A stretch of 64,000 nucleotides of DNA from Methanobacteriota archaeon (GTDB lineage: Archaea; Thermoplasmatota; E2; DHVEG-1). Shown here in pieces: positions 1-64,000 of the stretch. The position numbers and the translations under genes are program-made. The stretch lies in contig CAVYNH010000004.1 in assembly GCA_963769885.1 (NCBI GenBank), positions 320,001 to 384,000 of the forward strand. The letters are read 5' to 3'. The notes under the pieces were generated by a model. The model searched no databases. It worked only from the letters and a program-made list of their open reading frames with translations, and was not told the origin of the DNA. Every line of letters starts with the position of its first letter. Position 1 is the stretch's first letter.

Positions 1-47
1 GGCTTATCAAGCTGCTTGCGAAGATCGAGAAGGGAGGGTCGGAATGA
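1..47 (+). CDS. C-terminal end of an upstream gene, probably the hydrogenase small subunit (MbhJ/NuoB-like); partial
   Basis: Frame LIKLLAKIEKGGSE* ends in TGA overlapping the ATG of the NuoC-like gene; identity inferred from operon order only. Confidence 0.4.
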   Translation, partial: LIKLLAKIEKGGSE

Positions 48-490
48 CGAATCTTGATCAGATTGTGGCGCGTCTGCAGGATCAGACGCATCAGACCGTG
101 GTGCAGAAGCGGGCTCGGCGGTTGTTCCTTTCGGTTCCTCGGGAGCAGGTGCATGAGGTCGCCCGCATCCTCGCTGAGGAGGGCGTGCAGCATCTCTCAA
201 CAATCACGGCCCGGGATGCGGGGGCGAACCTCGAGGTGTTGTACCATTTCTTCATCGATGGGACTGAGTTGACGGTGAAGGCTGCTGTTCCGCGGGATGA
301 CACGACCGTGCAGAGCATCCTGGATGTGTTCCCGTCCGCTGTCCTGTATGAGCGGGAGATCCTTGATCTGTTGGGGATCACGGCGAAGGGGCATCCTGAC
401 TTGCGTCGGTTGGTGTTGCCGGATGATTGGCCGGGTGGGTATCCGTTGCGGAAGGATTGGAAGCCGTCGGAGGCGGAGCCGCATGCCTAG
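44..490 (+). CDS. Membrane-bound hydrogenase subunit, NuoC/MbhK-like
   Basis: Complex I 30-kDa motifs YEREILDLLGI..GHPDLRRLVLPDDWP..YPLRKD. Confidence 0.9.
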   Translation: MTNLDQIVARLQDQTHQTVVQKRARRLFLSVPREQVHEVARILAEEGVQHLSTITARDAGANLEVLYHFFIDGTELTVKAAVPRDDTTVQSILDVFPSAVLYEREILDLLGITAKGHPDLRRLVLPDDWPGGYPLRKDWKPSEAEPHA

Positions 491-1667
491 AGTGAAGATG
501 CCGATTGGGCCGCAGCATCCCGCTTTGAAGGAGCCGGAGAACTTCATCATCACCCTGGAGGGTGAGCGGGTCGTGGATGTGGACATCCGCATCGGCTACA
601 CGCATCGGGGCATTGAGAAGCTGATGGAGAGTCGGACCTACATCCAGAACCTGTATCTGGTGGAGCGGATCTGTGGGATTTGCTCGTATGCCCATGTGGT
701 GAATTATTCGCAGAACGTCGAGGAGATTCTTGGTCTGACGATTCCGCCGCGGGCGTCGTATCTGCGGACGTTGGTGCTTGAGCTGGAGCGGCTGCATAGC
801 CATTTCCTGTGGCTTGGGGTCGCGGGTCATGAGATCGGGTTCGACACCTTGTTCATGTACACCTGGGAGGACCGTGAGGTCGTCCAGGACCTCTTGGAGG
901 ATATCAGCGGGAACCGGGTGAACTATGCGTTTAATACGATCGGCGGAGTGCGCCGGGATTTAAGTGAGGATCTGAAGAAGAAGGTTCTCGAGGGGATGGA
1001 TTACCTGGAGAAGCGTGCCGCGTATTACAAGGAGGTCGCGATCAACGAGTCGACGATCCTGTCCAGGGCGGAGGGCGTCGGGATCCTGAAGCCCGAGGTC
1101 GGGAAGCGGCTCGCCGCGGTCGGCCCGACGATCCGGGCGTCCGGGGTCGCGGTGGATATCCGCCGGGATGACCCGTATGCCTCGTACGCGGATACGTCGT
1201 TCGACGTCATCACGACCGATACGTGTGACGTCCTTGGACGTGTCGTCGTCAGGGTTCTTGAAATCTTTGAGGCGATCAAGATCATCCGTCAGCTGATGGA
1301 GAAGCTGCCTGCTGGCGATATCGTGGTGAAGGCGCCGCGGAAGGTGCCTGAGGGTGAGGCGGTGAGCCACACTGAGGCGCCCCGGGGTGAGGATTTTCAT
1401 TACTTGCGTGCGAACGGGACGGACAAGCCGGACCGCTATAAGGTGCGGACGCCGACGATGGCGAACCTGCCTTCGATTGCGGAGATGCTGAAGGATTCTT
1501 TTCTTGCTGATGTGCCGATTGTCGTCGCGGCGATCGATCCGTGCATGGGCTGCATGGACCGCCTGACCCTCGTCAAGGGTGAGGAAAAGCCTGGGGAGCG
1601 GATCTCGTGGGATCAGCTGCGGGCGTACGCGAATAAGTGGTATCGGGAGAAGGGGTGGCGGGCATGA
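483..1667 (+). CDS. Group 4 [NiFe]-hydrogenase large subunit (MbhL-like)
   Basis: GPQHP N-terminus, L1 ERICGICSYAH, L2 DPCMGCMDR with C-terminal extension; ATG 483 overlaps the previous gene end. Confidence 0.93.
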   Translation: MPRVKMPIGPQHPALKEPENFIITLEGERVVDVDIRIGYTHRGIEKLMESRTYIQNLYLVERICGICSYAHVVNYSQNVEEILGLTIPPRASYLRTLVLELERLHSHFLWLGVAGHEIGFDTLFMYTWEDREVVQDLLEDISGNRVNYAFNTIGGVRRDLSEDLKKKVLEGMDYLEKRAAYYKEVAINESTILSRAEGVGILKPEVGKRLAAVGPTIRASGVAVDIRRDDPYASYADTSFDVITTDTCDVLGRVVVRVLEIFEAIKIIRQLMEKLPAGDIVVKAPRKVPEGEAVSHTEAPRGEDFHYLRANGTDKPDRYKVRTPTMANLPSIAEMLKDSFLADVPIVVAAIDPCMGCMDRLTLVKGEEKPGERISWDQLRAYANKWYREKGWRA

Positions 1668-2641
1668 ACACACTGCTGGCCGTCGTCTACCTCTTGATAT
1701 TCCCAGGCTTCCTGTTCTTGTTTGCCGTAAGTCTGTTCACGCAGTATCTGGACCGGAAGGTCTACGCGCGGATTCAGCGTCGCGTGGGGCCGCCGCTGTT
1801 GCAGCCGTTCGCGGATCTGGTGAAGCTGGCGGCGAAGGAGGACGTCGTCCCGGACAATGCCGACCGAGTTATGTTTACGATGGCGCCGATCTTCGCGGTG
1901 ACCGCGGTGTTCGCCGCGTTCCTGTTCCTCCCCATCTTAGGTGGGCGGGGATTGCACAGCTTCCAGGGCGATTTGATTGTGGTGTTGTATCTGTTGACGA
2001 TCCCGACGCTGGCGATGTTCCTGGGCGGCTGGTTCTCGGGGAATGTGTTCGGCGTGCGGGGTGGGATGCGCGTCGCCTCGTTGTTGTTCAGCTATGAAAT
2101 CCCGTTCTTCATCGCCTTGTTAACACCTGCCTTGTTGGTGGGGTCGTGGCAGATGTCGGCGATTGCGGGGGCGGAGGATGTGCATCCGATCCTCATGATC
2201 ATCTCGGTGTTTGGGTTTGCGATCGGGTTGATTGCGCTGCAGGGCAAGCTGGAGCGGCTACCGTTCGATATCCCGGAGGCGGAGACGGAAATCGTCGCCG
2301 GGCCTCTGGTGGAGTACTCGGGGCGGCGGTTCGCGTTGTTCCGGCTTGCGAAGGATGCGGAGCTGTTCGTGGGCGCGGGGCTGCTGGCCGCGGTGTTCCT
2401 CGGCGGGCCGTACCCCCTGCTGGTGAGTGCGCCGAACTGGCTGGTGTGGGTCAACGGCGGTGTCTTTTTCCTGTTGAAAACGTTCTTCGTGGTGTTCCTG
2501 TTGATTCTGATTAAGTCCGCGGTCGCGCGGATCCGGACGGACCAGATGATCAACCTGGCCTATAAGTGGCTGATTCCGCTGGCGCTGGCGCAGGTGATGG
2601 TCGTCGTCGTGCTGCGGTTCTTCCTCGGGGGGATGCTATGA
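1664..2641 (+). CDS. NuoH/MbhM-like membrane subunit
   Basis: RKVYARIQRRVGPP..QPFADLVKL and RLPFDIPEAETEIVAGPLVEYSG motifs; about 8 TM segments. Confidence 0.92.
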   Translation: MNTLLAVVYLLIFPGFLFLFAVSLFTQYLDRKVYARIQRRVGPPLLQPFADLVKLAAKEDVVPDNADRVMFTMAPIFAVTAVFAAFLFLPILGGRGLHSFQGDLIVVLYLLTIPTLAMFLGGWFSGNVFGVRGGMRVASLLFSYEIPFFIALLTPALLVGSWQMSAIAGAEDVHPILMIISVFGFAIGLIALQGKLERLPFDIPEAETEIVAGPLVEYSGRRFALFRLAKDAELFVGAGLLAAVFLGGPYPLLVSAPNWLVWVNGGVFFLLKTFFVVFLLILIKSAVARIRTDQMINLAYKWLIPLALAQVMVVVVLRFFLGGML

Positions 2642-2982
2642 GGGCGCCGGGGAAGATGCTGCCGCGGATCTGCGTGTATGTGCTGCGTCGTCCGGTGACG
2701 GTGCGATACCCGAAGCAGCGGCTGGTGCCGCCGGAGGGCCTGCGGGGGAAGATGAGGTTCTACCCGGAGCGGTGCATCAGCTGCGGGCTGTGCGCGCGGG
2801 ACTGCCCGTCGGGCGCCTGCACCATGCATGAGGTGGAGGGCGGGAAGAAGCATCCACGGTTCGACCTGGATTATTGTACGTTCTGCGGGCAGTGCGCGGA
2901 GTCGTGCCCGAAGCAGGCGATTGAGATGACGAAGGAGTTCGAGCTGGCGCACTACAAGAAGGGCGAGGCGGTCGTTAAGTAG
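2638..2982 (+). CDS. NuoI/MbhN-like 2x[4Fe-4S] subunit
   Basis: CISCGLCARDCP and CTFCGQCAESCP. Confidence 0.92.
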   Translation: MRAPGKMLPRICVYVLRRPVTVRYPKQRLVPPEGLRGKMRFYPERCISCGLCARDCPSGACTMHEVEGGKKHPRFDLDYCTFCGQCAESCPKQAIEMTKEFELAHYKKGEAVVK

Positions 2983-3087
2983 AAACTCGAACATTTGCTT
3001 CAATTGCGCGATTCTCGTTAAATACCACTGTCTTGCCTGAAGTGAAATTATATATATGTAAGACTGCTTTTTTTCTTTGATTGAGAT

Positions 3088-4692
3088 ATGGATAAGGGGG
3101 ATAGCGTCTCTGCTTGGAGGATGATTCTGGTCTTCTTCGCGGTTTTTTTGATGCTGCCGCTTGGCTCGTTTGAGGCTCAGACGACTTCTGGTTCTGTAAA
3201 AAATGTGGCGAAAGAAGGTAGTGGTCTCTTGGATTCTGCATGGCCTATGTACTGCCATGACTCCAAACATACTGGGAGGAGCCCTCACGCACCAACCGGA
3301 AATTGGCGCATCGAAAAATGGCGATTCAAATCGACCTGGGACATATTATATTCCTCCCCCACCATCGATAACAATGGCACGATATATGTTGGATTATGTG
3401 GAGAACACTGCACAGTTGCTATTAACTCGGATGGATCTGAAAAATGGCGAGCTAGTACCGGGGGTGTCGAGCATTCTTCACCCGCTATTGGAATTGACGG
3501 GACAGTGTACATCGGCACAATAGCAGGAAGACTCTATGCGATTAACACGAACGGCACAATCAAATGGTGGATTTCGCTTGGAAGCGGATGGGCATCCTCC
3601 CCTGCTATCGACAACGACGGTATCATCTACTGCCCTGTCTCAGATAGTTATCGGCTCGCCGCAGTCTTCCCCAACGGAACCATTAAATGGTATTTCCACG
3701 CGCAATCCTATATCTTCACTGACCCAACTATAAGCGACGACGGCACCATTTACATCGGCTCCAATGACGGATATCTCTACGCCCTCAACCCGAATGGTAC
3801 TATGCGATGGAAATTCTATGGCGGCGGGACAAAAGGCGTCGCCTCTGCCTCCATCGCAGACGATGGAACAATCTATGTCGGGAGCACGGGAGGTTATCTC
3901 TATTCCCTTGCTCCTAATGGGACACTTAATTGGAAGGTCTACACCGGCTGGATTGGCGGATCGACCCCAGCAATCGCCGCAGACGGAACCATCTACGTCG
4001 GCGACCAGACACACTACCGACTCTATAGTATCGCTCCCAACGGGACCTTTAATTGGGCCTTCCAAACCGGCAACGACATCATGTCATCACCAGCCATTGA
4101 TGCCCATGGGACTATCTATTGTGCCTCATGCGACGGCAACCTCTATGCACTCAATAAGAATGGCAGCCTCCGCTGGGCATTCCATGCCCATGGCGATATC
4201 CAATCCTCACCTGTCATTGCCGAAGACGGCACTATCTACATCTCCGGATCTTTTGCAGGATCAGGATCTACACCTGACTATTCATACTTATATGCTTTAG
4301 GCACCATGAACGACACACAACCCACCCTGCCAACCATTACCGGCGATGCAACCGGTCACGTCCGACGGACCTACGACTACACCATCACCGCCACCGACCC
4401 GGACAACGACACCCTCCAATACTACGTCGACTGGGGCGACGGCACCTTCACGAACTGGACCACCCCGTCACCCTCCGGACACCCTATCACACAATCCCAC
4501 ACCTGGAAGAAACGAGGAACCTACACCGTCAAAGTCAAAGCCCGGGACCAATACCTCTGGGAAACCGACTGGGCCAACCTCACCGTCAAGATGCCCTACG
4601 AACCACCACGATTCCCCCTCATTCACTGGCTCCTCAATCGATTTCCGCACGCTTTCCCCATTCTGAGAATGCTTCTTACTGGAACCGAATAA
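3088..4692 (+). CDS. Secreted PQQ-like (BamB-type) beta-propeller protein with C-terminal PKD domain
   Basis: Signal-like N-terminus, repeated SSPAI..DGTIY.G...LYA.N.NGT.KW blades, DWGDG PKD motif, amphipathic C-terminal tail. Confidence 0.85.
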   Translation: MDKGDSVSAWRMILVFFAVFLMLPLGSFEAQTTSGSVKNVAKEGSGLLDSAWPMYCHDSKHTGRSPHAPTGNWRIEKWRFKSTWDILYSSPTIDNNGTIYVGLCGEHCTVAINSDGSEKWRASTGGVEHSSPAIGIDGTVYIGTIAGRLYAINTNGTIKWWISLGSGWASSPAIDNDGIIYCPVSDSYRLAAVFPNGTIKWYFHAQSYIFTDPTISDDGTIYIGSNDGYLYALNPNGTMRWKFYGGGTKGVASASIADDGTIYVGSTGGYLYSLAPNGTLNWKVYTGWIGGSTPAIAADGTIYVGDQTHYRLYSIAPNGTFNWAFQTGNDIMSSPAIDAHGTIYCASCDGNLYALNKNGSLRWAFHAHGDIQSSPVIAEDGTIYISGSFAGSGSTPDYSYLYALGTMNDTQPTLPTITGDATGHVRRTYDYTITATDPDNDTLQYYVDWGDGTFTNWTTPSPSGHPITQSHTWKKRGTYTVKVKARDQYLWETDWANLTVKMPYEPPRFPLIHWLLNRFPHAFPILRMLLTGTE

Positions 4693-4853
4693 AAAAAATA
4701 CATCAAATGCCGATCAATCCGGTTTCTTGTGCAATAGCCTCCCCCCTGTTCAAAGACATCAGAATGCACTCTCTTCTCCCCTGTTTTCTAGAGCAAAAAT
4801 GAAAGGTTTAAGTAGCATCGTGATATAGGGTCCCTCCTGTAGGTAACAGGGGC

Positions 4854-5186
4854 GTGAGCCGAGACATGGAACGACGCGAGATTCTCGAAAACCTCAAGCG
4901 TACCGAGGCCGACGTCCGCGCGCGCATCGACGCTGCGCAGAAGAAGGCCGCCGAGATCAAAGACCACGCCATGAAACAAGCCAAGGCCAAGCAACGCGAA
5001 GCCGAACACCAAGCAGCCGAAGAGACAAACCGCCGGCTCACCGAGGCAAAAGCCGCCTTCGAAAAAGACCGCAAGCGCGCCCTCGCCGCCGCCACCACAG
5101 AGGCAGAGGCACTCAAGACCAAGGCGCAGCCACAGAAGGCCAAGGCGTTCTTCCTTTCCAAGTTCAACGAGTATCTCCATGCTTAG
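4854..5186 (+). CDS. atpH: A-type ATP synthase subunit H (peripheral stalk)
   Basis: Ala/Glu/Lys coiled coil immediately upstream of atpI; start may be ATG 4866. Confidence 0.8.
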   Translation: MSRDMERREILENLKRTEADVRARIDAAQKKAAEIKDHAMKQAKAKQREAEHQAAEETNRRLTEAKAAFEKDRKRALAAATTEAEALKTKAQPQKAKAFFLSKFNEYLHA

Positions 5187-7209
5187 ACCACGGACCATGC
5201 GACGGACCCTCATCATCGGTGCGAAACACAACCTAGAGAAAACCATCGAGATCCTCCATCGCCTCGACATGGCGCACATCATCGACTTCCCCCCAGAAGG
5301 CGAAGAAGGCCTGCAGCGCGGCTCCCCCATCGGGAAGGCCTCAGAGATGAGCCGCCAGCTCGTCACCCTACGGGCGAGCTCCCAGATGCTGGGCATCAAC
5401 CCCGAGGAACCTGCCCCCAGCGAATTGATGACTGACAGACAAGTCACCAGAAACCTTCACCAACAAATACAGGACATCGAATTGACTGTCTTCTCCCTGA
5501 CCGAGGAACGCAAGCGGCTCGATGAGCAGCTGCACGCTGTTTCGGATAACATCGAGCTATTGCAGCCGTTCACCACACTTGATCTCCCGTTGGAAGACTA
5601 CCGCGGCTATGATTCGGTCATCGTCTTTACCGGCGTTCTCCCAGATGCCGATCGGTTCACCAAGGAGCTTCATACGGTGACCGACGAGTTCGAGACCTTC
5701 ACAGCAAAAGAACCCAACGCGACCGCAGTCTTCGTCTCCAAGCCGCATGCGGATGAGGCGAAGAAACTCCTCATAGACCACGGGTTTCTTGATGTCGCCG
5801 TACCCGACGCCACGGGCCTCCCCAGCGAACTCGTGAAAACCTGGGAGACAAACAGAGCCCGCCTGCAGGAGACCCTAGAGCAGAAGGGAAAAGAACTCTC
5901 CGAGTGCCGTCAGCGGCACAAGGAGTTCATCCTCGCCAGCGAGGAGTACCTCAGCATCCAGGTCCAGAAGGCCGAGGCCCCAGTCCGCTTCGCCACCACC
6001 GAGCATTCCTTCATCATCGACTGCTGGATCCCCGAAAACATCGCAAAAGATGTGAAAGACGTCCTGGACAAAGAGCTGCAGGGCAGCCTGGACATCGAGG
6101 AGTACCCCGTGACAAAAGCGGAGGAGCCGCCGACGCTGCTGGACAACCCCAAACCAGTGCGGCGCTTCGAGTTCCTCCTCAACATGTACTCCGTCCCGGA
6201 CTACCACGACATCGACCCCACCTTCATCCTCTCCCTCATCTTCCCCCTGTTCTTCGGCCTGATGGTCGGCGACATCGGCTACGGCATCTCCCTCATCATC
6301 GTCGGCGCCCTCTTCATGAAATTCTTCAAGAACAGCGAAGGCCTCGCCAACATCGGCTTCTACATCATCATCGCCGGCATCTTCGCCTCCATCTTCGGCC
6401 TGTTCCTCTTCGGCGACCTGTTCGGCCTATCATTCGCCCCCATCCCAGGCGAAGCCTACAGCTGGTCAGGCCTCCTCGGCATCTCCATCCCAATCCACGC
6501 CCCGATCCACAAGATGGAGGCGCTCGGGCTCGGACAACTCCTCGTCCTCTCCATCATCGCCGGGTTCCTCCACCTCGGCCTCGGCCTCATCCTCGGCTTC
6601 GTCAGCGAACGCAAACACAACAAACGACACTCCTACGCCAAAATCGGCCTCATCCTCGTCCTCACCGCCCTCGCGCTCCTCATCTTCGTCATGGCGGACT
6701 GGACTATCGGACAGTGGCTCAAGCCGCTGCATAACACCCCCCTCGCCCCGGTCCTCTGGGGCACCCTCATCCCTGCCGTCAAAGCGGGCGTCGCCATTGG
6801 CAGCCTGACCATCCCCTACGTCACCATGGCCCTGGGCCTCACCGGCCTCGTCATCATCCTGATCGCCGTCGGCGGCTTCGGCCTCATCGAAATCCTCGAA
6901 GTCACCAGCCACCTCATCTCCTACACCCGTCTTGCGGCCATCTGCGTCGCCAAAGGCGCCATGGCGTTCGCCTTCAACCTCATCGGCCTCGGCCTCATCC
7001 TCAGCGGCAACATCGCCATCGGCATCATCGGCGTCATCGTCATCATCCTCCTACAACTCATCGTCTTCACGCTCGGAAGCCTCAGCTCAGGCATCCAGGC
7101 CGTCCGTCTCCACTACGTGGAGTTCTTCATGAAATTCTTCAAAGGAGACGGCACACCCTTCACCCCATTTGGCTATAAACGAAAATACACCACAAAACCA
7201 ACAGACTAA
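5179..7209 (+). CDS. atpI: A-type ATP synthase subunit I (a)
   Basis: PPTLLDNP, DPT..FPLFFGLMVGDIGYG, SYTRLAA, RLHYVEFF. Confidence 0.96.
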   Translation: MLRPRTMRRTLIIGAKHNLEKTIEILHRLDMAHIIDFPPEGEEGLQRGSPIGKASEMSRQLVTLRASSQMLGINPEEPAPSELMTDRQVTRNLHQQIQDIELTVFSLTEERKRLDEQLHAVSDNIELLQPFTTLDLPLEDYRGYDSVIVFTGVLPDADRFTKELHTVTDEFETFTAKEPNATAVFVSKPHADEAKKLLIDHGFLDVAVPDATGLPSELVKTWETNRARLQETLEQKGKELSECRQRHKEFILASEEYLSIQVQKAEAPVRFATTEHSFIIDCWIPENIAKDVKDVLDKELQGSLDIEEYPVTKAEEPPTLLDNPKPVRRFEFLLNMYSVPDYHDIDPTFILSLIFPLFFGLMVGDIGYGISLIIVGALFMKFFKNSEGLANIGFYIIIAGIFASIFGLFLFGDLFGLSFAPIPGEAYSWSGLLGISIPIHAPIHKMEALGLGQLLVLSIIAGFLHLGLGLILGFVSERKHNKRHSYAKIGLILVLTALALLIFVMADWTIGQWLKPLHNTPLAPVLWGTLIPAVKAGVAIGSLTIPYVTMALGLTGLVIILIAVGGFGLIEILEVTSHLISYTRLAAICVAKGAMAFAFNLIGLGLILSGNIAIGIIGVIVIILLQLIVFTLGSLSSGIQAVRLHYVEFFMKFFKGDGTPFTPFGYKRKYTTKPTD

Positions 7210-7224
7210 GGAGGTAAAACAAAA

Positions 7225-7446
7225 ATGGTAGCAGACACCGGACTCATCGCACTAGGCGCAGGCATCGCGATCGGCGCAGCAGCCATCGCCACCGCCATGG
7301 CCCAAAAAGCCATCGGAGCGGCCGCAGTCGGCGCTGCCGCAGAGAACGACAAAATGTTCGGACGAGGACTCGTCTACATGGTACTCCCCGAAACCATCGT
7401 CCTCTTCGGACTCGTCATCGCCTTCCTGCTGATCCAAAAAATCTAA
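7225..7446 (+). CDS. atpK: A-type ATP synthase subunit K (c), single hairpin
   Basis: Two hydrophobic helices, Q in helix 1 and PET in helix 2; GGAGGT RBS. Confidence 0.95.
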   Translation: MVADTGLIALGAGIAIGAAAIATAMAQKAIGAAAVGAAAENDKMFGRGLVYMVLPETIVLFGLVIAFLLIQKI

Positions 7447-7513
7447 ACCACACAAGAAACCCGACAGGAACAACACACATGCGACCAACCATCCTATCGC
7501 ACGGCAGGTGCCC

Positions 7514-8065
7514 ATGGGCCTAGACACCGTCATCACCCGCGTCCAAAACGAAGGCGACCAGGCCATCAAAGCCATCCTCGCCGACGCAGAAAAACAGGCG
7601 AACGAAACGCTCGCCAAGGCAGCGCACGCAGCCGACGAGCTCCTCGCCGCCAGACGCGCCGAGACCGACAAAGCCATCAAAGCCCTCAGAATCCAAGAGG
7701 AAAACAGCCTAGAGATCGAGACTAAAAAGATCAGACTCAACGCCGAAAAGGAGATCCTTCAGGCCGCCTACCGCCACTGCCTCACCGCCCTCCAAGAACA
7801 AGCCACAGAAAAAATCCTCGCCGCCCTCCTCGCCACAGCCGCCAAAGAACTCCCGGACGCCGCCTACATCTCCAGCAACGCCCACGACGCCCCCACCGTG
7901 CGAAACCTCACGAAACTCACCTACGCCGGCACGATCCCCGCACTGGGCGGCATCGTCGTCGAAAACAAGGACCGCACCCTCAAACTCGACCTCCGCTACG
8001 AGACCATCGCCGCCAGCCTCTGGGACTGCCATCTCAAGGAAATCGCAGACCTCCTCCTGAGGTAA
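7514..8065 (+). CDS. atpE: A-type ATP synthase subunit E
   Basis: MGLDTVI N-terminus, coiled coil, GGIVVE..D motif; operon position. Confidence 0.9.
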   Translation: MGLDTVITRVQNEGDQAIKAILADAEKQANETLAKAAHAADELLAARRAETDKAIKALRIQEENSLEIETKKIRLNAEKEILQAAYRHCLTALQEQATEKILAALLATAAKELPDAAYISSNAHDAPTVRNLTKLTYAGTIPALGGIVVENKDRTLKLDLRYETIAASLWDCHLKEIADLLLR

Positions 8066-8074
8066 CCATAGACT

Positions 8075-9166
8075 ATGCCAACCGCCACCCTCGAAGAACC
8101 CAGCCTCTACAACCACCTCCGCCGGCTCCTCCCCTCCACCGGCAACTACCCCTACGTCACCGCCAGAGTCCGCGCCAAACGCGCCCTCCTCCTCGCCCGT
8201 GACACCTACGAAAAACTCCTCGTCATGGACCTCAATGAAATCACCCGCTTCCTCAGCGAAAGCACCTACAAAAAAGAAATCACGGAACTCGGCCTCCTCT
8301 ACACCGGCTACGAACTCACCGAACACGCCCTCAACAAAAACCGCGATGACACCTACCAACAAATCCTCCACTTCAGCGACGGCGACCTCCACGACATGCT
8401 CGCCGCCTACCTCGAACGCGAAGACACACAAAACATCAAAACCATCCTACGCGGCATCCAACACCACGTCCCCCACGACGAAATCCTCTCTGCCCTGCGC
8501 GCCGGCGGCACCTACCCCCCCGACTACTGGAAACCGCTCCTCGACGAAAGTAAAACCATCGACGACGCCATCACCCACCTCAAAGACACCCCCTACCACG
8601 ACACCCTCCACGCCATCCAGCCCTTCGACCTCGCCACCGCCGAAAACCACCTCGAACAGCACTACTACACCCACCTCCTCCACACCATCCCGCCAAATAA
8701 CGAACCCAACCGCCTTTTCCACCACTACATCCAAACCGAAATCGACCTCGTCAACCTCAAAACCCTCCTCATGACCAAATACGAAAACGTCGAACCAGAC
8801 AGAATCCACGACATGATCATCCCCGACGGCACCATCCCAGACAAGACCATGTACCGACTCATCACCACCCCCGACTTCACCCACTTCCTCGCCGAACTCC
8901 AACACCTTCCCGTCTACAACCACATCCGCCCCGAAGCAGAAACCATCGCCACCACCGGCTCCCTCGCCCCCACCATCAGAGCCCTCGAAAAACGCCACCT
9001 CCTCGACGCCACCAAACAAAGCTACCTCCACCCCCTCTCCATCCTCCCCGTCATCGATTACCTCACCCGCAAACGCATCGAAGTCCAAAACCTCCGGATC
9101 CTTACGAGAGGCAAAGAAAAACACCTCCCCGAACAAACCATCCGAAACCTCATGGTGATCCCATAA
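8075..9166 (+). CDS. atpC: A-type ATP synthase subunit C
   Basis: YPYVTARVRAK, EIDLVNLKTLL, EVQNLRIL..GK. Confidence 0.92.
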   Translation: MPTATLEEPSLYNHLRRLLPSTGNYPYVTARVRAKRALLLARDTYEKLLVMDLNEITRFLSESTYKKEITELGLLYTGYELTEHALNKNRDDTYQQILHFSDGDLHDMLAAYLEREDTQNIKTILRGIQHHVPHDEILSALRAGGTYPPDYWKPLLDESKTIDDAITHLKDTPYHDTLHAIQPFDLATAENHLEQHYYTHLLHTIPPNNEPNRLFHHYIQTEIDLVNLKTLLMTKYENVEPDRIHDMIIPDGTIPDKTMYRLITTPDFTHFLAELQHLPVYNHIRPEAETIATTGSLAPTIRALEKRHLLDATKQSYLHPLSILPVIDYLTRKRIEVQNLRILTRGKEKHLPEQTIRNLMVIP

Positions 9167-9167
9167 C

Positions 9168-9467
9168 ATGGCAGGAATAACCGTCGTCGGCAGCCCCGAC
9201 TTCATCCTCGGCTTCCGCCTCGCCGGCATCCGCAACGTGTATTCGGAAAAAACCAACATCGAACCCCGCATCAACCAAATCCTCGCCGAAGGCCAAGCCA
9301 GCATCCTCATCCTCCACGACGAAGACTTCACCAAACTCCCCGCCGCCATGAAACGCAAACTACGCGACAGCCGCAAACCCATCGTCATCTCCGTCGGCAG
9401 CCACGAAGAAGACGACCTCCGCGCCAAAATCAAACGCGTCATCGGCATCGACCTCTACACCAAATAA
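9168..9467 (+). CDS. atpF: A-type ATP synthase subunit F
   Basis: VVGSPDFILGFRLAGI...IKRVIGIDL. Confidence 0.94.
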   Translation: MAGITVVGSPDFILGFRLAGIRNVYSEKTNIEPRINQILAEGQASILILHDEDFTKLPAAMKRKLRDSRKPIVISVGSHEEDDLRAKIKRVIGIDLYTK

Positions 9468-9515
9468 AAAAAACACACAGACTCAAAAAAAAACAGAAAA
9501 AAAGGTGCACCCACA

Positions 9516-11255
9516 ATGGCACAAGAAACAGGAACCATCTACCGCGTCGCCGGCCCCGTCGTCACCGCAGTCGGCATCAAACCCCGCATGTACGACGTCG
9601 TCTACGTCAGCGACCTCAACCTCATGGGCGAAGTCATCCTCATCAGCGGCAACAAATCCGTCATCCAAGTCTACGAAGACACCAGCGGCATCCGCCCCGG
9701 AGAACCCGTCCACGCCACCGGATCACCACTCCTGGCTGAACTCGGTCCAGGCCTCATCACCGGCATCTTCGACGGCATCCAACGCCCCCTCGTCGTCCTC
9801 CAGAAAAAAGCAGGCGACTTCATCACCCGCGGCATCAGCGAACCAGGCCTCGACCGCACCAAACAATGGCAGTTCATCCCCACCGCCAAAAAAGGAGACA
9901 GCGTCGAAGGCGGCACCATCCTCGGAACAAGCCAAGAAACCAAAGACGTCCAACACCGCATCCTCGTCCCCCCTAACATCACCGGCACCATCGAAGACCT
10001 CCACGAAGGCAAATACACCGTCGAAGAACCCTTCTGCAAACTCACCGGAGGCACAACCCTCACGATGCTGCAGCGCTGGCCTGTCCGTACCCCCCGGCCC
10101 TACCGCCAAAAACTCATGCCCGACATCCCCCTCATTACCGGACAGCGCATCTTCGACACCTTCTTCCCCATCGCCAAAGGCGGCACCGCCTGCATCCCCG
10201 GCGGCTTCGGCACCGGCAAAACCGTCATGCAACACCAGCTCGCCAAATGGAGCGACGCCGACATCGTCGTCTACATCGGCTGCGGCGAACGCGGCAATGA
10301 AATGACTGAAGTCCTCACCGACTTCCCCGAACTCAAAAACCCCCGCACCGGACAACCCCTCATGGACCGCACCATCCTCATCGCCAACACCAGCAACATG
10401 CCCGTCGCCGCCCGAGAAGCCAGCATCTACACCGGCATCACCCTCGCCGAATACTACCGCGACCAAGGCTACGGCATCGCCCTCATGGCAGACAGCACCA
10501 GCCGCTGGGCCGAGGCCCTGCGAGAAATCAGCAGCCGCCTCGAAGAGATGCCCGGCGAGGAAGGCTACCCCGCCTACCTCCCCAGCCGCCTCGCCGCTTT
10601 CTACGAACGCTCCGGCCGCGTCACCACCATGAACAACAAAGAAGGCAGCATCACCGTCGTCGGCGCCGTCAGCCCACCCAGCGCAGACTTCTCCGAACCC
10701 GTCACCCAAGACACCCTCAGAATCACCAAAGTCTTCTGGGCGCTCGACACCAACCTCGCCCACCGCCGCCACTTCCCAGCCATCAACTGGCTCGTCTCCT
10801 ACAGCTTCTACCTTAACACCCTGGAGAAATGGTTCGACGACCACATGTCACCAGAATGGAACCTAAACCGCGCCAAAGCCATGGAGATCCTCCAAGAAGA
10901 AGCCTCCCTCCAAGAGATCGTGCAGCTCATCGGCTCAGACGCCCTCCCTGAAAACCAACAGCTCACCCTCGAGATCGCCAGAGCCATCCGCGAAGTCTTC
11001 CTCCAACAGCACGCCGGCCACGACATTGACTCCTTCTGCCCCATCGCCAAACAATACAAGATGCTCAAAGCAATCCTCGATTACGGGAAGCTGGCCAGCG
11101 ACGCCCTCGAAGCCGGCATCCCCATCAGCGACATTTTGAAGATGAAATCACGCGATCTCCTCGCCAACTCCAAATATGAGACCAACTTCGACGAATACCT
11201 CGAGAAAGCCCTGGCTGCGATGCGCAAGGAATTCCAGACAGCGGAGGCGGTCTAA
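9516..11255 (+). CDS. atpA: A-type ATP synthase subunit A
   Basis: Walker [31 protein letters not shown]; no intein. Confidence 0.98.
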
Positions 11256-11257
11256 CC

Positions 11258-12640
11258 ATGGTCAAGGAATACCACACCATCACCCAGATCGCCGGCCCCC
11301 TCATCTTCGTCGAAAAAACCGAGCCGGTCGGCTACAGCGAAGTCGTCCGCATCCAGCTCCCAGACGGCAGCATCCGCCGCGGTCAAGTCCTCGACACCAG
11401 CGGCGACATCATCGTCGTCCAAGTCTTCGAAGGCACCGCCGGCATCGATAAAGCCTCAGGCGTCACCTTCCTTGGGGAAACCATCAAGCTCTCCGTCTCA
11501 CCCGACATCCTCGGCCGCATCTTCGACGGCTCCGGCAACCCCATCGACGGCGGCCCCCGAATCATCCCCGACGAGCGCATGGACACCACCGGCTCCGCGA
11601 TCAACCCTTGGGCCCGCGCCAGCCCCCGCGAGTTCATCCAAACCGGAATCTCCACCATCGACGGCCTCCTGACCCTCGTACGCGGCCAGAAACTCCCCCT
11701 GTTTTCAGGGCCAGGGCTGCCGCACAACGAGATCGCCCTGCAGATCACCCGACAAGCCCGAGTCCTCGGAAAAGAAGAGGAGTTCGCCGTCGTCTTCGGC
11801 GCCATGGGCATCACCAACGAAGAAGCCCAATATTTCATCAAAGACTTCGAACGAACCGGGGCGCTGAAGCGCGCGATCGTGTTCCTGAACCTGGCCAATG
11901 ACCCTGCCGTCGAACGGATCATCACCCCGAGGCTGGCGTTGACCGCTGCCGAATACCTCGCCCTGCGTCAGGACATGCAGGTCCTCGTCATTCTGACCGA
12001 CATGGTGAACTATGCAGAGTCGCTGCGTGAGATCGGTGCGGCCCGCAAAGAAGTCCCCGGCAGGAAAGGCTATCCCGGGTACATGTACACGGACCTGGCA
12101 AGCATCTACGAACGCGCGGTTCGTATCAAGGGCAAGAAAGGCTCAATCACCCAAATCCCGATTCTCTCCATCCCAGATGACGACTGGACGAACCCGGTCG
12201 CAGACCTCACCGGCTATATCACGGAAGGCCAGATCGCGGTGTCCCGTGAGCTGTACCGCAAGGGTATCTACCCGCCGATCAACCCATTGCCCTCTTTGTC
12301 TCGGTTGATGCGCCTCGGGATCGGCCCGGGGATGACTCGGGAAGACCATCGCGACGTCGAGCAGGGCTTATATGCGACCTACGCAAAAGGCCGGGATGTC
12401 CGAGACCTCATCGCGATCATTGGCAAGGAGGCGCTCTCTGAGAACGACAAGAAGTTCCTGGCGTTCACGGATGCCTTCGAGCAGCGGTTCATCCGACAGG
12501 GGAAGAACGAAGACCGCTCCATTGAGGAGACATTAAACCTGGGCTGGGAGCTGCTCAATATGGTGCCGGAGAGCACCCTGACCATGGTCGACCATAAGAT
12601 CCTTGAGCAGTATTACCCGGAGCATCGGAAGAAGAAATAA
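11258..12640 (+). CDS. atpB: A-type ATP synthase subunit B
   Basis: [35 protein letters not shown]. Confidence 0.98.
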
Positions 12641-13269
12641 TGGTGATACAAGAAATCAAGCCGACACGCAGCGAGCTGCTCGCGATCCAGCGGAGGATCT
12701 CCCTCTACGAGCGAGGCCATAAGCTGCTGAAGATGAAACGGGACGGCCTGGTCATGGAGTTCTTCTCCGTGCTCGCCAAGGTCAAGGACGTCCGCTCGAA
12801 GATCATCGAAGATTACAAAAAGGCCGAGGAGCGGCTGGCGATTGCGACGAGCGTCGACGGCCGGAATGCGGTGCAGTCCGCCGCCTTCGCCATCCGTGAC
12901 GATCCGCACATCAAGATCGGCAGCAAGAACGTCATGGGCGTTGTCGTCCCGACAAGGTTGGAAGGCGGGACGGTGAAGCGCCGTATCGACCAGCGTGGGT
13001 ACGGGGTCACCGGCATCAGCGTCCGCATCGACGAGGCCTCGGATGCCTTCGAGCAGCTCGTCGAGGATATCATCCTGGCCGCGGAGTTTGAGACGACGCT
13101 GCGCCGGCTCATCGACGAGATTGAGAAGAACAAACGGATTGTCAACGCCTTGGAGTTCCGGATCATCCCTGAGTTGAAAAGACAGGTGTCGTTCATCCGG
13201 GCGCGTCTTGAGGAGATGGAGCGGGAGAACATCTTCCGGCTGATTAGGATTAAGGGCAGCCAGGTGTGA
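12640..13269 (+). CDS. atpD: A-type ATP synthase subunit D
   Basis: KPTRSEL, GHKLLKMKRDGL, RIVNALE, LEEMERE. Confidence 0.96.
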   Translation: MVIQEIKPTRSELLAIQRRISLYERGHKLLKMKRDGLVMEFFSVLAKVKDVRSKIIEDYKKAEERLAIATSVDGRNAVQSAAFAIRDDPHIKIGSKNVMGVVVPTRLEGGTVKRRIDQRGYGVTGISVRIDEASDAFEQLVEDIILAAEFETTLRRLIDEIEKNKRIVNALEFRIIPELKRQVSFIRARLEEMERENIFRLIRIKGSQV

Positions 13270-13276
13270 CGGGCGG

Positions 13277-13408
13277 ATGCGGAAGCGTTTCGAGGAGGCC
13301 TGGCGGGATCCGGAGAGGAAGGCGAAGCTGCTGTTCTGGATCTGGATCCTCTCCCTAGTCATGACCGTAGTCGGCTACGCGATCATCTTTTTCACTTTGC
13401 TCCAGTAA
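13277..13408 (+). CDS. 43-aa single-TM microprotein after atpD
   Basis: MRKRFEEAWRDPERKAKLLFWIWILSLVMTVVGYAIIFFTLLQ; starts 7 nt after atpD stop; below the ORF-track cutoff. Confidence 0.65.
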   Translation: MRKRFEEAWRDPERKAKLLFWIWILSLVMTVVGYAIIFFTLLQ

Positions 13409-13454
13409 AAAGGGAAGAAGAAAGAGTGAAGGGCCTGTGGCCCTATCTCGTTTT

Positions 13455-15953
13455 TTAGGCTTGTTGTCCGGACATAATCCGCATGCCGTAGAAGCTGCGG
13501 TAGACGAAGGTCATGCTGACGGCCAGGAACACGGCGAAGAGGACGTAGTTGAGGTTCGGATACTGGTTGGAGAGGCTCACGGCAAGCGAGACGGCCAGGA
13601 GCCCGAACAGGGTGGTGAACTTGATGATCGGGTTCATGGCGACCGATGAGGTGTCCTTGAAGGGGTCGCCGACCGTGTCGCCGATGACGGTCGCCGCGTG
13701 CAGGTCCGTGCCTTTCTCCTTGAGGTCGACCTCGACGATCTTCTTGGCGTTGTCCCAGGCGCCACCCGCGTTTGCCATGAAGATGGCCTGGAAGAGTCCG
13801 AAAACGGCGATGCTGATCAGGTAGCCTATAAAGAAGAATGGCTCGAAGAAGGCGAAGGCGAGGGTGGCGAAGAAGACGGCGATGAAGATGTTGAACATCC
13901 CTTTCTGGGCGTACTTGGTGCAGATGGCAACGACTTTCTTGCTGTCCTCGACGGATGCTCTTTCCACGCCTTCGAGCTTGATGTTCTTTTTAATGAACTC
14001 GACGGCCCGGTAAGCACCGGTGCCCACAGCCTGGGTCGATGCACCCGTGAACCAGTAAATCATGGCGCCACCGGTGATGAGGCCGAGGAAGAACGGAGGG
14101 TGCAGGAGGCTGAGGTTCGCAATGTTCGTCTGCAGGCCGTTCGTCAGCAGGACGATGATGGAGAAAATCATGGTAGTAGCCCCGACGACTGCAGTACCGA
14201 TAAGGACGGGTTTGGCAGAGGCCTTGAAGGTGTTACCAGCGCCATCTCCTTCTTCGAGGAGGAGTTTGCCGTGCTCGAAATCTGGCTCGAAGCCGTAATC
14301 GCGTTTGATCTCTTCTTTGATGCCTGGCTGCTGCTCAATCAGTGAGAGTTCGTAGATGGATTGGGCGTTATCCGCCACCGGTCCGTAGCTGTCAACCGCG
14401 ATGGTGACAGGGCCCATGCCGAGGAACCCGAAGGCGACGAGCCCGAAGGCAAAGACCGCGTAGATTAAGGGATTGATTGAGAGAGCGGCCAACCCACCTA
14501 CATTTTCACCAAGAGCGTTAACATGAGCACCGTAGGTGCTGACCCCGAATGCGATGCCCATGAGTAGGACGATGGTTAACCCAAGCCAGTAGGCGCTGAA
14601 GTTGCCGTCGACGAATCCGGAGAGGATGCCAAGAGACGGTCCGCTTTTGTCGCTAGTGACGATTTCTTTGACGTGACGGGATTTGGTGGAGGTGAAGACT
14701 TTGACGAACTCGGGGATGATAGCACCGGCCATGGTGCCGCAGGAGATCACGATGCTGAGTTTCCACCAGAGGGTTGGGTCGGAGAGGTTGCCGAGGAGGA
14801 AGTAGGAGGCGATGAAGGTGAAGGCGACAGAGACGAAGCTGGTGAGCCAGACGAGGGTGGTGAGAGGGGATTCGAAGTTCATGGTCTTGGCGTTGCGGTA
14901 GCGGGCGAGGGTGAGGGCGTCGTTGATGAGGTAGGAGAACATGCTGGAGAAAATCATGAGGATGCGCATCAGGAAGATCCAGACGAGGAGGAGGATCTTG
15001 ATGGCGGGATCCGCGACCGCGACGATGATGAAGGTGATGAGGGCGACGCCGGTGACGCCGTAGGTCTCGAAGCCGTCCGCGGTGGGGCCGACCGAGTCTC
15101 CTGCGTTGTCGCCGGTGCAGTCTGCGATGACGCCGGGGTTGCGGGCGTCGTCTTCTTTGATTTTGAAGACGATCTTCATGAGGTCGGAGCCGATGTCTGC
15201 GATTTTGGTGAAGATGCCGCCGGCGATTCTGAGGGCGGCGGCGCCGAGGGATTCGCCGATGGCGAAGCCGACGAAGCAGGGGCCGGCGTAGTCGCCGGGG
15301 ATGAAGAGCAGGATCGCGAGCATCATGAAGAGTTCGACGCTGATGAGGAACATGCCGATGCTGATGCCTGCTTTGAGGGGGATGCGGTTGACTTGGACGG
15401 CTTTGCCGGTGAGGCTGGAGAAGGCGCTGCGGCTGTTGGCGAGGGTGTTGAGTCGGATGCCGAACCAGGCGACGCTGTAGCTGCCTGCGATGCCGATGAG
15501 GCTGAAGATGAGGATGATGGCGATTTGGAAGGGGGCGTAGTTGGAGATGCCGAAGTAGATGACGATGACGATGCCGATGAAGAGTTCGAGGAGGAGGAGG
15601 AATTTGCCTTGGGTGATGAGGTAGGTTTTGCAGGTTTCGTAGATGAGTTCGGAGATGTCGCGCATGGATTTGTGGACGGGGAGGCGTTTGAGGGTGAGGT
15701 AGTTGTAGAGTCCGAAGGCGAGTCCGATGAGGCAGGCGACGAGGCCGATCATGAGGAGGGCTCTGGCGTTGATGCCGAAGTAGGTTTGGGTGCCCAGGTC
15801 AGGGAGTTTGAGGCTGGCTTCGCCGCTGGGTTCGGCGGCGAGGATGCTGGGGGCGGTTGTGAGGAAGAGGATGCTGAGTAGGAGCCCGATGGCGAGGAGT
15901 CGGTGGACTTGGTGTCTGTTTTTCTGTGGGGATCTTCTCATGGTGTGGACCAT
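13455..15953 (-). CDS. hppA: Membrane-bound pyrophosphatase, divergent H+-PPase type
   Basis: GGIFTKIADIGSDLMK, EDDARNPGVIADCTGDNAGD, GNTFKA, GGAWDNAKK, DTVGDPFKDTS. Confidence 0.95.
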   Translation of the reverse strand: MVHTMRRSPQKNRHQVHRLLAIGLLLSILFLTTAPSILAAEPSGEASLKLPDLGTQTYFGINARALLMIGLVACLIGLAFGLYNYLTLKRLPVHKSMRDISELIYETCKTYLITQGKFLLLLELFIGIVIVIYFGISNYAPFQIAIILIFSLIGIAGSYSVAWFGIRLNTLANSRSAFSSLTGKAVQVNRIPLKAGISIGMFLISVELFMMLAILLFIPGDYAGPCFVGFAIGESLGAAALRIAGGIFTKIADIGSDLMKIVFKIKEDDARNPGVIADCTGDNAGDSVGPTADGFETYGVTGVALITFIIVAVADPAIKILLLVWIFLMRILMIFSSMFSYLINDALTLARYRNAKTMNFESPLTTLVWLTSFVSVAFTFIASYFLLGNLSDPTLWWKLSIVISCGTMAGAIIPEFVKVFTSTKSRHVKEIVTSDKSGPSLGILSGFVDGNFSAYWLGLTIVLLMGIAFGVSTYGAHVNALGENVGGLAALSINPLIYAVFAFGLVAFGFLGMGPVTIAVDSYGPVADNAQSIYELSLIEQQPGIKEEIKRDYGFEPDFEHGKLLLEEGDGAGNTFKASAKPVLIGTAVVGATTMIFSIIVLLTNGLQTNIANLSLLHPPFFLGLITGGAMIYWFTGASTQAVGTGAYRAVEFIKKNIKLEGVERASVEDSKKVVAICTKYAQKGMFNIFIAVFFATLAFAFFEPFFFIGYLISIAVFGLFQAIFMANAGGAWDNAKKIVEVDLKEKGTDLHAATVIGDTVGDPFKDTSSVAMNPIIKFTTLFGLLAVSLAVSLSNQYPNLNYVLFAVFLAVSMTFVYRSFYGMRIMSGQQA

Positions 15954-16054
15954 CTCCTTTTTGTTTACCCTGAATCTGGTGTTTCTATTTAAAGGAACGT
16001 CTTGCGTGGGTTGTAGAATATTGTCTCCCAGGTATGAAGGATGGAAAATGGGGT

Positions 16055-17299
16055 TTAGGGAGCCGTGGTTCCGATGCTGGCTTTCTTTCTTTTCACATCG
16101 ACGTAGCGTGCGACCATGAGGAGGCTCATGGCGACGGCGCTGATAATCATGAATATTAGGACGCCGAGGCCGCCGTAGCGGTCGGAGATGCCGGCGATGG
16201 CGGGGATGCCGATGAACATGCCTGCGCTGATGACGATGCTGTAGACGGCCATGGTGACGCCTCGCATCGACTCCTTCGCCTCGTCCGCAAGCGAGGACAG
16301 CGCGGAGGGCCCGAAGGCGAGGGCCATGAACCCGAACAGTGCGAGGAGCGGCCAGTAGGCGATGATGTTGGTCTTGATGGCGCCCTCGGTCATGGGGCTG
16401 GCGGTGAGGTAGCCGATGCCCAGGACGGTCATGATGCCGACGAAGCCGATGGTGCCGACGACCATGATGGGCAGCCGGCCGTACTTATCGGACAACCTGC
16501 CGTAGAAGTACTGGGTGAGGATGAGGAAGGCACCGCCGCCGGCGATGAGCCCAGCGAGGTATATAGGGGGGATGGTGAGGACGCCTTGGGAGGTGGAGAC
16601 GGTGAGGAAGGTGAGGGCGGCGCCGATGATCATGAAGACGATGAACCAGGGGAGGGTGACGAGGAGGATGGACCGCTGGCGCAGGACCGCAATGATGTTG
16701 CGGAACTCGATCTTCTTGGCGAGGATGTCGTGTTTCTTCGGCTCGGTGATGTTGACGGCGGAGTAGATGACGCCGACCATGGCCATGATGCCGGCGACAG
16801 CGAAGGTCATACCAAGGCTGCCTTTGAAGAATTCGAGGAAGAGGGCGCCGACCGCGAAGCCGAAGATCCAGCCGAGGAGGTTGAAGGCGTCGAAGGCGCC
16901 CATCTCGCGGCCGCGGCGGTCCTCGGGGGCGTAGTCGGTGAGCAACGCAAGCGATGAGACGAGGATGGAGCCGGCGGCGACGCCGTGGCCGGCGTTGAGG
17001 AGGAAGACGGCGTAGAGGTTGGTGGTGAGGGAGAGGGCGAAGAGGAGGAGGCCGGCGCTGAGGAGGCCGAGGAGGAGGATGATCTTGCGGCCGTAGCGGT
17101 CGACGATGGTGCCGATGAACAGGACGGTGCCCATCTCGAAGAGGGGTGAGGCGGCGGCGACGATGCCGTAGCCCAGGTACGTGGTGGTGATGCCCAGGTA
17201 TATGGGCAGGGTTGCGAGCATGATTCCGAAGCTGGCGCGGATGAAGAAGGTGGAGATGTAGAGGGAGGAGAGGAGTCTGAGGGGCGGGTGTTGGGGCAT
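16055..17299 (-). CDS. MFS transporter
   Basis: GTIVDRYGRK and GRLSDKYGR MFS motif A, 12 TM; start 17299 follows a TATA-like box, alternative GTG at 17398. Confidence 0.88.
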   Translation of the reverse strand: MPQHPPLRLLSSLYISTFFIRASFGIMLATLPIYLGITTTYLGYGIVAAASPLFEMGTVLFIGTIVDRYGRKIILLLGLLSAGLLLFALSLTTNLYAVFLLNAGHGVAAGSILVSSLALLTDYAPEDRRGREMGAFDAFNLLGWIFGFAVGALFLEFFKGSLGMTFAVAGIMAMVGVIYSAVNITEPKKHDILAKKIEFRNIIAVLRQRSILLVTLPWFIVFMIIGAALTFLTVSTSQGVLTIPPIYLAGLIAGGGAFLILTQYFYGRLSDKYGRLPIMVVGTIGFVGIMTVLGIGYLTASPMTEGAIKTNIIAYWPLLALFGFMALAFGPSALSSLADEAKESMRGVTMAVYSIVISAGMFIGIPAIAGISDRYGGLGVLIFMIISAVAMSLLMVARYVDVKRKKASIGTTAP

Positions 17300-17566
17300 C
17301 CTAGTAGTGTGTATTTGGGTGGCGTTTAAAAAGGGATTCTGTGTGGGGGGGGGGGGTGTTTCTCCTGTTTCTTTCGTTTGCTGTGGTTTTTCCTTCACGG
17401 GATGCGAAGCGTTGGGTGTTTTAAATATGGGTTGTTGTTTTTGGGTGGTTTTGTGTCTTTTTGTTGCATTGGTTAGGGGTGTGGTTTTTAAGCAAAGGCT
17501 TTTAAATGTTTATTCGCAATATGCCGGCTCAGTCCTTGTGGTTGGAACGAAGAGCACGATTCCCCG

Positions 17567-19552
17567 ATGCAGAATGATAACGGTGCCAAAGGTGGTTTGC
17601 TTTATCGGATTCGCTGTAAGCTGATTGGCCGGCCGCGGAACATCAGGGATCCTCTTTTGTTTCAGACGATTTCTCTGATTGCGCTGTTGTCGTGGATCGG
17701 GCTCGGGGCGGATGGGTTGTCCTCGTCGTCGTACGGGCCGGAGGCGGCGTTCAATGAGATCCTCCACCATCCATATATCGCCGTTTTCCTGGCGATCGCG
17801 ACCGCGGCGACGGTATTCATCATCTCGTACACCTATTCGAAGATCATCGAGGAGTTCCCGCATGGCGGCGGCGGCTACATCGTCGCGACGCACACGCTTG
17901 GGCGGGTGCCCGGGGTGGTCTCCGGGTCCGCGTTACTCGTGGACTACGTGCTGACAATCGCGGTGTCCATCTCAGCATGCGGGGACGCAATCTTCAGCTT
18001 CATCCCCCCGGAATATCAGGTATATAAGCTTTCGGTGAAACTTGGTTTAATCCTGTTTCTCGTCGTCTTGAATCTGCGGGGAGTGAAGGAGTCGGTGAAG
18101 GTGCTGGCGCCAATCTTCCTGTTGTTTCTCGTGATGCATGTGTTGCTGCTTGGCTGGGGGCTGGCGAGTAACGTGCCGCATATCGGGTCGCATGCAGCGA
18201 GTGTGACCACGAGCCTACGGTCAGATGTCGCCGCGATCGGGCTTGTCGGTGTGTTCGCGATTTTCCTACGAGCCTTTTCCTTAGGTGCGGGGACGTACAC
18301 CGGAATCGAGGCGGTGTCGAACGGTCTGCAGATCATGCGTCAACCGCGGGTGCAGACTGGGAAGCGGACGATGATGTACATGGCGATTTCGCTGTCGGCG
18401 GTCGCCGGCGGCATTCTGCTATGTTACTTCTTGACCGATATCCAACCAGTGAAGAATCAGACGTTGAACGCGGTGCTGGCGAACACGTTGTTCAGCGGCT
18501 GGCCGGCCGGGTACTGGATTGCGGCTCTAATCATCTTCTCGGAGGCGCTGCTGTTGATTGTAGCGTCGCAAACCGGGTTTATCGACGGCCCACGGGTCAT
18601 GGCGAACATGGCCGTAGACTCCTGGTTCCCGAAGAAGTTCGCGGCGCTGTCAGAGCGACTGACGATCCAGAACGGCGTGCTGGTCATGGGTATCTCCGCG
18701 CTACTAGTAGTTGGGTTAAGTCTCGGAAAAGTATCAATCCTGGTGATTATGTACGCGATCAATGTGTTCGTCACGTTCTCGCTGTCGCAGCTGGGAATGG
18801 CGCGGTTCACGCTCAAGAATCGGATGAAGAACCCGCATTGGCGGCGGCGGTTCACAATCTTCGCTGTGGGGTTTGCCGTGTGCTTCACGATTTTGATGGT
18901 GACGGTCCTTGAGAAGTTCAGGGAGGGCGGCTATGTGACTTTGGTGGTCACAGCAGTCATCATCCTGATCTGTTATACGATTTACCGGCATTACCAGAAA
19001 GTGAGAACCGCGATGAAGAAGTTCGACGAGGTCCTGATGCTTTCAAATATTCATCTTGCGGACAAGCCGAACACCAAGGCGATTGACCCGACGAAGCGGA
19101 CTGCGGTGCTGCTCGTCCGGCGGTACGACGGCTTCAGCGTCAACACCTTCCTACAGCTGATCCGCAACTTCCCAGGGCTGTACAGCAACATCATCTTCAC
19201 CGCGGTCGCGGAGGTCGACTCCGGGTCGTTCAAGGGCCGCGAGGAGCTGGAGTCGCTGGAGAAGTCGGTGCGCGGTGACATGATGAAGTATGTGAAGCTG
19301 GCGCGGGCGCTGGGGTTCGCCGCGGACTACCGCATGGACATCGGTACGGATGTGGTCGCGACCGCGTCCTCGCTGTGCGAGTCGATCGCGCATGAGTTCC
19401 CGATCGTCACGTTCTTCACTGGAAAACTGTGCTTTAGACATGAGACGATCTTCCATAAGCTGTTGCATAACGAGACGGCGTTGGCGGTGCAGCGGCGGCT
19501 GCAGTGGGATGGGCTACCGGTCGTTATCATCCCCGTCCCCGTCGAAATCTAA
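17567..19552 (+). CDS. APC-superfamily permease, KimA/YdaO-like (possible K+ uptake)
   Basis: DGLSSSSYGPE, GGGGY, TGIEAVSNG motifs plus soluble C-terminal domain. Confidence 0.82.
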   Translation: MQNDNGAKGGLLYRIRCKLIGRPRNIRDPLLFQTISLIALLSWIGLGADGLSSSSYGPEAAFNEILHHPYIAVFLAIATAATVFIISYTYSKIIEEFPHGGGGYIVATHTLGRVPGVVSGSALLVDYVLTIAVSISACGDAIFSFIPPEYQVYKLSVKLGLILFLVVLNLRGVKESVKVLAPIFLLFLVMHVLLLGWGLASNVPHIGSHAASVTTSLRSDVAAIGLVGVFAIFLRAFSLGAGTYTGIEAVSNGLQIMRQPRVQTGKRTMMYMAISLSAVAGGILLCYFLTDIQPVKNQTLNAVLANTLFSGWPAGYWIAALIIFSEALLLIVASQTGFIDGPRVMANMAVDSWFPKKFAALSERLTIQNGVLVMGISALLVVGLSLGKVSILVIMYAINVFVTFSLSQLGMARFTLKNRMKNPHWRRRFTIFAVGFAVCFTILMVTVLEKFREGGYVTLVVTAVIILICYTIYRHYQKVRTAMKKFDEVLMLSNIHLADKPNTKAIDPTKRTAVLLVRRYDGFSVNTFLQLIRNFPGLYSNIIFTAVAEVDSGSFKGREELESLEKSVRGDMMKYVKLARALGFAADYRMDIGTDVVATASSLCESIAHEFPIVTFFTGKLCFRHETIFHKLLHNETALAVQRRLQWDGLPVVIIPVPVEI

Positions 19553-19560
19553 TCGAGTTT

Positions 19561-20184
19561 TTAGGGAATCCTGGCGAAGTCCTGCAGGGTCCGGGCGCGC
19601 AGGGTCTTGTTCGTCTTCTTCTGGTTGCCCAGCGTATCAAAGGGTTTGTCGCCGTAGTCGTGGCCGGGGTAGACGATGAGGTAGTCCGGGAGTGGGAGTA
19701 TTTTATGCTGGAGGGTATCGTACATCTGCTCCAGGCTGCCGTCGCCGAGGTCGGTTCGGCCGCAGTCGCCGATGAAGAGCGTGTCGCCCGTGATGAGCGC
19801 CTGGTCGTCGACGAGGAGGCAGATGCCGCCCGGGGTATGCCCGGGGGTGCTGATGATGGTGATCGAGATGCTGCCCACAGGGAGGGTGCTGCCGTCGGAG
19901 ACGACGAGGTCGGGGTGGACTCTGAGGTAGCGGCCGTCGGTTTGGCTGGCGACAACCTTGGCCGAGGGGTGCGCCTTCTTGGCTGTGGGGAGGGCAGCGG
20001 TGTGGTCCCCGTGGTAGTGAGTGATAATAATATAGAGAAGGGCGAGGCGTTTGTCCGCTATTTGTTTGAGGGCGGCTGTTGCGTCGGTGCCGGGGTCGAC
20101 GAGGGCCGCCTGCATGTCGCTTGTGATGAGGTAGCTGAAGTTATCGACGCCGACGCGGATCTGTTCGATGGTCACTCTCGTCAC
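19561..20184 (-). CDS. Metallo-beta-lactamase fold hydrolase (glyoxalase II-like)
   Basis: THYHGDH, TPGHTPG, TGDTLF, YPGHDY. Confidence 0.9.
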   Translation of the reverse strand: MTRVTIEQIRVGVDNFSYLITSDMQAALVDPGTDATAALKQIADKRLALLYIIITHYHGDHTAALPTAKKAHPSAKVVASQTDGRYLRVHPDLVVSDGSTLPVGSISITIISTPGHTPGGICLLVDDQALITGDTLFIGDCGRTDLGDGSLEQMYDTLQHKILPLPDYLIVYPGHDYGDKPFDTLGNQKKTNKTLRARTLQDFARIP

Positions 20185-20215
20185 CCGACGATGATGGGAG
20201 AATGGCCTGGGTTCT

Positions 20216-21163
20216 TCAAGCTTTGTATGCGCTCTGGGGCATCTCCGAGAGCCGAAGGACCCCCTGGAGGTGGTGGTGTCTGCGCAGGATCTTGACCTGG
20301 ATGGTCTCGCCGCTCTTGTGTTTCCAGAGGGTGCTGCGGAGGTCCTCGATGCCGTTGACGTCGTGGTCCTCGGCCTGCAGGATGATGTCGCCGGGCTTCA
20401 GGCCTGCTTTGTCGGCGGGGCTGTCCTGGGTGATCTGGACGATCAGCGCACCTTTGTCGGAGCAGAGACGGTAGTAGGAGGCGAGCGTCGGGGTCATGTC
20501 GATGCCGATGATGCCGAGCCATGGTCGGACGACGCGGCCGTTCTGGATGAGTTCGTTGGCGATGTCGCGGACGGTGTTGGAGGGGATGGCGAAGCCGATG
20601 CCGTTGGCGTAGGGGATGATGGCATTGTTGACGCCGATGATGCGACCGTCGCTGTCGATGAGGGGGCCGCCGCTGTTGCCGGGGTTGATGGCGGCGTCCG
20701 TCTGAATCATGTTCTCCAGGATGCCCTGCTGGGTGGGGATGTTGCGGCGCAGCGCGGAGACGACGCCGACGGTGACCGAGGGTCCGCCGACGAGGCCGAG
20801 GGAGTGGCCGATGGCGATGGCGGTCTGGCCGAGGCGCAGGTTGTCGGAGTCGCCGAACTCGCCGCTGTAGAAGTTCTCGCCGTCAATCTTCAGGACCGCG
20901 ATGTCGGTGCTGGGGTCCGTCGCCACAACGCGGGCGTCGAAGCGGTCGCCGTCGAGGAGGTAGACTTCGGCGGTGCGGGTGTCGGTGACGACGTGGCTGT
21001 TCGTAACCAGATAGCCGTCAGGGTTGAGGATGATGCCGGAGCCGATGCCGGTGGCCTCGAAGGTGGTGAAGAGGTCGTATTTGAGGAGTAGTTTGGTGCT
21101 GATGCTGACGATGCTTGGGCTGACTTTCTCGACGGCGCGGATGATGCGCTCTTCATCGGACAT
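20216..21163 (-). CDS. HtrA/DegP-like serine protease with one PDZ domain, no signal peptide
   Basis: TNSHVV, DIAVLK, TDAAINPGNSGGPL, PDZ; ATG 21163 has a purine-rich RBS. Confidence 0.92.
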   Translation of the reverse strand: MSDEERIIRAVEKVSPSIVSISTKLLLKYDLFTTFEATGIGSGIILNPDGYLVTNSHVVTDTRTAEVYLLDGDRFDARVVATDPSTDIAVLKIDGENFYSGEFGDSDNLRLGQTAIAIGHSLGLVGGPSVTVGVVSALRRNIPTQQGILENMIQTDAAINPGNSGGPLIDSDGRIIGVNNAIIPYANGIGFAIPSNTVRDIANELIQNGRVVRPWLGIIGIDMTPTLASYYRLCSDKGALIVQITQDSPADKAGLKPGDIILQAEDHDVNGIEDLRSTLWKHKSGETIQVKILRRHHHLQGVLRLSEMPQSAYKA

Positions 21164-21209
21164 GGTTCGTGGTCTCCCCCTTAGGGTAGGTATGCTCACT
21201 AATCTTATG

Positions 21210-21223
21210 TTAACAATTGTTAA
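21210..21223. promoter_or_regulatory. Perfect 14-bp palindrome upstream of the HtrA-like gene (candidate operator)
   Basis: TTAACAATTGTTAA in the AT-rich promoter region. Confidence 0.4.
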
Positions 21224-21284
21224 TTAAGGTTGCGGTTCCAGCAAGACAAAAGACACCTTACGCCAGATCCCTCCACCCGAGAGC

Positions 21285-22499
21285 CTAGAAACGGCCCAGC
21301 CGGTCCCGCACGTACCCCGTGAGCGTATGCCGCGCCACGCTCCACCCGACATCCCGGACCCGCACCGACCCCATCAACAACGCAATCCCATGCGCCTTCA
21401 GCACGGGATCCCGCTCGACGATCCGCCACAGCCGCTCCGTCGGCACCCGCCAAAACCGTGACGCCCGATAATACCGCCGGTTATCGTCCCCAAAATCCTC
21501 CATCCACCACCGCTGATACACCGAGAGCGCCGTGGGGGAGGAATCCCTCGTCTTCATCGCCCGGACAATCGCCTTGGCCGCATGCTCCCCCGACGACATC
21601 GCCTCATAGATGCCCTCGCCGGTGAGCGGATTCGCCAGCCCCCCCGCATCCCCACACAACAAAAAGCAACTCCCGTACGTCCGCCGCTGCGGCAGCGTCG
21701 GAAACACCCCGCCCTTCGGCGAAAGAACAGAAACCATCTCTGGGACGAGCCCACGGCTCTTGAGAAGATCGATGAACTGGGAGTACAGCTGTCTGAGGTT
21801 CTTCTTCGGATGCCCACCGAGCGCATGGTAGAACTCGCTGACGCCGACGTTCACATGCTCCGCCTTCGGGAAGACCCAGCCGTAGCCCGCTATCCCCAAG
21901 ACGCCGAAACACACGTGGACGCAGCGCTCCTCCCCGTACACCTGGTCCATCACCGACCGAGGCACCGGGTACTCCTCCATGACGCAGGCGCCGATATGCC
22001 GCCGGCTCAGAGGATAGCCCAGGTCCCGAAGGATTCGGCTGCCCATCCCCGTCGCCACGATGACATAGGGCGCAGGGAGAAACGAGCCGTCCGACAGCGT
22101 CACCTGCGCCCGATGCCCAGAAACGGTCAGTCGCGTCACCGCAACCCCGGTCCTCAGCTCCGCCCCGCTGTCCGCCGCCAGCCCGACGAGCGCAACGTCG
22201 AAGGGCACACGCCGGATCATCGCGAGCATCGGCGCCGAATGCTCCAGGTTGGTCTGGCTTCGCAGCGACGAGGAATACACGCACATCCGCGAGGAGTACG
22301 ACTCCACCAGCCCCTTCTTCCCCACGTACGGAAATCGGCGTAGGACCCGGGCAGGCAGACCGCCGCCACAGGGCTTGTCCCGAGGGAACGAATGCTTATC
22401 AACGAGCAACACGGAGACGCCGTTCTCCGCGAGCACCTTCGCCGCCGTGGACCCCGCAGGGCCCGCCCCGACGACGATCACCTCAGGTTTGGCAACCAC
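21285..22499 (-). CDS. Geranylgeranyl reductase family FAD oxidoreductase
   Basis: VVGAGPAGS, FPRDKPCGG, GYGWVFPK, GDAGGLANPLTGEGI. Confidence 0.9.
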   Translation of the reverse strand: MVAKPEVIVVGAGPAGSTAAKVLAENGVSVLLVDKHSFPRDKPCGGGLPARVLRRFPYVGKKGLVESYSSRMCVYSSSLRSQTNLEHSAPMLAMIRRVPFDVALVGLAADSGAELRTGVAVTRLTVSGHRAQVTLSDGSFLPAPYVIVATGMGSRILRDLGYPLSRRHIGACVMEEYPVPRSVMDQVYGEERCVHVCFGVLGIAGYGWVFPKAEHVNVGVSEFYHALGGHPKKNLRQLYSQFIDLLKSRGLVPEMVSVLSPKGGVFPTLPQRRTYGSCFLLCGDAGGLANPLTGEGIYEAMSSGEHAAKAIVRAMKTRDSSPTALSVYQRWWMEDFGDDNRRYYRASRFWRVPTERLWRIVERDPVLKAHGIALLMGSVRVRDVGWSVARHTLTGYVRDRLGRF

Positions 22500-22555
22500 G
22501 CTTCCCTGCTCCAAGGTAACGAACAGCAAGGAGTTATTTAAAACATTTTGTCCTG

Positions 22556-22974
22556 CATGCCTAGAAGCAGGCACCAGCGGGACCCTCACCCTCACCTGCA
22601 CCAGCGTCGACGTCAAACTCTCCGGCTACGAAGACGCCAGAACCATGATCGGCACCACCGTCACCAGCCAAGTCGACACCACCATGACCGACGCCACCCA
22701 CCTCACCCTCTACGCCCACACCTCCAGCGGCACCTACACTTTCTACCTGGCACTCAACGGCGACGCCATGACCGGCGGCGGTGTCTACAGCGGCGCCGCC
22801 GGAGAACCCAACACCTGGACCTTCCAATTGACCCGCGGCGGCCTCTTCGGCTCCTTCAGCCTTGACAGCCTTACTCCCCTCATGGCCCCCGCCGCCGCCA
22901 TCGGCGCCATCGGCGGACTTGCCGGCCTCGCCACCTCAATATCCTCCCTCCTCTCCGCGATCAGAGGATATTAG
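22556..22974 (+). pseudogene. Gene fragment of a Thr/Gly-rich surface or membrane protein abutting the island
   Basis: Open frame with host-like C-rich codons and a hydrophobic segment, no clear start, ends where GC drops; 5' boundary approximate. Confidence 0.4.
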
Positions 22975-23037
22975 AGAGAACAACAAGCCCAGCAAAGCCA
23001 ACAGTTTTCTTCTTTCTTAAAACACGATTTGAGGTGA

Positions 23038-23053
23038 CGCCGGGAGGGAGATT
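23038..23053 (-). repeat. Distal att-like copy of the tRNA-Ser 3' end
   Basis: CGCCGGGAGGGAGATT matches 40389-40404 at 15/16; TTTACTGATAAA begins 10 nt after it. Confidence 0.75.
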
Positions 23054-23243
23054 TCGATTTAGATTTACTGATAAACAATCAGTTTCTTACCATAATATCT
23101 AAGAAATTTCATCACAAATTAATTATCTTAGAGATTCAAAAGACTCGAGCGCAATAAAAAAAATGCGTAAAATATTTCATAATTTGTAAACCCAAAGGAT
23201 TTATTAATGCCATTTTAGGTTATTGAAAACAGATAGAGGAATT

Positions 23244-23657
23244 ATGAGATTAGCCGTAGTAGACACAGAACGATGTATTGATTGCCAGAGTTGTATGTTT
23301 GCTTGTGCCCGGCGACAGAATGAAGCAGGATTATCCAGCTCCTGCATAGGAGTGAAATCGATCGGTGGCATGGAACGAGGGTTTATAGTGTTGGTTTGTA
23401 GAGCATGTGATGATCCTCCTTGTTCAAAAGTATGCCCAACTGATGCTCTCAAACCCAAGAAAGGAGGGGGCGTACTTCTCGATGCTGCAAAATGTATAGG
23501 GTGTGGTCACTGCCGTGATTCTTGCATTATCGGGGCAATTTTCTGGAATGATGAAATCAATAAACCAATGATTTGCATTCACTGTGGATATTGCACTCAA
23601 TTCTGTCCTCATGGGGTATTAAAATTAGAAAAGAAGGAGAGAATAATACATGCTTGA
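23244..23657 (+). CDS. 4Fe-4S dicluster electron-transfer protein (DmsB-like), AOR partner
   Basis: CIDCQSCMFAC, CRACDDPPCSKVCP, CIGCGHCRDSC, CIHCGYCTQFCP. Confidence 0.9.
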   Translation: MRLAVVDTERCIDCQSCMFACARRQNEAGLSSSCIGVKSIGGMERGFIVLVCRACDDPPCSKVCPTDALKPKKGGGVLLDAAKCIGCGHCRDSCIIGAIFWNDEINKPMICIHCGYCTQFCPHGVLKLEKKERIIHA

Positions 23658-25410
23658 GAATGATACGCTCTCCCGTGTACTGTATATCGATCTTTCAAAG
23701 AACGAGTTTTGGATTGAAAAAAAACCAGAGCTTTTCGAGAAGCATCTGGGCGGAACAGGTGTTGCAATCCAGCTGCTTCATGAAAACTGTCCCAAAGGAT
23801 GCAATGCGTTTGCACCAGAGAATCCAATTATATTCGCCGTAGGACCCTTAACCGGATTATTTCCTCTTGCTTCAAAAACCGTAGCCATGTTTAAATCACC
23901 TCATACTGGCAATCTGGGTGAGAGTCATTGTGGTGGACGAAGCGCTATTGCCATCCGTATGGCGGGATATGGAGCTATCGTGATCAAAGGATCAAGTGCT
24001 ACCCCATTATATCTATCCATCAAGGACAAAAAAGTGTTTTTCCGTGATGCCTCTACTTTATGGGGGATGGAAAATTGTTTCACCGTAGGACGTATCATTA
24101 GGGAAAATGAGCCTGGCTCGGGTTTAAGAACAATTATGCGTATTGGAGGAGCAGGAGAGAAACTTGTTTCATACGCATGTGTTACAACAGAAACATACCG
24201 TCATTTCGGTAGACTTGGTTTAGGAGCTGTTTTTGGAAGTAAGAAACTCAAAGCGGTAGTAATCGCTGGTAAACGCTCGCTCCCTGTACGTGACATGGAT
24301 CAATATCGGAAGCTGTATGATGATATTTATCAATCAGCTGTCACCTCGTCGGTAATGAAGAAATATCATGATCTTGGAACAGCTGAGAATGTTCTACCTT
24401 TAAATGAGCTCGGTGGGTTTCCTACAAGAAATCTTGAGACAGCAAAATTCGAAGGTGCTTCTAAACTATCAGGTGAGGTATTTGCTGAGCAGTATTTGGG
24501 GAGACGGCTTGCGTGTTCTCATTGTCCTGTAGGATGCATTCATATTGCCGCACTTAGGGAGTCATATGGAGATGAACCGTATTTCTATAAGACGTCTATG
24601 ATCTCGTATGATTATGAGCCTATCTATGCTCTCGGTTCCATGTTGGGAATATCCGATGCTGAAGGTTTCTTAAAATTGATGGAGCAGGTAGAAATACGAG
24701 GTTTAGATGCAATGAGTACTGGTGTTGTTTTAGCTTGGGCTACCGAGGCTCAAAAACGAGGTATTATATCTGAGAAGGAAACAATGGGTATCAATCTTCG
24801 ATGGGGTAATTATAATGCTTACATGGAGGCGGTACGATGCATTATTGAGCAACCAAATGAGTTTTACAAAGCGCTTGCACATGGAGTTAAACAGGCTGCT
24901 TCGCAGTATGGTGGGGCTGATTTTGCTTTAAGTCTTGGCGGTAATGAAATGCCAGGTTATCACACTGGACCTGGAGCGCATCTGGGGGTCTTGATTGGTT
25001 CAAGACATAGTCACTTAGATAACGCAGGTTATAGTATTGATCAAAAAATTCTGTTAACAAAACGGATTAGCTCTGAGGAACTTGCAAAAGTGTTATTAGA
25101 CGAGGAACGTTGGCGTCAGATTTTGTCAAGCCTTGTAATTTGTTTCTTCGCAAGAGGCATATTTACACCGGATATTGTCTCAAAAGCGTTGCAGGTGGTA
25201 GGTTTTGATTTTCAACCCGAAGATCTTCATAAAATCGGAGAAGAGATTCATAGAGAAAAATATAAGTTTAAGATCCGAGAAGGTTTCTCATTGGACACAC
25301 TTCATGCGCCTAAACGAATTTTTGAAACCCCTTCGCCAGTCAGTAATTTCGATGAGAAGTTCATCCTCGATGCTATAGCCTATGTCAAGAGAGAACTTTT
25401 ATTAGAATAG
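23650..25410 (+). CDS. Aldehyde:ferredoxin oxidoreductase family protein (W/Mo-pterin)
   Basis: KSPHTGNLGESHCGG, GRLGLGAVFGSKKLKA, CSHCPVGC, DYEP, GLDAMSTG. Confidence 0.93.
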   Translation: MLENDTLSRVLYIDLSKNEFWIEKKPELFEKHLGGTGVAIQLLHENCPKGCNAFAPENPIIFAVGPLTGLFPLASKTVAMFKSPHTGNLGESHCGGRSAIAIRMAGYGAIVIKGSSATPLYLSIKDKKVFFRDASTLWGMENCFTVGRIIRENEPGSGLRTIMRIGGAGEKLVSYACVTTETYRHFGRLGLGAVFGSKKLKAVVIAGKRSLPVRDMDQYRKLYDDIYQSAVTSSVMKKYHDLGTAENVLPLNELGGFPTRNLETAKFEGASKLSGEVFAEQYLGRRLACSHCPVGCIHIAALRESYGDEPYFYKTSMISYDYEPIYALGSMLGISDAEGFLKLMEQVEIRGLDAMSTGVVLAWATEAQKRGIISEKETMGINLRWGNYNAYMEAVRCIIEQPNEFYKALAHGVKQAASQYGGADFALSLGGNEMPGYHTGPGAHLGVLIGSRHSHLDNAGYSIDQKILLTKRISSEELAKVLLDEERWRQILSSLVICFFARGIFTPDIVSKALQVVGFDFQPEDLHKIGEEIHREKYKFKIREGFSLDTLHAPKRIFETPSPVSNFDEKFILDAIAYVKRELLLE

Positions 25411-25628
25411 ATAAGAAGTAACACTGGGCTTACAACAAAAAAATAATGCTTTTTCCTCCGTATTTATATTTTGATTAAAAAAATCTATAAAATAGTTCAG
25501 AGGAACGAGATGTGAACGTCAATTTACTGGTTTGCTCCTTAATTCATTGACACCCATCGTATAATGAATGGTTATGTCATCGGCCTGAAAAACTGTATTA
25601 CATCGATTACAGACATATTTCATGTATT

Positions 25629-25787
25629 TCAACTAATTATTCCGCTTAATTTATTATTTTTTATGTAAAAACTAGTCATGTAAACTATTTGTCTGCTATA
25701 TGGCCGTTGTTCTTTCTTCGCGAGTTTTTTAATGAGCACATTTTCTTCCTTTGTTAAAGATATATTCATTCGCATTCTTTTTTCCAT
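25629..25787 (-). CDS. Small ribbon-helix-helix-like DNA-binding protein
   Basis: MEKRMRMNISLTKEENVLIKKLAKKEQRPYSRQI: beta strand then two helices, CopG-like pattern. Confidence 0.6.
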   Translation of the reverse strand: MEKRMRMNISLTKEENVLIKKLAKKEQRPYSRQIVYMTSFYIKNNKLSGIIS

Positions 25788-25869
25788 GTTTACACAAACA
25801 TGTAATAACCTTACATACTTATATGCCTTTCTACACAAAGGTATATACTACCTACGACATACTACTATC

Positions 25870-26078
25870 ATCCGATAAACTTCGGAAAGGACCGCTGAAG
25901 TCAATGAAGATCAACGAACAAGTAAAACAACCATTGGAAACGCAAACGACTTCAAACTTTGCAATCAGGTCCTTATTTCCAGAGCCGGATACTTAACGCT
26001 TACTCTGAAAATGAAAACTAAGAAAATGAGATAAACGAAATATCAAGGGCGATCATATCGTCCAAGTCTCTTTTTTTA
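25870..26078 (+). ncRNA. Candidate structured ncRNA or leader upstream of the GH57 gene
   Basis: BRE/TATA-like AAAGGTATATA at about 25838-25848, nested stems AAGGACC/GGTCCTT, TGAAGTC/GACTTCA, CAATG/CATTG, then a hairpin and T-run. Confidence 0.35.
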
Positions 26079-26182
26079 GTAGGAAAAATAAGGAAAAAAT
26101 TTGTATATGCTTTGAGCGGAAATTTAGTAAGAGATAATGACCCCAAAGGTCAAGGAATCGAAGGTTATAAGGAGGGTATATA

Positions 26183-27370
26183 ATGCCATCAGTCTGTCTC
26201 TATTTCGAAGTTCATCAGCCAATGAGATTAAATCGTTTTACGGTATTCAATATAGGTGCAAACCATAATCGACCTTCCGAGTATTTTAATAGTAAACTTA
26301 ACCAAGAAATCTTTGAAAAAGTTGCAAAAAAATGTTATCTTCCAACAAATAAAATATTGCTTGAATTAATTAATAAATATGATGGCAAATTTCGGGTTTC
26401 ATTTAGTTTAACCGGTACATTCATTGAATATTGTGAACGTTATATGCCTTCGGTTCTTGATAGTTTTAAGGCTCTGTTTGCCACAGGTGCTGTTGACCTC
26501 ATCGAGGAGACATATTTTCATTCACTTTCAAGCTTGTATGACGATCTGGATGAGTTCGAAAAGCAAGTACATATGCATCGGCAGATGATAAAAAGAATAT
26601 TTAACTATGAGCCAAAGATTTTCAGAAACACGGAAACAATCTATGATAACCGTATAGCAAGAAAAATAGCCGAGTTGGGATACAAAGGAATTATCACTGA
26701 AGGAGCAGATAAGATTTTAGGATGGCGTTCACCAAACTTTGTCTACAAACCAGTGAACGCAAATATCAAAGTACTCATGAGAAACTACAAACTCAGCGAC
26801 GATGTCGGGTTCCGGTTTTCTTCACGAAACTGGCCAGAATTCCCGCTGATGGCAGATAAATACGCGAACTGGATGTCCAACTCCTTTGGTGATGTCATTA
26901 ACCTGTTCATGGATTACGAAACCTTCGGGGAACACCAATGGACGGAAACCGGGATCTTTGAATTCCTCAAGCATCTCCCCGGGGAAGTCTTTAAACATGA
27001 TAACCTTGATTTTGCTACCGTCAGCGAAGTGGTTGAGCGATATAAACCTGTTGGAGAAATAGATGTCCCCTGGGCAATTTCATGGGCAGATGAAGATCGG
27101 AACGTCTCAACATGGCTTGGAAATGATATGCAAATAGCATGTTTTAACGAATTAAAAAACATCGGTAGAAAACTGAAAGAAAAGGGTAATGAGGTGCTAC
27201 TCAAAACCTGGCGTCGTCTCCAAACATCAGATCATTTGTACTACTGTTCAACAAAAGGTTTTGCTGACGGAGCTGTCCATGCCTATTTTAGCCCATATGA
27301 TGATCCCTACGAAGGATTTATGAACTACATGAATATATTACAAGATTTAAAACAAAGAGTAACTATGTAA
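26183..27370 (+). CDS. Glycoside hydrolase family 57 (alpha-amylase type)
   Basis: YFEVHQP, ETYFHSL, FRNTET, FMDYETFGEHQW, LQTSDH. Confidence 0.93.
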   Translation: MPSVCLYFEVHQPMRLNRFTVFNIGANHNRPSEYFNSKLNQEIFEKVAKKCYLPTNKILLELINKYDGKFRVSFSLTGTFIEYCERYMPSVLDSFKALFATGAVDLIEETYFHSLSSLYDDLDEFEKQVHMHRQMIKRIFNYEPKIFRNTETIYDNRIARKIAELGYKGIITEGADKILGWRSPNFVYKPVNANIKVLMRNYKLSDDVGFRFSSRNWPEFPLMADKYANWMSNSFGDVINLFMDYETFGEHQWTETGIFEFLKHLPGEVFKHDNLDFATVSEVVERYKPVGEIDVPWAISWADEDRNVSTWLGNDMQIACFNELKNIGRKLKEKGNEVLLKTWRRLQTSDHLYYCSTKGFADGAVHAYFSPYDDPYEGFMNYMNILQDLKQRVTM

Positions 27371-27406
27371 AGGTTGGTGATTGAAGATCAGAGGAGGTAA
27401 CGCATA

Positions 27407-27499
27407 ATGCCTAAATGTGAGCGATGTGGTAAATCCTTTAAAACTAAAAAGGCGCTACACATACACTATACAAAAGCACACAATAAAGGATATGCATGA
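27407..27499 (+). CDS. 30-aa single C2H2 zinc-finger microprotein
   Basis: MPKCERCGKSFKTKKALHIHYTKAHNKGYA fits C-x2-C-x3-F-x5-L-x2-H-x4-H; GAGGAGGT RBS. Confidence 0.8.
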   Translation: MPKCERCGKSFKTKKALHIHYTKAHNKGYA

Positions 27500-27616
27500 A
27501 TGCCTAAATGTGATCTTTGTCATAAATATTTTAAGACAAAGGCACAGATGAAACAACATAGAATAAAAGAACACACTAAGAAAATTTCTGGTACTCAATT
27601 TAGGATCCCCAAATAG
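27500..27616 (+). CDS. 38-aa single C2H2 zinc-finger microprotein
   Basis: MPKCDLCHKYFKTKAQMKQHRIKEHTKKISGTQFRIPK; ATG directly follows the previous stop. Confidence 0.8.
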   Translation: MPKCDLCHKYFKTKAQMKQHRIKEHTKKISGTQFRIPK

Positions 27617-27731
27617 AATTTTTATCTATGTGCTGTCAATCATTAGCACAAAACGGGGGGATTCTCAGAAAGGAATGTTTTTTAAAGAATAAGTTGTTAT
27701 TTTCTTGTAATTTGGAGGAGGCATAAAGAAT

Positions 27732-27971
27732 ATGAAAACAAGAAGTAAAACGATATACAAAGGAGAATTACTTAATCTGTATGATATATCCCCCAATACT
27801 GAAGACTTATTTGATGGTGTAATAGTAGAATATATAATCATCCGAGCCGGTAAAGAGAGTCACCAAATATTCATAGATAGAGCAACATTCAATAACATAA
27901 TAAAAGAACTCCCCAATGCAATAGCGAATTACAAACAATACAAAAATAAATACCCGAAAAGGAAGGCATAG
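27732..27971 (+). CDS. Hypothetical protein
   Basis: GGAGGAGG RBS, 79-aa ORF ending in TAG. Confidence 0.65.
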   Translation: MKTRSKTIYKGELLNLYDISPNTEDLFDGVIVEYIIIRAGKESHQIFIDRATFNNIIKELPNAIANYKQYKNKYPKRKA

Positions 27972-28183
27972 AGAATTATTGAATGTGCTATTCATGGAAC
28001 TGAATATGATGCAGTAAATAGTAGGGGCGTGTGTAACGATTGTAATAGTTTCCTAATAACCAATTTATATCATAATCTACTTTAAATATCAACGAGTGTT
28101 TTGAAGATATAATTTGCAAGAGGGAAGGGTATGTTTTTAAAGAAAAAGATGCCTTGAAATATTGTAGATTTGAGGGGAGACAA

Positions 28184-28387
28184 ATGAAAGAGAAAAAATA
28201 TCCCACAACCGAAAGAAGCAGAAAGCGACTAGGAAGACTAAAAACCGAAGAAAAAATATACGAAGAAACGCAGAAAGAAGAAAAGAAAAGAACACAAAAA
28301 GATATTATCCTGGACGAAGAAGAAGACGAAGAAAAAGAAGAGGAAGAAGACGATGAATATGCGAATTGTTCAAAAAAAGAAACGTAG
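28184..28387 (+). CDS. Small disordered protein with basic N-half and acidic C-half
   Basis: GAGGGG RBS; RSRKRLGR...DEEEDEEKEEEEDDE. Confidence 0.55.
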   Translation: MKEKKYPTTERSRKRLGRLKTEEKIYEETQKEEKKRTQKDIILDEEEDEEKEEEEDDEYANCSKKET

Positions 28388-28567
28388 AAGATAAAACTAT
28401 ATAGCCGCCCAGAAAAAGCAGTTATGAAATTGTAGGTTTTAGTGGGGGGAATGTGGTAAAAAGAAGATTCCTGAAAAGGATATGATGTGCTTAAGAGGAA
28501 CACAGACCATTCAAAATTATAAAAATACTCGCACAAAATTTTATGATCAAGAATAAAAAGAAATATC

Positions 28568-28880
28568 AAAAAAATATTATTTTTTATCTTTCTTGCCGCT
28601 ATCTATTATTTTTCTAGCTCTATCAACACCGTGTTCGTAGTCGTCTTTTCTAAGTTTAATTCTTCTCGTTTTTCTTTTATTATAATCTGGATGTTTTTTA
28701 ATGTGAGGCATATATTTTAGAACATTTGCTGATTTAAAAAGATATCTGGTGACTGGAAAAATGTTGAATCAATCCAATAATTTTTCTATGCTCATGACCG
28801 TTAGTGCAGAGGACAAGAAATTGACACGATTTTAAAAGTAAAAAAATTGTGTTTTTCTTCTATTAATTAACCGTGCTAAT
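28568..28880. repeat. Module terminal repeat, copy 1
   Basis: Colinear with 37533-37804 plus 38509-38547; last about 45 bp also match 40335-40382. Confidence 0.9.
28577..28711 (-). CDS. 44-aa basic microprotein (MPHIKKHPDY family), copy 1
   Basis: MPHIKKHPDYNKRKTRRIKLRKDDYEHGVDRARKIIDSGKKDKK; conserved with copy 2; TTTAAA box about 22 nt upstream. Confidence 0.7.
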   Translation of the reverse strand: MPHIKKHPDYNKRKTRRIKLRKDDYEHGVDRARKIIDSGKKDKK

Positions 28881-29074
28881 AAAAACAGGTTAAAATTATA
28901 CTAAAACCTTCAAACAGAAATCTTTATTTTACATTATCGGAGAAACATTAGCATGGTTAAACCCATGTTTTTGTGCAAATGATTATCAAGCAAATAAACG
29001 GGTTACCCAAAGGATTTTTTCATATATTTACCATCATCGCACTGTATGCGTTCCCGTAATATTATGAATATTTT

Positions 29075-29425
29075 TTACGAATTTTTCTCAGCAATGTCAC
29101 CAACAACAGGCAATTTCCATTTCTGCCCCTGGAACGCTTTAATCATCAGAATAACCCACAAGATTATCACAAGGACCCAGAACAGCCAGCTGATCCACCA
29201 CAGGAAATACCAACCAGGGCCGTAATTGAATAACCCGAAAAACCCACCGAAAATCCACCCGAGGATGGATAGTGGCAGAAACACCAAAATAGACTGCATC
29301 GCATGAAAACGAATCGTCTTATTTTTATCATCGATAAAATAGAAGATTATGCCGGTGATCCAAATCCCAAGGTAACAGAGCGCTGCCTCAACATTTTCCT
29401 CAAGTCCTAACGATGTTTTTACCAT
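29075..29425 (-). CDS. DUF4870-like membrane protein
   Basis: GLEENVEAALCY...IRFHAMQS...KLPVVG. Confidence 0.85.
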   Translation of the reverse strand: MVKTSLGLEENVEAALCYLGIWITGIIFYFIDDKNKTIRFHAMQSILVFLPLSILGWIFGGFFGLFNYGPGWYFLWWISWLFWVLVIILWVILMIKAFQGQKWKLPVVGDIAEKNS

Positions 29426-29505
29426 ATTTTTTCCTTCTGTCCATTCACACTCATCTTTTATTTAATGATTTTCATTCATCGCATGTATCGTTTTTTAAAA
29501 CGCTA

Positions 29506-29697
29506 TCATAATCCGATACTGTGAAAGATACCCACGAGAAAATCGAGTCCGATGAGAGCGATAATTACTATTGCGATGAAGATGAGAACCCATATAGCAA
29601 ATTTTATTACTCCCCATAGCAGAAACACGATCACAAGAATTCCAAGAAGTACCGCCCAAAACGGAATTGTATAACCAAATACATCCATCTCTTTCAC
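29506..29697 (-). CDS. Small two-TM membrane protein
   Basis: 63-aa hydrophobic ORF, GGAG RBS. Confidence 0.6.
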   Translation of the reverse strand: MKEMDVFGYTIPFWAVLLGILVIVFLLWGVIKFAIWVLIFIAIVIIALIGLDFLVGIFHSIGL

Positions 29698-29816
29698 TTC
29701 TCCGTCTACAAACGATTATTTTTATTTCTTTTTTTCTGAAACACCTTCATTTACATCTCTCTTTTATTTATTCATTCTCATTCGGTAAATAGACGAGCGG
29801 ACAAACTAACCAATAT

Positions 29817-29954
29817 TTAAGTCCTCATTATGTTTTTACCTGCTGGACGGTTTTTAACCATCCCCTTTCCACCCGGACGACCGCCTGTCTTTGCTCCTCT
29901 TTTAGCTCGGTTTTTGGCTGCCGTCATTCTGCCGCCTCTGCTTTTCTTTGCCAT
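29817..29954 (-). CDS. 45-aa Lys/Arg/Gly-rich basic microprotein
   Basis: MAKKSRGGRMTAAKNRAKRGAKTGGRPGGKGMVKNRPAGKNIMRT; GGAGGT RBS; no acidic residues. Confidence 0.65.
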   Translation of the reverse strand: MAKKSRGGRMTAAKNRAKRGAKTGGRPGGKGMVKNRPAGKNIMRT

Positions 29955-30021
29955 ATTTTATCTACCTCCAAATTTTTTCTTTTTTCATTCTATTTTGTCT
30001 CTCATTTTGAGGTCCAAGATA

Positions 30022-30168
30022 TCAAACGACTTTTATGATTCCCATTAACACCATGACGATAATTGCCAATACTATCGCTCCGAGAAGACCGAAAATGAAC
30101 CAACCTGCCAGGAATGCTATTACCGAAAATATTGTGATGTGGGTCCATTCAACTTTTATGGCTGCCAT
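30022..30168 (-). CDS. 48-aa hydrophobic membrane microprotein
   Basis: MAAIKVEWTHITIFSVIAFLAGWFIFGLLGAIVLAIIVMVLMGIIKVV directly after the lipoprotein gene. Confidence 0.6.
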   Translation of the reverse strand: MAAIKVEWTHITIFSVIAFLAGWFIFGLLGAIVLAIIVMVLMGIIKVV

Positions 30169-30178
30169 TTTAATCGTC

Positions 30179-30526
30179 CTATGCTTTGGTTAGCGTGACA
30201 GATCCACCGTTAGAATTTGTAAATATCAGTTGATTATCAGTAGGGAATCTATAATCATAGGTCACACCAAAAGATCCACCAGACTGGGTGAAAGTTATTT
30301 TTGCACCTGCAACAGCCCACGTATAGGTTCCGCTTAATGAGAAGTCTCCAATTTGACCAGTCATCGTCACATTGTTATCATTGGTGAAGGTCATAGTGCC
30401 TTCCCCACCGGTAGTTGTCCAGGTTCCAAGAAATTTACTTTTATCAATTGCGTTCGTGCAACCGCTTAAGCTTATTGTTGTCAACATCACTAGCACAATT
30501 CCAACAAGGACGAAATGTTTTTTCAT
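30179..30526 (-). CDS. Putative lipoprotein (beta-rich)
   Basis: Signal peptide with LSGC lipobox; GAGGT RBS. Confidence 0.75.
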   Translation of the reverse strand: MKKHFVLVGIVLVMLTTISLSGCTNAIDKSKFLGTWTTTGGEGTMTFTNDNNVTMTGQIGDFSLSGTYTWAVAGAKITFTQSGGSFGVTYDYRFPTDNQLIFTNSNGGSVTLTKA

Positions 30527-30575
30527 CTAAATACCTCAGCGTATGGTCCTATCAACTCCCGGTCTATATATAGAA

Positions 30576-30611
30576 ATGACTTAAAAACAATAAAAAAACA
30601 GTATAAAAACA
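30576..30611 (-). promoter_or_regulatory. Shared promoter/operator element, copy 1 (diverged)
   Basis: ATGACTTAAAAACAATAAAAAAACAGTATAAAAACA about 50 bp upstream of the 30526 start. Confidence 0.65.
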
Positions 30612-30829
30612 GTTCAAAACTAATTGATATTGAGGAACGACATGTTTGTACGAAAAGAAATCATGTATGCAACGATTAACGTTTTGTCCTCTGGTTTCTT
30701 CTGTAATACAGGAATGCAATATAAAAATTACTTCTTCCATAAGGCATTGAGGTATCGATTTAGTTTAATAAGAAGAAAGAGGAGGAGGTTCTGGGGAAAA
30801 ACCCAAAAAACCCCCAATCGATTTTATAC

Positions 30830-31171
30830 TTATAATGGCCCTATGACGGTGGGTAGGACGAAGCTGACAATGGCTGCGATGATCCATACGATAATAGCTA
30901 TACATAGTGCTTTCAGCCAGCCGATTTTATACAAAACGCCAAGAGCAATAAGCCAGGCTATTCCCCCAATGAGGGATGCTAACCATCCTAACTCAGGGCG
31001 GAGGAAATAGTAGGCAGCTGCATATATTATTGCGCCAACAAAGGCAGTTATTAAAGCAGTGCCGAATCCCTCTTTTTCTCCAAATAGTTTCGTTACGACA
31101 TAGATGATAATTGCCGATATAACAAGACTTATTAAAAATACAATTACTGTTGCTAACGTGACATCAATCAT
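30830..31171 (-). CDS. Four-TM membrane protein
   Basis: Hydrophobic 113-aa ORF. Confidence 0.7.
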   Translation of the reverse strand: MIDVTLATVIVFLISLVISAIIIYVVTKLFGEKEGFGTALITAFVGAIIYAAAYYFLRPELGWLASLIGGIAWLIALGVLYKIGWLKALCIAIIVWIIAAIVSFVLPTVIGPL

Positions 31172-31274
31172 TTTTTCCGCTCCAGGCTCCAGTACTGTTT
31201 ATTTACATTTTCTTAGTTTATCTGAGAACAAGGAATAAGTATTGTGTATTCCGTGAACCAGATAAGGTTAACGT

Positions 31275-31475
31275 TTAATTTTTTTTGCTTGGTATCACTA
31301 CGCCTACTATAACCAACACAAGCCCACCAATGATCAATGGAATCATGTATTGCGCATATGGAGTGCTGCTTGTATTGACTAACCCGAATAACTGGGGGGT
31401 AGTTATTACCAAGGCACCCGCTATAAGACCAATTATAGCTACTACAACTCCGATGGCGACTAAGATGGTATTCAT
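31275..31475 (-). CDS. Small two-TM membrane protein
   Basis: 66-aa ORF, AAGGAGGT RBS. Confidence 0.7.
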   Translation of the reverse strand: MNTILVAIGVVVAIIGLIAGALVITTPQLFGLVNTSSTPYAQYMIPLIIGGLVLVIVGVVIPSKKN

Positions 31476-31566
31476 ATTTTTAACCTCCTTATTTCTTTAG
31501 TATCGTGTTTGGTGAGTATAGATGATCGCACGCGTTTGTGCGCGCGCCATCTATCTAGATTATGCA

Positions 31567-31866
31567 CTAACGATTTTCTACGTGTTCTATTGGTCTTAAG
31601 TACATATGAAGTTGTGCTTTTGAGACCTTCATGTTTAGTCCCCTGTCTGTCCAGCGAGCAACCCCTTCCTTCAGTGCTGAAATAGCCAGCATGTTATGTA
31701 CTCCATATTTCTTTGCCCCTAGCACAGATTCGGCTACCTCTCTGGTCAATTGGATCTCAAGATGAGTGATGTCCCAACGTTCTGGGTCTATCCCTATTTC
31801 CTTAACTGTGCCAATTTTTTCGTCTTGGGCGAAGACGTCTGCGTTCATAAATTTTTTACTTTCCAT
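31567..31866 (-). CDS. PRC-barrel-like protein
   Basis: V...D.KIGTVKEIGID...W.I..L pattern; GGTGA RBS. Confidence 0.65.
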   Translation of the reverse strand: MESKKFMNADVFAQDEKIGTVKEIGIDPERWDITHLEIQLTREVAESVLGAKKYGVHNMLAISALKEGVARWTDRGLNMKVSKAQLHMYLRPIEHVENR

Positions 31867-31914
31867 TATCTATCACCTTGCTTACTTCATTGTCAGTATG
31901 TTATATTATCATAT

Positions 31915-31951
31915 CTTAAAAACAACTAAAGAACAGTATAAAAACAATGTA
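31915..31951 (-). promoter_or_regulatory. Shared 37-bp promoter/operator element, copy 2
   Basis: Identical to 36749-36785. Confidence 0.75.
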
Positions 31952-31970
31952 TTATGGAAAGAAACGAACG

Positions 31971-33626
31971 CTATGCAGTCTGTCGTTTATGCAGCAATGT
32001 TTTTCCTTTTTCTGTCACATAGACCGTTCGATACTTTCCTTGTTTTTTTAAAAAAATCAGACCTTTTTCTTCAAGGAGATTTAATCGTTTTGCAGCAGTT
32101 GAATACGCTACGTTAGAATTGGTTATTATTTTTTTGAAAGAAACCATTGAATTACTCTGATTTTGTTCATAAACATATTTTAACATATCATAGAGAATAT
32201 CATCGAGAATAAGACCGTCTAATTTCTGGCTCGGTAATAATTGAAATTCATTTTCAAAAATCGCCATCTGACTATTATCGACAATCGACGGATCGATACG
32301 TAGTACGACAATCAATTGACTCTTCAGAACAAGATCGTTAATTTTATACATGGCATCAATAAATTTTTCAAAAGAAAATTTAGTGATAAAATAATGCGCG
32401 CCATCTATTGCGATAATTGATTTTTTATTTCTCAGACTTATTTCTTTCACCATGGCTACTAATTCATCGGGGTTTGCAATTGTTTCAAATCCTTTGATTT
32501 TTTCATGACTTAATAATAAAAGCTGGCTGTTCAAATTATGAGACATGTTACCTGTCATTTCAACACTAGAACGGGAAATAAACATTCCCTCATATCCGGA
32601 TGTAGTCAAATCTCTATATAAATCTCGTACAGAGCTATTATTTTTACTAATGATAAGATAGCTGTTCCCTACAAGTATTTTCCCGTGAGCTTCGATATCT
32701 CCTGTGATGTCTCTGCCGATAAAAAGAGAGCCGATGGTTATCCCATCAGGATTCTTAACCGACGATTCTGATATTCGAATGATCTTTTTTAAATTATTTT
32801 TTGTCAGTAACACCAAATCATCATGCCCTTGGTGAGTACCGTTATTTTTTATAATATCTAATATTTTCGAATGGCCATTAAACACAGATAAATTTTCTAT
32901 AGATCGATTCATGACCTCTTTTTCGGTATAGCCCGTAAGCAGTTCCGTTGTTTTATTCCAGGTATTTACTCTATTGTTCGAATCGAATGAAAAAATAATC
33001 TCTGATGCACTATCAATGATGTTCTCCAGATAATCTTTTGTTTTCACAGTTTCATCTTCTGCTTTTTTCCGCTCCTTCGTTTCACTTGAAAGGTTTTTAG
33101 TTGTTGTCTTAAGTTGTGCGGTCCGAGCATTAATGAGTTGTTCTAATTTTTTTTGCATTTGTAGCATTTTTTCTTGTTCTTTCTTACGTTCTGTGATATC
33201 TCTAATATTACATTGGATTACTTTTGTATGATCGACCATGTAGCTATTACTGACAAATTCCACATATCTTAACTTTTTTTGTTTCGTTTGAAGTGGGAGA
33301 TGTTCATAACGGACGTATGTTTCTTTTTGAAGTTTTTGAAATAGTTCTATGTTTTCTGCGATATTTTTAAAAGGGCTAATTTCCCAGAGTTTTTTTCCCT
33401 TGAGTTCATTCAGAGAATAACCCAGAAGATTTTGAACGAATGGATTAGCGTCTGTTATTTGTCCGGTTTCTCCATCCAAAATAAGGATAGCATCTTGAGC
33501 TGCTTCAAAGAGTCGCCTATAGCGTAATTCAGAATTTTTTAATATTTCGTCATCTATCTGATGTTGAGGGTCATTAGATTTTATTCCTGTTTTGAAATTA
33601 GTAATGGCGTTATTTTTTGGGACCAT
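31971..33626 (-). CDS. One-component sensor/regulator: two PAS domains, DUF835-like domain, C-terminal winged HTH
   Basis: SELRYRRLFEAAQDAI...RDITERKK, second PAS, IAIDGAHYF, YSTAAKRLNLLEEKGLI...VTEKGK. Confidence 0.8.
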   Translation of the reverse strand: MVPKNNAITNFKTGIKSNDPQHQIDDEILKNSELRYRRLFEAAQDAILILDGETGQITDANPFVQNLLGYSLNELKGKKLWEISPFKNIAENIELFQKLQKETYVRYEHLPLQTKQKKLRYVEFVSNSYMVDHTKVIQCNIRDITERKKEQEKMLQMQKKLEQLINARTAQLKTTTKNLSSETKERKKAEDETVKTKDYLENIIDSASEIIFSFDSNNRVNTWNKTTELLTGYTEKEVMNRSIENLSVFNGHSKILDIIKNNGTHQGHDDLVLLTKNNLKKIIRISESSVKNPDGITIGSLFIGRDITGDIEAHGKILVGNSYLIISKNNSSVRDLYRDLTTSGYEGMFISRSSVEMTGNMSHNLNSQLLLLSHEKIKGFETIANPDELVAMVKEISLRNKKSIIAIDGAHYFITKFSFEKFIDAMYKINDLVLKSQLIVVLRIDPSIVDNSQMAIFENEFQLLPSQKLDGLILDDILYDMLKYVYEQNQSNSMVSFKKIITNSNVAYSTAAKRLNLLEEKGLIFLKKQGKYRTVYVTEKGKTLLHKRQTA

Positions 33627-34016
33627 TTACTTCGCCCCCGTTTACACAAAATTGAAACTGTTTAGTATGTTTTTATAGTGTCATGCATAAGATAAAATGA
33701 AAATACGTTTTATATACTTTTCTCATAAAGCCAGATGATTTTTAAATTTCTGTCTACAATTTTACATTCTTCAGGAACTGTATAGAATTTTATGGTTTAT
33801 ACTGTTTTTCAATTGATTTTTATATATTATTTAGTCATGCCTATATACTTACGAGAACATAGATGGAAGTATCGACCGAGGTTAAAAAATGATAAACGGA
33901 ATAATAAGATTGCTTGTAGGCGTAGTTGTGATCGTCGTTCTAATATGGATAATACTAGCAGTCGTGCACGCATTTTAATTTGAATACGCATAGAGAAACC
34001 TGGAGAAAAGGTCAAC

Positions 34017-34214
34017 ATGAGCGATAAAGAAAAAATAGTCTCAGCACTTCGCCTCATCAACGGAAAAAAGGAGAATGTGGAGAAGATAGCGGAGACGGTA
34101 GACAAGTTTTTCGAGAATCTGCACCTTGAAATAGAGGACTGGAAATTTTCGATGGAAGAGTTCAGCGATGGCACACGTATCTTTATTCGGTTCCAAATCC
34201 TTGTAAAAAAGTAG
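34017..34214 (+). CDS. Small protein, WKFS family copy 1
   Basis: 65 aa, DWKFSMEEFSDGTRI; paralog at 36520-36699. Confidence 0.7.
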   Translation: MSDKEKIVSALRLINGKKENVEKIAETVDKFFENLHLEIEDWKFSMEEFSDGTRIFIRFQILVKK

Positions 34215-34224
34215 GTGGTTCTAA

Positions 34225-34851
34225 TTGAATCCTGATACGAATAAGGCAAAGAGTAAACCCAATACGAAGACGACAAAGTCAGAGCATGTCCTCATAGATC
34301 CTGAGGAATGGAAAGATCCTGATGGACGGAGAGTTGTCGCGGAATACCACAAGAAGAATCTTCCGGAAACACAAGCTGACAATGGAATGCAAGACGAGAC
34401 GAATGATGAGGTAAAATCATCGGATACAGAAACCACAGGTGATTCATCAGAACAGAAGTTGCGTATATCACGGATCTTGGATATTTCTACAGTTGAGATG
34501 ATAACGTACGCTTTGTTCCGCGCCATGTTCGGTAAAAGTATCCATATACCTTTGAAACGCGAGGGCGTCATAGATATGGATATCGCTATTGAGGATAACG
34601 ATATCATCCTAAACACCAACGATGTCACATTCATACCGCCTGATCTAAAAATCTGGCGCCTCATATTCACATATAAAAATAAACCAATAATAGAATACGG
34701 TCGTGGAATCAAACGCGGCATGAAGATTCACTACGGCCATGCGATTATCTTCCTCCTTGCAATGTGGTCCGGGGGTAGAAAGACTAGGAAGGCCCAGGAA
34801 AAAGCCGCTAAAATCGCAGAATTGGAAAAAACCCGCAACAGCGAAGGTTAA
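34225..34851 (+). CDS. Hypothetical protein
   Basis: 208-aa ORF between the WKFS gene and the kinase; start uncertain. Confidence 0.65.
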   Translation: MNPDTNKAKSKPNTKTTKSEHVLIDPEEWKDPDGRRVVAEYHKKNLPETQADNGMQDETNDEVKSSDTETTGDSSEQKLRISRILDISTVEMITYALFRAMFGKSIHIPLKREGVIDMDIAIEDNDIILNTNDVTFIPPDLKIWRLIFTYKNKPIIEYGRGIKRGMKIHYGHAIIFLLAMWSGGRKTRKAQEKAAKIAELEKTRNSEG

Positions 34852-34882
34852 AATAAGATAAATAATAAGAAAGGTACAGATA

Positions 34883-35758
34883 GTGATGACCAATAAAACG
34901 GGGCAACCTACCCATGAAGCCCATCAGGCCTTTCTACAGGATATACAGCGCAACATCCGACGGATCCTATCCGAAAATTATAAGATGAAAAAGATTTCCA
35001 TCGAGTATATTGCTGCAGGCGCCGCTCGACTTTCAAATCCGATAAAAATCACAGGGGTGAACGAAAAAGGGGAAAAGATCCGTTACTTCGGCAAGGTCAT
35101 CGGCAGCAACGATATTTTGTCAGTCCGCTACATCCAGTTCCTTAAAAACATCTATCTGGAGATGAATACACAACAACCGCTCTTCGAGATGTACGAGACG
35201 ACAGAGGACATGGTCCGAGATCAATACGAGATGATGCAAACTATTTATAAAAGCGGAATACCAGCGATAAAGCCATATGGCTATCATCAAATAAATCGTT
35301 CTCAGTGGCTGCTGGTAGCGGAGTTTCTCGATGTAAAACCATTCTCCATGCTTGAGAAGGTCGATCCAAAACAGATAGACTTAGTCTTTTGTTATCTAAA
35401 ACAGGAACACCGGAAGAAGATCTTCCATGGGGATATCAAACCCGATAATATATTGGTAGGGGATAAGATTTACATTTTAGATGCCGGCCACTTCCGTAAG
35501 GACGCGCCCCCAGCAGAGAAACTGTCCTACGATCTCGCCTGTATGATAAGCTCTTTTCTTGAGTACCAGCCTGTTGAAGAAATAGTAAAGATTGCTCAGA
35601 AATACTACTCCCAACGGTTTATTCAAGCAGCTGCGGACTACATCGAACTCATTCAGATGCGCCCGGATATCCATTTTACCAACGAAACAAAACAAAAACT
35701 TCTGCTCCTTCTGAAAGGTCAACGAGAAGCAGGGTATCGAAAAAAGACATCACGCTAA
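34883..35758 (+). CDS. Protein-kinase-like (RIO/Kdo/APH-type) protein
   Basis: HGDIKPDNILV catalytic loop, LDAG, LVAEFL. Confidence 0.8.
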   Translation: MMTNKTGQPTHEAHQAFLQDIQRNIRRILSENYKMKKISIEYIAAGAARLSNPIKITGVNEKGEKIRYFGKVIGSNDILSVRYIQFLKNIYLEMNTQQPLFEMYETTEDMVRDQYEMMQTIYKSGIPAIKPYGYHQINRSQWLLVAEFLDVKPFSMLEKVDPKQIDLVFCYLKQEHRKKIFHGDIKPDNILVGDKIYILDAGHFRKDAPPAEKLSYDLACMISSFLEYQPVEEIVKIAQKYYSQRFIQAAADYIELIQMRPDIHFTNETKQKLLLLLKGQREAGYRKKTSR

Positions 35759-35823
35759 CGTACCTTCCTGTTTATCGGGTAGAGATATGTTAACTGCCAT
35801 AGCATGCAAATATAATACTTGTT

Positions 35824-36444
35824 ATGGTAATGGTAATGATAGATATGGAAAAAAAAATTAATGTCGTAGATTTGGATAGCACGTTACTGCCCTATGATTC
35901 GTTGATACATTTCGTATGGCTTTTCATGAAAAATCGGCGATGTTTCCTTCCATTATTATTGTACTTGACACAACGAATGACTGGAAATATAACAAAAGAG
36001 GAGTATCTTAAAAAAATTCTGATTACTGCAAGGAAAACAACGCAATATGAAAAAAAAGTAAAAAAGTTTGGTCTGTCGTTGTATGATGATATTCGTACAC
36101 CAATGTTACGTTTTATCTTAAAAAATACCGATGAGTTTACGACTAACGTACTCTGCACAGCATCACCTCAAGATTATGTTAAATATCTATGTGAAAAACT
36201 AGGTTGGTCGTGTATAAGTAGTACACTGGATGACAATGACGAAAATTTCATTCATATGTACGGACCTAACAAAGTATCTGCTGTACAAAAAATGTACCCC
36301 AAACAAGATTATTCCTATCATTTAGCAATGTCGGATAACAAAAGTGACCGCGATCTGTTGAAATTATTTGAAACATCGTATCATATAAAAAAAGGTGTAA
36401 AAGTACATATTAAAAAAATCAACAAGATAGAAGTTAAAAGGTAA
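35824..36444 (+). CDS. HAD-superfamily hydrolase
   Basis: VVDLDSTL motif I, CTASP motif II, K, SDNKSD motif IV. Confidence 0.82.
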   Translation: MVMVMIDMEKKINVVDLDSTLLPYDSLIHFVWLFMKNRRCFLPLLLYLTQRMTGNITKEEYLKKILITARKTTQYEKKVKKFGLSLYDDIRTPMLRFILKNTDEFTTNVLCTASPQDYVKYLCEKLGWSCISSTLDDNDENFIHMYGPNKVSAVQKMYPKQDYSYHLAMSDNKSDRDLLKLFETSYHIKKGVKVHIKKINKIEVKR

Positions 36445-36453
36445 AAATTTGCT

Positions 36454-36483
36454 GCACCTTTTTCTAAACATACCAAAGGTGCA
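36454..36483. terminator. Hairpin between convergent genes
   Basis: TGCACCTTT...AAAGGTGCA inverted repeat. Confidence 0.45.
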
Positions 36484-36519
36484 ACTTTGATAAAAAATAG
36501 AGCGTTATACCTACTGGCT

Positions 36520-36699
36520 TTACTTTTTGTCCTTTGGATGTTTGATAAGAGCTATCGCGTGCATTTCCACCCGCATACCTTCTTTGGTATCCTCGACGGA
36601 AAACTTCCACTGCTCCAGCTTCGCATCCATATCCATGAACCATTTCTTAAGCTCTTGACTCTTCGTCTTCAAATTATCTCCTACATTTTTACTCGCCAT
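36520..36699 (-). CDS. 59-aa small protein, WKFS family copy 2
   Basis: MASKNVGDNLKTKSQELKKWFMDMDAKLEQWKFSVEDTKEGMRVEMHAIALIKHPKDKK; GGTGA RBS; missed by the ORF track. Confidence 0.75.
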   Translation of the reverse strand: MASKNVGDNLKTKSQELKKWFMDMDAKLEQWKFSVEDTKEGMRVEMHAIALIKHPKDKK

Positions 36700-36748
36700 T
36701 AGTTATCACCTATACATACTCCATTGTTACCGTGTTATATCAGTATGA

Positions 36749-36785
36749 CTTAAAAACAACTAAAGAACAGTATAAAAACAATGTA
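36749..36785 (-). promoter_or_regulatory. Shared 37-bp promoter/operator element, copy 3
   Basis: CTTAAAAACAACTAAAGAACAGTATAAAAACAATGTA, 50 bp upstream of the 36699 start. Confidence 0.75.
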
Positions 36786-36888
36786 ATACTTTTAAAAAAA
36801 TTAGGCCGTTTGAACATTGATTCAAAATTTCTTGATTGCACAATATGCATTATATAGAACTAATAGTATACCTGCTGCAGAGGAAAAA

Positions 36889-37428
36889 ATGAGGAAAAAA
36901 CCTTCTGTAAATTCTAAAAAGGATAAGACAAATCTAGCGAATAAACCATCCCTGATAGACAGCGACATAACTGAAATATCTCAAAGGATTTTATTGGAGC
37001 TTGAAACCGCAAGTTCCAAGGATTTATCAGAAGCCAAATATGCAAAAAAGATTTTACAATTGTCGGATCTTGATTATACAAAAAACTTATTTCGCGAGAT
37101 AGAAAGTGTTCCATCTGGACCTGAACGCGTTATCGAAAAAAGAGCGGTGATCCAGGCATTGTTGCTTTCTACATGGTTGCAGAGGCTCTATTTTATTATC
37201 AGGGCCGCTCTTATGTCGGTCCTAGGCGCGGTCGTTACATTCTTTTACGTATTGTTCTTTGGCCAAATAGGTGTTGTTCTAGCAGTTATCATGGGCGTGC
37301 TTATTTTTATTATTGGATTGATTGTGACAAGATTATTTGATACACAAATAGTCAAGGCTACAAAATATATCGTCAGACGTTTGAGTTATCATAAAAAGAT
37401 TAGGGAATTTATTATGAATCACTTCTAG
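36889..37428 (+). CDS. Hypothetical membrane protein (two C-terminal TM)
   Basis: ATG 36889 with GAGG RBS; hydrophobic hairpin. Confidence 0.65.
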   Translation: MRKKPSVNSKKDKTNLANKPSLIDSDITEISQRILLELETASSKDLSEAKYAKKILQLSDLDYTKNLFREIESVPSGPERVIEKRAVIQALLLSTWLQRLYFIIRAALMSVLGAVVTFFYVLFFGQIGVVLAVIMGVLIFIIGLIVTRLFDTQIVKATKYIVRRLSYHKKIREFIMNHF

Positions 37429-37675
37429 GCGAAATGTAGGGCCAATTAATTGATAGGATAATGTATGAATTGTAGAGATTATCAGAATGCCTCATGTTAC
37501 AAAGAAGCTTACAGTTTACACTTATCTCGATTAAAAAAATATTATTTTTTTTCTTTTTGCCGGCATCCACTATTTTTCTAACTCTATCAGCGCCGTGCTC
37601 GTAATCACCTTTTTCAAGTTGGGTTCTTCTTGTTCTTTTTTTCATATAATCTGGATGTTTTTTAATATGAGGCAT
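37412..37675 (-). CDS. MPHIKKHPDY family basic microprotein, copy 2 (stop shifted by a 1-nt loss in an A-run)
   Basis: First about 43 aa homologous to 28577-28711; the rest is run-on. Confidence 0.65.
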   Translation of the reverse strand: MPHIKKHPDYMKKRTRRTQLEKGDYEHGADRVRKIVDAGKKKKNNIFLIEISVNCKLLCNMRHSDNLYNSYIILSINWPYISPRSDS

Positions 37676-37804
37676 ATATTTTAGAACATTTGCTGATTTA
37701 AAAAAATGTCTAGTGTCTGAAAAAAATTCGAATCAATCCAATAATTTTTCTTTAATCATGACCGTTAGTGCAAGTGACGAAACATTGACACGAATTCACT
37801 AGTA

Positions 37805-38508
37805 ATGAAATAGGGGCAAAGCCCCTATGACCCCGTTCCGCCTTCGTTCCTCGGCAAGCCCTTTTGGTCTTGCCGTATCTCACTCGGCGGATAGTCGTTT
37901 TTGTCGGTCGTCGATGATGGTCACGTTGTGATGTCGTTGCTGATCCCGTAGGTAGGCTGAGGATTCATCGAGGTTGGTCAGGCCGGTGGATTCGTGGTGC
38001 TCGTACCCGCTCCAGAATCCACCTCGCGGGTAGCGTTTGCGAAACCCGGGGTGCGCCCCGAACAGCTTCATAGCGCTGTGGGATTTGAGCATGATCTCAG
38101 CGCTCTGAATGGAGTACCGTTTTGGGACATTGACCTGGAGGTGGACGTGGTCTTCGGCGAACCCGAGTTCGCCGAACCCGAACCCAAAGCGTTCCAGGTC
38201 ATGGAACGCCTGGGTGCAGGAGTCGATGTGGCTTTGTTTGCTGAAGCAATGGTAGCGGTTCTTGGTCACAAACATCATGGTAACCCAGTTATTGCGGGTG
38301 TCACCCGCAACCTTTTTAGAGCTATCGCTCGATACAATCTCCATAAGTTTTTGAACTCCAGTCGCGCCAATACAGGGGCAGGCGGAACGCCTGCCACGCG
38401 CGACAAAAAACGAGTATCGAGTGTTTTGAGAAAAAGACGACGAGCGGCCTTTCATCTGCAGGTCTTACGCTGTTGCTTCAGACCGTGCAGTATTCCCGGC
38501 CGCTATTG
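37805..38508 (-). mobile_element. IS200-type insertion sequence (tnpA only, about 704 bp)
   Basis: GC-rich insert with hairpins at both ends; on the tnpA strand preceded by TTTAT and ending TTCAT; ends uncertain by a few nt. Confidence 0.85.
37880..38344 (-). CDS. tnpA: IS200/IS605 Y1 HUH transposase
   Basis: EDHVHL (HUH), GGFWSGY, YLRDQ (YxxxQ). Confidence 0.9.
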   Translation of the reverse strand: MEIVSSDSSKKVAGDTRNNWVTMMFVTKNRYHCFSKQSHIDSCTQAFHDLERFGFGFGELGFAEDHVHLQVNVPKRYSIQSAEIMLKSHSAMKLFGAHPGFRKRYPRGGFWSGYEHHESTGLTNLDESSAYLRDQQRHHNVTIIDDRQKRLSAE

Positions 38509-38550
38509 ATAAATTGTGTCTTCCTTCTGTTAATTAACAGTGCTAATGAT

Positions 38551-38570
38551 TAGCGCGGGCAGGGAGATTC
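38551..38570 (-). repeat. Internal att-like copy of the tRNA-Ser 3' end
   Basis: TAGCGCGGGCAGGGAGATTC matches 40386-40405 at 19/20; palindrome TTTACTAGTAAA at 38580-38591. Confidence 0.85.
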
Positions 38571-38752
38571 TGACTTCATTTTACTAGTAAAAAATTATGT
38601 TGCATATCTGTTAAACGATTTTTTTCAATTTTAGAGGTCCCTGTATGGATCTGAGCATCAATTTACCAGTAAATTTATTCATGATTCAATGTGGATAGCG
38701 AATATCTTTATTATAGAATGTATTGATTGCACAATTGATTCAGGAGCATCGT

Positions 38753-39232
38753 ATGGTGGATGAAGTTCTAATAGATAACCTGGTTGTTTTTTCTGCAATT
38801 ATCTACTATGCTTTCTTATGTGTAGTTTATTTGTTGCGCGCCTATGAGCGCGATAAACTGGAATTGATGCTTGCCCCGGTCTTTAGTTTGCTGCTGGTGC
38901 CATTTGTTGCTTTGTGGACGTTGAACCTTCTCAATGGAAGCGACAGTGGACGCTTGATTACGGGGCTTCCGATAATCATCTATCTGGTCTACGATCTCTG
39001 GTATCGTTTAATTACGAAAAAGAAACCTCAACATCATCCCGACCGTTGGCCTATTGGTTTGATAGTATACCTCATACTCCTTCAAATTGGGAGTATAGCC
39101 TTGAATTGGTACGGGTTCATCGTATCGAAATTCTATGGAAATATGCTTATAATCTGCTACTTCGTCATGCTAGGTTGTTTTGGGTTTTACCAAAATAGAT
39201 ACAATAAGAGGAAAAAGATCATTACGAACTGA
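38753..39232 (+). CDS. Hypothetical membrane protein (about 5 TM)
   Basis: AGGAG RBS, hydrophobic ORF. Confidence 0.7.
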   Translation: MVDEVLIDNLVVFSAIIYYAFLCVVYLLRAYERDKLELMLAPVFSLLLVPFVALWTLNLLNGSDSGRLITGLPIIIYLVYDLWYRLITKKKPQHHPDRWPIGLIVYLILLQIGSIALNWYGFIVSKFYGNMLIICYFVMLGCFGFYQNRYNKRKKIITN

Positions 39233-39320
39233 TGGCAAAGGATGCAGGGGAAGAGACTTGAACACCAAAATACAAGCAACAAATACAGGTTTCCTCTTTA
39301 AACTGAAAAAATCTTCTAAT

Positions 39321-40135
39321 TCATTTTGTCTTAACAAAAGGCTTTTTTAGAAAAGAAAGAGCAGAAGCGTAGATTGAAATTGTAATCAAAGGAATATGCA
39401 AGATACCGTTCCACCATAATTGGTCGGGGATCATAATAAAATTTACTAAAATGTTATAGAAGGCTAGAATGAGCCCAACAAAACTCGTGACTCTCAGTGT
39501 TGCTATGTTAACCCGTGGGTAATAAAAGGTGAGTATTGCAAGATACACTGGCGTCATCATACAGAAAAATAGACCCGTAGCATTCGAAAAAATGTAAAGA
39601 GGATTGAAATCGGGCAGGTAAGTATTTGGATTCGCAGGATAACAAAACGCTAGAAACGCGAAGGGAATCACCCAATATTTCCATAAAGGCTGTTTTGAGG
39701 TGTGAAATCATTTTTCTGAGCCAGTACCTCCCAGAACCAAAAAGCAGCGACAATACAAATCGCAACGAGATTGCTTGTGACAATTCCTAAACCATATTCT
39801 TCAGTAACGGCAATGTTTTGAAGAAATGCAAAAAGAACATAGGAGATAGCCACATAAATGCTAAAGAGACGTGTAACCTTGTTTCGGAGAAAGAAAATTG
39901 AAAAAATTAAGATGATCGGGATTATTTTAAAAATTGGATATATTACAGGATAGGAATATATTACACCATCCTTTCCAAGTATCGCACTTGTGAGTTTTCC
40001 TATTTCTGTTAAATCAACTCCTTTTGATGTGTAAAGTGGAATGAATTGTGCAAGGATAATAACGAGAAAAAATCACCATTTTCTGGTTAGTGATTCCAGT
40101 TTTGTTTGAATTCTATCAAGATTTTTAATGTTCAA
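39321..40135 (-). pseudogene. Multi-TM membrane protein pseudogene
   Basis: TTG start with RBS, in-frame TGA at 40073-40075, frameshift near 39700 joining ...KNDFTP to KQPLWKYWVIPFAF. Confidence 0.75.
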
Positions 40136-40334
40136 ATAATTTCTCTCCTTAATTACACTGTTTGAGTAAATCAATTATGAGACGGATATTTGTCTGAAGA
40201 ACTTATAACTTACTGCAATCATTCATCCTCTCATCTATCAGACAAATAACGCCTCCATTTTTTTGTTCAAAAGAGAGGGAGAATATTTATTTAAAAATAG
40301 TAATAAGATTGCACCTTTAGGATCTAAGCGTCGA

Positions 40335-40388
40335 TGTACCGATAAAAATTGTGTTTTTCTTCTGTTAAATAATTATGCTAAAGAATAG
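40335..40388. repeat. Module terminal repeat, copy 3 (short), abutting tRNA-Ser
   Basis: AATTGTGTTTTTCTTCTGTTAAATAATTATGCTAAAGAATAG aligns gap-free with 38512-38553. Confidence 0.8.
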
Positions 40389-40471
40389 CGCGGGGAGGGA
40401 GATTCGAACTCCCGAGGTCAAAGACCACAGGATTAGCAATCCTGCGCCTTACCAGGCTGGGCCATCCCCGC
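40389..40471 (-). tRNA. tRNA-Ser(GCT)
   Basis: Acceptor GCGGGGA/TCCCCGC, anticodon arm CAGGA-TTGCTAA-TCCTG, long variable arm, GTTCGAATC, discriminator G. Confidence 0.96.
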
Positions 40472-40567
40472 AAACACCGGGCACCCCCAATATAAACCCC
40501 CCTCATAAAAACCTTATCACGGAGGCAACTTAAAATACCCACCACCACCTCCAACACACCACATATC

Positions 40568-41986
40568 ATGGACGACTGGACCGATACACATCGCCCTAAA
40601 AGCCTCCGAGATATCCTCGGCAACGACACCGCACTCTCAGAACTGCGCCGCTGGGCCACCCAATGGACCCAAGGCACCCCACCAAAGAAACGCGCCGTCA
40701 TCCTCAGCGGCAACCCCGGCATCGGCAAAACCATCGCCGCCCACGCACTTGCCGCTGACCTCGGCTGGACCACGCTTGAACTCAACGCCTCCGACGCCCG
40801 CAACGAAACCATCCTGCGCCGCATCGCCGGCGCCGGCGCCGCCAACGAAACCTTCGACGACACCGGCACCTACATCTCCACCAAAACCGGCGGCCGCAAA
40901 CTCATCATCCTCGACGAAGCAGACAACCTCGACGAACACGCCAAAGACGCCACCGACGTCATGAACGGCCATGACTTCAGCGACCGCGGCGCCAAAAAAA
41001 CCATCACCATGCTTGCCAAAACCACCAGACAGCCCCTCATCCTCATCGTCAACGACTACTACACCCTCATCCGTGGCGGCGGCGACCAACTCCCCAGCCT
41101 CTGCCACCACATCCAATTCAAACCCATCACCACCACTCAGATTATCGACCTCCTCAAACGCCTCTGCCGCGCCGAAGGCATCACCACCGACGACAAGACC
41201 CTGACCGCCATCGCCGCCAGATCCAAAGGAGACGTCAGATCCGCCGTCAACGACCTCCAAGCCATCAGCCTCAACCGCACCACCCTCACCATCAAAGACC
41301 TCGACGCCCTCGGCTATCGCGATCGCGATACCATTATCTTCGACACCATCCGGGAGGTCTTCAAAGCCCGCACCAGCCAGGCTAGCCGTCAGAGCCTGCG
41401 TAGCGCGGATGTCGACCCTGAGACCTTCCTCCTCTGGATCTCCGAGAACATCCCCCGGGAATACCTTGATCCAGCTGACCTCGTCAACGGCTTCGACGCC
41501 GTCTCCAGAGCCGACGTCTTCCTCGGCCGCGTCCAGCGACGAGATTGCTACGACCTCTGGGCCTATGCCTGCGACCTCATGAGCGCGGGTGTCACGTGCG
41601 CTAAGACCCACCAGTACGGGAACATGCGCTACGCCTACCCCTCGTGGTTGAAGGAGATGAGCGGCAGCAAGCCGCCCCGTCAGCTGCGGGATAGCATCGC
41701 CCTGAAGCTCGCCTGCCTGACCCATGCCTCAAAGCGTAAGGTCCGCGACCAGCTCCTCCCCACCTTCCAACGGCTGTACCGGGACGACACTCTGTTTGCA
41801 CGTCGGATGACTGCCGTGCTTGGTCTCACGGAGGGTGAAGCCATATTTCTTCTTGGGAAGGACCAGGATCATCGTCTCAAAGAACTGTTCATGGATGAGG
41901 ATGCTCCAAGCGAGCGGAAGATCAAAGTGTCTCAGGAAAAGAGGGAGCCGGAGGAGACTCGGCAGCCGAGCCTCATGGAGTTCTAA
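40568..41986 (+). CDS. rfcL: Replication factor C large subunit
   Basis: WTDTHRPKSL, GNPGIGKT, ELNASDAR, DEAD, GDVRSAVNDLQ, PIP box QPSLMEF. Confidence 0.95.
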   Translation: MDDWTDTHRPKSLRDILGNDTALSELRRWATQWTQGTPPKKRAVILSGNPGIGKTIAAHALAADLGWTTLELNASDARNETILRRIAGAGAANETFDDTGTYISTKTGGRKLIILDEADNLDEHAKDATDVMNGHDFSDRGAKKTITMLAKTTRQPLILIVNDYYTLIRGGGDQLPSLCHHIQFKPITTTQIIDLLKRLCRAEGITTDDKTLTAIAARSKGDVRSAVNDLQAISLNRTTLTIKDLDALGYRDRDTIIFDTIREVFKARTSQASRQSLRSADVDPETFLLWISENIPREYLDPADLVNGFDAVSRADVFLGRVQRRDCYDLWAYACDLMSAGVTCAKTHQYGNMRYAYPSWLKEMSGSKPPRQLRDSIALKLACLTHASKRKVRDQLLPTFQRLYRDDTLFARRMTAVLGLTEGEAIFLLGKDQDHRLKELFMDEDAPSERKIKVSQEKREPEETRQPSLMEF

Positions 41987-41992
41987 GACAGT

Positions 41993-42790
41993 CTATTGTT
42001 GGATATTTTCAAGGCGGCGCATGGTGTCGACGGCCTGCGCTTTGTACTCCTCTTTTAGCTTCGTATAGGTCTCATCGGAGATGGCCTTCGCGCGGTACCG
42101 TTTCTCCAGTTCCTTGAGCAGCTCCAGGAGCAGTTCTTTTTTCGTCGTCAGCGCCTCGGGGGTGTCGATGGTGCCGACGCGTTTCTTGCGCCGCTGTCGG
42201 CGGAGCACGAGGAGCAACATAGTGATGATGATGACCACGACGAGGAAGACGAGAACTAGGGTGGTGATTCCTAGGGGTGCTTCTGAGGGGTTGTAGAGTT
42301 GGACGACGAGTTCGTTGGATTTGGCGAAGTTCTTCCCGGAGAACAGCGTTTGGGTGTTGTAGGAGACCGTTGCTTGGGAGGTGTTGTAGAGGAGGTCTTT
42401 GATGAACCGGTTGGTGTTCGTCGGCAGTCCGTAGGAGAGTTTGACTTCGAAGGATCCTGCGGGTGGGATGCTGAGGTGCTTCTCGGTGAGGTTGCATTCG
42501 CGGATGTTGCCGTTGACGACCCAGGAGAGGCTGGTGCCGCTGCTGGTGGCCGTGACGGTGAGGTCTTGTTTGGCTTCGCTTTGGATCCAGAATCGAAGGA
42601 GGGAGATGTTTTCGGTGCCGTGGTTGGAGACACGGATCGTTTCTTCGACGTGGAGGCCGTTGTTGGCGACGGTGATGGTGATGGTCTGGCTGTCGGTGAC
42701 GATGCCGGCGTCTGTGAGGGCGGAGGAGGGGAACGCCAGCCAGCTTAACGAAAGGAGCGCTATGAGAAGGCAGGTGATGAGTCGTCGCAT
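41993..42790 (-). CDS. Membrane-anchored hypothetical protein
   Basis: Signal peptide, one TM near the C-terminus, short helical tail. Confidence 0.75.
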   Translation of the reverse strand: MRRLITCLLIALLSLSWLAFPSSALTDAGIVTDSQTITITVANNGLHVEETIRVSNHGTENISLLRFWIQSEAKQDLTVTATSSGTSLSWVVNGNIRECNLTEKHLSIPPAGSFEVKLSYGLPTNTNRFIKDLLYNTSQATVSYNTQTLFSGKNFAKSNELVVQLYNPSEAPLGITTLVLVFLVVVIIITMLLLVLRRQRRKKRVGTIDTPEALTTKKELLLELLKELEKRYRAKAISDETYTKLKEEYKAQAVDTMRRLENIQQ

Positions 42791-42909
42791 AGGGGGTCGG
42801 CCGCTACGATACCTTGTTTCCTTATCTACTTTTCGACCTTGTGGTGAGGAGACAGGGTGGTTTTAAATAATGTCAGTAGCTTGCCGATTCATCAGTGATG
42901 TGAGCGCGT

Positions 42910-43407
42910 ATGACGGTTGGAATCATCTTTTATTCACGGACGGGGAACACCAGGAAAGCTGCGGAGCTGCTTGCGGACAAGATCAAGGCGAAAGGCCATG
43001 GGTTGGAGTTCGTGGAGATCGAGGCGGTGCGTAGGCCTGGTTTTTTTTCAGCGGGTCGCGCAAGTATGCGGCAGACAGAGCTTCCAATCAAGAACGGACC
43101 CATGGAACTGGGGAAGTATGAGTTCGTGGTGTTCGGCGTCCCGGTGTGGGCGGGGAATCCCTCCCCGATGCTGAAGTCGTTTCTTGGGAAGGTCCCTGGG
43201 TGCCAACGGATTCCTGCTGCATGTTTTCTGAATGGTAGCGGGAAGGCGGGGACCCACGACCGCGCCATCGCCGGTGTCAAAGACTTGGTTGTGGGGAAGG
43301 GGTTCGATCTGCGCGAGCCGATTCTTGAGGTGCAGATGGGCCGCAGTGGCATCCTCAGTCAAAACATGTCGTTGGATGAGTTTCTTGCTGCTGTGCTGCC
43401 GCGGTAG
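42910..43407 (+). CDS. Flavodoxin-like protein
   Basis: FYSRTGNT, GVPVWAG. Confidence 0.85.
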   Translation: MTVGIIFYSRTGNTRKAAELLADKIKAKGHGLEFVEIEAVRRPGFFSAGRASMRQTELPIKNGPMELGKYEFVVFGVPVWAGNPSPMLKSFLGKVPGCQRIPAACFLNGSGKAGTHDRAIAGVKDLVVGKGFDLREPILEVQMGRSGILSQNMSLDEFLAAVLPR

Positions 43408-43413
43408 GAGTCA

Positions 43414-44319
43414 TCACATCGCTCGGAGCCGGCGGATGCGTTCGTCCAGGGGCGGGTGCGTGGACCAGATGGAGTCCCGCAGGGCGCGTTTGAAGGGGTT
43501 GGCGATGTAGAGCGGGGCGACGGTGGGGCTGCCTTTGGGGTCGTCGGGGAGGTCGTTTTTGATTTTTTCCAGCGCGCTGGCGAGGCCTTCGGGGTTCCTG
43601 GTGAGGGCGGCGCCTTGGGCGTCGGCGAGGTATTCCCGGCGCCGGCTGATGGCGAGGTAGGTGAGGCGGCTGAAGATGGGGGCGAGGACGACGAAGATGA
43701 GGGCGACGATGGCGATGATGCCTGCGCCGTTGCCGCGGTCGCGGCTTCTGCCCGCGCCGCCCCAGAAGACTATTCTGATGGCGATTTCGGCGAGGAGGGC
43801 GATGGCGCCGACGACGCCGACGGTCACGGTCATGACGAGGATGTCGTGGTCGAGGATGTGGCTCATTTCGTGGCCGATGACGCCTTCGAGTTCTTCGGTG
43901 TTGAGTTGGTGGAGGGCGCCGGTGGTGGCGCAGATGATGGCTTCGTCGGGGTGGCGTCCGGTGGCGAAGGCGTTGATGTCCCGAGAGTCTTGGACGTAGA
44001 CTTTTGGGGTGGGCAGGCCGGCGGCGATGGCCATTTCTTCGACTTTGTAGATGAGGAGTTTTTCTTCGCGGTTGGCGGGGTTGGCGGGGCGTGCTTTGGC
44101 GGCGGCGATGACGCTTTGGACGCTGAAGCTGTAGGTGATGAGGATGTAGAAGAGGCTGACGGCGAGGGCGATGGGGAAGGTGAAGAGTGGTGGTGCGTTG
44201 AGGATGAGGCCGATGAGGAAGATGACGGTGAAGAGGAGGAGGAGCATGACCGTGCAGATGAGGACGGTGATGAGTTTGTTGTGGCGGATTTGGTCTTCGA
44301 GGAGCATGCTGCGGGGCAT
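43414..44319 (-). CDS. htpX: M48 zinc metalloprotease HtpX
   Basis: NAFATG, HEMSH, SRRREYLAD, STHPP. Confidence 0.92.
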   Translation of the reverse strand: MPRSMLLEDQIRHNKLITVLICTVMLLLLFTVIFLIGLILNAPPLFTFPIALAVSLFYILITYSFSVQSVIAAAKARPANPANREEKLLIYKVEEMAIAAGLPTPKVYVQDSRDINAFATGRHPDEAIICATTGALHQLNTEELEGVIGHEMSHILDHDILVMTVTVGVVGAIALLAEIAIRIVFWGGAGRSRDRGNGAGIIAIVALIFVVLAPIFSRLTYLAISRRREYLADAQGAALTRNPEGLASALEKIKNDLPDDPKGSPTVAPLYIANPFKRALRDSIWSTHPPLDERIRRLRAM

Positions 44320-44383
44320 TTTCAGGGTGACCTCCTTTTGATGAGTGAGGGAAGAAGAAAGAGAGGAAGAAAAAGGTTGTGGG

Positions 44384-44947
44384 TTAGAATTTGACTTTGG
44401 GGGCTTCCCTGCTTGCTTCTGGGATTTGGAGCATGGGTTTTTCTGTGCGGCCCATGCGGCGGGCGAAGATGACGCCGGGGAAGGTCTCGATGGTGTTGTT
44501 GTAGGCGAGGACGCTGTCGTTGTAGTGCTGGCGGGCGTAGCTGATCTTGTCTTCGGTGTGGGTGAGCTCGTCTTGGAGCTGGAGGAAGTTGGTGTTGGCT
44601 TTGAGGTCCGGGTAGTTTTCGGCGACGGCGAAGAGGGTCTTCAGCGTGCCAGTGAGTATGTTGTTGGCGTCGATGCTCTCCTGGGGGGTCTTGGCGCTCA
44701 TGAGGCCGGCGCGGGCTTTGGTGACGGCTTCCATGGTGCCGCGCTCGTGCTGCATGTAGCCGCGGACGGTCTCCATGAGGTTGGGGATGAGGTCTGCCCG
44801 CCGTTTGAGTTGGACGTCGATTTGTCCCCAGTTGTTGTCGATGCGGTTCTCGTAGACGATGATGCGGTTGTAGTAGCTGACGATCCAGAGGATGACGGCG
44901 ACGACGATGATGAGGACGATGAGGCCGATAATCAGAATCCAGTCCAT
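44384..44947 (-). CDS. lemA: LemA family protein
   Basis: [41 protein letters not shown]. Confidence 0.95.
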
Positions 44948-45031
44948 GTGTCTTCTCCTACCCTGTGATGGTTCGTGGGTCGGATGGTGCAATAGGGTTC
45001 TTGTATAAAAACGTGTGCCTCAGGGGGGCCG

Positions 45032-45811
45032 TTAGGAGCCGTGCTTATAGACCTCGTAGGCCTCCTTGGGCGTGGCCTTCTTGTGGACGATGGCGTTGAC
45101 GGCCTTCACCATGGAAAGGGGGTGGCTGCTTTGGAAGATGTTGCGGCCCATGTCCACGCCGGCCGCCCCCGCCTGAATCGCGTGATAGGCCATCTCGAGG
45201 GCTTCCTGTTCCGGGAGTTTCTTGCCGCCGGCGATCACGATGGGGACCGGGCAGCTGTCCACGACCTTCTCGAAGTCCTTGACATAATAGGTTTTGACGA
45301 GGTGGGCGCCCAGCTCCGCGGCTATCCGAGAGGCGAGGCTCATGTACCGGGCGTCCCGGACCATCTCCTTGCCGACCGCGGTGACCGCGACAACAGGGAT
45401 GCCGTAGCGTTCCGCCTCATCGATGTACTGCGTCAGCCCTAAGATGGTGTCGCGCTCGAACTCCGCCCCGACCATGATAGAGTAGGCGACGCCCGAGGCG
45501 TTCAACCGGATCGCGTCCTCCACGGAGCAGACCGTGCCCTCATGCAGCAGCTCTTTGCCGATGATGCTGGTGCCGCCGGAGACCCGCAGGACGATCGGGA
45601 TATCGACCTCAGGCGGGATGTACGTGCGCAGCGCGCCGCGTGTCAACATCAGGGTGTCCGCGTACCGCAGCAGAGGCAGGACCATCTGATCCAAGTGCTC
45701 CAGCCCGCTCGTCGGGCCCATGAAATAGCCGTGGTCCACCGCGAGCATCACCGTGTGCCCATCCTTAGCGCGAATAATCTTGGATAACCGGTTCTTCAAT
45801 CCCCAGTCCAT
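45032..45811 (-). CDS. lsrF: LsrF-like thiolase (DhnA/class I aldolase family)
   Basis: MDWGLKNRL, MLAVDHGYFMGP, VKTYY, IAGGKK, GVDMGRNIFQ. Confidence 0.88.
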   Translation of the reverse strand: MDWGLKNRLSKIIRAKDGHTVMLAVDHGYFMGPTSGLEHLDQMVLPLLRYADTLMLTRGALRTYIPPEVDIPIVLRVSGGTSIIGKELLHEGTVCSVEDAIRLNASGVAYSIMVGAEFERDTILGLTQYIDEAERYGIPVVAVTAVGKEMVRDARYMSLASRIAAELGAHLVKTYYVKDFEKVVDSCPVPIVIAGGKKLPEQEALEMAYHAIQAGAAGVDMGRNIFQSSHPLSMVKAVNAIVHKKATPKEAYEVYKHGS

Positions 45812-45921
45812 ACGCAAATTGCCTCCAGCCGCAAGGAAACCCATGGCTACATATAAGAGTATTGCCAGACACAAACCGCGGCTGAATAAGGTTAATATAA
45901 ACCGATGAAATACCATGGCCC

Positions 45922-46524
45922 ATGCCAACCTCACGCACCAATAAGATCCTCACCGCAGTCGTCGTCATCGCCCTCATCGCCGCCATCGCCGTCCTCGTCT
46001 TCGCCTACATCCCCTGGGGCGGGTTTCCGAACCAAAACGAGAACAAGGGGCCTTCCATCACTGTGTCTATGGATGCGGTCAACCGCAGCTACACCAAGAG
46101 CGACTTGCAAGGGATCGGGAACTTCACCGGAGTCGGCGGCTACCGCACGCAGTTTCCAATGATCAAAGGCATCGGCAACTACACCGGCGTCTACATCGAG
46201 AGCCTCATCCATGACTTCTCGCCAAGCCTCACCAGCTATAGCCTCAACATCACGGCCATGGACAATGTATCCTATCTCTACAACCTCACGGTCATCCAGG
46301 GAGGCGTCGATCTCTATAACGCCTCGAACGCCACCAACACCACCCCCATTGGTCATGGCGGGGTCAAGATGATGCTGGCGTGGGAATACAATAATCAACC
46401 ATTGAACAACAGCCGCGATTCCTTCCGGATCGCCTTCATCAACAATCCCTCCCAGCCAGTGCCCATCACGGACGCCAGCCTGTGGCTCAAAGACGTCCGC
46501 TCCATCCAGGTCATCCCCCGGTAG
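45922..46524 (+). CDS. Membrane-anchored secreted hypothetical protein (molybdopterin oxidoreductase-like fold)
   Basis: N-terminal TM, YTGV, MMLAWEYNNQPL, WLKDVRSI. Confidence 0.6.
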   Translation: MPTSRTNKILTAVVVIALIAAIAVLVFAYIPWGGFPNQNENKGPSITVSMDAVNRSYTKSDLQGIGNFTGVGGYRTQFPMIKGIGNYTGVYIESLIHDFSPSLTSYSLNITAMDNVSYLYNLTVIQGGVDLYNASNATNTTPIGHGGVKMMLAWEYNNQPLNNSRDSFRIAFINNPSQPVPITDASLWLKDVRSIQVIPR

Positions 46525-46639
46525 ACCGCCCAACCCGGCTTCAAATACCCGTAGAAAAAAACCCGGTAGGAAGCCGGGTCCCCAAACCTTTTTTATCCTT
46601 TCGCCTGTTACCCAGGGTACCATTTGGGAGAGGCATCCT

Positions 46640-48088
46640 ATGACAGGACTCGAAAATCTCAAACCGACGCTTGTTTGGGCTCATTTTGACCAGATCCGAA
46701 AGATCCCCCGCTGTTCCAAGCACGAAGAGAAGATCCGCCAATACATCCTCGATTTCGCCAAAAAACAAGGACTACAAACCCGCACCGACAAGGTCGGCAA
46801 CGTCGTCGTCATCAAACCCGCAGCCAAAGGCATGGAGAAAAAACCCATCGCCATCCTCCAAGGCCACATGGACATGGTCTGCGAAAAGAACAGCGACGTC
46901 ACCTTCGACTTCTCCAAGGACCCCATCCAGATCACCATCAAAGACGACATCCTCAAGGCCAAGGGGACGACCCTCGGCGGGGACAACGGCATCGGCCTGG
47001 CCATGAGCCTCGCGATTCTCGAGGACAAGAGCCTCAGGCTCGGCCCGATCGAGGCCCTCTTCACCGTCGACGAGGAGACCGGGCTGACCGGCGCGTTCGC
47101 CCTCGAGCCCCGCATGCTCAACGGCCGCATCATGCTCAACCTGGACAGCGAGGACTTCGGCGTCATCACCGTCGGCTGCGCCGGCGGGGGCGACTCCAAA
47201 CTCGAACTGCCCCTAATAATCGAGCCTGTCCCTCAAACCTTCACGGGGCTGAGTGTCACTGTCTCCGGCTTACGCGGCGGGCATTCCGGCGTCGACATCC
47301 ACGAGCAGCGCGGCAACGCCGTCAAGATCCTCGCCCGGCTCCTCTGGAAGGCTGGGATGAAGTATTCCCTGGCCATCGTAGACATCAAGGGCGGGGACAA
47401 GCACAACGCCATCCCAAGGGAGGCCCACGCAGCCATCGGCATCCCCAAGGCGGATGCGCCCGCCGTCTCCAAGCTCCTGAAAGAGGAATGCCAGGCGGTG
47501 CTTGAGGAAATCAGGTCCGCCGACCCGAACCTCAAATGCGAGATCAAGGATCAAGGGCTACCGCCGCAGGCGATCAACCAGTCATCGTCCAAGATGCTGC
47601 TGTCTCTTCTCTATGGCCTGCCGCACGGGGTCGACAAGCGCAGCTATGATATCCCGATCCTGGTGGAGACCTCCAATAATGTGGCGACCGTGTCTATCTC
47701 GGGGAAGACCGCGACGATTTCGACGAGCTCGCGCAGCTCCGTGAAGTCGGAACTGCAGGATATGCGGAACCGCATCCATGCGATCGCGAACCTAGCGGGC
47801 GCGAAGGTCTCTGAGGGGGATGCGTACCCGGGCTGGAAGCCGAACATGGACTCCAAGCTGCTGAAGCTGGCGCAGAATGTCTTCAAGGACATGTTCCATG
47901 AGGATGCGAAGGTCGAGGCAATCCACGCGGGCTTGGAGACCGGAATCGTCGGCGAGAAGTTCCCGGGCATGGACATGATCTCGATCGGGCCGACGTTGAA
48001 GAACCCGCACTCACCGGATGAGTACCTCGTGATCAGCACGGTTGGGAAGACCTACGATTACGTGTTGAAGATCCTGATGAGTCTTTAA
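46640..48088 (+). CDS. pepD: Aminoacyl-histidine dipeptidase (M20C)
   Basis: LQGHMDMVCEK, GTTLGGDNGIG, TVDEETG, NLDSE, IHAGLE, HSPDE. Confidence 0.95.
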   Translation: MTGLENLKPTLVWAHFDQIRKIPRCSKHEEKIRQYILDFAKKQGLQTRTDKVGNVVVIKPAAKGMEKKPIAILQGHMDMVCEKNSDVTFDFSKDPIQITIKDDILKAKGTTLGGDNGIGLAMSLAILEDKSLRLGPIEALFTVDEETGLTGAFALEPRMLNGRIMLNLDSEDFGVITVGCAGGGDSKLELPLIIEPVPQTFTGLSVTVSGLRGGHSGVDIHEQRGNAVKILARLLWKAGMKYSLAIVDIKGGDKHNAIPREAHAAIGIPKADAPAVSKLLKEECQAVLEEIRSADPNLKCEIKDQGLPPQAINQSSSKMLLSLLYGLPHGVDKRSYDIPILVETSNNVATVSISGKTATISTSSRSSVKSELQDMRNRIHAIANLAGAKVSEGDAYPGWKPNMDSKLLKLAQNVFKDMFHEDAKVEAIHAGLETGIVGEKFPGMDMISIGPTLKNPHSPDEYLVISTVGKTYDYVLKILMSL

Positions 48089-49131
48089 CCGAGGTCGAAC
48101 GGCTGCTTCGCTGGATGCCAGTCGAGGTTGATCCATCGAATCGGCGACTTCAACCAGGGGAATGTTCGGGTTCCGTGGATGATGACGGGCATGCCGAAGG
48201 GATGGCGTGCCCAGCAGTTCCCCTGCCAGTGGTTTTTCGAGGAGTTTTCGAACCAGGCGTCGACCTGATTGTGCAGGAAATTGTTGGTAGTGATGACCGT
48301 GCTATTGGAGTAGCGGAGGGAGATGCCAGGGTTGCTGCCGTTGATCTCGTTGCGGGTGATGACGGTCCCATCGGCATGGGTGAGGACGATGCCGTATTGG
48401 GAGTCGTTGATGAAGTGGTTGTCGTGGATGGAGTTGTTGTTGGCGTGCGTCCAGAGGCCGACGCCGCTGTAGGGGCAGTCAGTGATGGTGTTGGAGTCGA
48501 CCTCGTTGTTCGTGGAGTTCGGCCAGATGCTGACACCGGCGTCGTGGTTCTTTGAGAAGGTGTTGTGCGTGACGTGGGTGAGGGTGGACATGGAGATGAC
48601 GACGGAGCAGTGGCCGTTATGGGTGATAAGGTTGTTCCGGATGAGAATGGTGGATGAGTTGCGGAGGTAGATGCCTTCGTTGCCGTTGTCGTAGATGGTG
48701 TTGTTGTGGGCGGTGCAGTTCTGTGAGTTGTTGAAGAAGATGCCGACGGCGTAGGCGCCGGCGTCCCTGACGATGGTGTCGTGCACGCAGGAGTTCGCCG
48801 TCTGGAGGTAGATGTCGGCGTTGAGCATGGGGGCGGGGCCGCTGTGCTGGACCGTGAGCCCGGTGATGGTGCAGGTGGTGGCGTGGATGGTGATGACGTC
48901 GCCGGTGCCGTTGCCGTCGATGATGGTGGTTGCTTTGGCTTCGCCGCGGAGGGTGAGGGGGATGGTGACGATGGGGTGTTCGTAGTAGGGTGCGTGGTCG
49001 TCGTAGATGTAGACGGTATCACCGGGGGTGGCGGCGTCGATGGCTGCTTGGATGGTGGTGTAGTTGCAAGGTCCGCTGCCGCCGACGTACAGGATTGTTG
49101 GCGTCTGTTGAGCGCTTGGTACTCTAGGCAT
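48085..49131 (-). CDS. Secreted parallel beta-helix (NosD-like) protein
   Basis: YVGGSGP.NYTTIQAAID, N/T/I-rich coils; hydrophobic in-frame stretch upstream makes the start uncertain. Confidence 0.8.
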   Translation of the reverse strand: MPRVPSAQQTPTILYVGGSGPCNYTTIQAAIDAATPGDTVYIYDDHAPYYEHPIVTIPLTLRGEAKATTIIDGNGTGDVITIHATTCTITGLTVQHSGPAPMLNADIYLQTANSCVHDTIVRDAGAYAVGIFFNNSQNCTAHNNTIYDNGNEGIYLRNSSTILIRNNLITHNGHCSVVISMSTLTHVTHNTFSKNHDAGVSIWPNSTNNEVDSNTITDCPYSGVGLWTHANNNSIHDNHFINDSQYGIVLTHADGTVITRNEINGSNPGISLRYSNSTVITTNNFLHNQVDAWFENSSKNHWQGNCWARHPFGMPVIIHGTRTFPWLKSPIRWINLDWHPAKQPFDLG

Positions 49132-49219
49132 GAGTGCCGTCGTGAAAAGGAAGAAAAAAAGAAGGAGGGTGGCTGCCGTGTTACAGCTAGGGCTTTGATG
49201 AGTATGATGCTGTCTGTGG

Positions 49220-50239
49220 TTAGATGAGCCGTGGAACGTTGAAGAAGATCCTCCCTGGCGTGACGACGGTTTTGGCGTAGTCCGCTCTGATGGTGACGGT
49301 GATGCGGCCGAGGCCGTAGAATGGTCTGCCGGTGCAGAAGGTGAAGGATTCGCCGGGTGTGAGGCGGGGGATGCTGCCGGCGGAGCCGGCGTTGATGTTG
49401 TGGAAGATGCCGCCTTTGACGTCGATGTGCCAGTGGAGGGATTCGATGGTGGTGTTGCCGATGTTGGTGAGGCTGGCGATGATCTTTCCTTGGGCTGCTT
49501 TGATGTCGATGATCTTGATGCCGGTGAGGTTCATGGTGACGGGGATGTCGAGGCTGCCGGCGTTGCTGGTGAGGGTGATGGTGGTCTCGTAGGCGGTGGG
49601 GGTGAGGCCGTTTGTGATAGCGGTGACGTTGATGAGGTCTGGTTCGCCGATGGAGGAGCCGTTGGTGGGGGTAACCTGGAGCCAGGGGGCGTTTTCTTCG
49701 AGGGTGTAGGTGAGGGTGCCGATGCCGAGGTTTTGGATGGTGAGGAAGGCGGTGGCGTTGGCGCCGTTGGGGACGAAGCCGTAGTCGATGGCGGTGGGGG
49801 TGCAGGAGAGGGTGGTCTGTGTGTAGAGGACGATGGTGAAGTTGGCCCAGAAGATGCCGTTGCCGCCGTCGGAGGTGATGTTAATGGCGCAGGGGTAGTG
49901 GCCAAGGGGTAGGGTTGCGGTGTCGATGGTGACGGTGATGTTGTCGTGTTCGCCGTCCGAGGTGCCGCTGAGGGGGTAGACGGTGACGTAGGAGTAGTTT
50001 TCTGAGAGGCTGTACGTGAGGGTGCAGCAGCCGCCGCCTTTCCAAATCTGGAAGGTGGTGTTGAGGATGGGTCCGGCGAGGAGGTTGCCGAAGTCGTGGA
50101 AGATGGGGTCGTAGACGAGGGCCCCCCGTGTGGTTGGCGGTTGTGGTTGGCTCGTGGTTTTGGCCATGCCGATGGCGCTGACGGCAGCGATGAGACAGAG
50201 CAAGCCTATGGTGCAGGTCTTTATCTTCAGGTGGGTCAT
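49220..50239 (-). CDS. Secreted protein with two Ig-like (BACON-type) repeats and a lineage-typical C-terminal domain
   Basis: Signal peptide at MTHLKIK, duplicated LTY.L.EN...V.P..G.S.GE.D.I.VT. Confidence 0.75.
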   Translation of the reverse strand: MTHLKIKTCTIGLLCLIAAVSAIGMAKTTSQPQPPTTRGALVYDPIFHDFGNLLAGPILNTTFQIWKGGGCCTLTYSLSENYSYVTVYPLSGTSDGEHDNITVTIDTATLPLGHYPCAINITSDGGNGIFWANFTIVLYTQTTLSCTPTAIDYGFVPNGANATAFLTIQNLGIGTLTYTLEENAPWLQVTPTNGSSIGEPDLINVTAITNGLTPTAYETTITLTSNAGSLDIPVTMNLTGIKIIDIKAAQGKIIASLTNIGNTTIESLHWHIDVKGGIFHNINAGSAGSIPRLTPGESFTFCTGRPFYGLGRITVTIRADYAKTVVTPGRIFFNVPRLI

Positions 50240-50255
50240 CGTTTTTCCTCTCCCT

Positions 50256-52136
50256 TTAACGGTGGAAACATCCTCCTTGTTCTTTATTAAATTTTCCGTG
50301 AAAACCGGGGGTGTCAGGGGAGAAGAGGGGGCGGGGGTCGATGTTCCAGCGTAGGGAGGCGGGCTGGCCTGGTGGGGTGTATTTGCCTTGGATGAGGGCG
50401 AGGAGGTGGGGGCGGCCCCAGTAGTTGCGGGTCCAGGTGTTGTGGCAGGCGTCCGAGGTGGGGCCGAGGAAGTAGGCGTTGAGCTTGTAGTTGTCCAAGT
50501 TGTTGTGGGTGACGGTGACGGCGGTGGCGTTGTAGAGGCGGATGCCATACTGGTTGTCCTGGAGGGTGTTGTGGGTGATGGTGACGGTGTGGGTGTTGTG
50601 CAGGCTGATGCCGTGGAGGTTCTCCTGCAGGAGGGTGTCGGTGATGGTGACGTTTGAGGTGGTGAGGGTGAGGATGCCGTAGTGGCCGTTTTGGATGGTG
50701 AAGGAGGTGATGGTGCAGTCGGGGTGGGTGACGGTGATGCCGTCGTCGTAGCCGGCGCCGTCGATGATCGTGGTCGTTTGGCTTGCGCCTTGGAGGGTGA
50801 GGGCCTTGGGCAGGGTGACGCCGCCGGGGTAGGTTCCGGGGTAGACGTAGATGGTGTCGCCGTCGGAGGCGTTCTCGACGGCGGCGGGGATGGTGGTGTA
50901 GTTGCCGGGGCCGCTGCCGCCGACGTACAGGGTCTTGGGGGTGACGGCGAGGGTGGTTCCAGTGAGGTTCACGGGTGGGACGGCGGCCGGGGTTTTGTCC
51001 CAGGTGAGGACGGGGAGGTTGTGGCCGTTGCGTTTGAGCCGGCCGGGGATGAGGTAGGGGCGGCTGCGGGGTTTTGACCAGTAGTTGTCAGAGAAGTGGG
51101 TAGTGCGTTGGAGAAGGGTGGCGGTGATGGTGTAGGCGTCGTTTTTGAGGTTTTGGAAGGTATTGTTATAGATCTGGGTGTGGTTTGTGTATTCGAGGAG
51201 GAGGCCGTCGTCGTTTCCCTGCAGGAGGTTGAGCGTGATGTTCGTGTGGGTGGATTGTGAGAGGTAGAGGCCGGTGCTGTCGGCGTTGGTGATGGTGTTG
51301 TGTTGTATTTGTGTTCCGGTGCAGTCGTAGATCCAGGTGTTCATCCAGCGGGCGTTGGTGATGCGGTTGTTGGTGATGAGGAGGTTGGTGCAGAGGATGG
51401 CGATGAGGTTGGTGCTGCTGCCGTGGATGATGTTGCTGCCGATGGAGGAAGCGTTGAGGTGGTCGACTTGGATGCCGTTCCATTTGCAGGCGAGGGTGTT
51501 GTTGTGGATGTTGATGGTGTCGTCGTAGGAGCAGTAGATGCCGGTGTCGTCGTTGATGAACTGGCTGTCTCTGATTTCGTTGTCTGTGGTATTGAGGATG
51601 GTGACGCCTGTTTTGCAGTCTTGGAGGGTGTTTCCTTTGAAGAAGTTGTGGTCGGCGCCGTTGGCGGCGAGGATGCCGATGGAGGCGTTGGCGATGATGA
51701 GGCCGGAAAGCCAGACGACGTGGGCGGGGTCGACGGTCAGTGAGATGCCGGCGTCCATCGCGGCGAGTCCGCTGTTGCGGATGGTGAAATTGGTGATTTG
51801 GACGGCGAGCGTGAGGATGGTGACGACGGTGCCGGTGTAGTTCCCGTCGATGACCGTGGTCGTGTTCGATTCCCCCTTGAGGGTGATGCCCCAGGTCTGC
51901 ATGGTGAGGTGCTCGTAGTAGGGCGAGGAGTCGGCAAAGACGTACACGCTGTCCCCTGTTTGTGCGGCATCGAGGGCGCCTTGGATGGTGGTGTAGTTGC
52001 CGGGGCCGCTGCCGCCGACGTACAGGGTCGTGCTGCGGGGGATTCCGCTCGCGTTTCCTGGCAGAGTAAAGGGTAGCGTACTGACCAGGATGACGAGCAC
52101 GAAAAAACTTTTGCCGGTTGTCTTCGGGGACGCCAT
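50256..52136 (-). CDS. Secreted protein with two tandem NosD-like beta-helix modules
   Basis: Signal peptide; LYVGGSGPGNYTTI occurs twice; NYW..P..I.G motifs. Confidence 0.82.
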   Translation of the reverse strand: MASPKTTGKSFFVLVILVSTLPFTLPGNASGIPRSTTLYVGGSGPGNYTTIQGALDAAQTGDSVYVFADSSPYYEHLTMQTWGITLKGESNTTTVIDGNYTGTVVTILTLAVQITNFTIRNSGLAAMDAGISLTVDPAHVVWLSGLIIANASIGILAANGADHNFFKGNTLQDCKTGVTILNTTDNEIRDSQFINDDTGIYCSYDDTINIHNNTLACKWNGIQVDHLNASSIGSNIIHGSSTNLIAILCTNLLITNNRITNARWMNTWIYDCTGTQIQHNTITNADSTGLYLSQSTHTNITLNLLQGNDDGLLLEYTNHTQIYNNTFQNLKNDAYTITATLLQRTTHFSDNYWSKPRSRPYLIPGRLKRNGHNLPVLTWDKTPAAVPPVNLTGTTLAVTPKTLYVGGSGPGNYTTIPAAVENASDGDTIYVYPGTYPGGVTLPKALTLQGASQTTTIIDGAGYDDGITVTHPDCTITSFTIQNGHYGILTLTTSNVTITDTLLQENLHGISLHNTHTVTITHNTLQDNQYGIRLYNATAVTVTHNNLDNYKLNAYFLGPTSDACHNTWTRNYWGRPHLLALIQGKYTPPGQPASLRWNIDPRPLFSPDTPGFHGKFNKEQGGCFHR

Positions 52137-52255
52137 ACCAACCCTTACGAAGAGTAAAACTCCAACTGATTATATATAAATATTTGTTTTAGGATTAATA
52201 TAAAGGCTTGGGCGAGGGAAAAGGTAAGAAACGGGGATTGGTTCCTTGCTAGTAC

Positions 52256-52951
52256 GTGCATGAGGCTTCCCCCAGTATCTCAATCATCGTACCGGTATTG
52301 CATGAAGAGAAGGCTATCAACTCCTTCTTGACCGAGCTTCGGAAGCTTCAAGGCTTTGAATCCTGCGAGATCATCGTTGTTGACGACAGCTCAAGGCATG
52401 AGACTATTGATGTGATCTCGGACACCACTATCCAAAAACTCGTGACACATGCTGGTCGAGGTCATCAGATGAACGTCGGCGCCAGTCATGCCCGGGGGGA
52501 CATCCTCCTCTTTCTCCATGCAGATACCCGCCTGCCGAGAGAAGCGTTCTCGCTCATCCGAGAATCTCTGCGAGACTTAAGTATCTCTGGTGGAGCGTTC
52601 CGTCTCGCTATCGATAGCCCGGACCCGCGCCTGCGTCTCATCGCCCGCCTGACCACGCTCCGCTCGCGGATCACGAAGATTCCCTTCGGCGACCAAGCCA
52701 TATTCATCCGCAAAATCGTCTTCGACGCGCTTGGTGGCTATCGCGAGATCCCGGTGATGGAGGACCTTGACCTCATGCGTCGCCTGCGATTTGCTCGGTA
52801 TCTAGTGGCTATCTTGCCCCTGGCGGTTTTCACGTCCTCGCGGCGATGGGAACGTGAGGGAATCGTCCTGGGCACGCTTCGAAATTGGGTTCTCCGCGGC
52901 TTGTATTATCTCGGCGTCCCGCCCTTCGTGCTTGTCGCATGGTATCGATAA
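52256..52951 (+). CDS. GT2 glycosyltransferase, TIGR04283-like (rSAM/arsenosugar-associated)
   Basis: GRGHQMNVGA, LLFLHADT, PFGDQAIF, MEDLDL, TSSRRWE. Confidence 0.88.
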   Translation: MHEASPSISIIVPVLHEEKAINSFLTELRKLQGFESCEIIVVDDSSRHETIDVISDTTIQKLVTHAGRGHQMNVGASHARGDILLFLHADTRLPREAFSLIRESLRDLSISGGAFRLAIDSPDPRLRLIARLTTLRSRITKIPFGDQAIFIRKIVFDALGGYREIPVMEDLDLMRRLRFARYLVAILPLAVFTSSRRWEREGIVLGTLRNWVLRGLYYLGVPPFVLVAWYR

Positions 52952-52969
52952 AAAATTATTCTCGTGTTT

Positions 52970-53872
52970 TTACCAGGCGTCTCGCGGATTCCGGGGAATG
53001 ATGACCCATAGGACCACGTAGCCAAGGATGAACACGCCGAAAGAAAGGACCGCCCCCAGGACAAAGAGAACGCGGACGATGACCGGGTCGATATGGAGAT
53101 ACTCCGCGATGCCGCCGCAGACGCCGCCTAGAATCCGCTCTTTCCCTGAACGGTACAGCCGATCCGACGGGACCCATCCTTCAGCCCTGGGTGGTGCCGG
53201 CTGGAACGGATGCTCTGGCGGCTGCGGGGTACGCGGCGGTGCCGGTGGTGACGGTGGCTCGTGCCACAGCTGAGAAATGAGGAGCCCGACGTACCCAAGA
53301 ATCAGGATAAGCAACGTCAACGGTATTACCAGGAGCACGAACTGATCGGCGATCATCGCAAACGTCGAGTTCGACTGCCCTCTCGCAAGCGTCACCAGGA
53401 ACCGGCTGACGAGCCAGAACAGGATGAAGAAGATCCCCGCGCCGACAAGAGGGGAAACCCACCGGAAGGGCGGGAATTTCCGTGCGAGGTACGAGCTGTA
53501 GCCGCTGATGATCATCAGGCCGAAGAAGAGCGCGAGGTTCTCCCGAAGGAAAGCCGCGACCTGGGCATCGACTGGCGTCATCGGCGCCAGCGCATCTAGC
53601 AGCACAATCACCACAAAGAGGACAATGAAGCCGATGATGCTGCCGATCAACGGGCCGAAAATGCCGAACGTCCGGTCGTAGCGCGACTCCGCGGCCGTCC
53701 GCCGCTCGCGGAACGCATGGTCGATGCGTCTGCCGAGATGGTCGATCTCCCGGCTCACCTGATCGAGGTTACGTTCGAGACGAGACGTCGTAGACGGTAG
53801 GGCTGCCCCACATTTACTGCAGAACAAGGCATCCGGCGGACTTTCGGTACCGCACTGCGAACAATAGACCAT
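52970..53872 (-). CDS. Zinc-ribbon / membrane / PspC-domain protein
   Basis: YCSQCG...FCSKCG; LYRSGKERILGGVCGGIAEYL. Confidence 0.88.
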   Translation of the reverse strand: MVYCSQCGTESPPDALFCSKCGAALPSTTSRLERNLDQVSREIDHLGRRIDHAFRERRTAAESRYDRTFGIFGPLIGSIIGFIVLFVVIVLLDALAPMTPVDAQVAAFLRENLALFFGLMIISGYSSYLARKFPPFRWVSPLVGAGIFFILFWLVSRFLVTLARGQSNSTFAMIADQFVLLVIPLTLLILILGYVGLLISQLWHEPPSPPAPPRTPQPPEHPFQPAPPRAEGWVPSDRLYRSGKERILGGVCGGIAEYLHIDPVIVRVLFVLGAVLSFGVFILGYVVLWVIIPRNPRDAW

Positions 53873-53964
53873 TGCTTCTTAGTGGCACGAATCAGGGAGC
53901 CGTCATAAAAAGCCTTTGATATGACCAAGCTTTAAGTAAACCCCAGAGGTTCTCTCACCGTACC

Positions 53965-54948
53965 ATGGGACCCACGCCACCGCCATCCCAGCCCAACGAC
54001 TTCCACCAAGTCACCACCCAGCTCCTCACCACCCCCCTCACCTGCACCAGCCTCGACACCCTCCAACTCAACCTCGGACGCCGCTGCAACCAATCCTGCA
54101 CTCACTGCCACCACCAGGCCTCACCAGACCGCACCGAAACCATGCCACTACAAGTCATCCACCGCATCCTTCGCTTCCTCCCCACCACCCCAGTAAAAGC
54201 CGTAGACATCACCGGCGGCGCCCCGGAACTCCACCCCCACCTCCGCACCCTTATCACCCACCTCACCGAACGAGGCTACCCCGTCACCCTCCGCACCAAC
54301 CTCACCGCCCTCACCCTCCCCACCTCAACAGGACTGCCCGAATTCCTCAAAGACCACCACGTCACCCTCATCGCCTCTCTCCCCTGCTACCTCCAAGAAA
54401 ACGTCGACGCCCAACGCGGCCCCGGCGCCTACCACAAAAGCATCGACATGCTCACCGTCCTCAACCGCCTCGGCTACGGCATCGACCCCCAACTCCCCCT
54501 CGGCCTCGTCCACAACCCCACCATCCACACCCTCCCCACACCACAAGACCAACTCGAAACCGACTACCGCCGAGAACTCCAAGCCCGCCACGGCATCCAG
54601 TTCACCAGCCTCCTCACCATCACCAACATGCCCATCGGCCGGTTCCTCAACAACCTCCAAGCCCACCACCACAACCACCACTACCACCATCTCCTCCGCT
54701 CTAGCTTCAACCCCCAGACCCTCCCCGGCCTCATGTGCCAACACCAACTCTGCGTCCGCTGGGACGGCCGCCTCTACGACTGCGACTTCAACCTCGCCCA
54801 AGACCTCCCCATCACCAGCCCCAACATAACCATCGACACCGCCACCCTCCACGACCTCATCCCCAGGCCCGTCACCACCGCGGACCACTGCTTCGGCTGC
54901 ACCGCCGGCCGCGGCTCATCCTGCCAAGGAGCACTCGTCACCCCATGA
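53965..54948 (+). CDS. arsS: Radical SAM protein ArsS (TIGR04167-like, Cys-rich C-terminus)
   Basis: LQLNLGRRCNQSCTHCH, DITGGAPELHP, ASLPCY, YDCDFN, HCFGCTAGRGSSCQGAL. Confidence 0.9.
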   Translation: MGPTPPPSQPNDFHQVTTQLLTTPLTCTSLDTLQLNLGRRCNQSCTHCHHQASPDRTETMPLQVIHRILRFLPTTPVKAVDITGGAPELHPHLRTLITHLTERGYPVTLRTNLTALTLPTSTGLPEFLKDHHVTLIASLPCYLQENVDAQRGPGAYHKSIDMLTVLNRLGYGIDPQLPLGLVHNPTIHTLPTPQDQLETDYRRELQARHGIQFTSLLTITNMPIGRFLNNLQAHHHNHHYHHLLRSSFNPQTLPGLMCQHQLCVRWDGRLYDCDFNLAQDLPITSPNITIDTATLHDLIPRPVTTADHCFGCTAGRGSSCQGALVTP

Positions 54949-55646
54949 CCAACCCACCACACGACGACAAGAAGACACGACTCTGGTGGCGCCCCACCAG
55001 CCTCCTCCTCGCCGTCATCACCATCTTCATCGTCGCCACGATCCTGGGCCTCGACCGCTACCTCCAAGGCATCCAACCCTGGATCACCAACCTGGGTCCA
55101 TGGGGCGTCATCGCCTTCTTCTTCATCTACCTCGCCGCCGTCATCCTCGCCGTCCCCGCCACCCCCCTCGGCCTGCTCGCCGGCGCCCTCTTCGGATCAC
55201 TGCAGGGCGTCATCCTCATCAGCATCAGCAGCACCATCGGCGCAGCCCTCACCTTCCTCATCGCCCGCTACTTCGCACGCGACTCCATCACCCAATGGCT
55301 CGCCACCAACAACCGCTACCGCCGCCTCGACAACCTCACCAAAAAACACGGCATGATCATGGTCGCCATCGCCAGACTCGTCCCCTTCTTCCCCTTCAAC
55401 ATCATCAACTACGCCTTCGGCCTCACCGCCGTCAAATTCCGCACCTACCTCTTCTGGAGCTGGCTGTGCATGCTCCCCGGCACCATCCTCTTCGTCGTCG
55501 GCGCCGACGCCATCAAACAAGGCCTCACCACCGGACACATCCCCCTCACCCTCATCCTCATCATCACCCTCGCTGCCATCGCCACCATCCTCCTCGCCCT
55601 CCTCGCCAACCGCTACCTCAAACACCGCACCCCACCACGAGACTAA
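54945..55646 (+). CDS. TVP38/TMEM64 (DedA-superfamily) membrane protein
   Basis: AGALFG, FLIARYFAR, RLVPFFPFNIINYAFGLT. Confidence 0.9.
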   Translation: MTNPPHDDKKTRLWWRPTSLLLAVITIFIVATILGLDRYLQGIQPWITNLGPWGVIAFFFIYLAAVILAVPATPLGLLAGALFGSLQGVILISISSTIGAALTFLIARYFARDSITQWLATNNRYRRLDNLTKKHGMIMVAIARLVPFFPFNIINYAFGLTAVKFRTYLFWSWLCMLPGTILFVVGADAIKQGLTTGHIPLTLILIITLAAIATILLALLANRYLKHRTPPRD

Positions 55647-55651
55647 CCACC

Positions 55652-56476
55652 ATGACTCGATCCCTCGCCGCCCGCCGCTACCTCCTCATCCGCGGACCAC
55701 AACAGACACAACGACGCCTCATCCAAGCCACCTACACCGCCCTCAAACGCCGCCAGCACCCAGACCTCGCCCCTCTCATGGAATACCCCCTAAAGACCCA
55801 AGCTTCCCTCCTCTTCTACCCCGGCTGCTCCATCTACTCCCCCACCACCACCCGCAACACCCTACGAATCCTTGACCACCTCGACATCCCGTACCAGACC
55901 CTCGGCGGCCTCACCTACTGCTGCGGCCTCCCCCACCGCCTCCAAGGACAAACCAAAAAAGCAGACGCCTGCACCACCAGACTCACAACAGCAATCAACA
56001 CAGTCAACCCCCAGACCATCATCACCAGCTGCCTCGAATGCCTCGAAGCACTTCAACACATCAAAACCCAGACCAACGCCCCCTACGAAATCCTCCACAC
56101 CCTCGAACTCATCCACCAACACCAAGCCAAATTCCCCCACACCCACACAGACACGCCGCTCCTCCTCCACGAACCCTGCCGCCTCACCCCCCGCCTCAGA
56201 ACCACCATCATCGACCTCGCCGCCAGCCTCGGCCAACACCCCATCCTCCTCCCCCCCACCACCCAAAGCTGCTGCAAACGATGGACCCACAACCCCCGCA
56301 CCATCGCCACCCACCACCACGCCTACCTCACCACCGCAGCCGCCCACCACGCCACCATCATCTGCCCCTGCCTCACCTGCCTCGAAGCCTTCAAAAAAAC
56401 ACACCCCACAGCCCCCCTCACCGACCTCATCGACCTCTATGCCACAAGCCTTCCCGCCAAGGAGGCCACACCATGA
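55652..56476 (+). CDS. CCG-domain Fe-S protein (HdrB/GlpC-like, two Cys-rich domains)
   Basis: FYPGC...YCCG...TSCLEC and HEPC...SCCK...PCLTC. Confidence 0.75.
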   Translation: MTRSLAARRYLLIRGPQQTQRRLIQATYTALKRRQHPDLAPLMEYPLKTQASLLFYPGCSIYSPTTTRNTLRILDHLDIPYQTLGGLTYCCGLPHRLQGQTKKADACTTRLTTAINTVNPQTIITSCLECLEALQHIKTQTNAPYEILHTLELIHQHQAKFPHTHTDTPLLLHEPCRLTPRLRTTIIDLAASLGQHPILLPPTTQSCCKRWTHNPRTIATHHHAYLTTAAAHHATIICPCLTCLEAFKKTHPTAPLTDLIDLYATSLPAKEATP

Positions 56477-57144
56477 GTGAAACCCGCATCCTCCTCTACG
56501 TTAAGTACCCGGACCCAGGCCACGTCAAACAACGCCTCATCCCCCTATTGACCCCCCAAGCCGCCGCCGACCTCTACCGCTGCTTCGTCGCCGACACCCT
56601 CGCCACCCTCCACCGCCTCCCCCACCCATTCACCATCTGCTACAACCCCACACACTCGCAACATGACTATGAAGCCTGGCTCGGACCCCATGACTATCAG
56701 CCCCAAGACGGCCCCGACCTCGGCGCCCGCATGCACCACAGCTTCACCCACGCCTTCACCACAGGTACCGACAAGGCTGTACTCATCGGCAGTGACACCC
56801 CCGACCTCCCACCAAAACTCATCCAACAAGCCGTTGACTGCCTCAACACCCACGACATCGTCCTCGGCCCCGCCCTCGACGGCGGCTACTACCTTATCGC
56901 CTGCAAACAAGACCGCTACCTCTCCGACCTCTTCACCAACATCCCCTGGAGCACCCCCACCGTCCTCCAAACAACACTCGACACTATCCACCGCAACCAC
57001 CACACCGTCTTCCAGATTCCAACCTGGCAAGACATTGATACCCCAAAAGACCTCAACCGCCTCATCCAGCGCAACCAACAAACAGCCTTTAAATCCTCAC
57101 AAACGTTCACTTACCTTACGAACCTGGAACAACAACTCCTATGA
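56473..57144 (+). CDS. TIGR04282-like (DUF2064) glycosyltransferase-fold protein
   Basis: KYPDPGHVKQRL, DLGARM, LIGSDTP, LGPALDGGYYLI, IPWST, DIDT. Confidence 0.9.
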   Translation: MSETRILLYVKYPDPGHVKQRLIPLLTPQAAADLYRCFVADTLATLHRLPHPFTICYNPTHSQHDYEAWLGPHDYQPQDGPDLGARMHHSFTHAFTTGTDKAVLIGSDTPDLPPKLIQQAVDCLNTHDIVLGPALDGGYYLIACKQDRYLSDLFTNIPWSTPTVLQTTLDTIHRNHHTVFQIPTWQDIDTPKDLNRLIQRNQQTAFKSSQTFTYLTNLEQQLL

Positions 57145-57605
57145 AAAAACCCCCCACCGACCCCGACATCACCCTCACCCGCCCCCACTTCCTCCTCTAC
57201 ACCGGATTCCTCACCCTGGCCGCCGTCTCCCTCTACCTCGCCTTCGTCGAAGCCGAACTCGCCTACCTCGGCTATATCTGGAAATACTCCACCCACTACG
57301 TCTACCAGATAGGCGTCTACACCGCCGCCCTCTTCATCGCCGCCGTCTTCCTCATCCAAAGCTGCCTCCTCCTCGCCCGCCACCGACCTTACGCGACCAT
57401 CCCCGGGCTCTTCGGCTGCCTCATCCTCGTCGTCTTCCCCGCCTACCTCCTCGCCATCAACCCGGAGCATACCGTCCCCGTCTTCGTCCTCATCGCCCCC
57501 GCCCTCCTCCTACTCCTGCTCAGCATCCTAATCTGGAAAAAACCGCCCTTAAAGACGCCGCCACCACCAGAGCATCCCAAGAAACACAACACCGGCGAAC
57601 AGTAA
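57141..57605 (+). CDS. Hypothetical four-TM membrane protein
   Basis: ATGA coupling to the upstream gene; hydrophobic. Confidence 0.6.
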   Translation: MKKPPTDPDITLTRPHFLLYTGFLTLAAVSLYLAFVEAELAYLGYIWKYSTHYVYQIGVYTAALFIAAVFLIQSCLLLARHRPYATIPGLFGCLILVVFPAYLLAINPEHTVPVFVLIAPALLLLLLSILIWKKPPLKTPPPPEHPKKHNTGEQ

Positions 57606-58418
57606 GCCGACGGCAACGAACGGGTTCAATTCTTCTTCGATACTTTGCGTATTTCCGGAAAAAACATTGTCTACCAGACTCACATGAAACAGCGGAGGCG
57701 GCACGTGAACTCCGATGTTGTTGCCTTCGAATCGATTACCGGTGACGGTAATGTCCGAGGAATCCCGGATATTGATGCCGCAGAAGCCGTTGCGGGCGAA
57801 GGTGTTATTCAAGATGCGGTTCCCGTTTGACGCCTCATACAGCCCACAGCCGTTGAACGGGTTGTCGGCAAAGGTGTTGCCGCGGATAAGATTGTTTGAG
57901 GAATGAGGGAAATAAATCCCGCATCTATGGTTCGCATAGATATGGTCTGCCTCGAAGACGGCCCCGGATGTCGACCAGCCGAGGATCGCTCCGTAAAAAT
58001 CATCGGTCAGTGTAACGTCAATGATATGAGTATGATTTGCCTGGACCATGATGCCGGCTCGAGGGAACATCAGCTGGCTTCCCACGACAGTTAGATTACG
58101 GATGATGACGTCATCTGCTGCTACGGTGACAACGTTGCCTTGCCTGCTACCGTTAATGATTGTGGAGTTTTGGCCGCTGCCCCACAACTCCAGGGGCTTG
58201 TCAATGACGATGGTCTCATGGTATTCCCCTGGATGAATAACGATACGGCTACCGAGTGTGGCATTGGCGATGGCCTCGGTGATGGTGGTGTAGTTCCCGG
58301 CTCCTGAACCCCCGACTTGAAGGATGGTCGGATCGCTGGCATGGACGGTGGTACTTAGGCTCATGCCGAGGAGAAGGAACAGTCCGATGCCGGTCAGGAG
58401 GACGATGTGCCTTGTCAT
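57549..58418 (-). CDS. NosD-like beta-helix protein with C-terminal TM anchor
   Basis: Signal peptide, VGGSGAGNYTTI, C-terminal TM ending WWWRRL. Confidence 0.8.
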   Translation of the reverse strand: MTRHIVLLTGIGLFLLLGMSLSTTVHASDPTILQVGGSGAGNYTTITEAIANATLGSRIVIHPGEYHETIVIDKPLELWGSGQNSTIINGSRQGNVVTVAADDVIIRNLTVVGSQLMFPRAGIMVQANHTHIIDVTLTDDFYGAILGWSTSGAVFEADHIYANHRCGIYFPHSSNNLIRGNTFADNPFNGCGLYEASNGNRILNNTFARNGFCGINIRDSSDITVTGNRFEGNNIGVHVPPPLFHVSLVDNVFSGNTQSIEEELNPFVAVGLLFAGVVFLGMLWWWRRL

Positions 58419-58532
58419 GCTGGCTGTCTGGGGTTATCGAATGAACGGACATATAGTTTACCCCGGGCGTGTGCCGCAACCTTTTTCACACGGGAGCCGT
58501 TTCCAGGGAGAAAACATTGGGAGTGATTTGAG

Positions 58533-64000: not shown

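Follow-up and report, generated by a model that had tools for sequence, protein, structure and literature searches.

A probable tandem stack of non-autonomous or decayed tyrosine-integrase modules at a tRNA-Ser(GCT) gene in a Thermoplasmatota archaeon

Islands made by tyrosine integrases at tRNA genes have been described both as Islander-type islands (PMC4383910) and, in archaea and bacteria, as arrays in which a single site was used repeatedly (PMC6563490). For the thaumarchaeal "cryptic integrated elements", an integrase is part of the definition (PMC6563490). Three further systems bear on what follows. CIMEs are the cis-mobilizable elements of streptococcal ICEs (PMC6323972), Prochlorococcus has islands built by tycheposons (bioRxiv 10.1101/2020.12.28.424599), and archaea have the "suicidal" integrases of the SSV type (PMC7253208), which would likewise explain an archaeal tRNA island that appears to have no integrase.

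Here we describe a foreign island of 17 kb (23038-40388, 38% GC) behind a tRNA-Ser(GCT) gene, in a window that is a 64,000-nucleotide stretch of one contig. GC content is about 0.60-0.64 outside the island and 0.30-0.47 within 23001-40400, so an earlier note on this DNA was right to call it AT-rich. The low-GC DNA begins at the 3' end of the intact tRNA gene (40388), and at the other side the GC step coincides with the distal end of the array. The flanking neighbours are tRNA-Ser/rfcL and an FAD oxidoreductase gene; the synteny of tRNA-Ser and rfcL is conserved at seven loci of the family. Displaced fragments of the tRNA 3' end, in direct orientation, lie at the far end (23038-23056) and at an internal joint (38553-38574), the two sites where the note had placed tRNA copies. 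An integrase gene is missing: there is no match to PF00589 or PF16795 in the island (C4:343038-360388), and Pfam searches of 20 island ORFs gave no PF00589 or SSV-type integrase. The claim that the island has no recombinase gene holds for these integrases, but a Y1 transposase ORF is present. The features are as follows.

23038..23075, plus strand: distal end of the array, a displaced tRNA-Ser 3' fragment (23038-23056) and then the palindrome TTTACTGATAAA (23064-23075)
23223..27370, plus strand: cargo of the distal module (Pfam: 4Fe-4S ferredoxin, aldehyde:ferredoxin oxidoreductase, GH57)
28569..28879, minus strand: repeat D1a, with a 44-aa microprotein ORF (28577-28711), a degenerate palindrome and motif copy 1
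29075..37428, no strand assigned: cargo of the middle module (Pfam: DUF4870 protein, lipocalin-like protein, PAS-PAS-DUF835-wHTH, kinase-like, HAD, membrane protein)
37533..37811, minus strand: repeat D1b, a copy of a basic microprotein gene (MPHIKKHPDY.., ORF 37412-37675)
37812..38510, minus strand: insertion sequence of the IS200/IS605 type, 699 bp, with a Y1_Tnp ORF (37880-38455, minus strand; Pfam E 3.7e-13)
38512..38546, plus strand: motif copy 2, the Y arm of the middle module
38553..38574, plus strand: internal copy of the tRNA-Ser 3' end (19/22), the joint between two modules
38575..38673, plus strand: distal (X) arm of the proximal module, with a palindrome, block C' and a second core-like block
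38723..39232, plus strand: proximal-module cargo, a multi-pass membrane protein of 169 aa without a Pfam family
40320..40346, plus strand: fossil core-like block GGATCTAAGCGTC and degenerate palindrome GATGTACCGATAAAAA, recognised by inspection of the sequence
40347..40381, plus strand: motif copy 3, the tRNA-proximal (Y) arm, its closing inverted repeat (9 bp, GCTAA..TAGC) overlapping the end of the tRNA
40388..40471, minus strand: tRNA-Ser(GCT), the presumed integration target, its 3' end facing the island (ARAGORN; Rfam tRNA, 56 bits)

The joints are built from three parts, which we call the core, the palindrome and the motif. The core is the tRNA copy, which at the internal joint has three mismatches in 22 positions where no such match is expected by chance. 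At both core copies the tRNA-derived GGGAGATT is followed, after a gap of exactly 10 nt, by a near-palindrome, TTTACTGATAAA at 23064 and TTTACTAGTAAA at 38580; this spacing had been reported before and we confirm it. The centre of the palindrome is variable yet always palindromic (ACTAGT, ACCGGT, GTTAAC), and the strict form occurs six times in the 2.09-Mb genome, four of them in att contexts. The 35-nt motif AATTGTGT..TGCTAA lies at 28845, 38512 and 40347, with 0.00 copies expected in 100 shuffles, and these are the sole three copies in the genome. Those at 38512 and 40347 each stand 41 nt ahead of the core or tRNA end, the equal spacing that had been claimed. The copy at 28845 is followed by neither a tRNA fragment nor a palindrome. 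The described motifs are all there, but each terminus is a larger composite unit of about 150 nt. The X arm, for example, consists of the palindrome TTTACTAGTAAA (38580-38591), the motif-like block C' (38590-38640), and the second core-like block with the palindrome TTTACCAGTAAA (38647-38673). That last piece is repeated directly at 40320..40346, the pair bracketing the cargo of the proximal module, and a core-like block of the same type also precedes the motif in many relatives. The motif includes a TATA-like TTAAATAA, placed at each joint. An Rfam search of the joints matched no family.

The exceptional copy of the motif is part of a 340-bp repeat (D1 plus motif), in which 28569-28879 matches 37533-37811 together with 38511-38547. 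The IS200-like element splits the second copy, the alignment break at 37811/38511 marking its insertion point, and is a secondary insertion between D1b and its motif. Eight full copies of this element (85-89% identity) are found elsewhere in the genome, on C7, and Y1_Tnp has 12 matches in the genome as a whole. Behind motif copy 1 (28880) the expected core and palindrome are missing. D1 has 85% nucleotide identity to a relative (G109:C18) in which a core-like block and palindrome come next, and the sequence after motif copy 1 matches G111:C22 about 180 nt past the junction of that genome. The array in the window is thus visibly old and decaying, as its degenerate cores, the lost core at 28880 and the IS insertion make plain.

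The cargo differs from module to module. The distal module has a 4Fe-4S ferredoxin (23223-23657), an aldehyde:ferredoxin oxidoreductase (23650-25410) and a GH57 glycoside hydrolase (26183-27370); 23243-25328 is 72% identical in nucleotides to G018:C67, and pieces of the module match a single G018 contig in a rearranged order. In the middle module a PAS-PAS-DUF835-wHTH regulator is encoded at 31971-33626 on the minus strand, and further genes are those for a kinase-like protein (34883-35758), for a HAD hydrolase (35824-36444) and, at 36817-37428, for a membrane protein; nucleotide identity to G122:C208 is 85-89% over 30829-31481. The membrane-protein gene of the proximal module is 92.9% identical in G107, which belongs to another genus, 85% in G001 and 84% in G098, and in each of the three it lies behind the same junction or beside tRNA-Ser.

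Searches with a sequence model of the motif matched 34 of 108 genomes of the family, in 16 of 40 genera, with one to seven copies each, and about 28 metagenome contigs, sediment metagenomes included. Arrays exist in relatives as well (three copies on G118:C132), and diverged copies of the termini stand behind other tRNAs of this genome. The family and metagenome copies always abut either a full tRNA 3' end or a degenerate tRNA fragment with the 12-nt palindrome. Seven full tRNAs are found at the motif: Ser-GCT, Met-CAT, Thr-CGT, Thr-GGT, Val-CAC, His-GTG and Arg-GCG. About 50 junctions adjoin unrelated genes for membrane or secreted proteins without an integrase, the neighbours including heliorhodopsin, glycosyltransferase, DUF998, LPG synthase, FG-GAP, beta-helix, C25, S8 and AOR proteins. 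The first gene after the junction shows no orientation bias (about 18 on the plus strand versus 22 on the minus). Junction units are 75-90% identical between genera while the cargo between them differs, stacked remnants of core, palindrome and motif without any cargo are present, and the tRNA-Ser site of G001, from the same genus, is loaded differently. It is important to realize that the repeats are not one plain duplication. None of the three outcomes that the note itself had named as refuting its reading was obtained.

The genome of our window has at least six more integrase-less modules of about 0.95-2.3 kb, flanked by repeats of tRNA 3' ends at tRNA-Leu (CAA, CAG, TAA and GAG) and tRNA-Glu. 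Their core is abutted by the palindrome known from the tRNA-Ser island. At tRNA-Leu CAG and TAA the repeats are perfect over 24-25 nt and enclose single-gene modules in which arm, gene and arm are tightly packed. The membrane-protein cassette of the tRNA-Ser island is 93% identical to that in genus g18, versus about 65% for the host gene rfcL. In at least eight genomes the core is where homology to an M14-peptidase cassette sets in; its place here is tRNA-Leu(CAG), whereas G111 has it at tRNA-Leu(TAA). Modules that lack an integrase and lie between tRNA 3' repeats are therefore pervasive and exchanged between genera, and so the earlier note was right that there is a family of non-autonomous cassettes which stack at a tRNA. 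Since the same kind of module is found behind many tRNA genes of the family, genes seem to travel in it as small dependent cassettes.

The arms are linked to one family of integrases. On the metagenome contig L139 the C-terminus of a tyrosine integrase runs into a palindrome-core-motif junction, and this integrase matches one on C7 of our genome (E 2e-17). G107:C119 retains just the last 30 codons of an integrase (97% identity) at the same place, and in both contigs it is the stretch homologous to the X arm that runs into the integrase 3' end. At least some modules, then, have lost an integrase of their own. G079:C2 shows the order palindrome, tRNA fragment, promoter and 402-aa integrase. Of the full-length proteins related to the L139 integrase, the closest is encoded on G109:C45 (89% identity), in the opposite layout, tRNA then integrase, and with a different tRNA-proximal arm. 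Motif and integrase family co-occur (15 of 34 genomes with the motif versus 14 of 74 without, odds ratio 3.4, p 0.01, a comparison that ignores phylogeny). An integrase or its stump stands at only two of about 50 junctions, and support for a cognate integrase is therefore weak. Apart from L139, a single integrase-type gene turned up among the ORFs at about 90 loci, an XerA-like one on L156 that is unrelated and lies 7.6 kb away from the junction, and in seven fragmented genomes no contig holds both a PF00589 match and the motif. Distant integrases could be missed, since many of the assemblies are fragmented and the junctions lie near contig ends. Among contigs of public runs there was no excised circle or empty-site joint.

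We believe the island is probably a tandem stack of integrative, non-autonomous or decayed tyrosine-integrase modules at tRNA-Ser(GCT). At least three modules would each have been inserted into the 3' end of the tRNA gene by site-specific recombination, a newer one displacing the older ones from the tRNA and leaving a 3' fragment at every joint. They would belong to a tRNA-targeting element family that spread through this family of Thermoplasmatota with its attachment region conserved. On the tRNA-proximal side this region has the motif, usually with a 12-nt palindrome before it, and then the tRNA-derived core; on the distal side it has another 12-nt palindrome and a motif-like block. Each module has between one and a few cargo genes but lacks an integrase, and would be a streamlined cassette or the stump of an element that lost its integrase. 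It would move only if an integrase of the family of about 410 aa, encoded elsewhere in these genomes, acts on its ends. The chemistry of the recombination is inferred, as are binding roles for palindrome and motif and any mobility at the present day; mobilisation in trans would be a plausible route. The observation in the earlier note is thus partly confirmed and its interpretation partly supported.

How does such a stack compare with the known systems? Like Islander-type islands and arrays it has an intact tRNA at one end, direct-orientation 3' fragments at the far end and internal joints, foreign composition, and an order in which the newer elements would be closest to the tRNA. Unlike them it has no integrase in the island or, the two cases above aside, in about 50 related junction neighbourhoods, and its modules are very small, often one gene. 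The best reading is one of non-autonomous or decayed elements comparable to CIMEs or tycheposon islands. As in CIMEs, genes for integration and transfer are lacking while attL and attR are kept: cores and arms flank the proximal module, with core copies that have degenerated here but are perfect in the tRNA-Leu cassettes. Tandem residence with related elements at one site is shared as well, and reliance on the integrase of another element would be. The differences are the archaeal host, no conjugative partner in sight, far smaller cassettes behind many tRNAs, att arms conserved over at least seven target tRNAs, and a mobilisation that we propose from sequence. Tycheposon islands are likewise tRNA-adjacent, with successive integrations separated by partial tRNAs alone, degenerate elements, fragmented integrases, scattered partial tRNAs and niche-adaptive cargo. 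They differ in the domain of life and in an integrase lineage that we take to be another; here no replication or excisionase module is seen, to be without an integrase is the rule, and the arms are strongly conserved, including a covarying palindrome.

The strongest competing explanation is that all these modules are pure relics. Complete autonomous elements would have arrived with their own integrases, deletions would have removed these and most other genes, nothing would still be mobile, and the conserved ends would reflect recent common ancestry. The integrase stump of G107, at the junction homologous to 38553, is what this predicts, as are the degenerate cores at 23038 and 38553, the core and palindrome lost at 28880, the IS element inside one terminus and the cargo-free remnants; degenerate elements and scattered partial tRNAs are also described for the tycheposon islands already cited. 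We nevertheless think it rather unlikely, though far from negligible. Modules without an integrase are far commoner than those with one, the ratio being about 6-7 to 1 within this genome and, for the junctions, about 50 to 2; two single-gene modules are tightly packed between perfect repeats, and arms are retained while cassettes move between genera and between tRNA-Leu genes. Homologous recombination after DNA uptake or cell fusion, with the conserved tRNA and junction units of about 150 nt serving as portable anchors for module swaps, would account for similar junctions around different cargo, for the rearranged pieces in G018, and for the contigs of related strains, which break at the core (23042-23049). 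It is improbable as the whole explanation, since homologous exchange makes no direct repeats of a tRNA 3' end, and perfect repeats around single genes, together with an intact tRNA and a displaced fragment, are the signature of an integrase (Islander, PMC4383910). It may act secondarily.

The analogy with integrons drawn in the earlier note is loose. Small, unrelated, non-autonomous units do stand in arrays between conserved recombination sites, and the TATA-like sequence at each joint might suggest a resident integrase capturing promoterless cassettes at a fixed site with a common promoter. But there is no intI/attI platform: no integrase adjoins the arrays or shares their contigs in the genomes searched, and on its other side the tRNA is followed by conserved housekeeping genes, rfcL among them. 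Instead of folded attC sites the joints have a tRNA 3' fragment, a 12-nt palindrome and the motif, genes run in both directions and apparently have their own promoters, and many chromosomal tRNAs serve as sites. This reading is largely refuted and very improbable. Chance matches, an assembly artefact or plain duplication might be suspected of short repeats in AT-rich DNA, and we reject them as having next to no probability: shuffles predict no matches, the same composite unit recurs in dozens of independent genomes and metagenomes, and public contigs cover parts of the island independently. An SSV-type element is also rejected, with PF16795 absent genome-wide and stop codons in all frames over 38553-38720, so that the core at 38553 is not spanned by any open frame; the linked integrases, unlike those of SSV type, have about 410 aa and are intact members of PF00589. 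A casposon is rejected as well, the ends not being mutual inverted repeats and Pfam giving no Cas1 or PolB among the island ORFs.

One observation concerns the motif itself. Two types of distal arm accompany it, one with the palindrome and another, at tRNA-Met, that is hairpin-like. Such a pairing would be odd for an arm site of an integrase, so the motif may have another role.

The arrangement behind tRNA-Ser(GCT) is a real feature, statistically secure and found family-wide. GC content falls from about 0.60-0.64 outside to 0.30-0.47 within 23001-40400, against a genome mean of 0.54. An internal copy of the tRNA-Ser 3' end at 38553-38574 has 3 mismatches in 22, where chance predicts no copy at all, and a further copy lies at 23038-23056. 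In both, GGGAGATT is followed 10 nt later by a near-palindrome, TTTACTGATAAA at 23064 or TTTACTAGTAAA at 38580. A 35-nt motif occurs at 28845, 38512 and 40347; shuffled sequences predict 0.00 copies, and the 2.09-Mb assembly has no others. Since the tRNA-end copies, near-palindromes and motif copies were all re-found in the sequence, the coordinates of the earlier note are right throughout. It overlooked a 279-nt repeat (28569-28847 and 37533-37811, 81-83% identical) contiguous with the motif, and also that each island terminus is a portion of a longer composite unit. Its claim that there is no recombinase gene holds for tyrosine and SSV-type integrases, neither of which the island contains, but not for the IS200-like element, which has a transposase ORF. 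Positions of the tRNA and of this element:

40388-40471, minus strand: tRNA-Ser(GCT)
37812-38510 (699 bp): IS200-like element with a Y1 transposase ORF, parting the second copy of the 279-nt repeat from its motif

Both copies of the 279-nt repeat also hold, by the motif, a 44-aa basic microprotein (MPHIKKHPDY...; 28577-28711 and 37412-37675); at 37412-37675 the frame continues through a K-run into a longer frame. Copies 91% identical exist only in two relatives (G109:C18 and G104:C49), and we reject the microprotein as a conserved part of the element because it is present in only 3 genomes.

A Pfam scan of 20 island ORFs found ferredoxin with aldehyde:ferredoxin oxidoreductase, a GH57 hydrolase, membrane proteins, an IS transposase, a PAS-PAS-DUF835-wHTH regulator, a kinase-like protein and a HAD protein. 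The 169-aa ORF behind the 38553 junction was considered as a recombinase and rejected; it is a membrane protein. A family of 72-nt direct repeats (30548-30619, 31883-31954 and 36717-36788, the last two 85% identical) is intergenic in the middle module and surrounds the gene of the PAS-wHTH regulator. The 699-bp IS200-like family (191-aa Y1 transposase) is present in the genome as 9 or more full copies at 85-89% identity, 8 of them on contig C7. A copy 93.6% identical sits in the tRNA-Ser island of the same-genus relative G001 (G001:C14:22105-22818) with different genes on either side.

The earlier note took the termini to belong to a family of mobile units, and they are indeed present outside this locus. 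Of 108 family genomes screened with a sequence-only covariance model, 34 carry the motif, at 1-7 copies each, and they span 16 of 40 genera. A degenerate pattern adds 7 archaeal records (labelled Thermoplasmata, Thermoplasmatota or archaeon) and about 28 metagenome contigs; viral contigs gave 0 matches to the pattern. Read in the window's orientation, every motif copy is followed by a complete tRNA 3' end or by a degenerate tRNA 3' fragment, the latter leading into a 12-nt palindrome and then a motif-like block. The complete tRNAs are Ser-GCT, Met-CAT (intron-bearing), Thr-CGT, Thr-GGT, Val-CAC, His-GTG and Arg-GCG. The palindrome centre differs (ACTAGT, ACCGGT, GTTAAC) yet is always palindromic, the pattern expected from a dimeric DNA-binding protein, and we infer a putative binding role. 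Upstream of the motif there is usually a second palindrome together with the fossil of a tRNA-like fragment; at several loci this fossil is the antisense of the tRNA-Glu 3' end. The whole unit therefore reads fossil core, palindrome, motif, core, palindrome, motif-like block. This is how tandem integrated elements with conserved att arms appear. Other genomes too have arrays with several joints, such as G118:C132 with three and, behind tRNA-Ser, G014:C33 with two.

The end of the motif and the first tRNA bases form a 9-bp inverted repeat that straddles the tRNA end with a 1-3-nt spacer (CGTGCTAAT / ATTAGCGCG). It is found at 38538-38556 and 40373-40392 and at all motif copies in relatives, and is retained behind different tRNAs, imperfectly in some. 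The motif is common to subfamilies that differ in core and distal arm. Arrays at tRNA-Met(CAT, intron) in the low-GC genus g18 and in metagenomes (L067, L070, L072, L101, L136, L140, L143) have the same motif at their joints; their distal arm is different, conserved and hairpin-like, GGGAACGTATCCCCGGGGTTACAGTTCCC being an inverted repeat about the palindrome CCCCGGGG. The junction unit fits no Rfam family. In integrase-bearing relatives the motif occupies the place of the integrase promoter. The motif may serve as arm site, promoter or terminator, but we reject the idea that it drives the gene that follows the junction, since these genes show no orientation bias.

Tyrosine integrases that integrate at and re-use a tRNA site leave an established signature (PMC4383910; PMC6563490): the tRNA stays intact, 3' fragments of it lie displaced but in the same orientation, conserved arms flank the tRNA-derived core on either side, and newer units are closest to the tRNA. 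Since the layout here is that signature, we conclude that the island is a stack of at least three tyrosine-integrase-type modules at tRNA-Ser(GCT):

23057-28880: distal module
28880-38552: middle module, its joint partly deleted
38575-40387: proximal module

Casposon or transposon ends were rejected because the termini are not inverted, and an SSV-type split integrase because the genome has no SSV-type match.

The genome's 8 PF00589 matches all lie outside the island. In closed genome G008 such matches are far from tRNA-Ser, and among 7 fragmented genomes, which have between 2-7 copies of the motif apiece, no contig has both a PF00589 match and a motif. A phmmer and blastx comparison of this family's integrases with every reading frame in about 90 motif-bearing loci turned up, besides one real case, nothing but an unrelated XerA-like gene at a distance of 7.6 kb. 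Behind about 50 junctions the cargo includes heliorhodopsin, glycosyltransferase, DUF998, LPG-synthase, FG-GAP, beta-helix, C25 and S8 peptidase, AOR, catalase and Mrp antiporter genes. The heliorhodopsin gene (L093:4546-5535, from G043:C62 in another genus; Pfam E 9e-93) stands directly behind its junction. A recurrent neighbour gene as hidden recombinase was rejected: all-against-all clustering of 2092 ORFs from 44 loci yields only post-tRNA host genes and beta-helix surface proteins.

The one real case is metagenome contig L139. Its tyrosine integrase fragment, 126 C-terminal residues that match the C7 integrase of this genome (C7:166687-167937) at E 2e-17, runs into a palindrome-core-motif junction. 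G107:C119 has the same type of junction with the integrase cut to its last 30 codons (97% identity), followed by a homologue of window ORF 38723-39232; the window retains even less of the integrase. G079:C2 has a member of this integrase family that is intact (402 aa), and ahead of it stand a palindrome (TTTACTAGTAAA), a 3' fragment of a tRNA and a promoter. These three loci argue that the palindrome arm is part of the att sites of an integrase family of about 410 aa, and at least one module lineage has lost its integrase through deletion.

When the stretches downstream of this genome's tRNA genes were surveyed for copies of the tRNA 3' ends, an integrase turned up only in a 12.8-kb island at tRNA-His.

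Integrase-less modules in this genome (tRNA; length; repeat mismatches; cargo)
Leu-CAA; 2.3 kb; 1; nitroreductase and unknown protein
Leu-CAG; 1.39 kb; 0; secreted M14 carboxypeptidase
Leu-TAA; 1.0 kb; 0; unknown protein
Leu-GAG; 0.95 kb; 1; PAS-PAS protein
Glu-TTC; 1.06 kb; 3; CAAX protease
Glu-CTC; 8.7 kb, further core copy at 18.9 kb; 1 (2 at further copy)

A palindrome (TACCGGTAAAC or TACCGATAAAC) lies directly against the core in three of the tRNA-Leu modules; that of Leu-GAG differs (ATGCCGGCAT) and is set a few bases off, and the tRNA-Glu flanks have diverged motif copies. The strict palindrome occurs 6 times in the genome, 4 of them in att contexts of this kind. The ORFs of about 300 aa in the small tRNA-Leu and tRNA-Glu modules were rejected as short integrases, being PAS, CAAX-protease and unknown proteins. 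The M14 cassette on C7 (164948-166365; locus L200, 949-2366) is a single gene for a secreted M14 zinc carboxypeptidase between perfect 24-25-nt tRNA-Leu(CAG) 3'-end repeats with the same palindrome arms; on its other side are tRNA-His and an integrase, 225 nt away.

Exchange between genomes is evident in the comparisons. The M14 cassette is in 41 of the 108 genomes, with homology beginning at the core in at least 8, and G111 has two tandem copies with the same arms behind tRNA-Leu(TAA). The membrane-protein cassette is 92.9% identical to G107 of another genus, 85% to G001 and 84% to G098; for the host gene rfcL beside tRNA-Ser the figures are 74% with G001 and about 65% with g18 genomes. Some stretches of the island show 72-89% nucleotide identity to low-GC genera of the family, whose loci were fetched solely for carrying the motif. 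The tRNA-Ser locus of G001 bears a different load, as the earlier note envisaged for relatives: in order, a subtilase, the same IS family, an arylsulfotransferase, an internal core between inverted palindrome halves, a methyltransferase, a catalase and the membrane-protein gene. For related strains in wetland and freshwater-sediment metagenome contigs, similarity to the window breaks off at 23042-23049 and at 40391. Logan contigs of public runs, small in their shares, gave some weak single-contig joints (e.g. 28809 to 38647) and no convincing circle or empty site; none of 21 whole junction-bearing contigs has the terminal overlap of a circle. The tRNA-Leu(CAG) of G001 was rejected as a clean empty site; it has no cassette, but the locus differs otherwise too.

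These are integrase-less tRNA-anchored cassette arrays in an archaeal family, with putative mobility. They are unlike the ordinary case in that the integrase-less state is the rule family-wide and many units are compact, one-gene modules whose ends are intact or even perfect. There are two possible readings. The units may be non-autonomous cassettes served by resident integrases, like CIMEs, which also depend on an integrase in trans (PMC6323972); perfect repeats, compactness, the cassette-to-integrase ratio and the crossing of genera by cassettes together with their arms argue for this at the level of the family. They may instead be quick-decaying relics, like the degenerate elements of tycheposon islands, and the integrase stump in G107 and the decay visible in the window favour this reading for the window's own array. 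Homologous recombination via the conserved joints may contribute, but it is unable to create the tRNA-end repeats. An integron-like platform is unsupported because the arrays have no adjoining integrase and no attC sites, and the first gene behind the junction has no orientation bias. We hold tentatively, and lean somewhat against, the larger idea of an archaeal gene-cassette system, in which single-gene integrase-less cassettes with an attachment region of about 150 bp (palindrome, motif, tRNA-derived core, palindrome) would circulate between genera of the Thermoplasmatota family while tyrosine integrases encoded at other places in the genome capture, stack and release them at many tRNA 3' ends.

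If that system is true, it would be the functional counterpart of integrons, anchored at tRNA genes and supplying membrane and secreted proteins. Mobilisation in trans would mean that, in an archaeal family widespread in sediments and wetlands, much of the accessory gene pool (peptidases, oxidoreductases, rhodopsins, surface proteins among it) moves as one-gene units via tRNA-anchored arrays; it would provide a concrete recombination site and a candidate integrase family, and would account for MAGs of the family breaking at tRNA genes. To our knowledge such a flow has been outlined in bacteria (CIMEs, tycheposon islands, integrons) and is undescribed for archaea. Even if the units are relics, the conserved arms are a practical marker to delimit foreign DNA in these genomes.

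Two further observations concern this genome. At C6:290454-292370 three tRNA-Leu 3'-end copies, each with 1 mismatch, enclose modules 0.55 and 1.35 kb long, one of them an M14 cassette copy (83% identical); no tRNA gene is near, so this array stands apart from its tRNA. A second low-GC region (60300-64000) begins about 1.3 kb past tRNA-Gly(CCC) (58934-59005) and opens with a 414-aa tyrosine integrase at 60341-61585 (PF00589, 63 bits).
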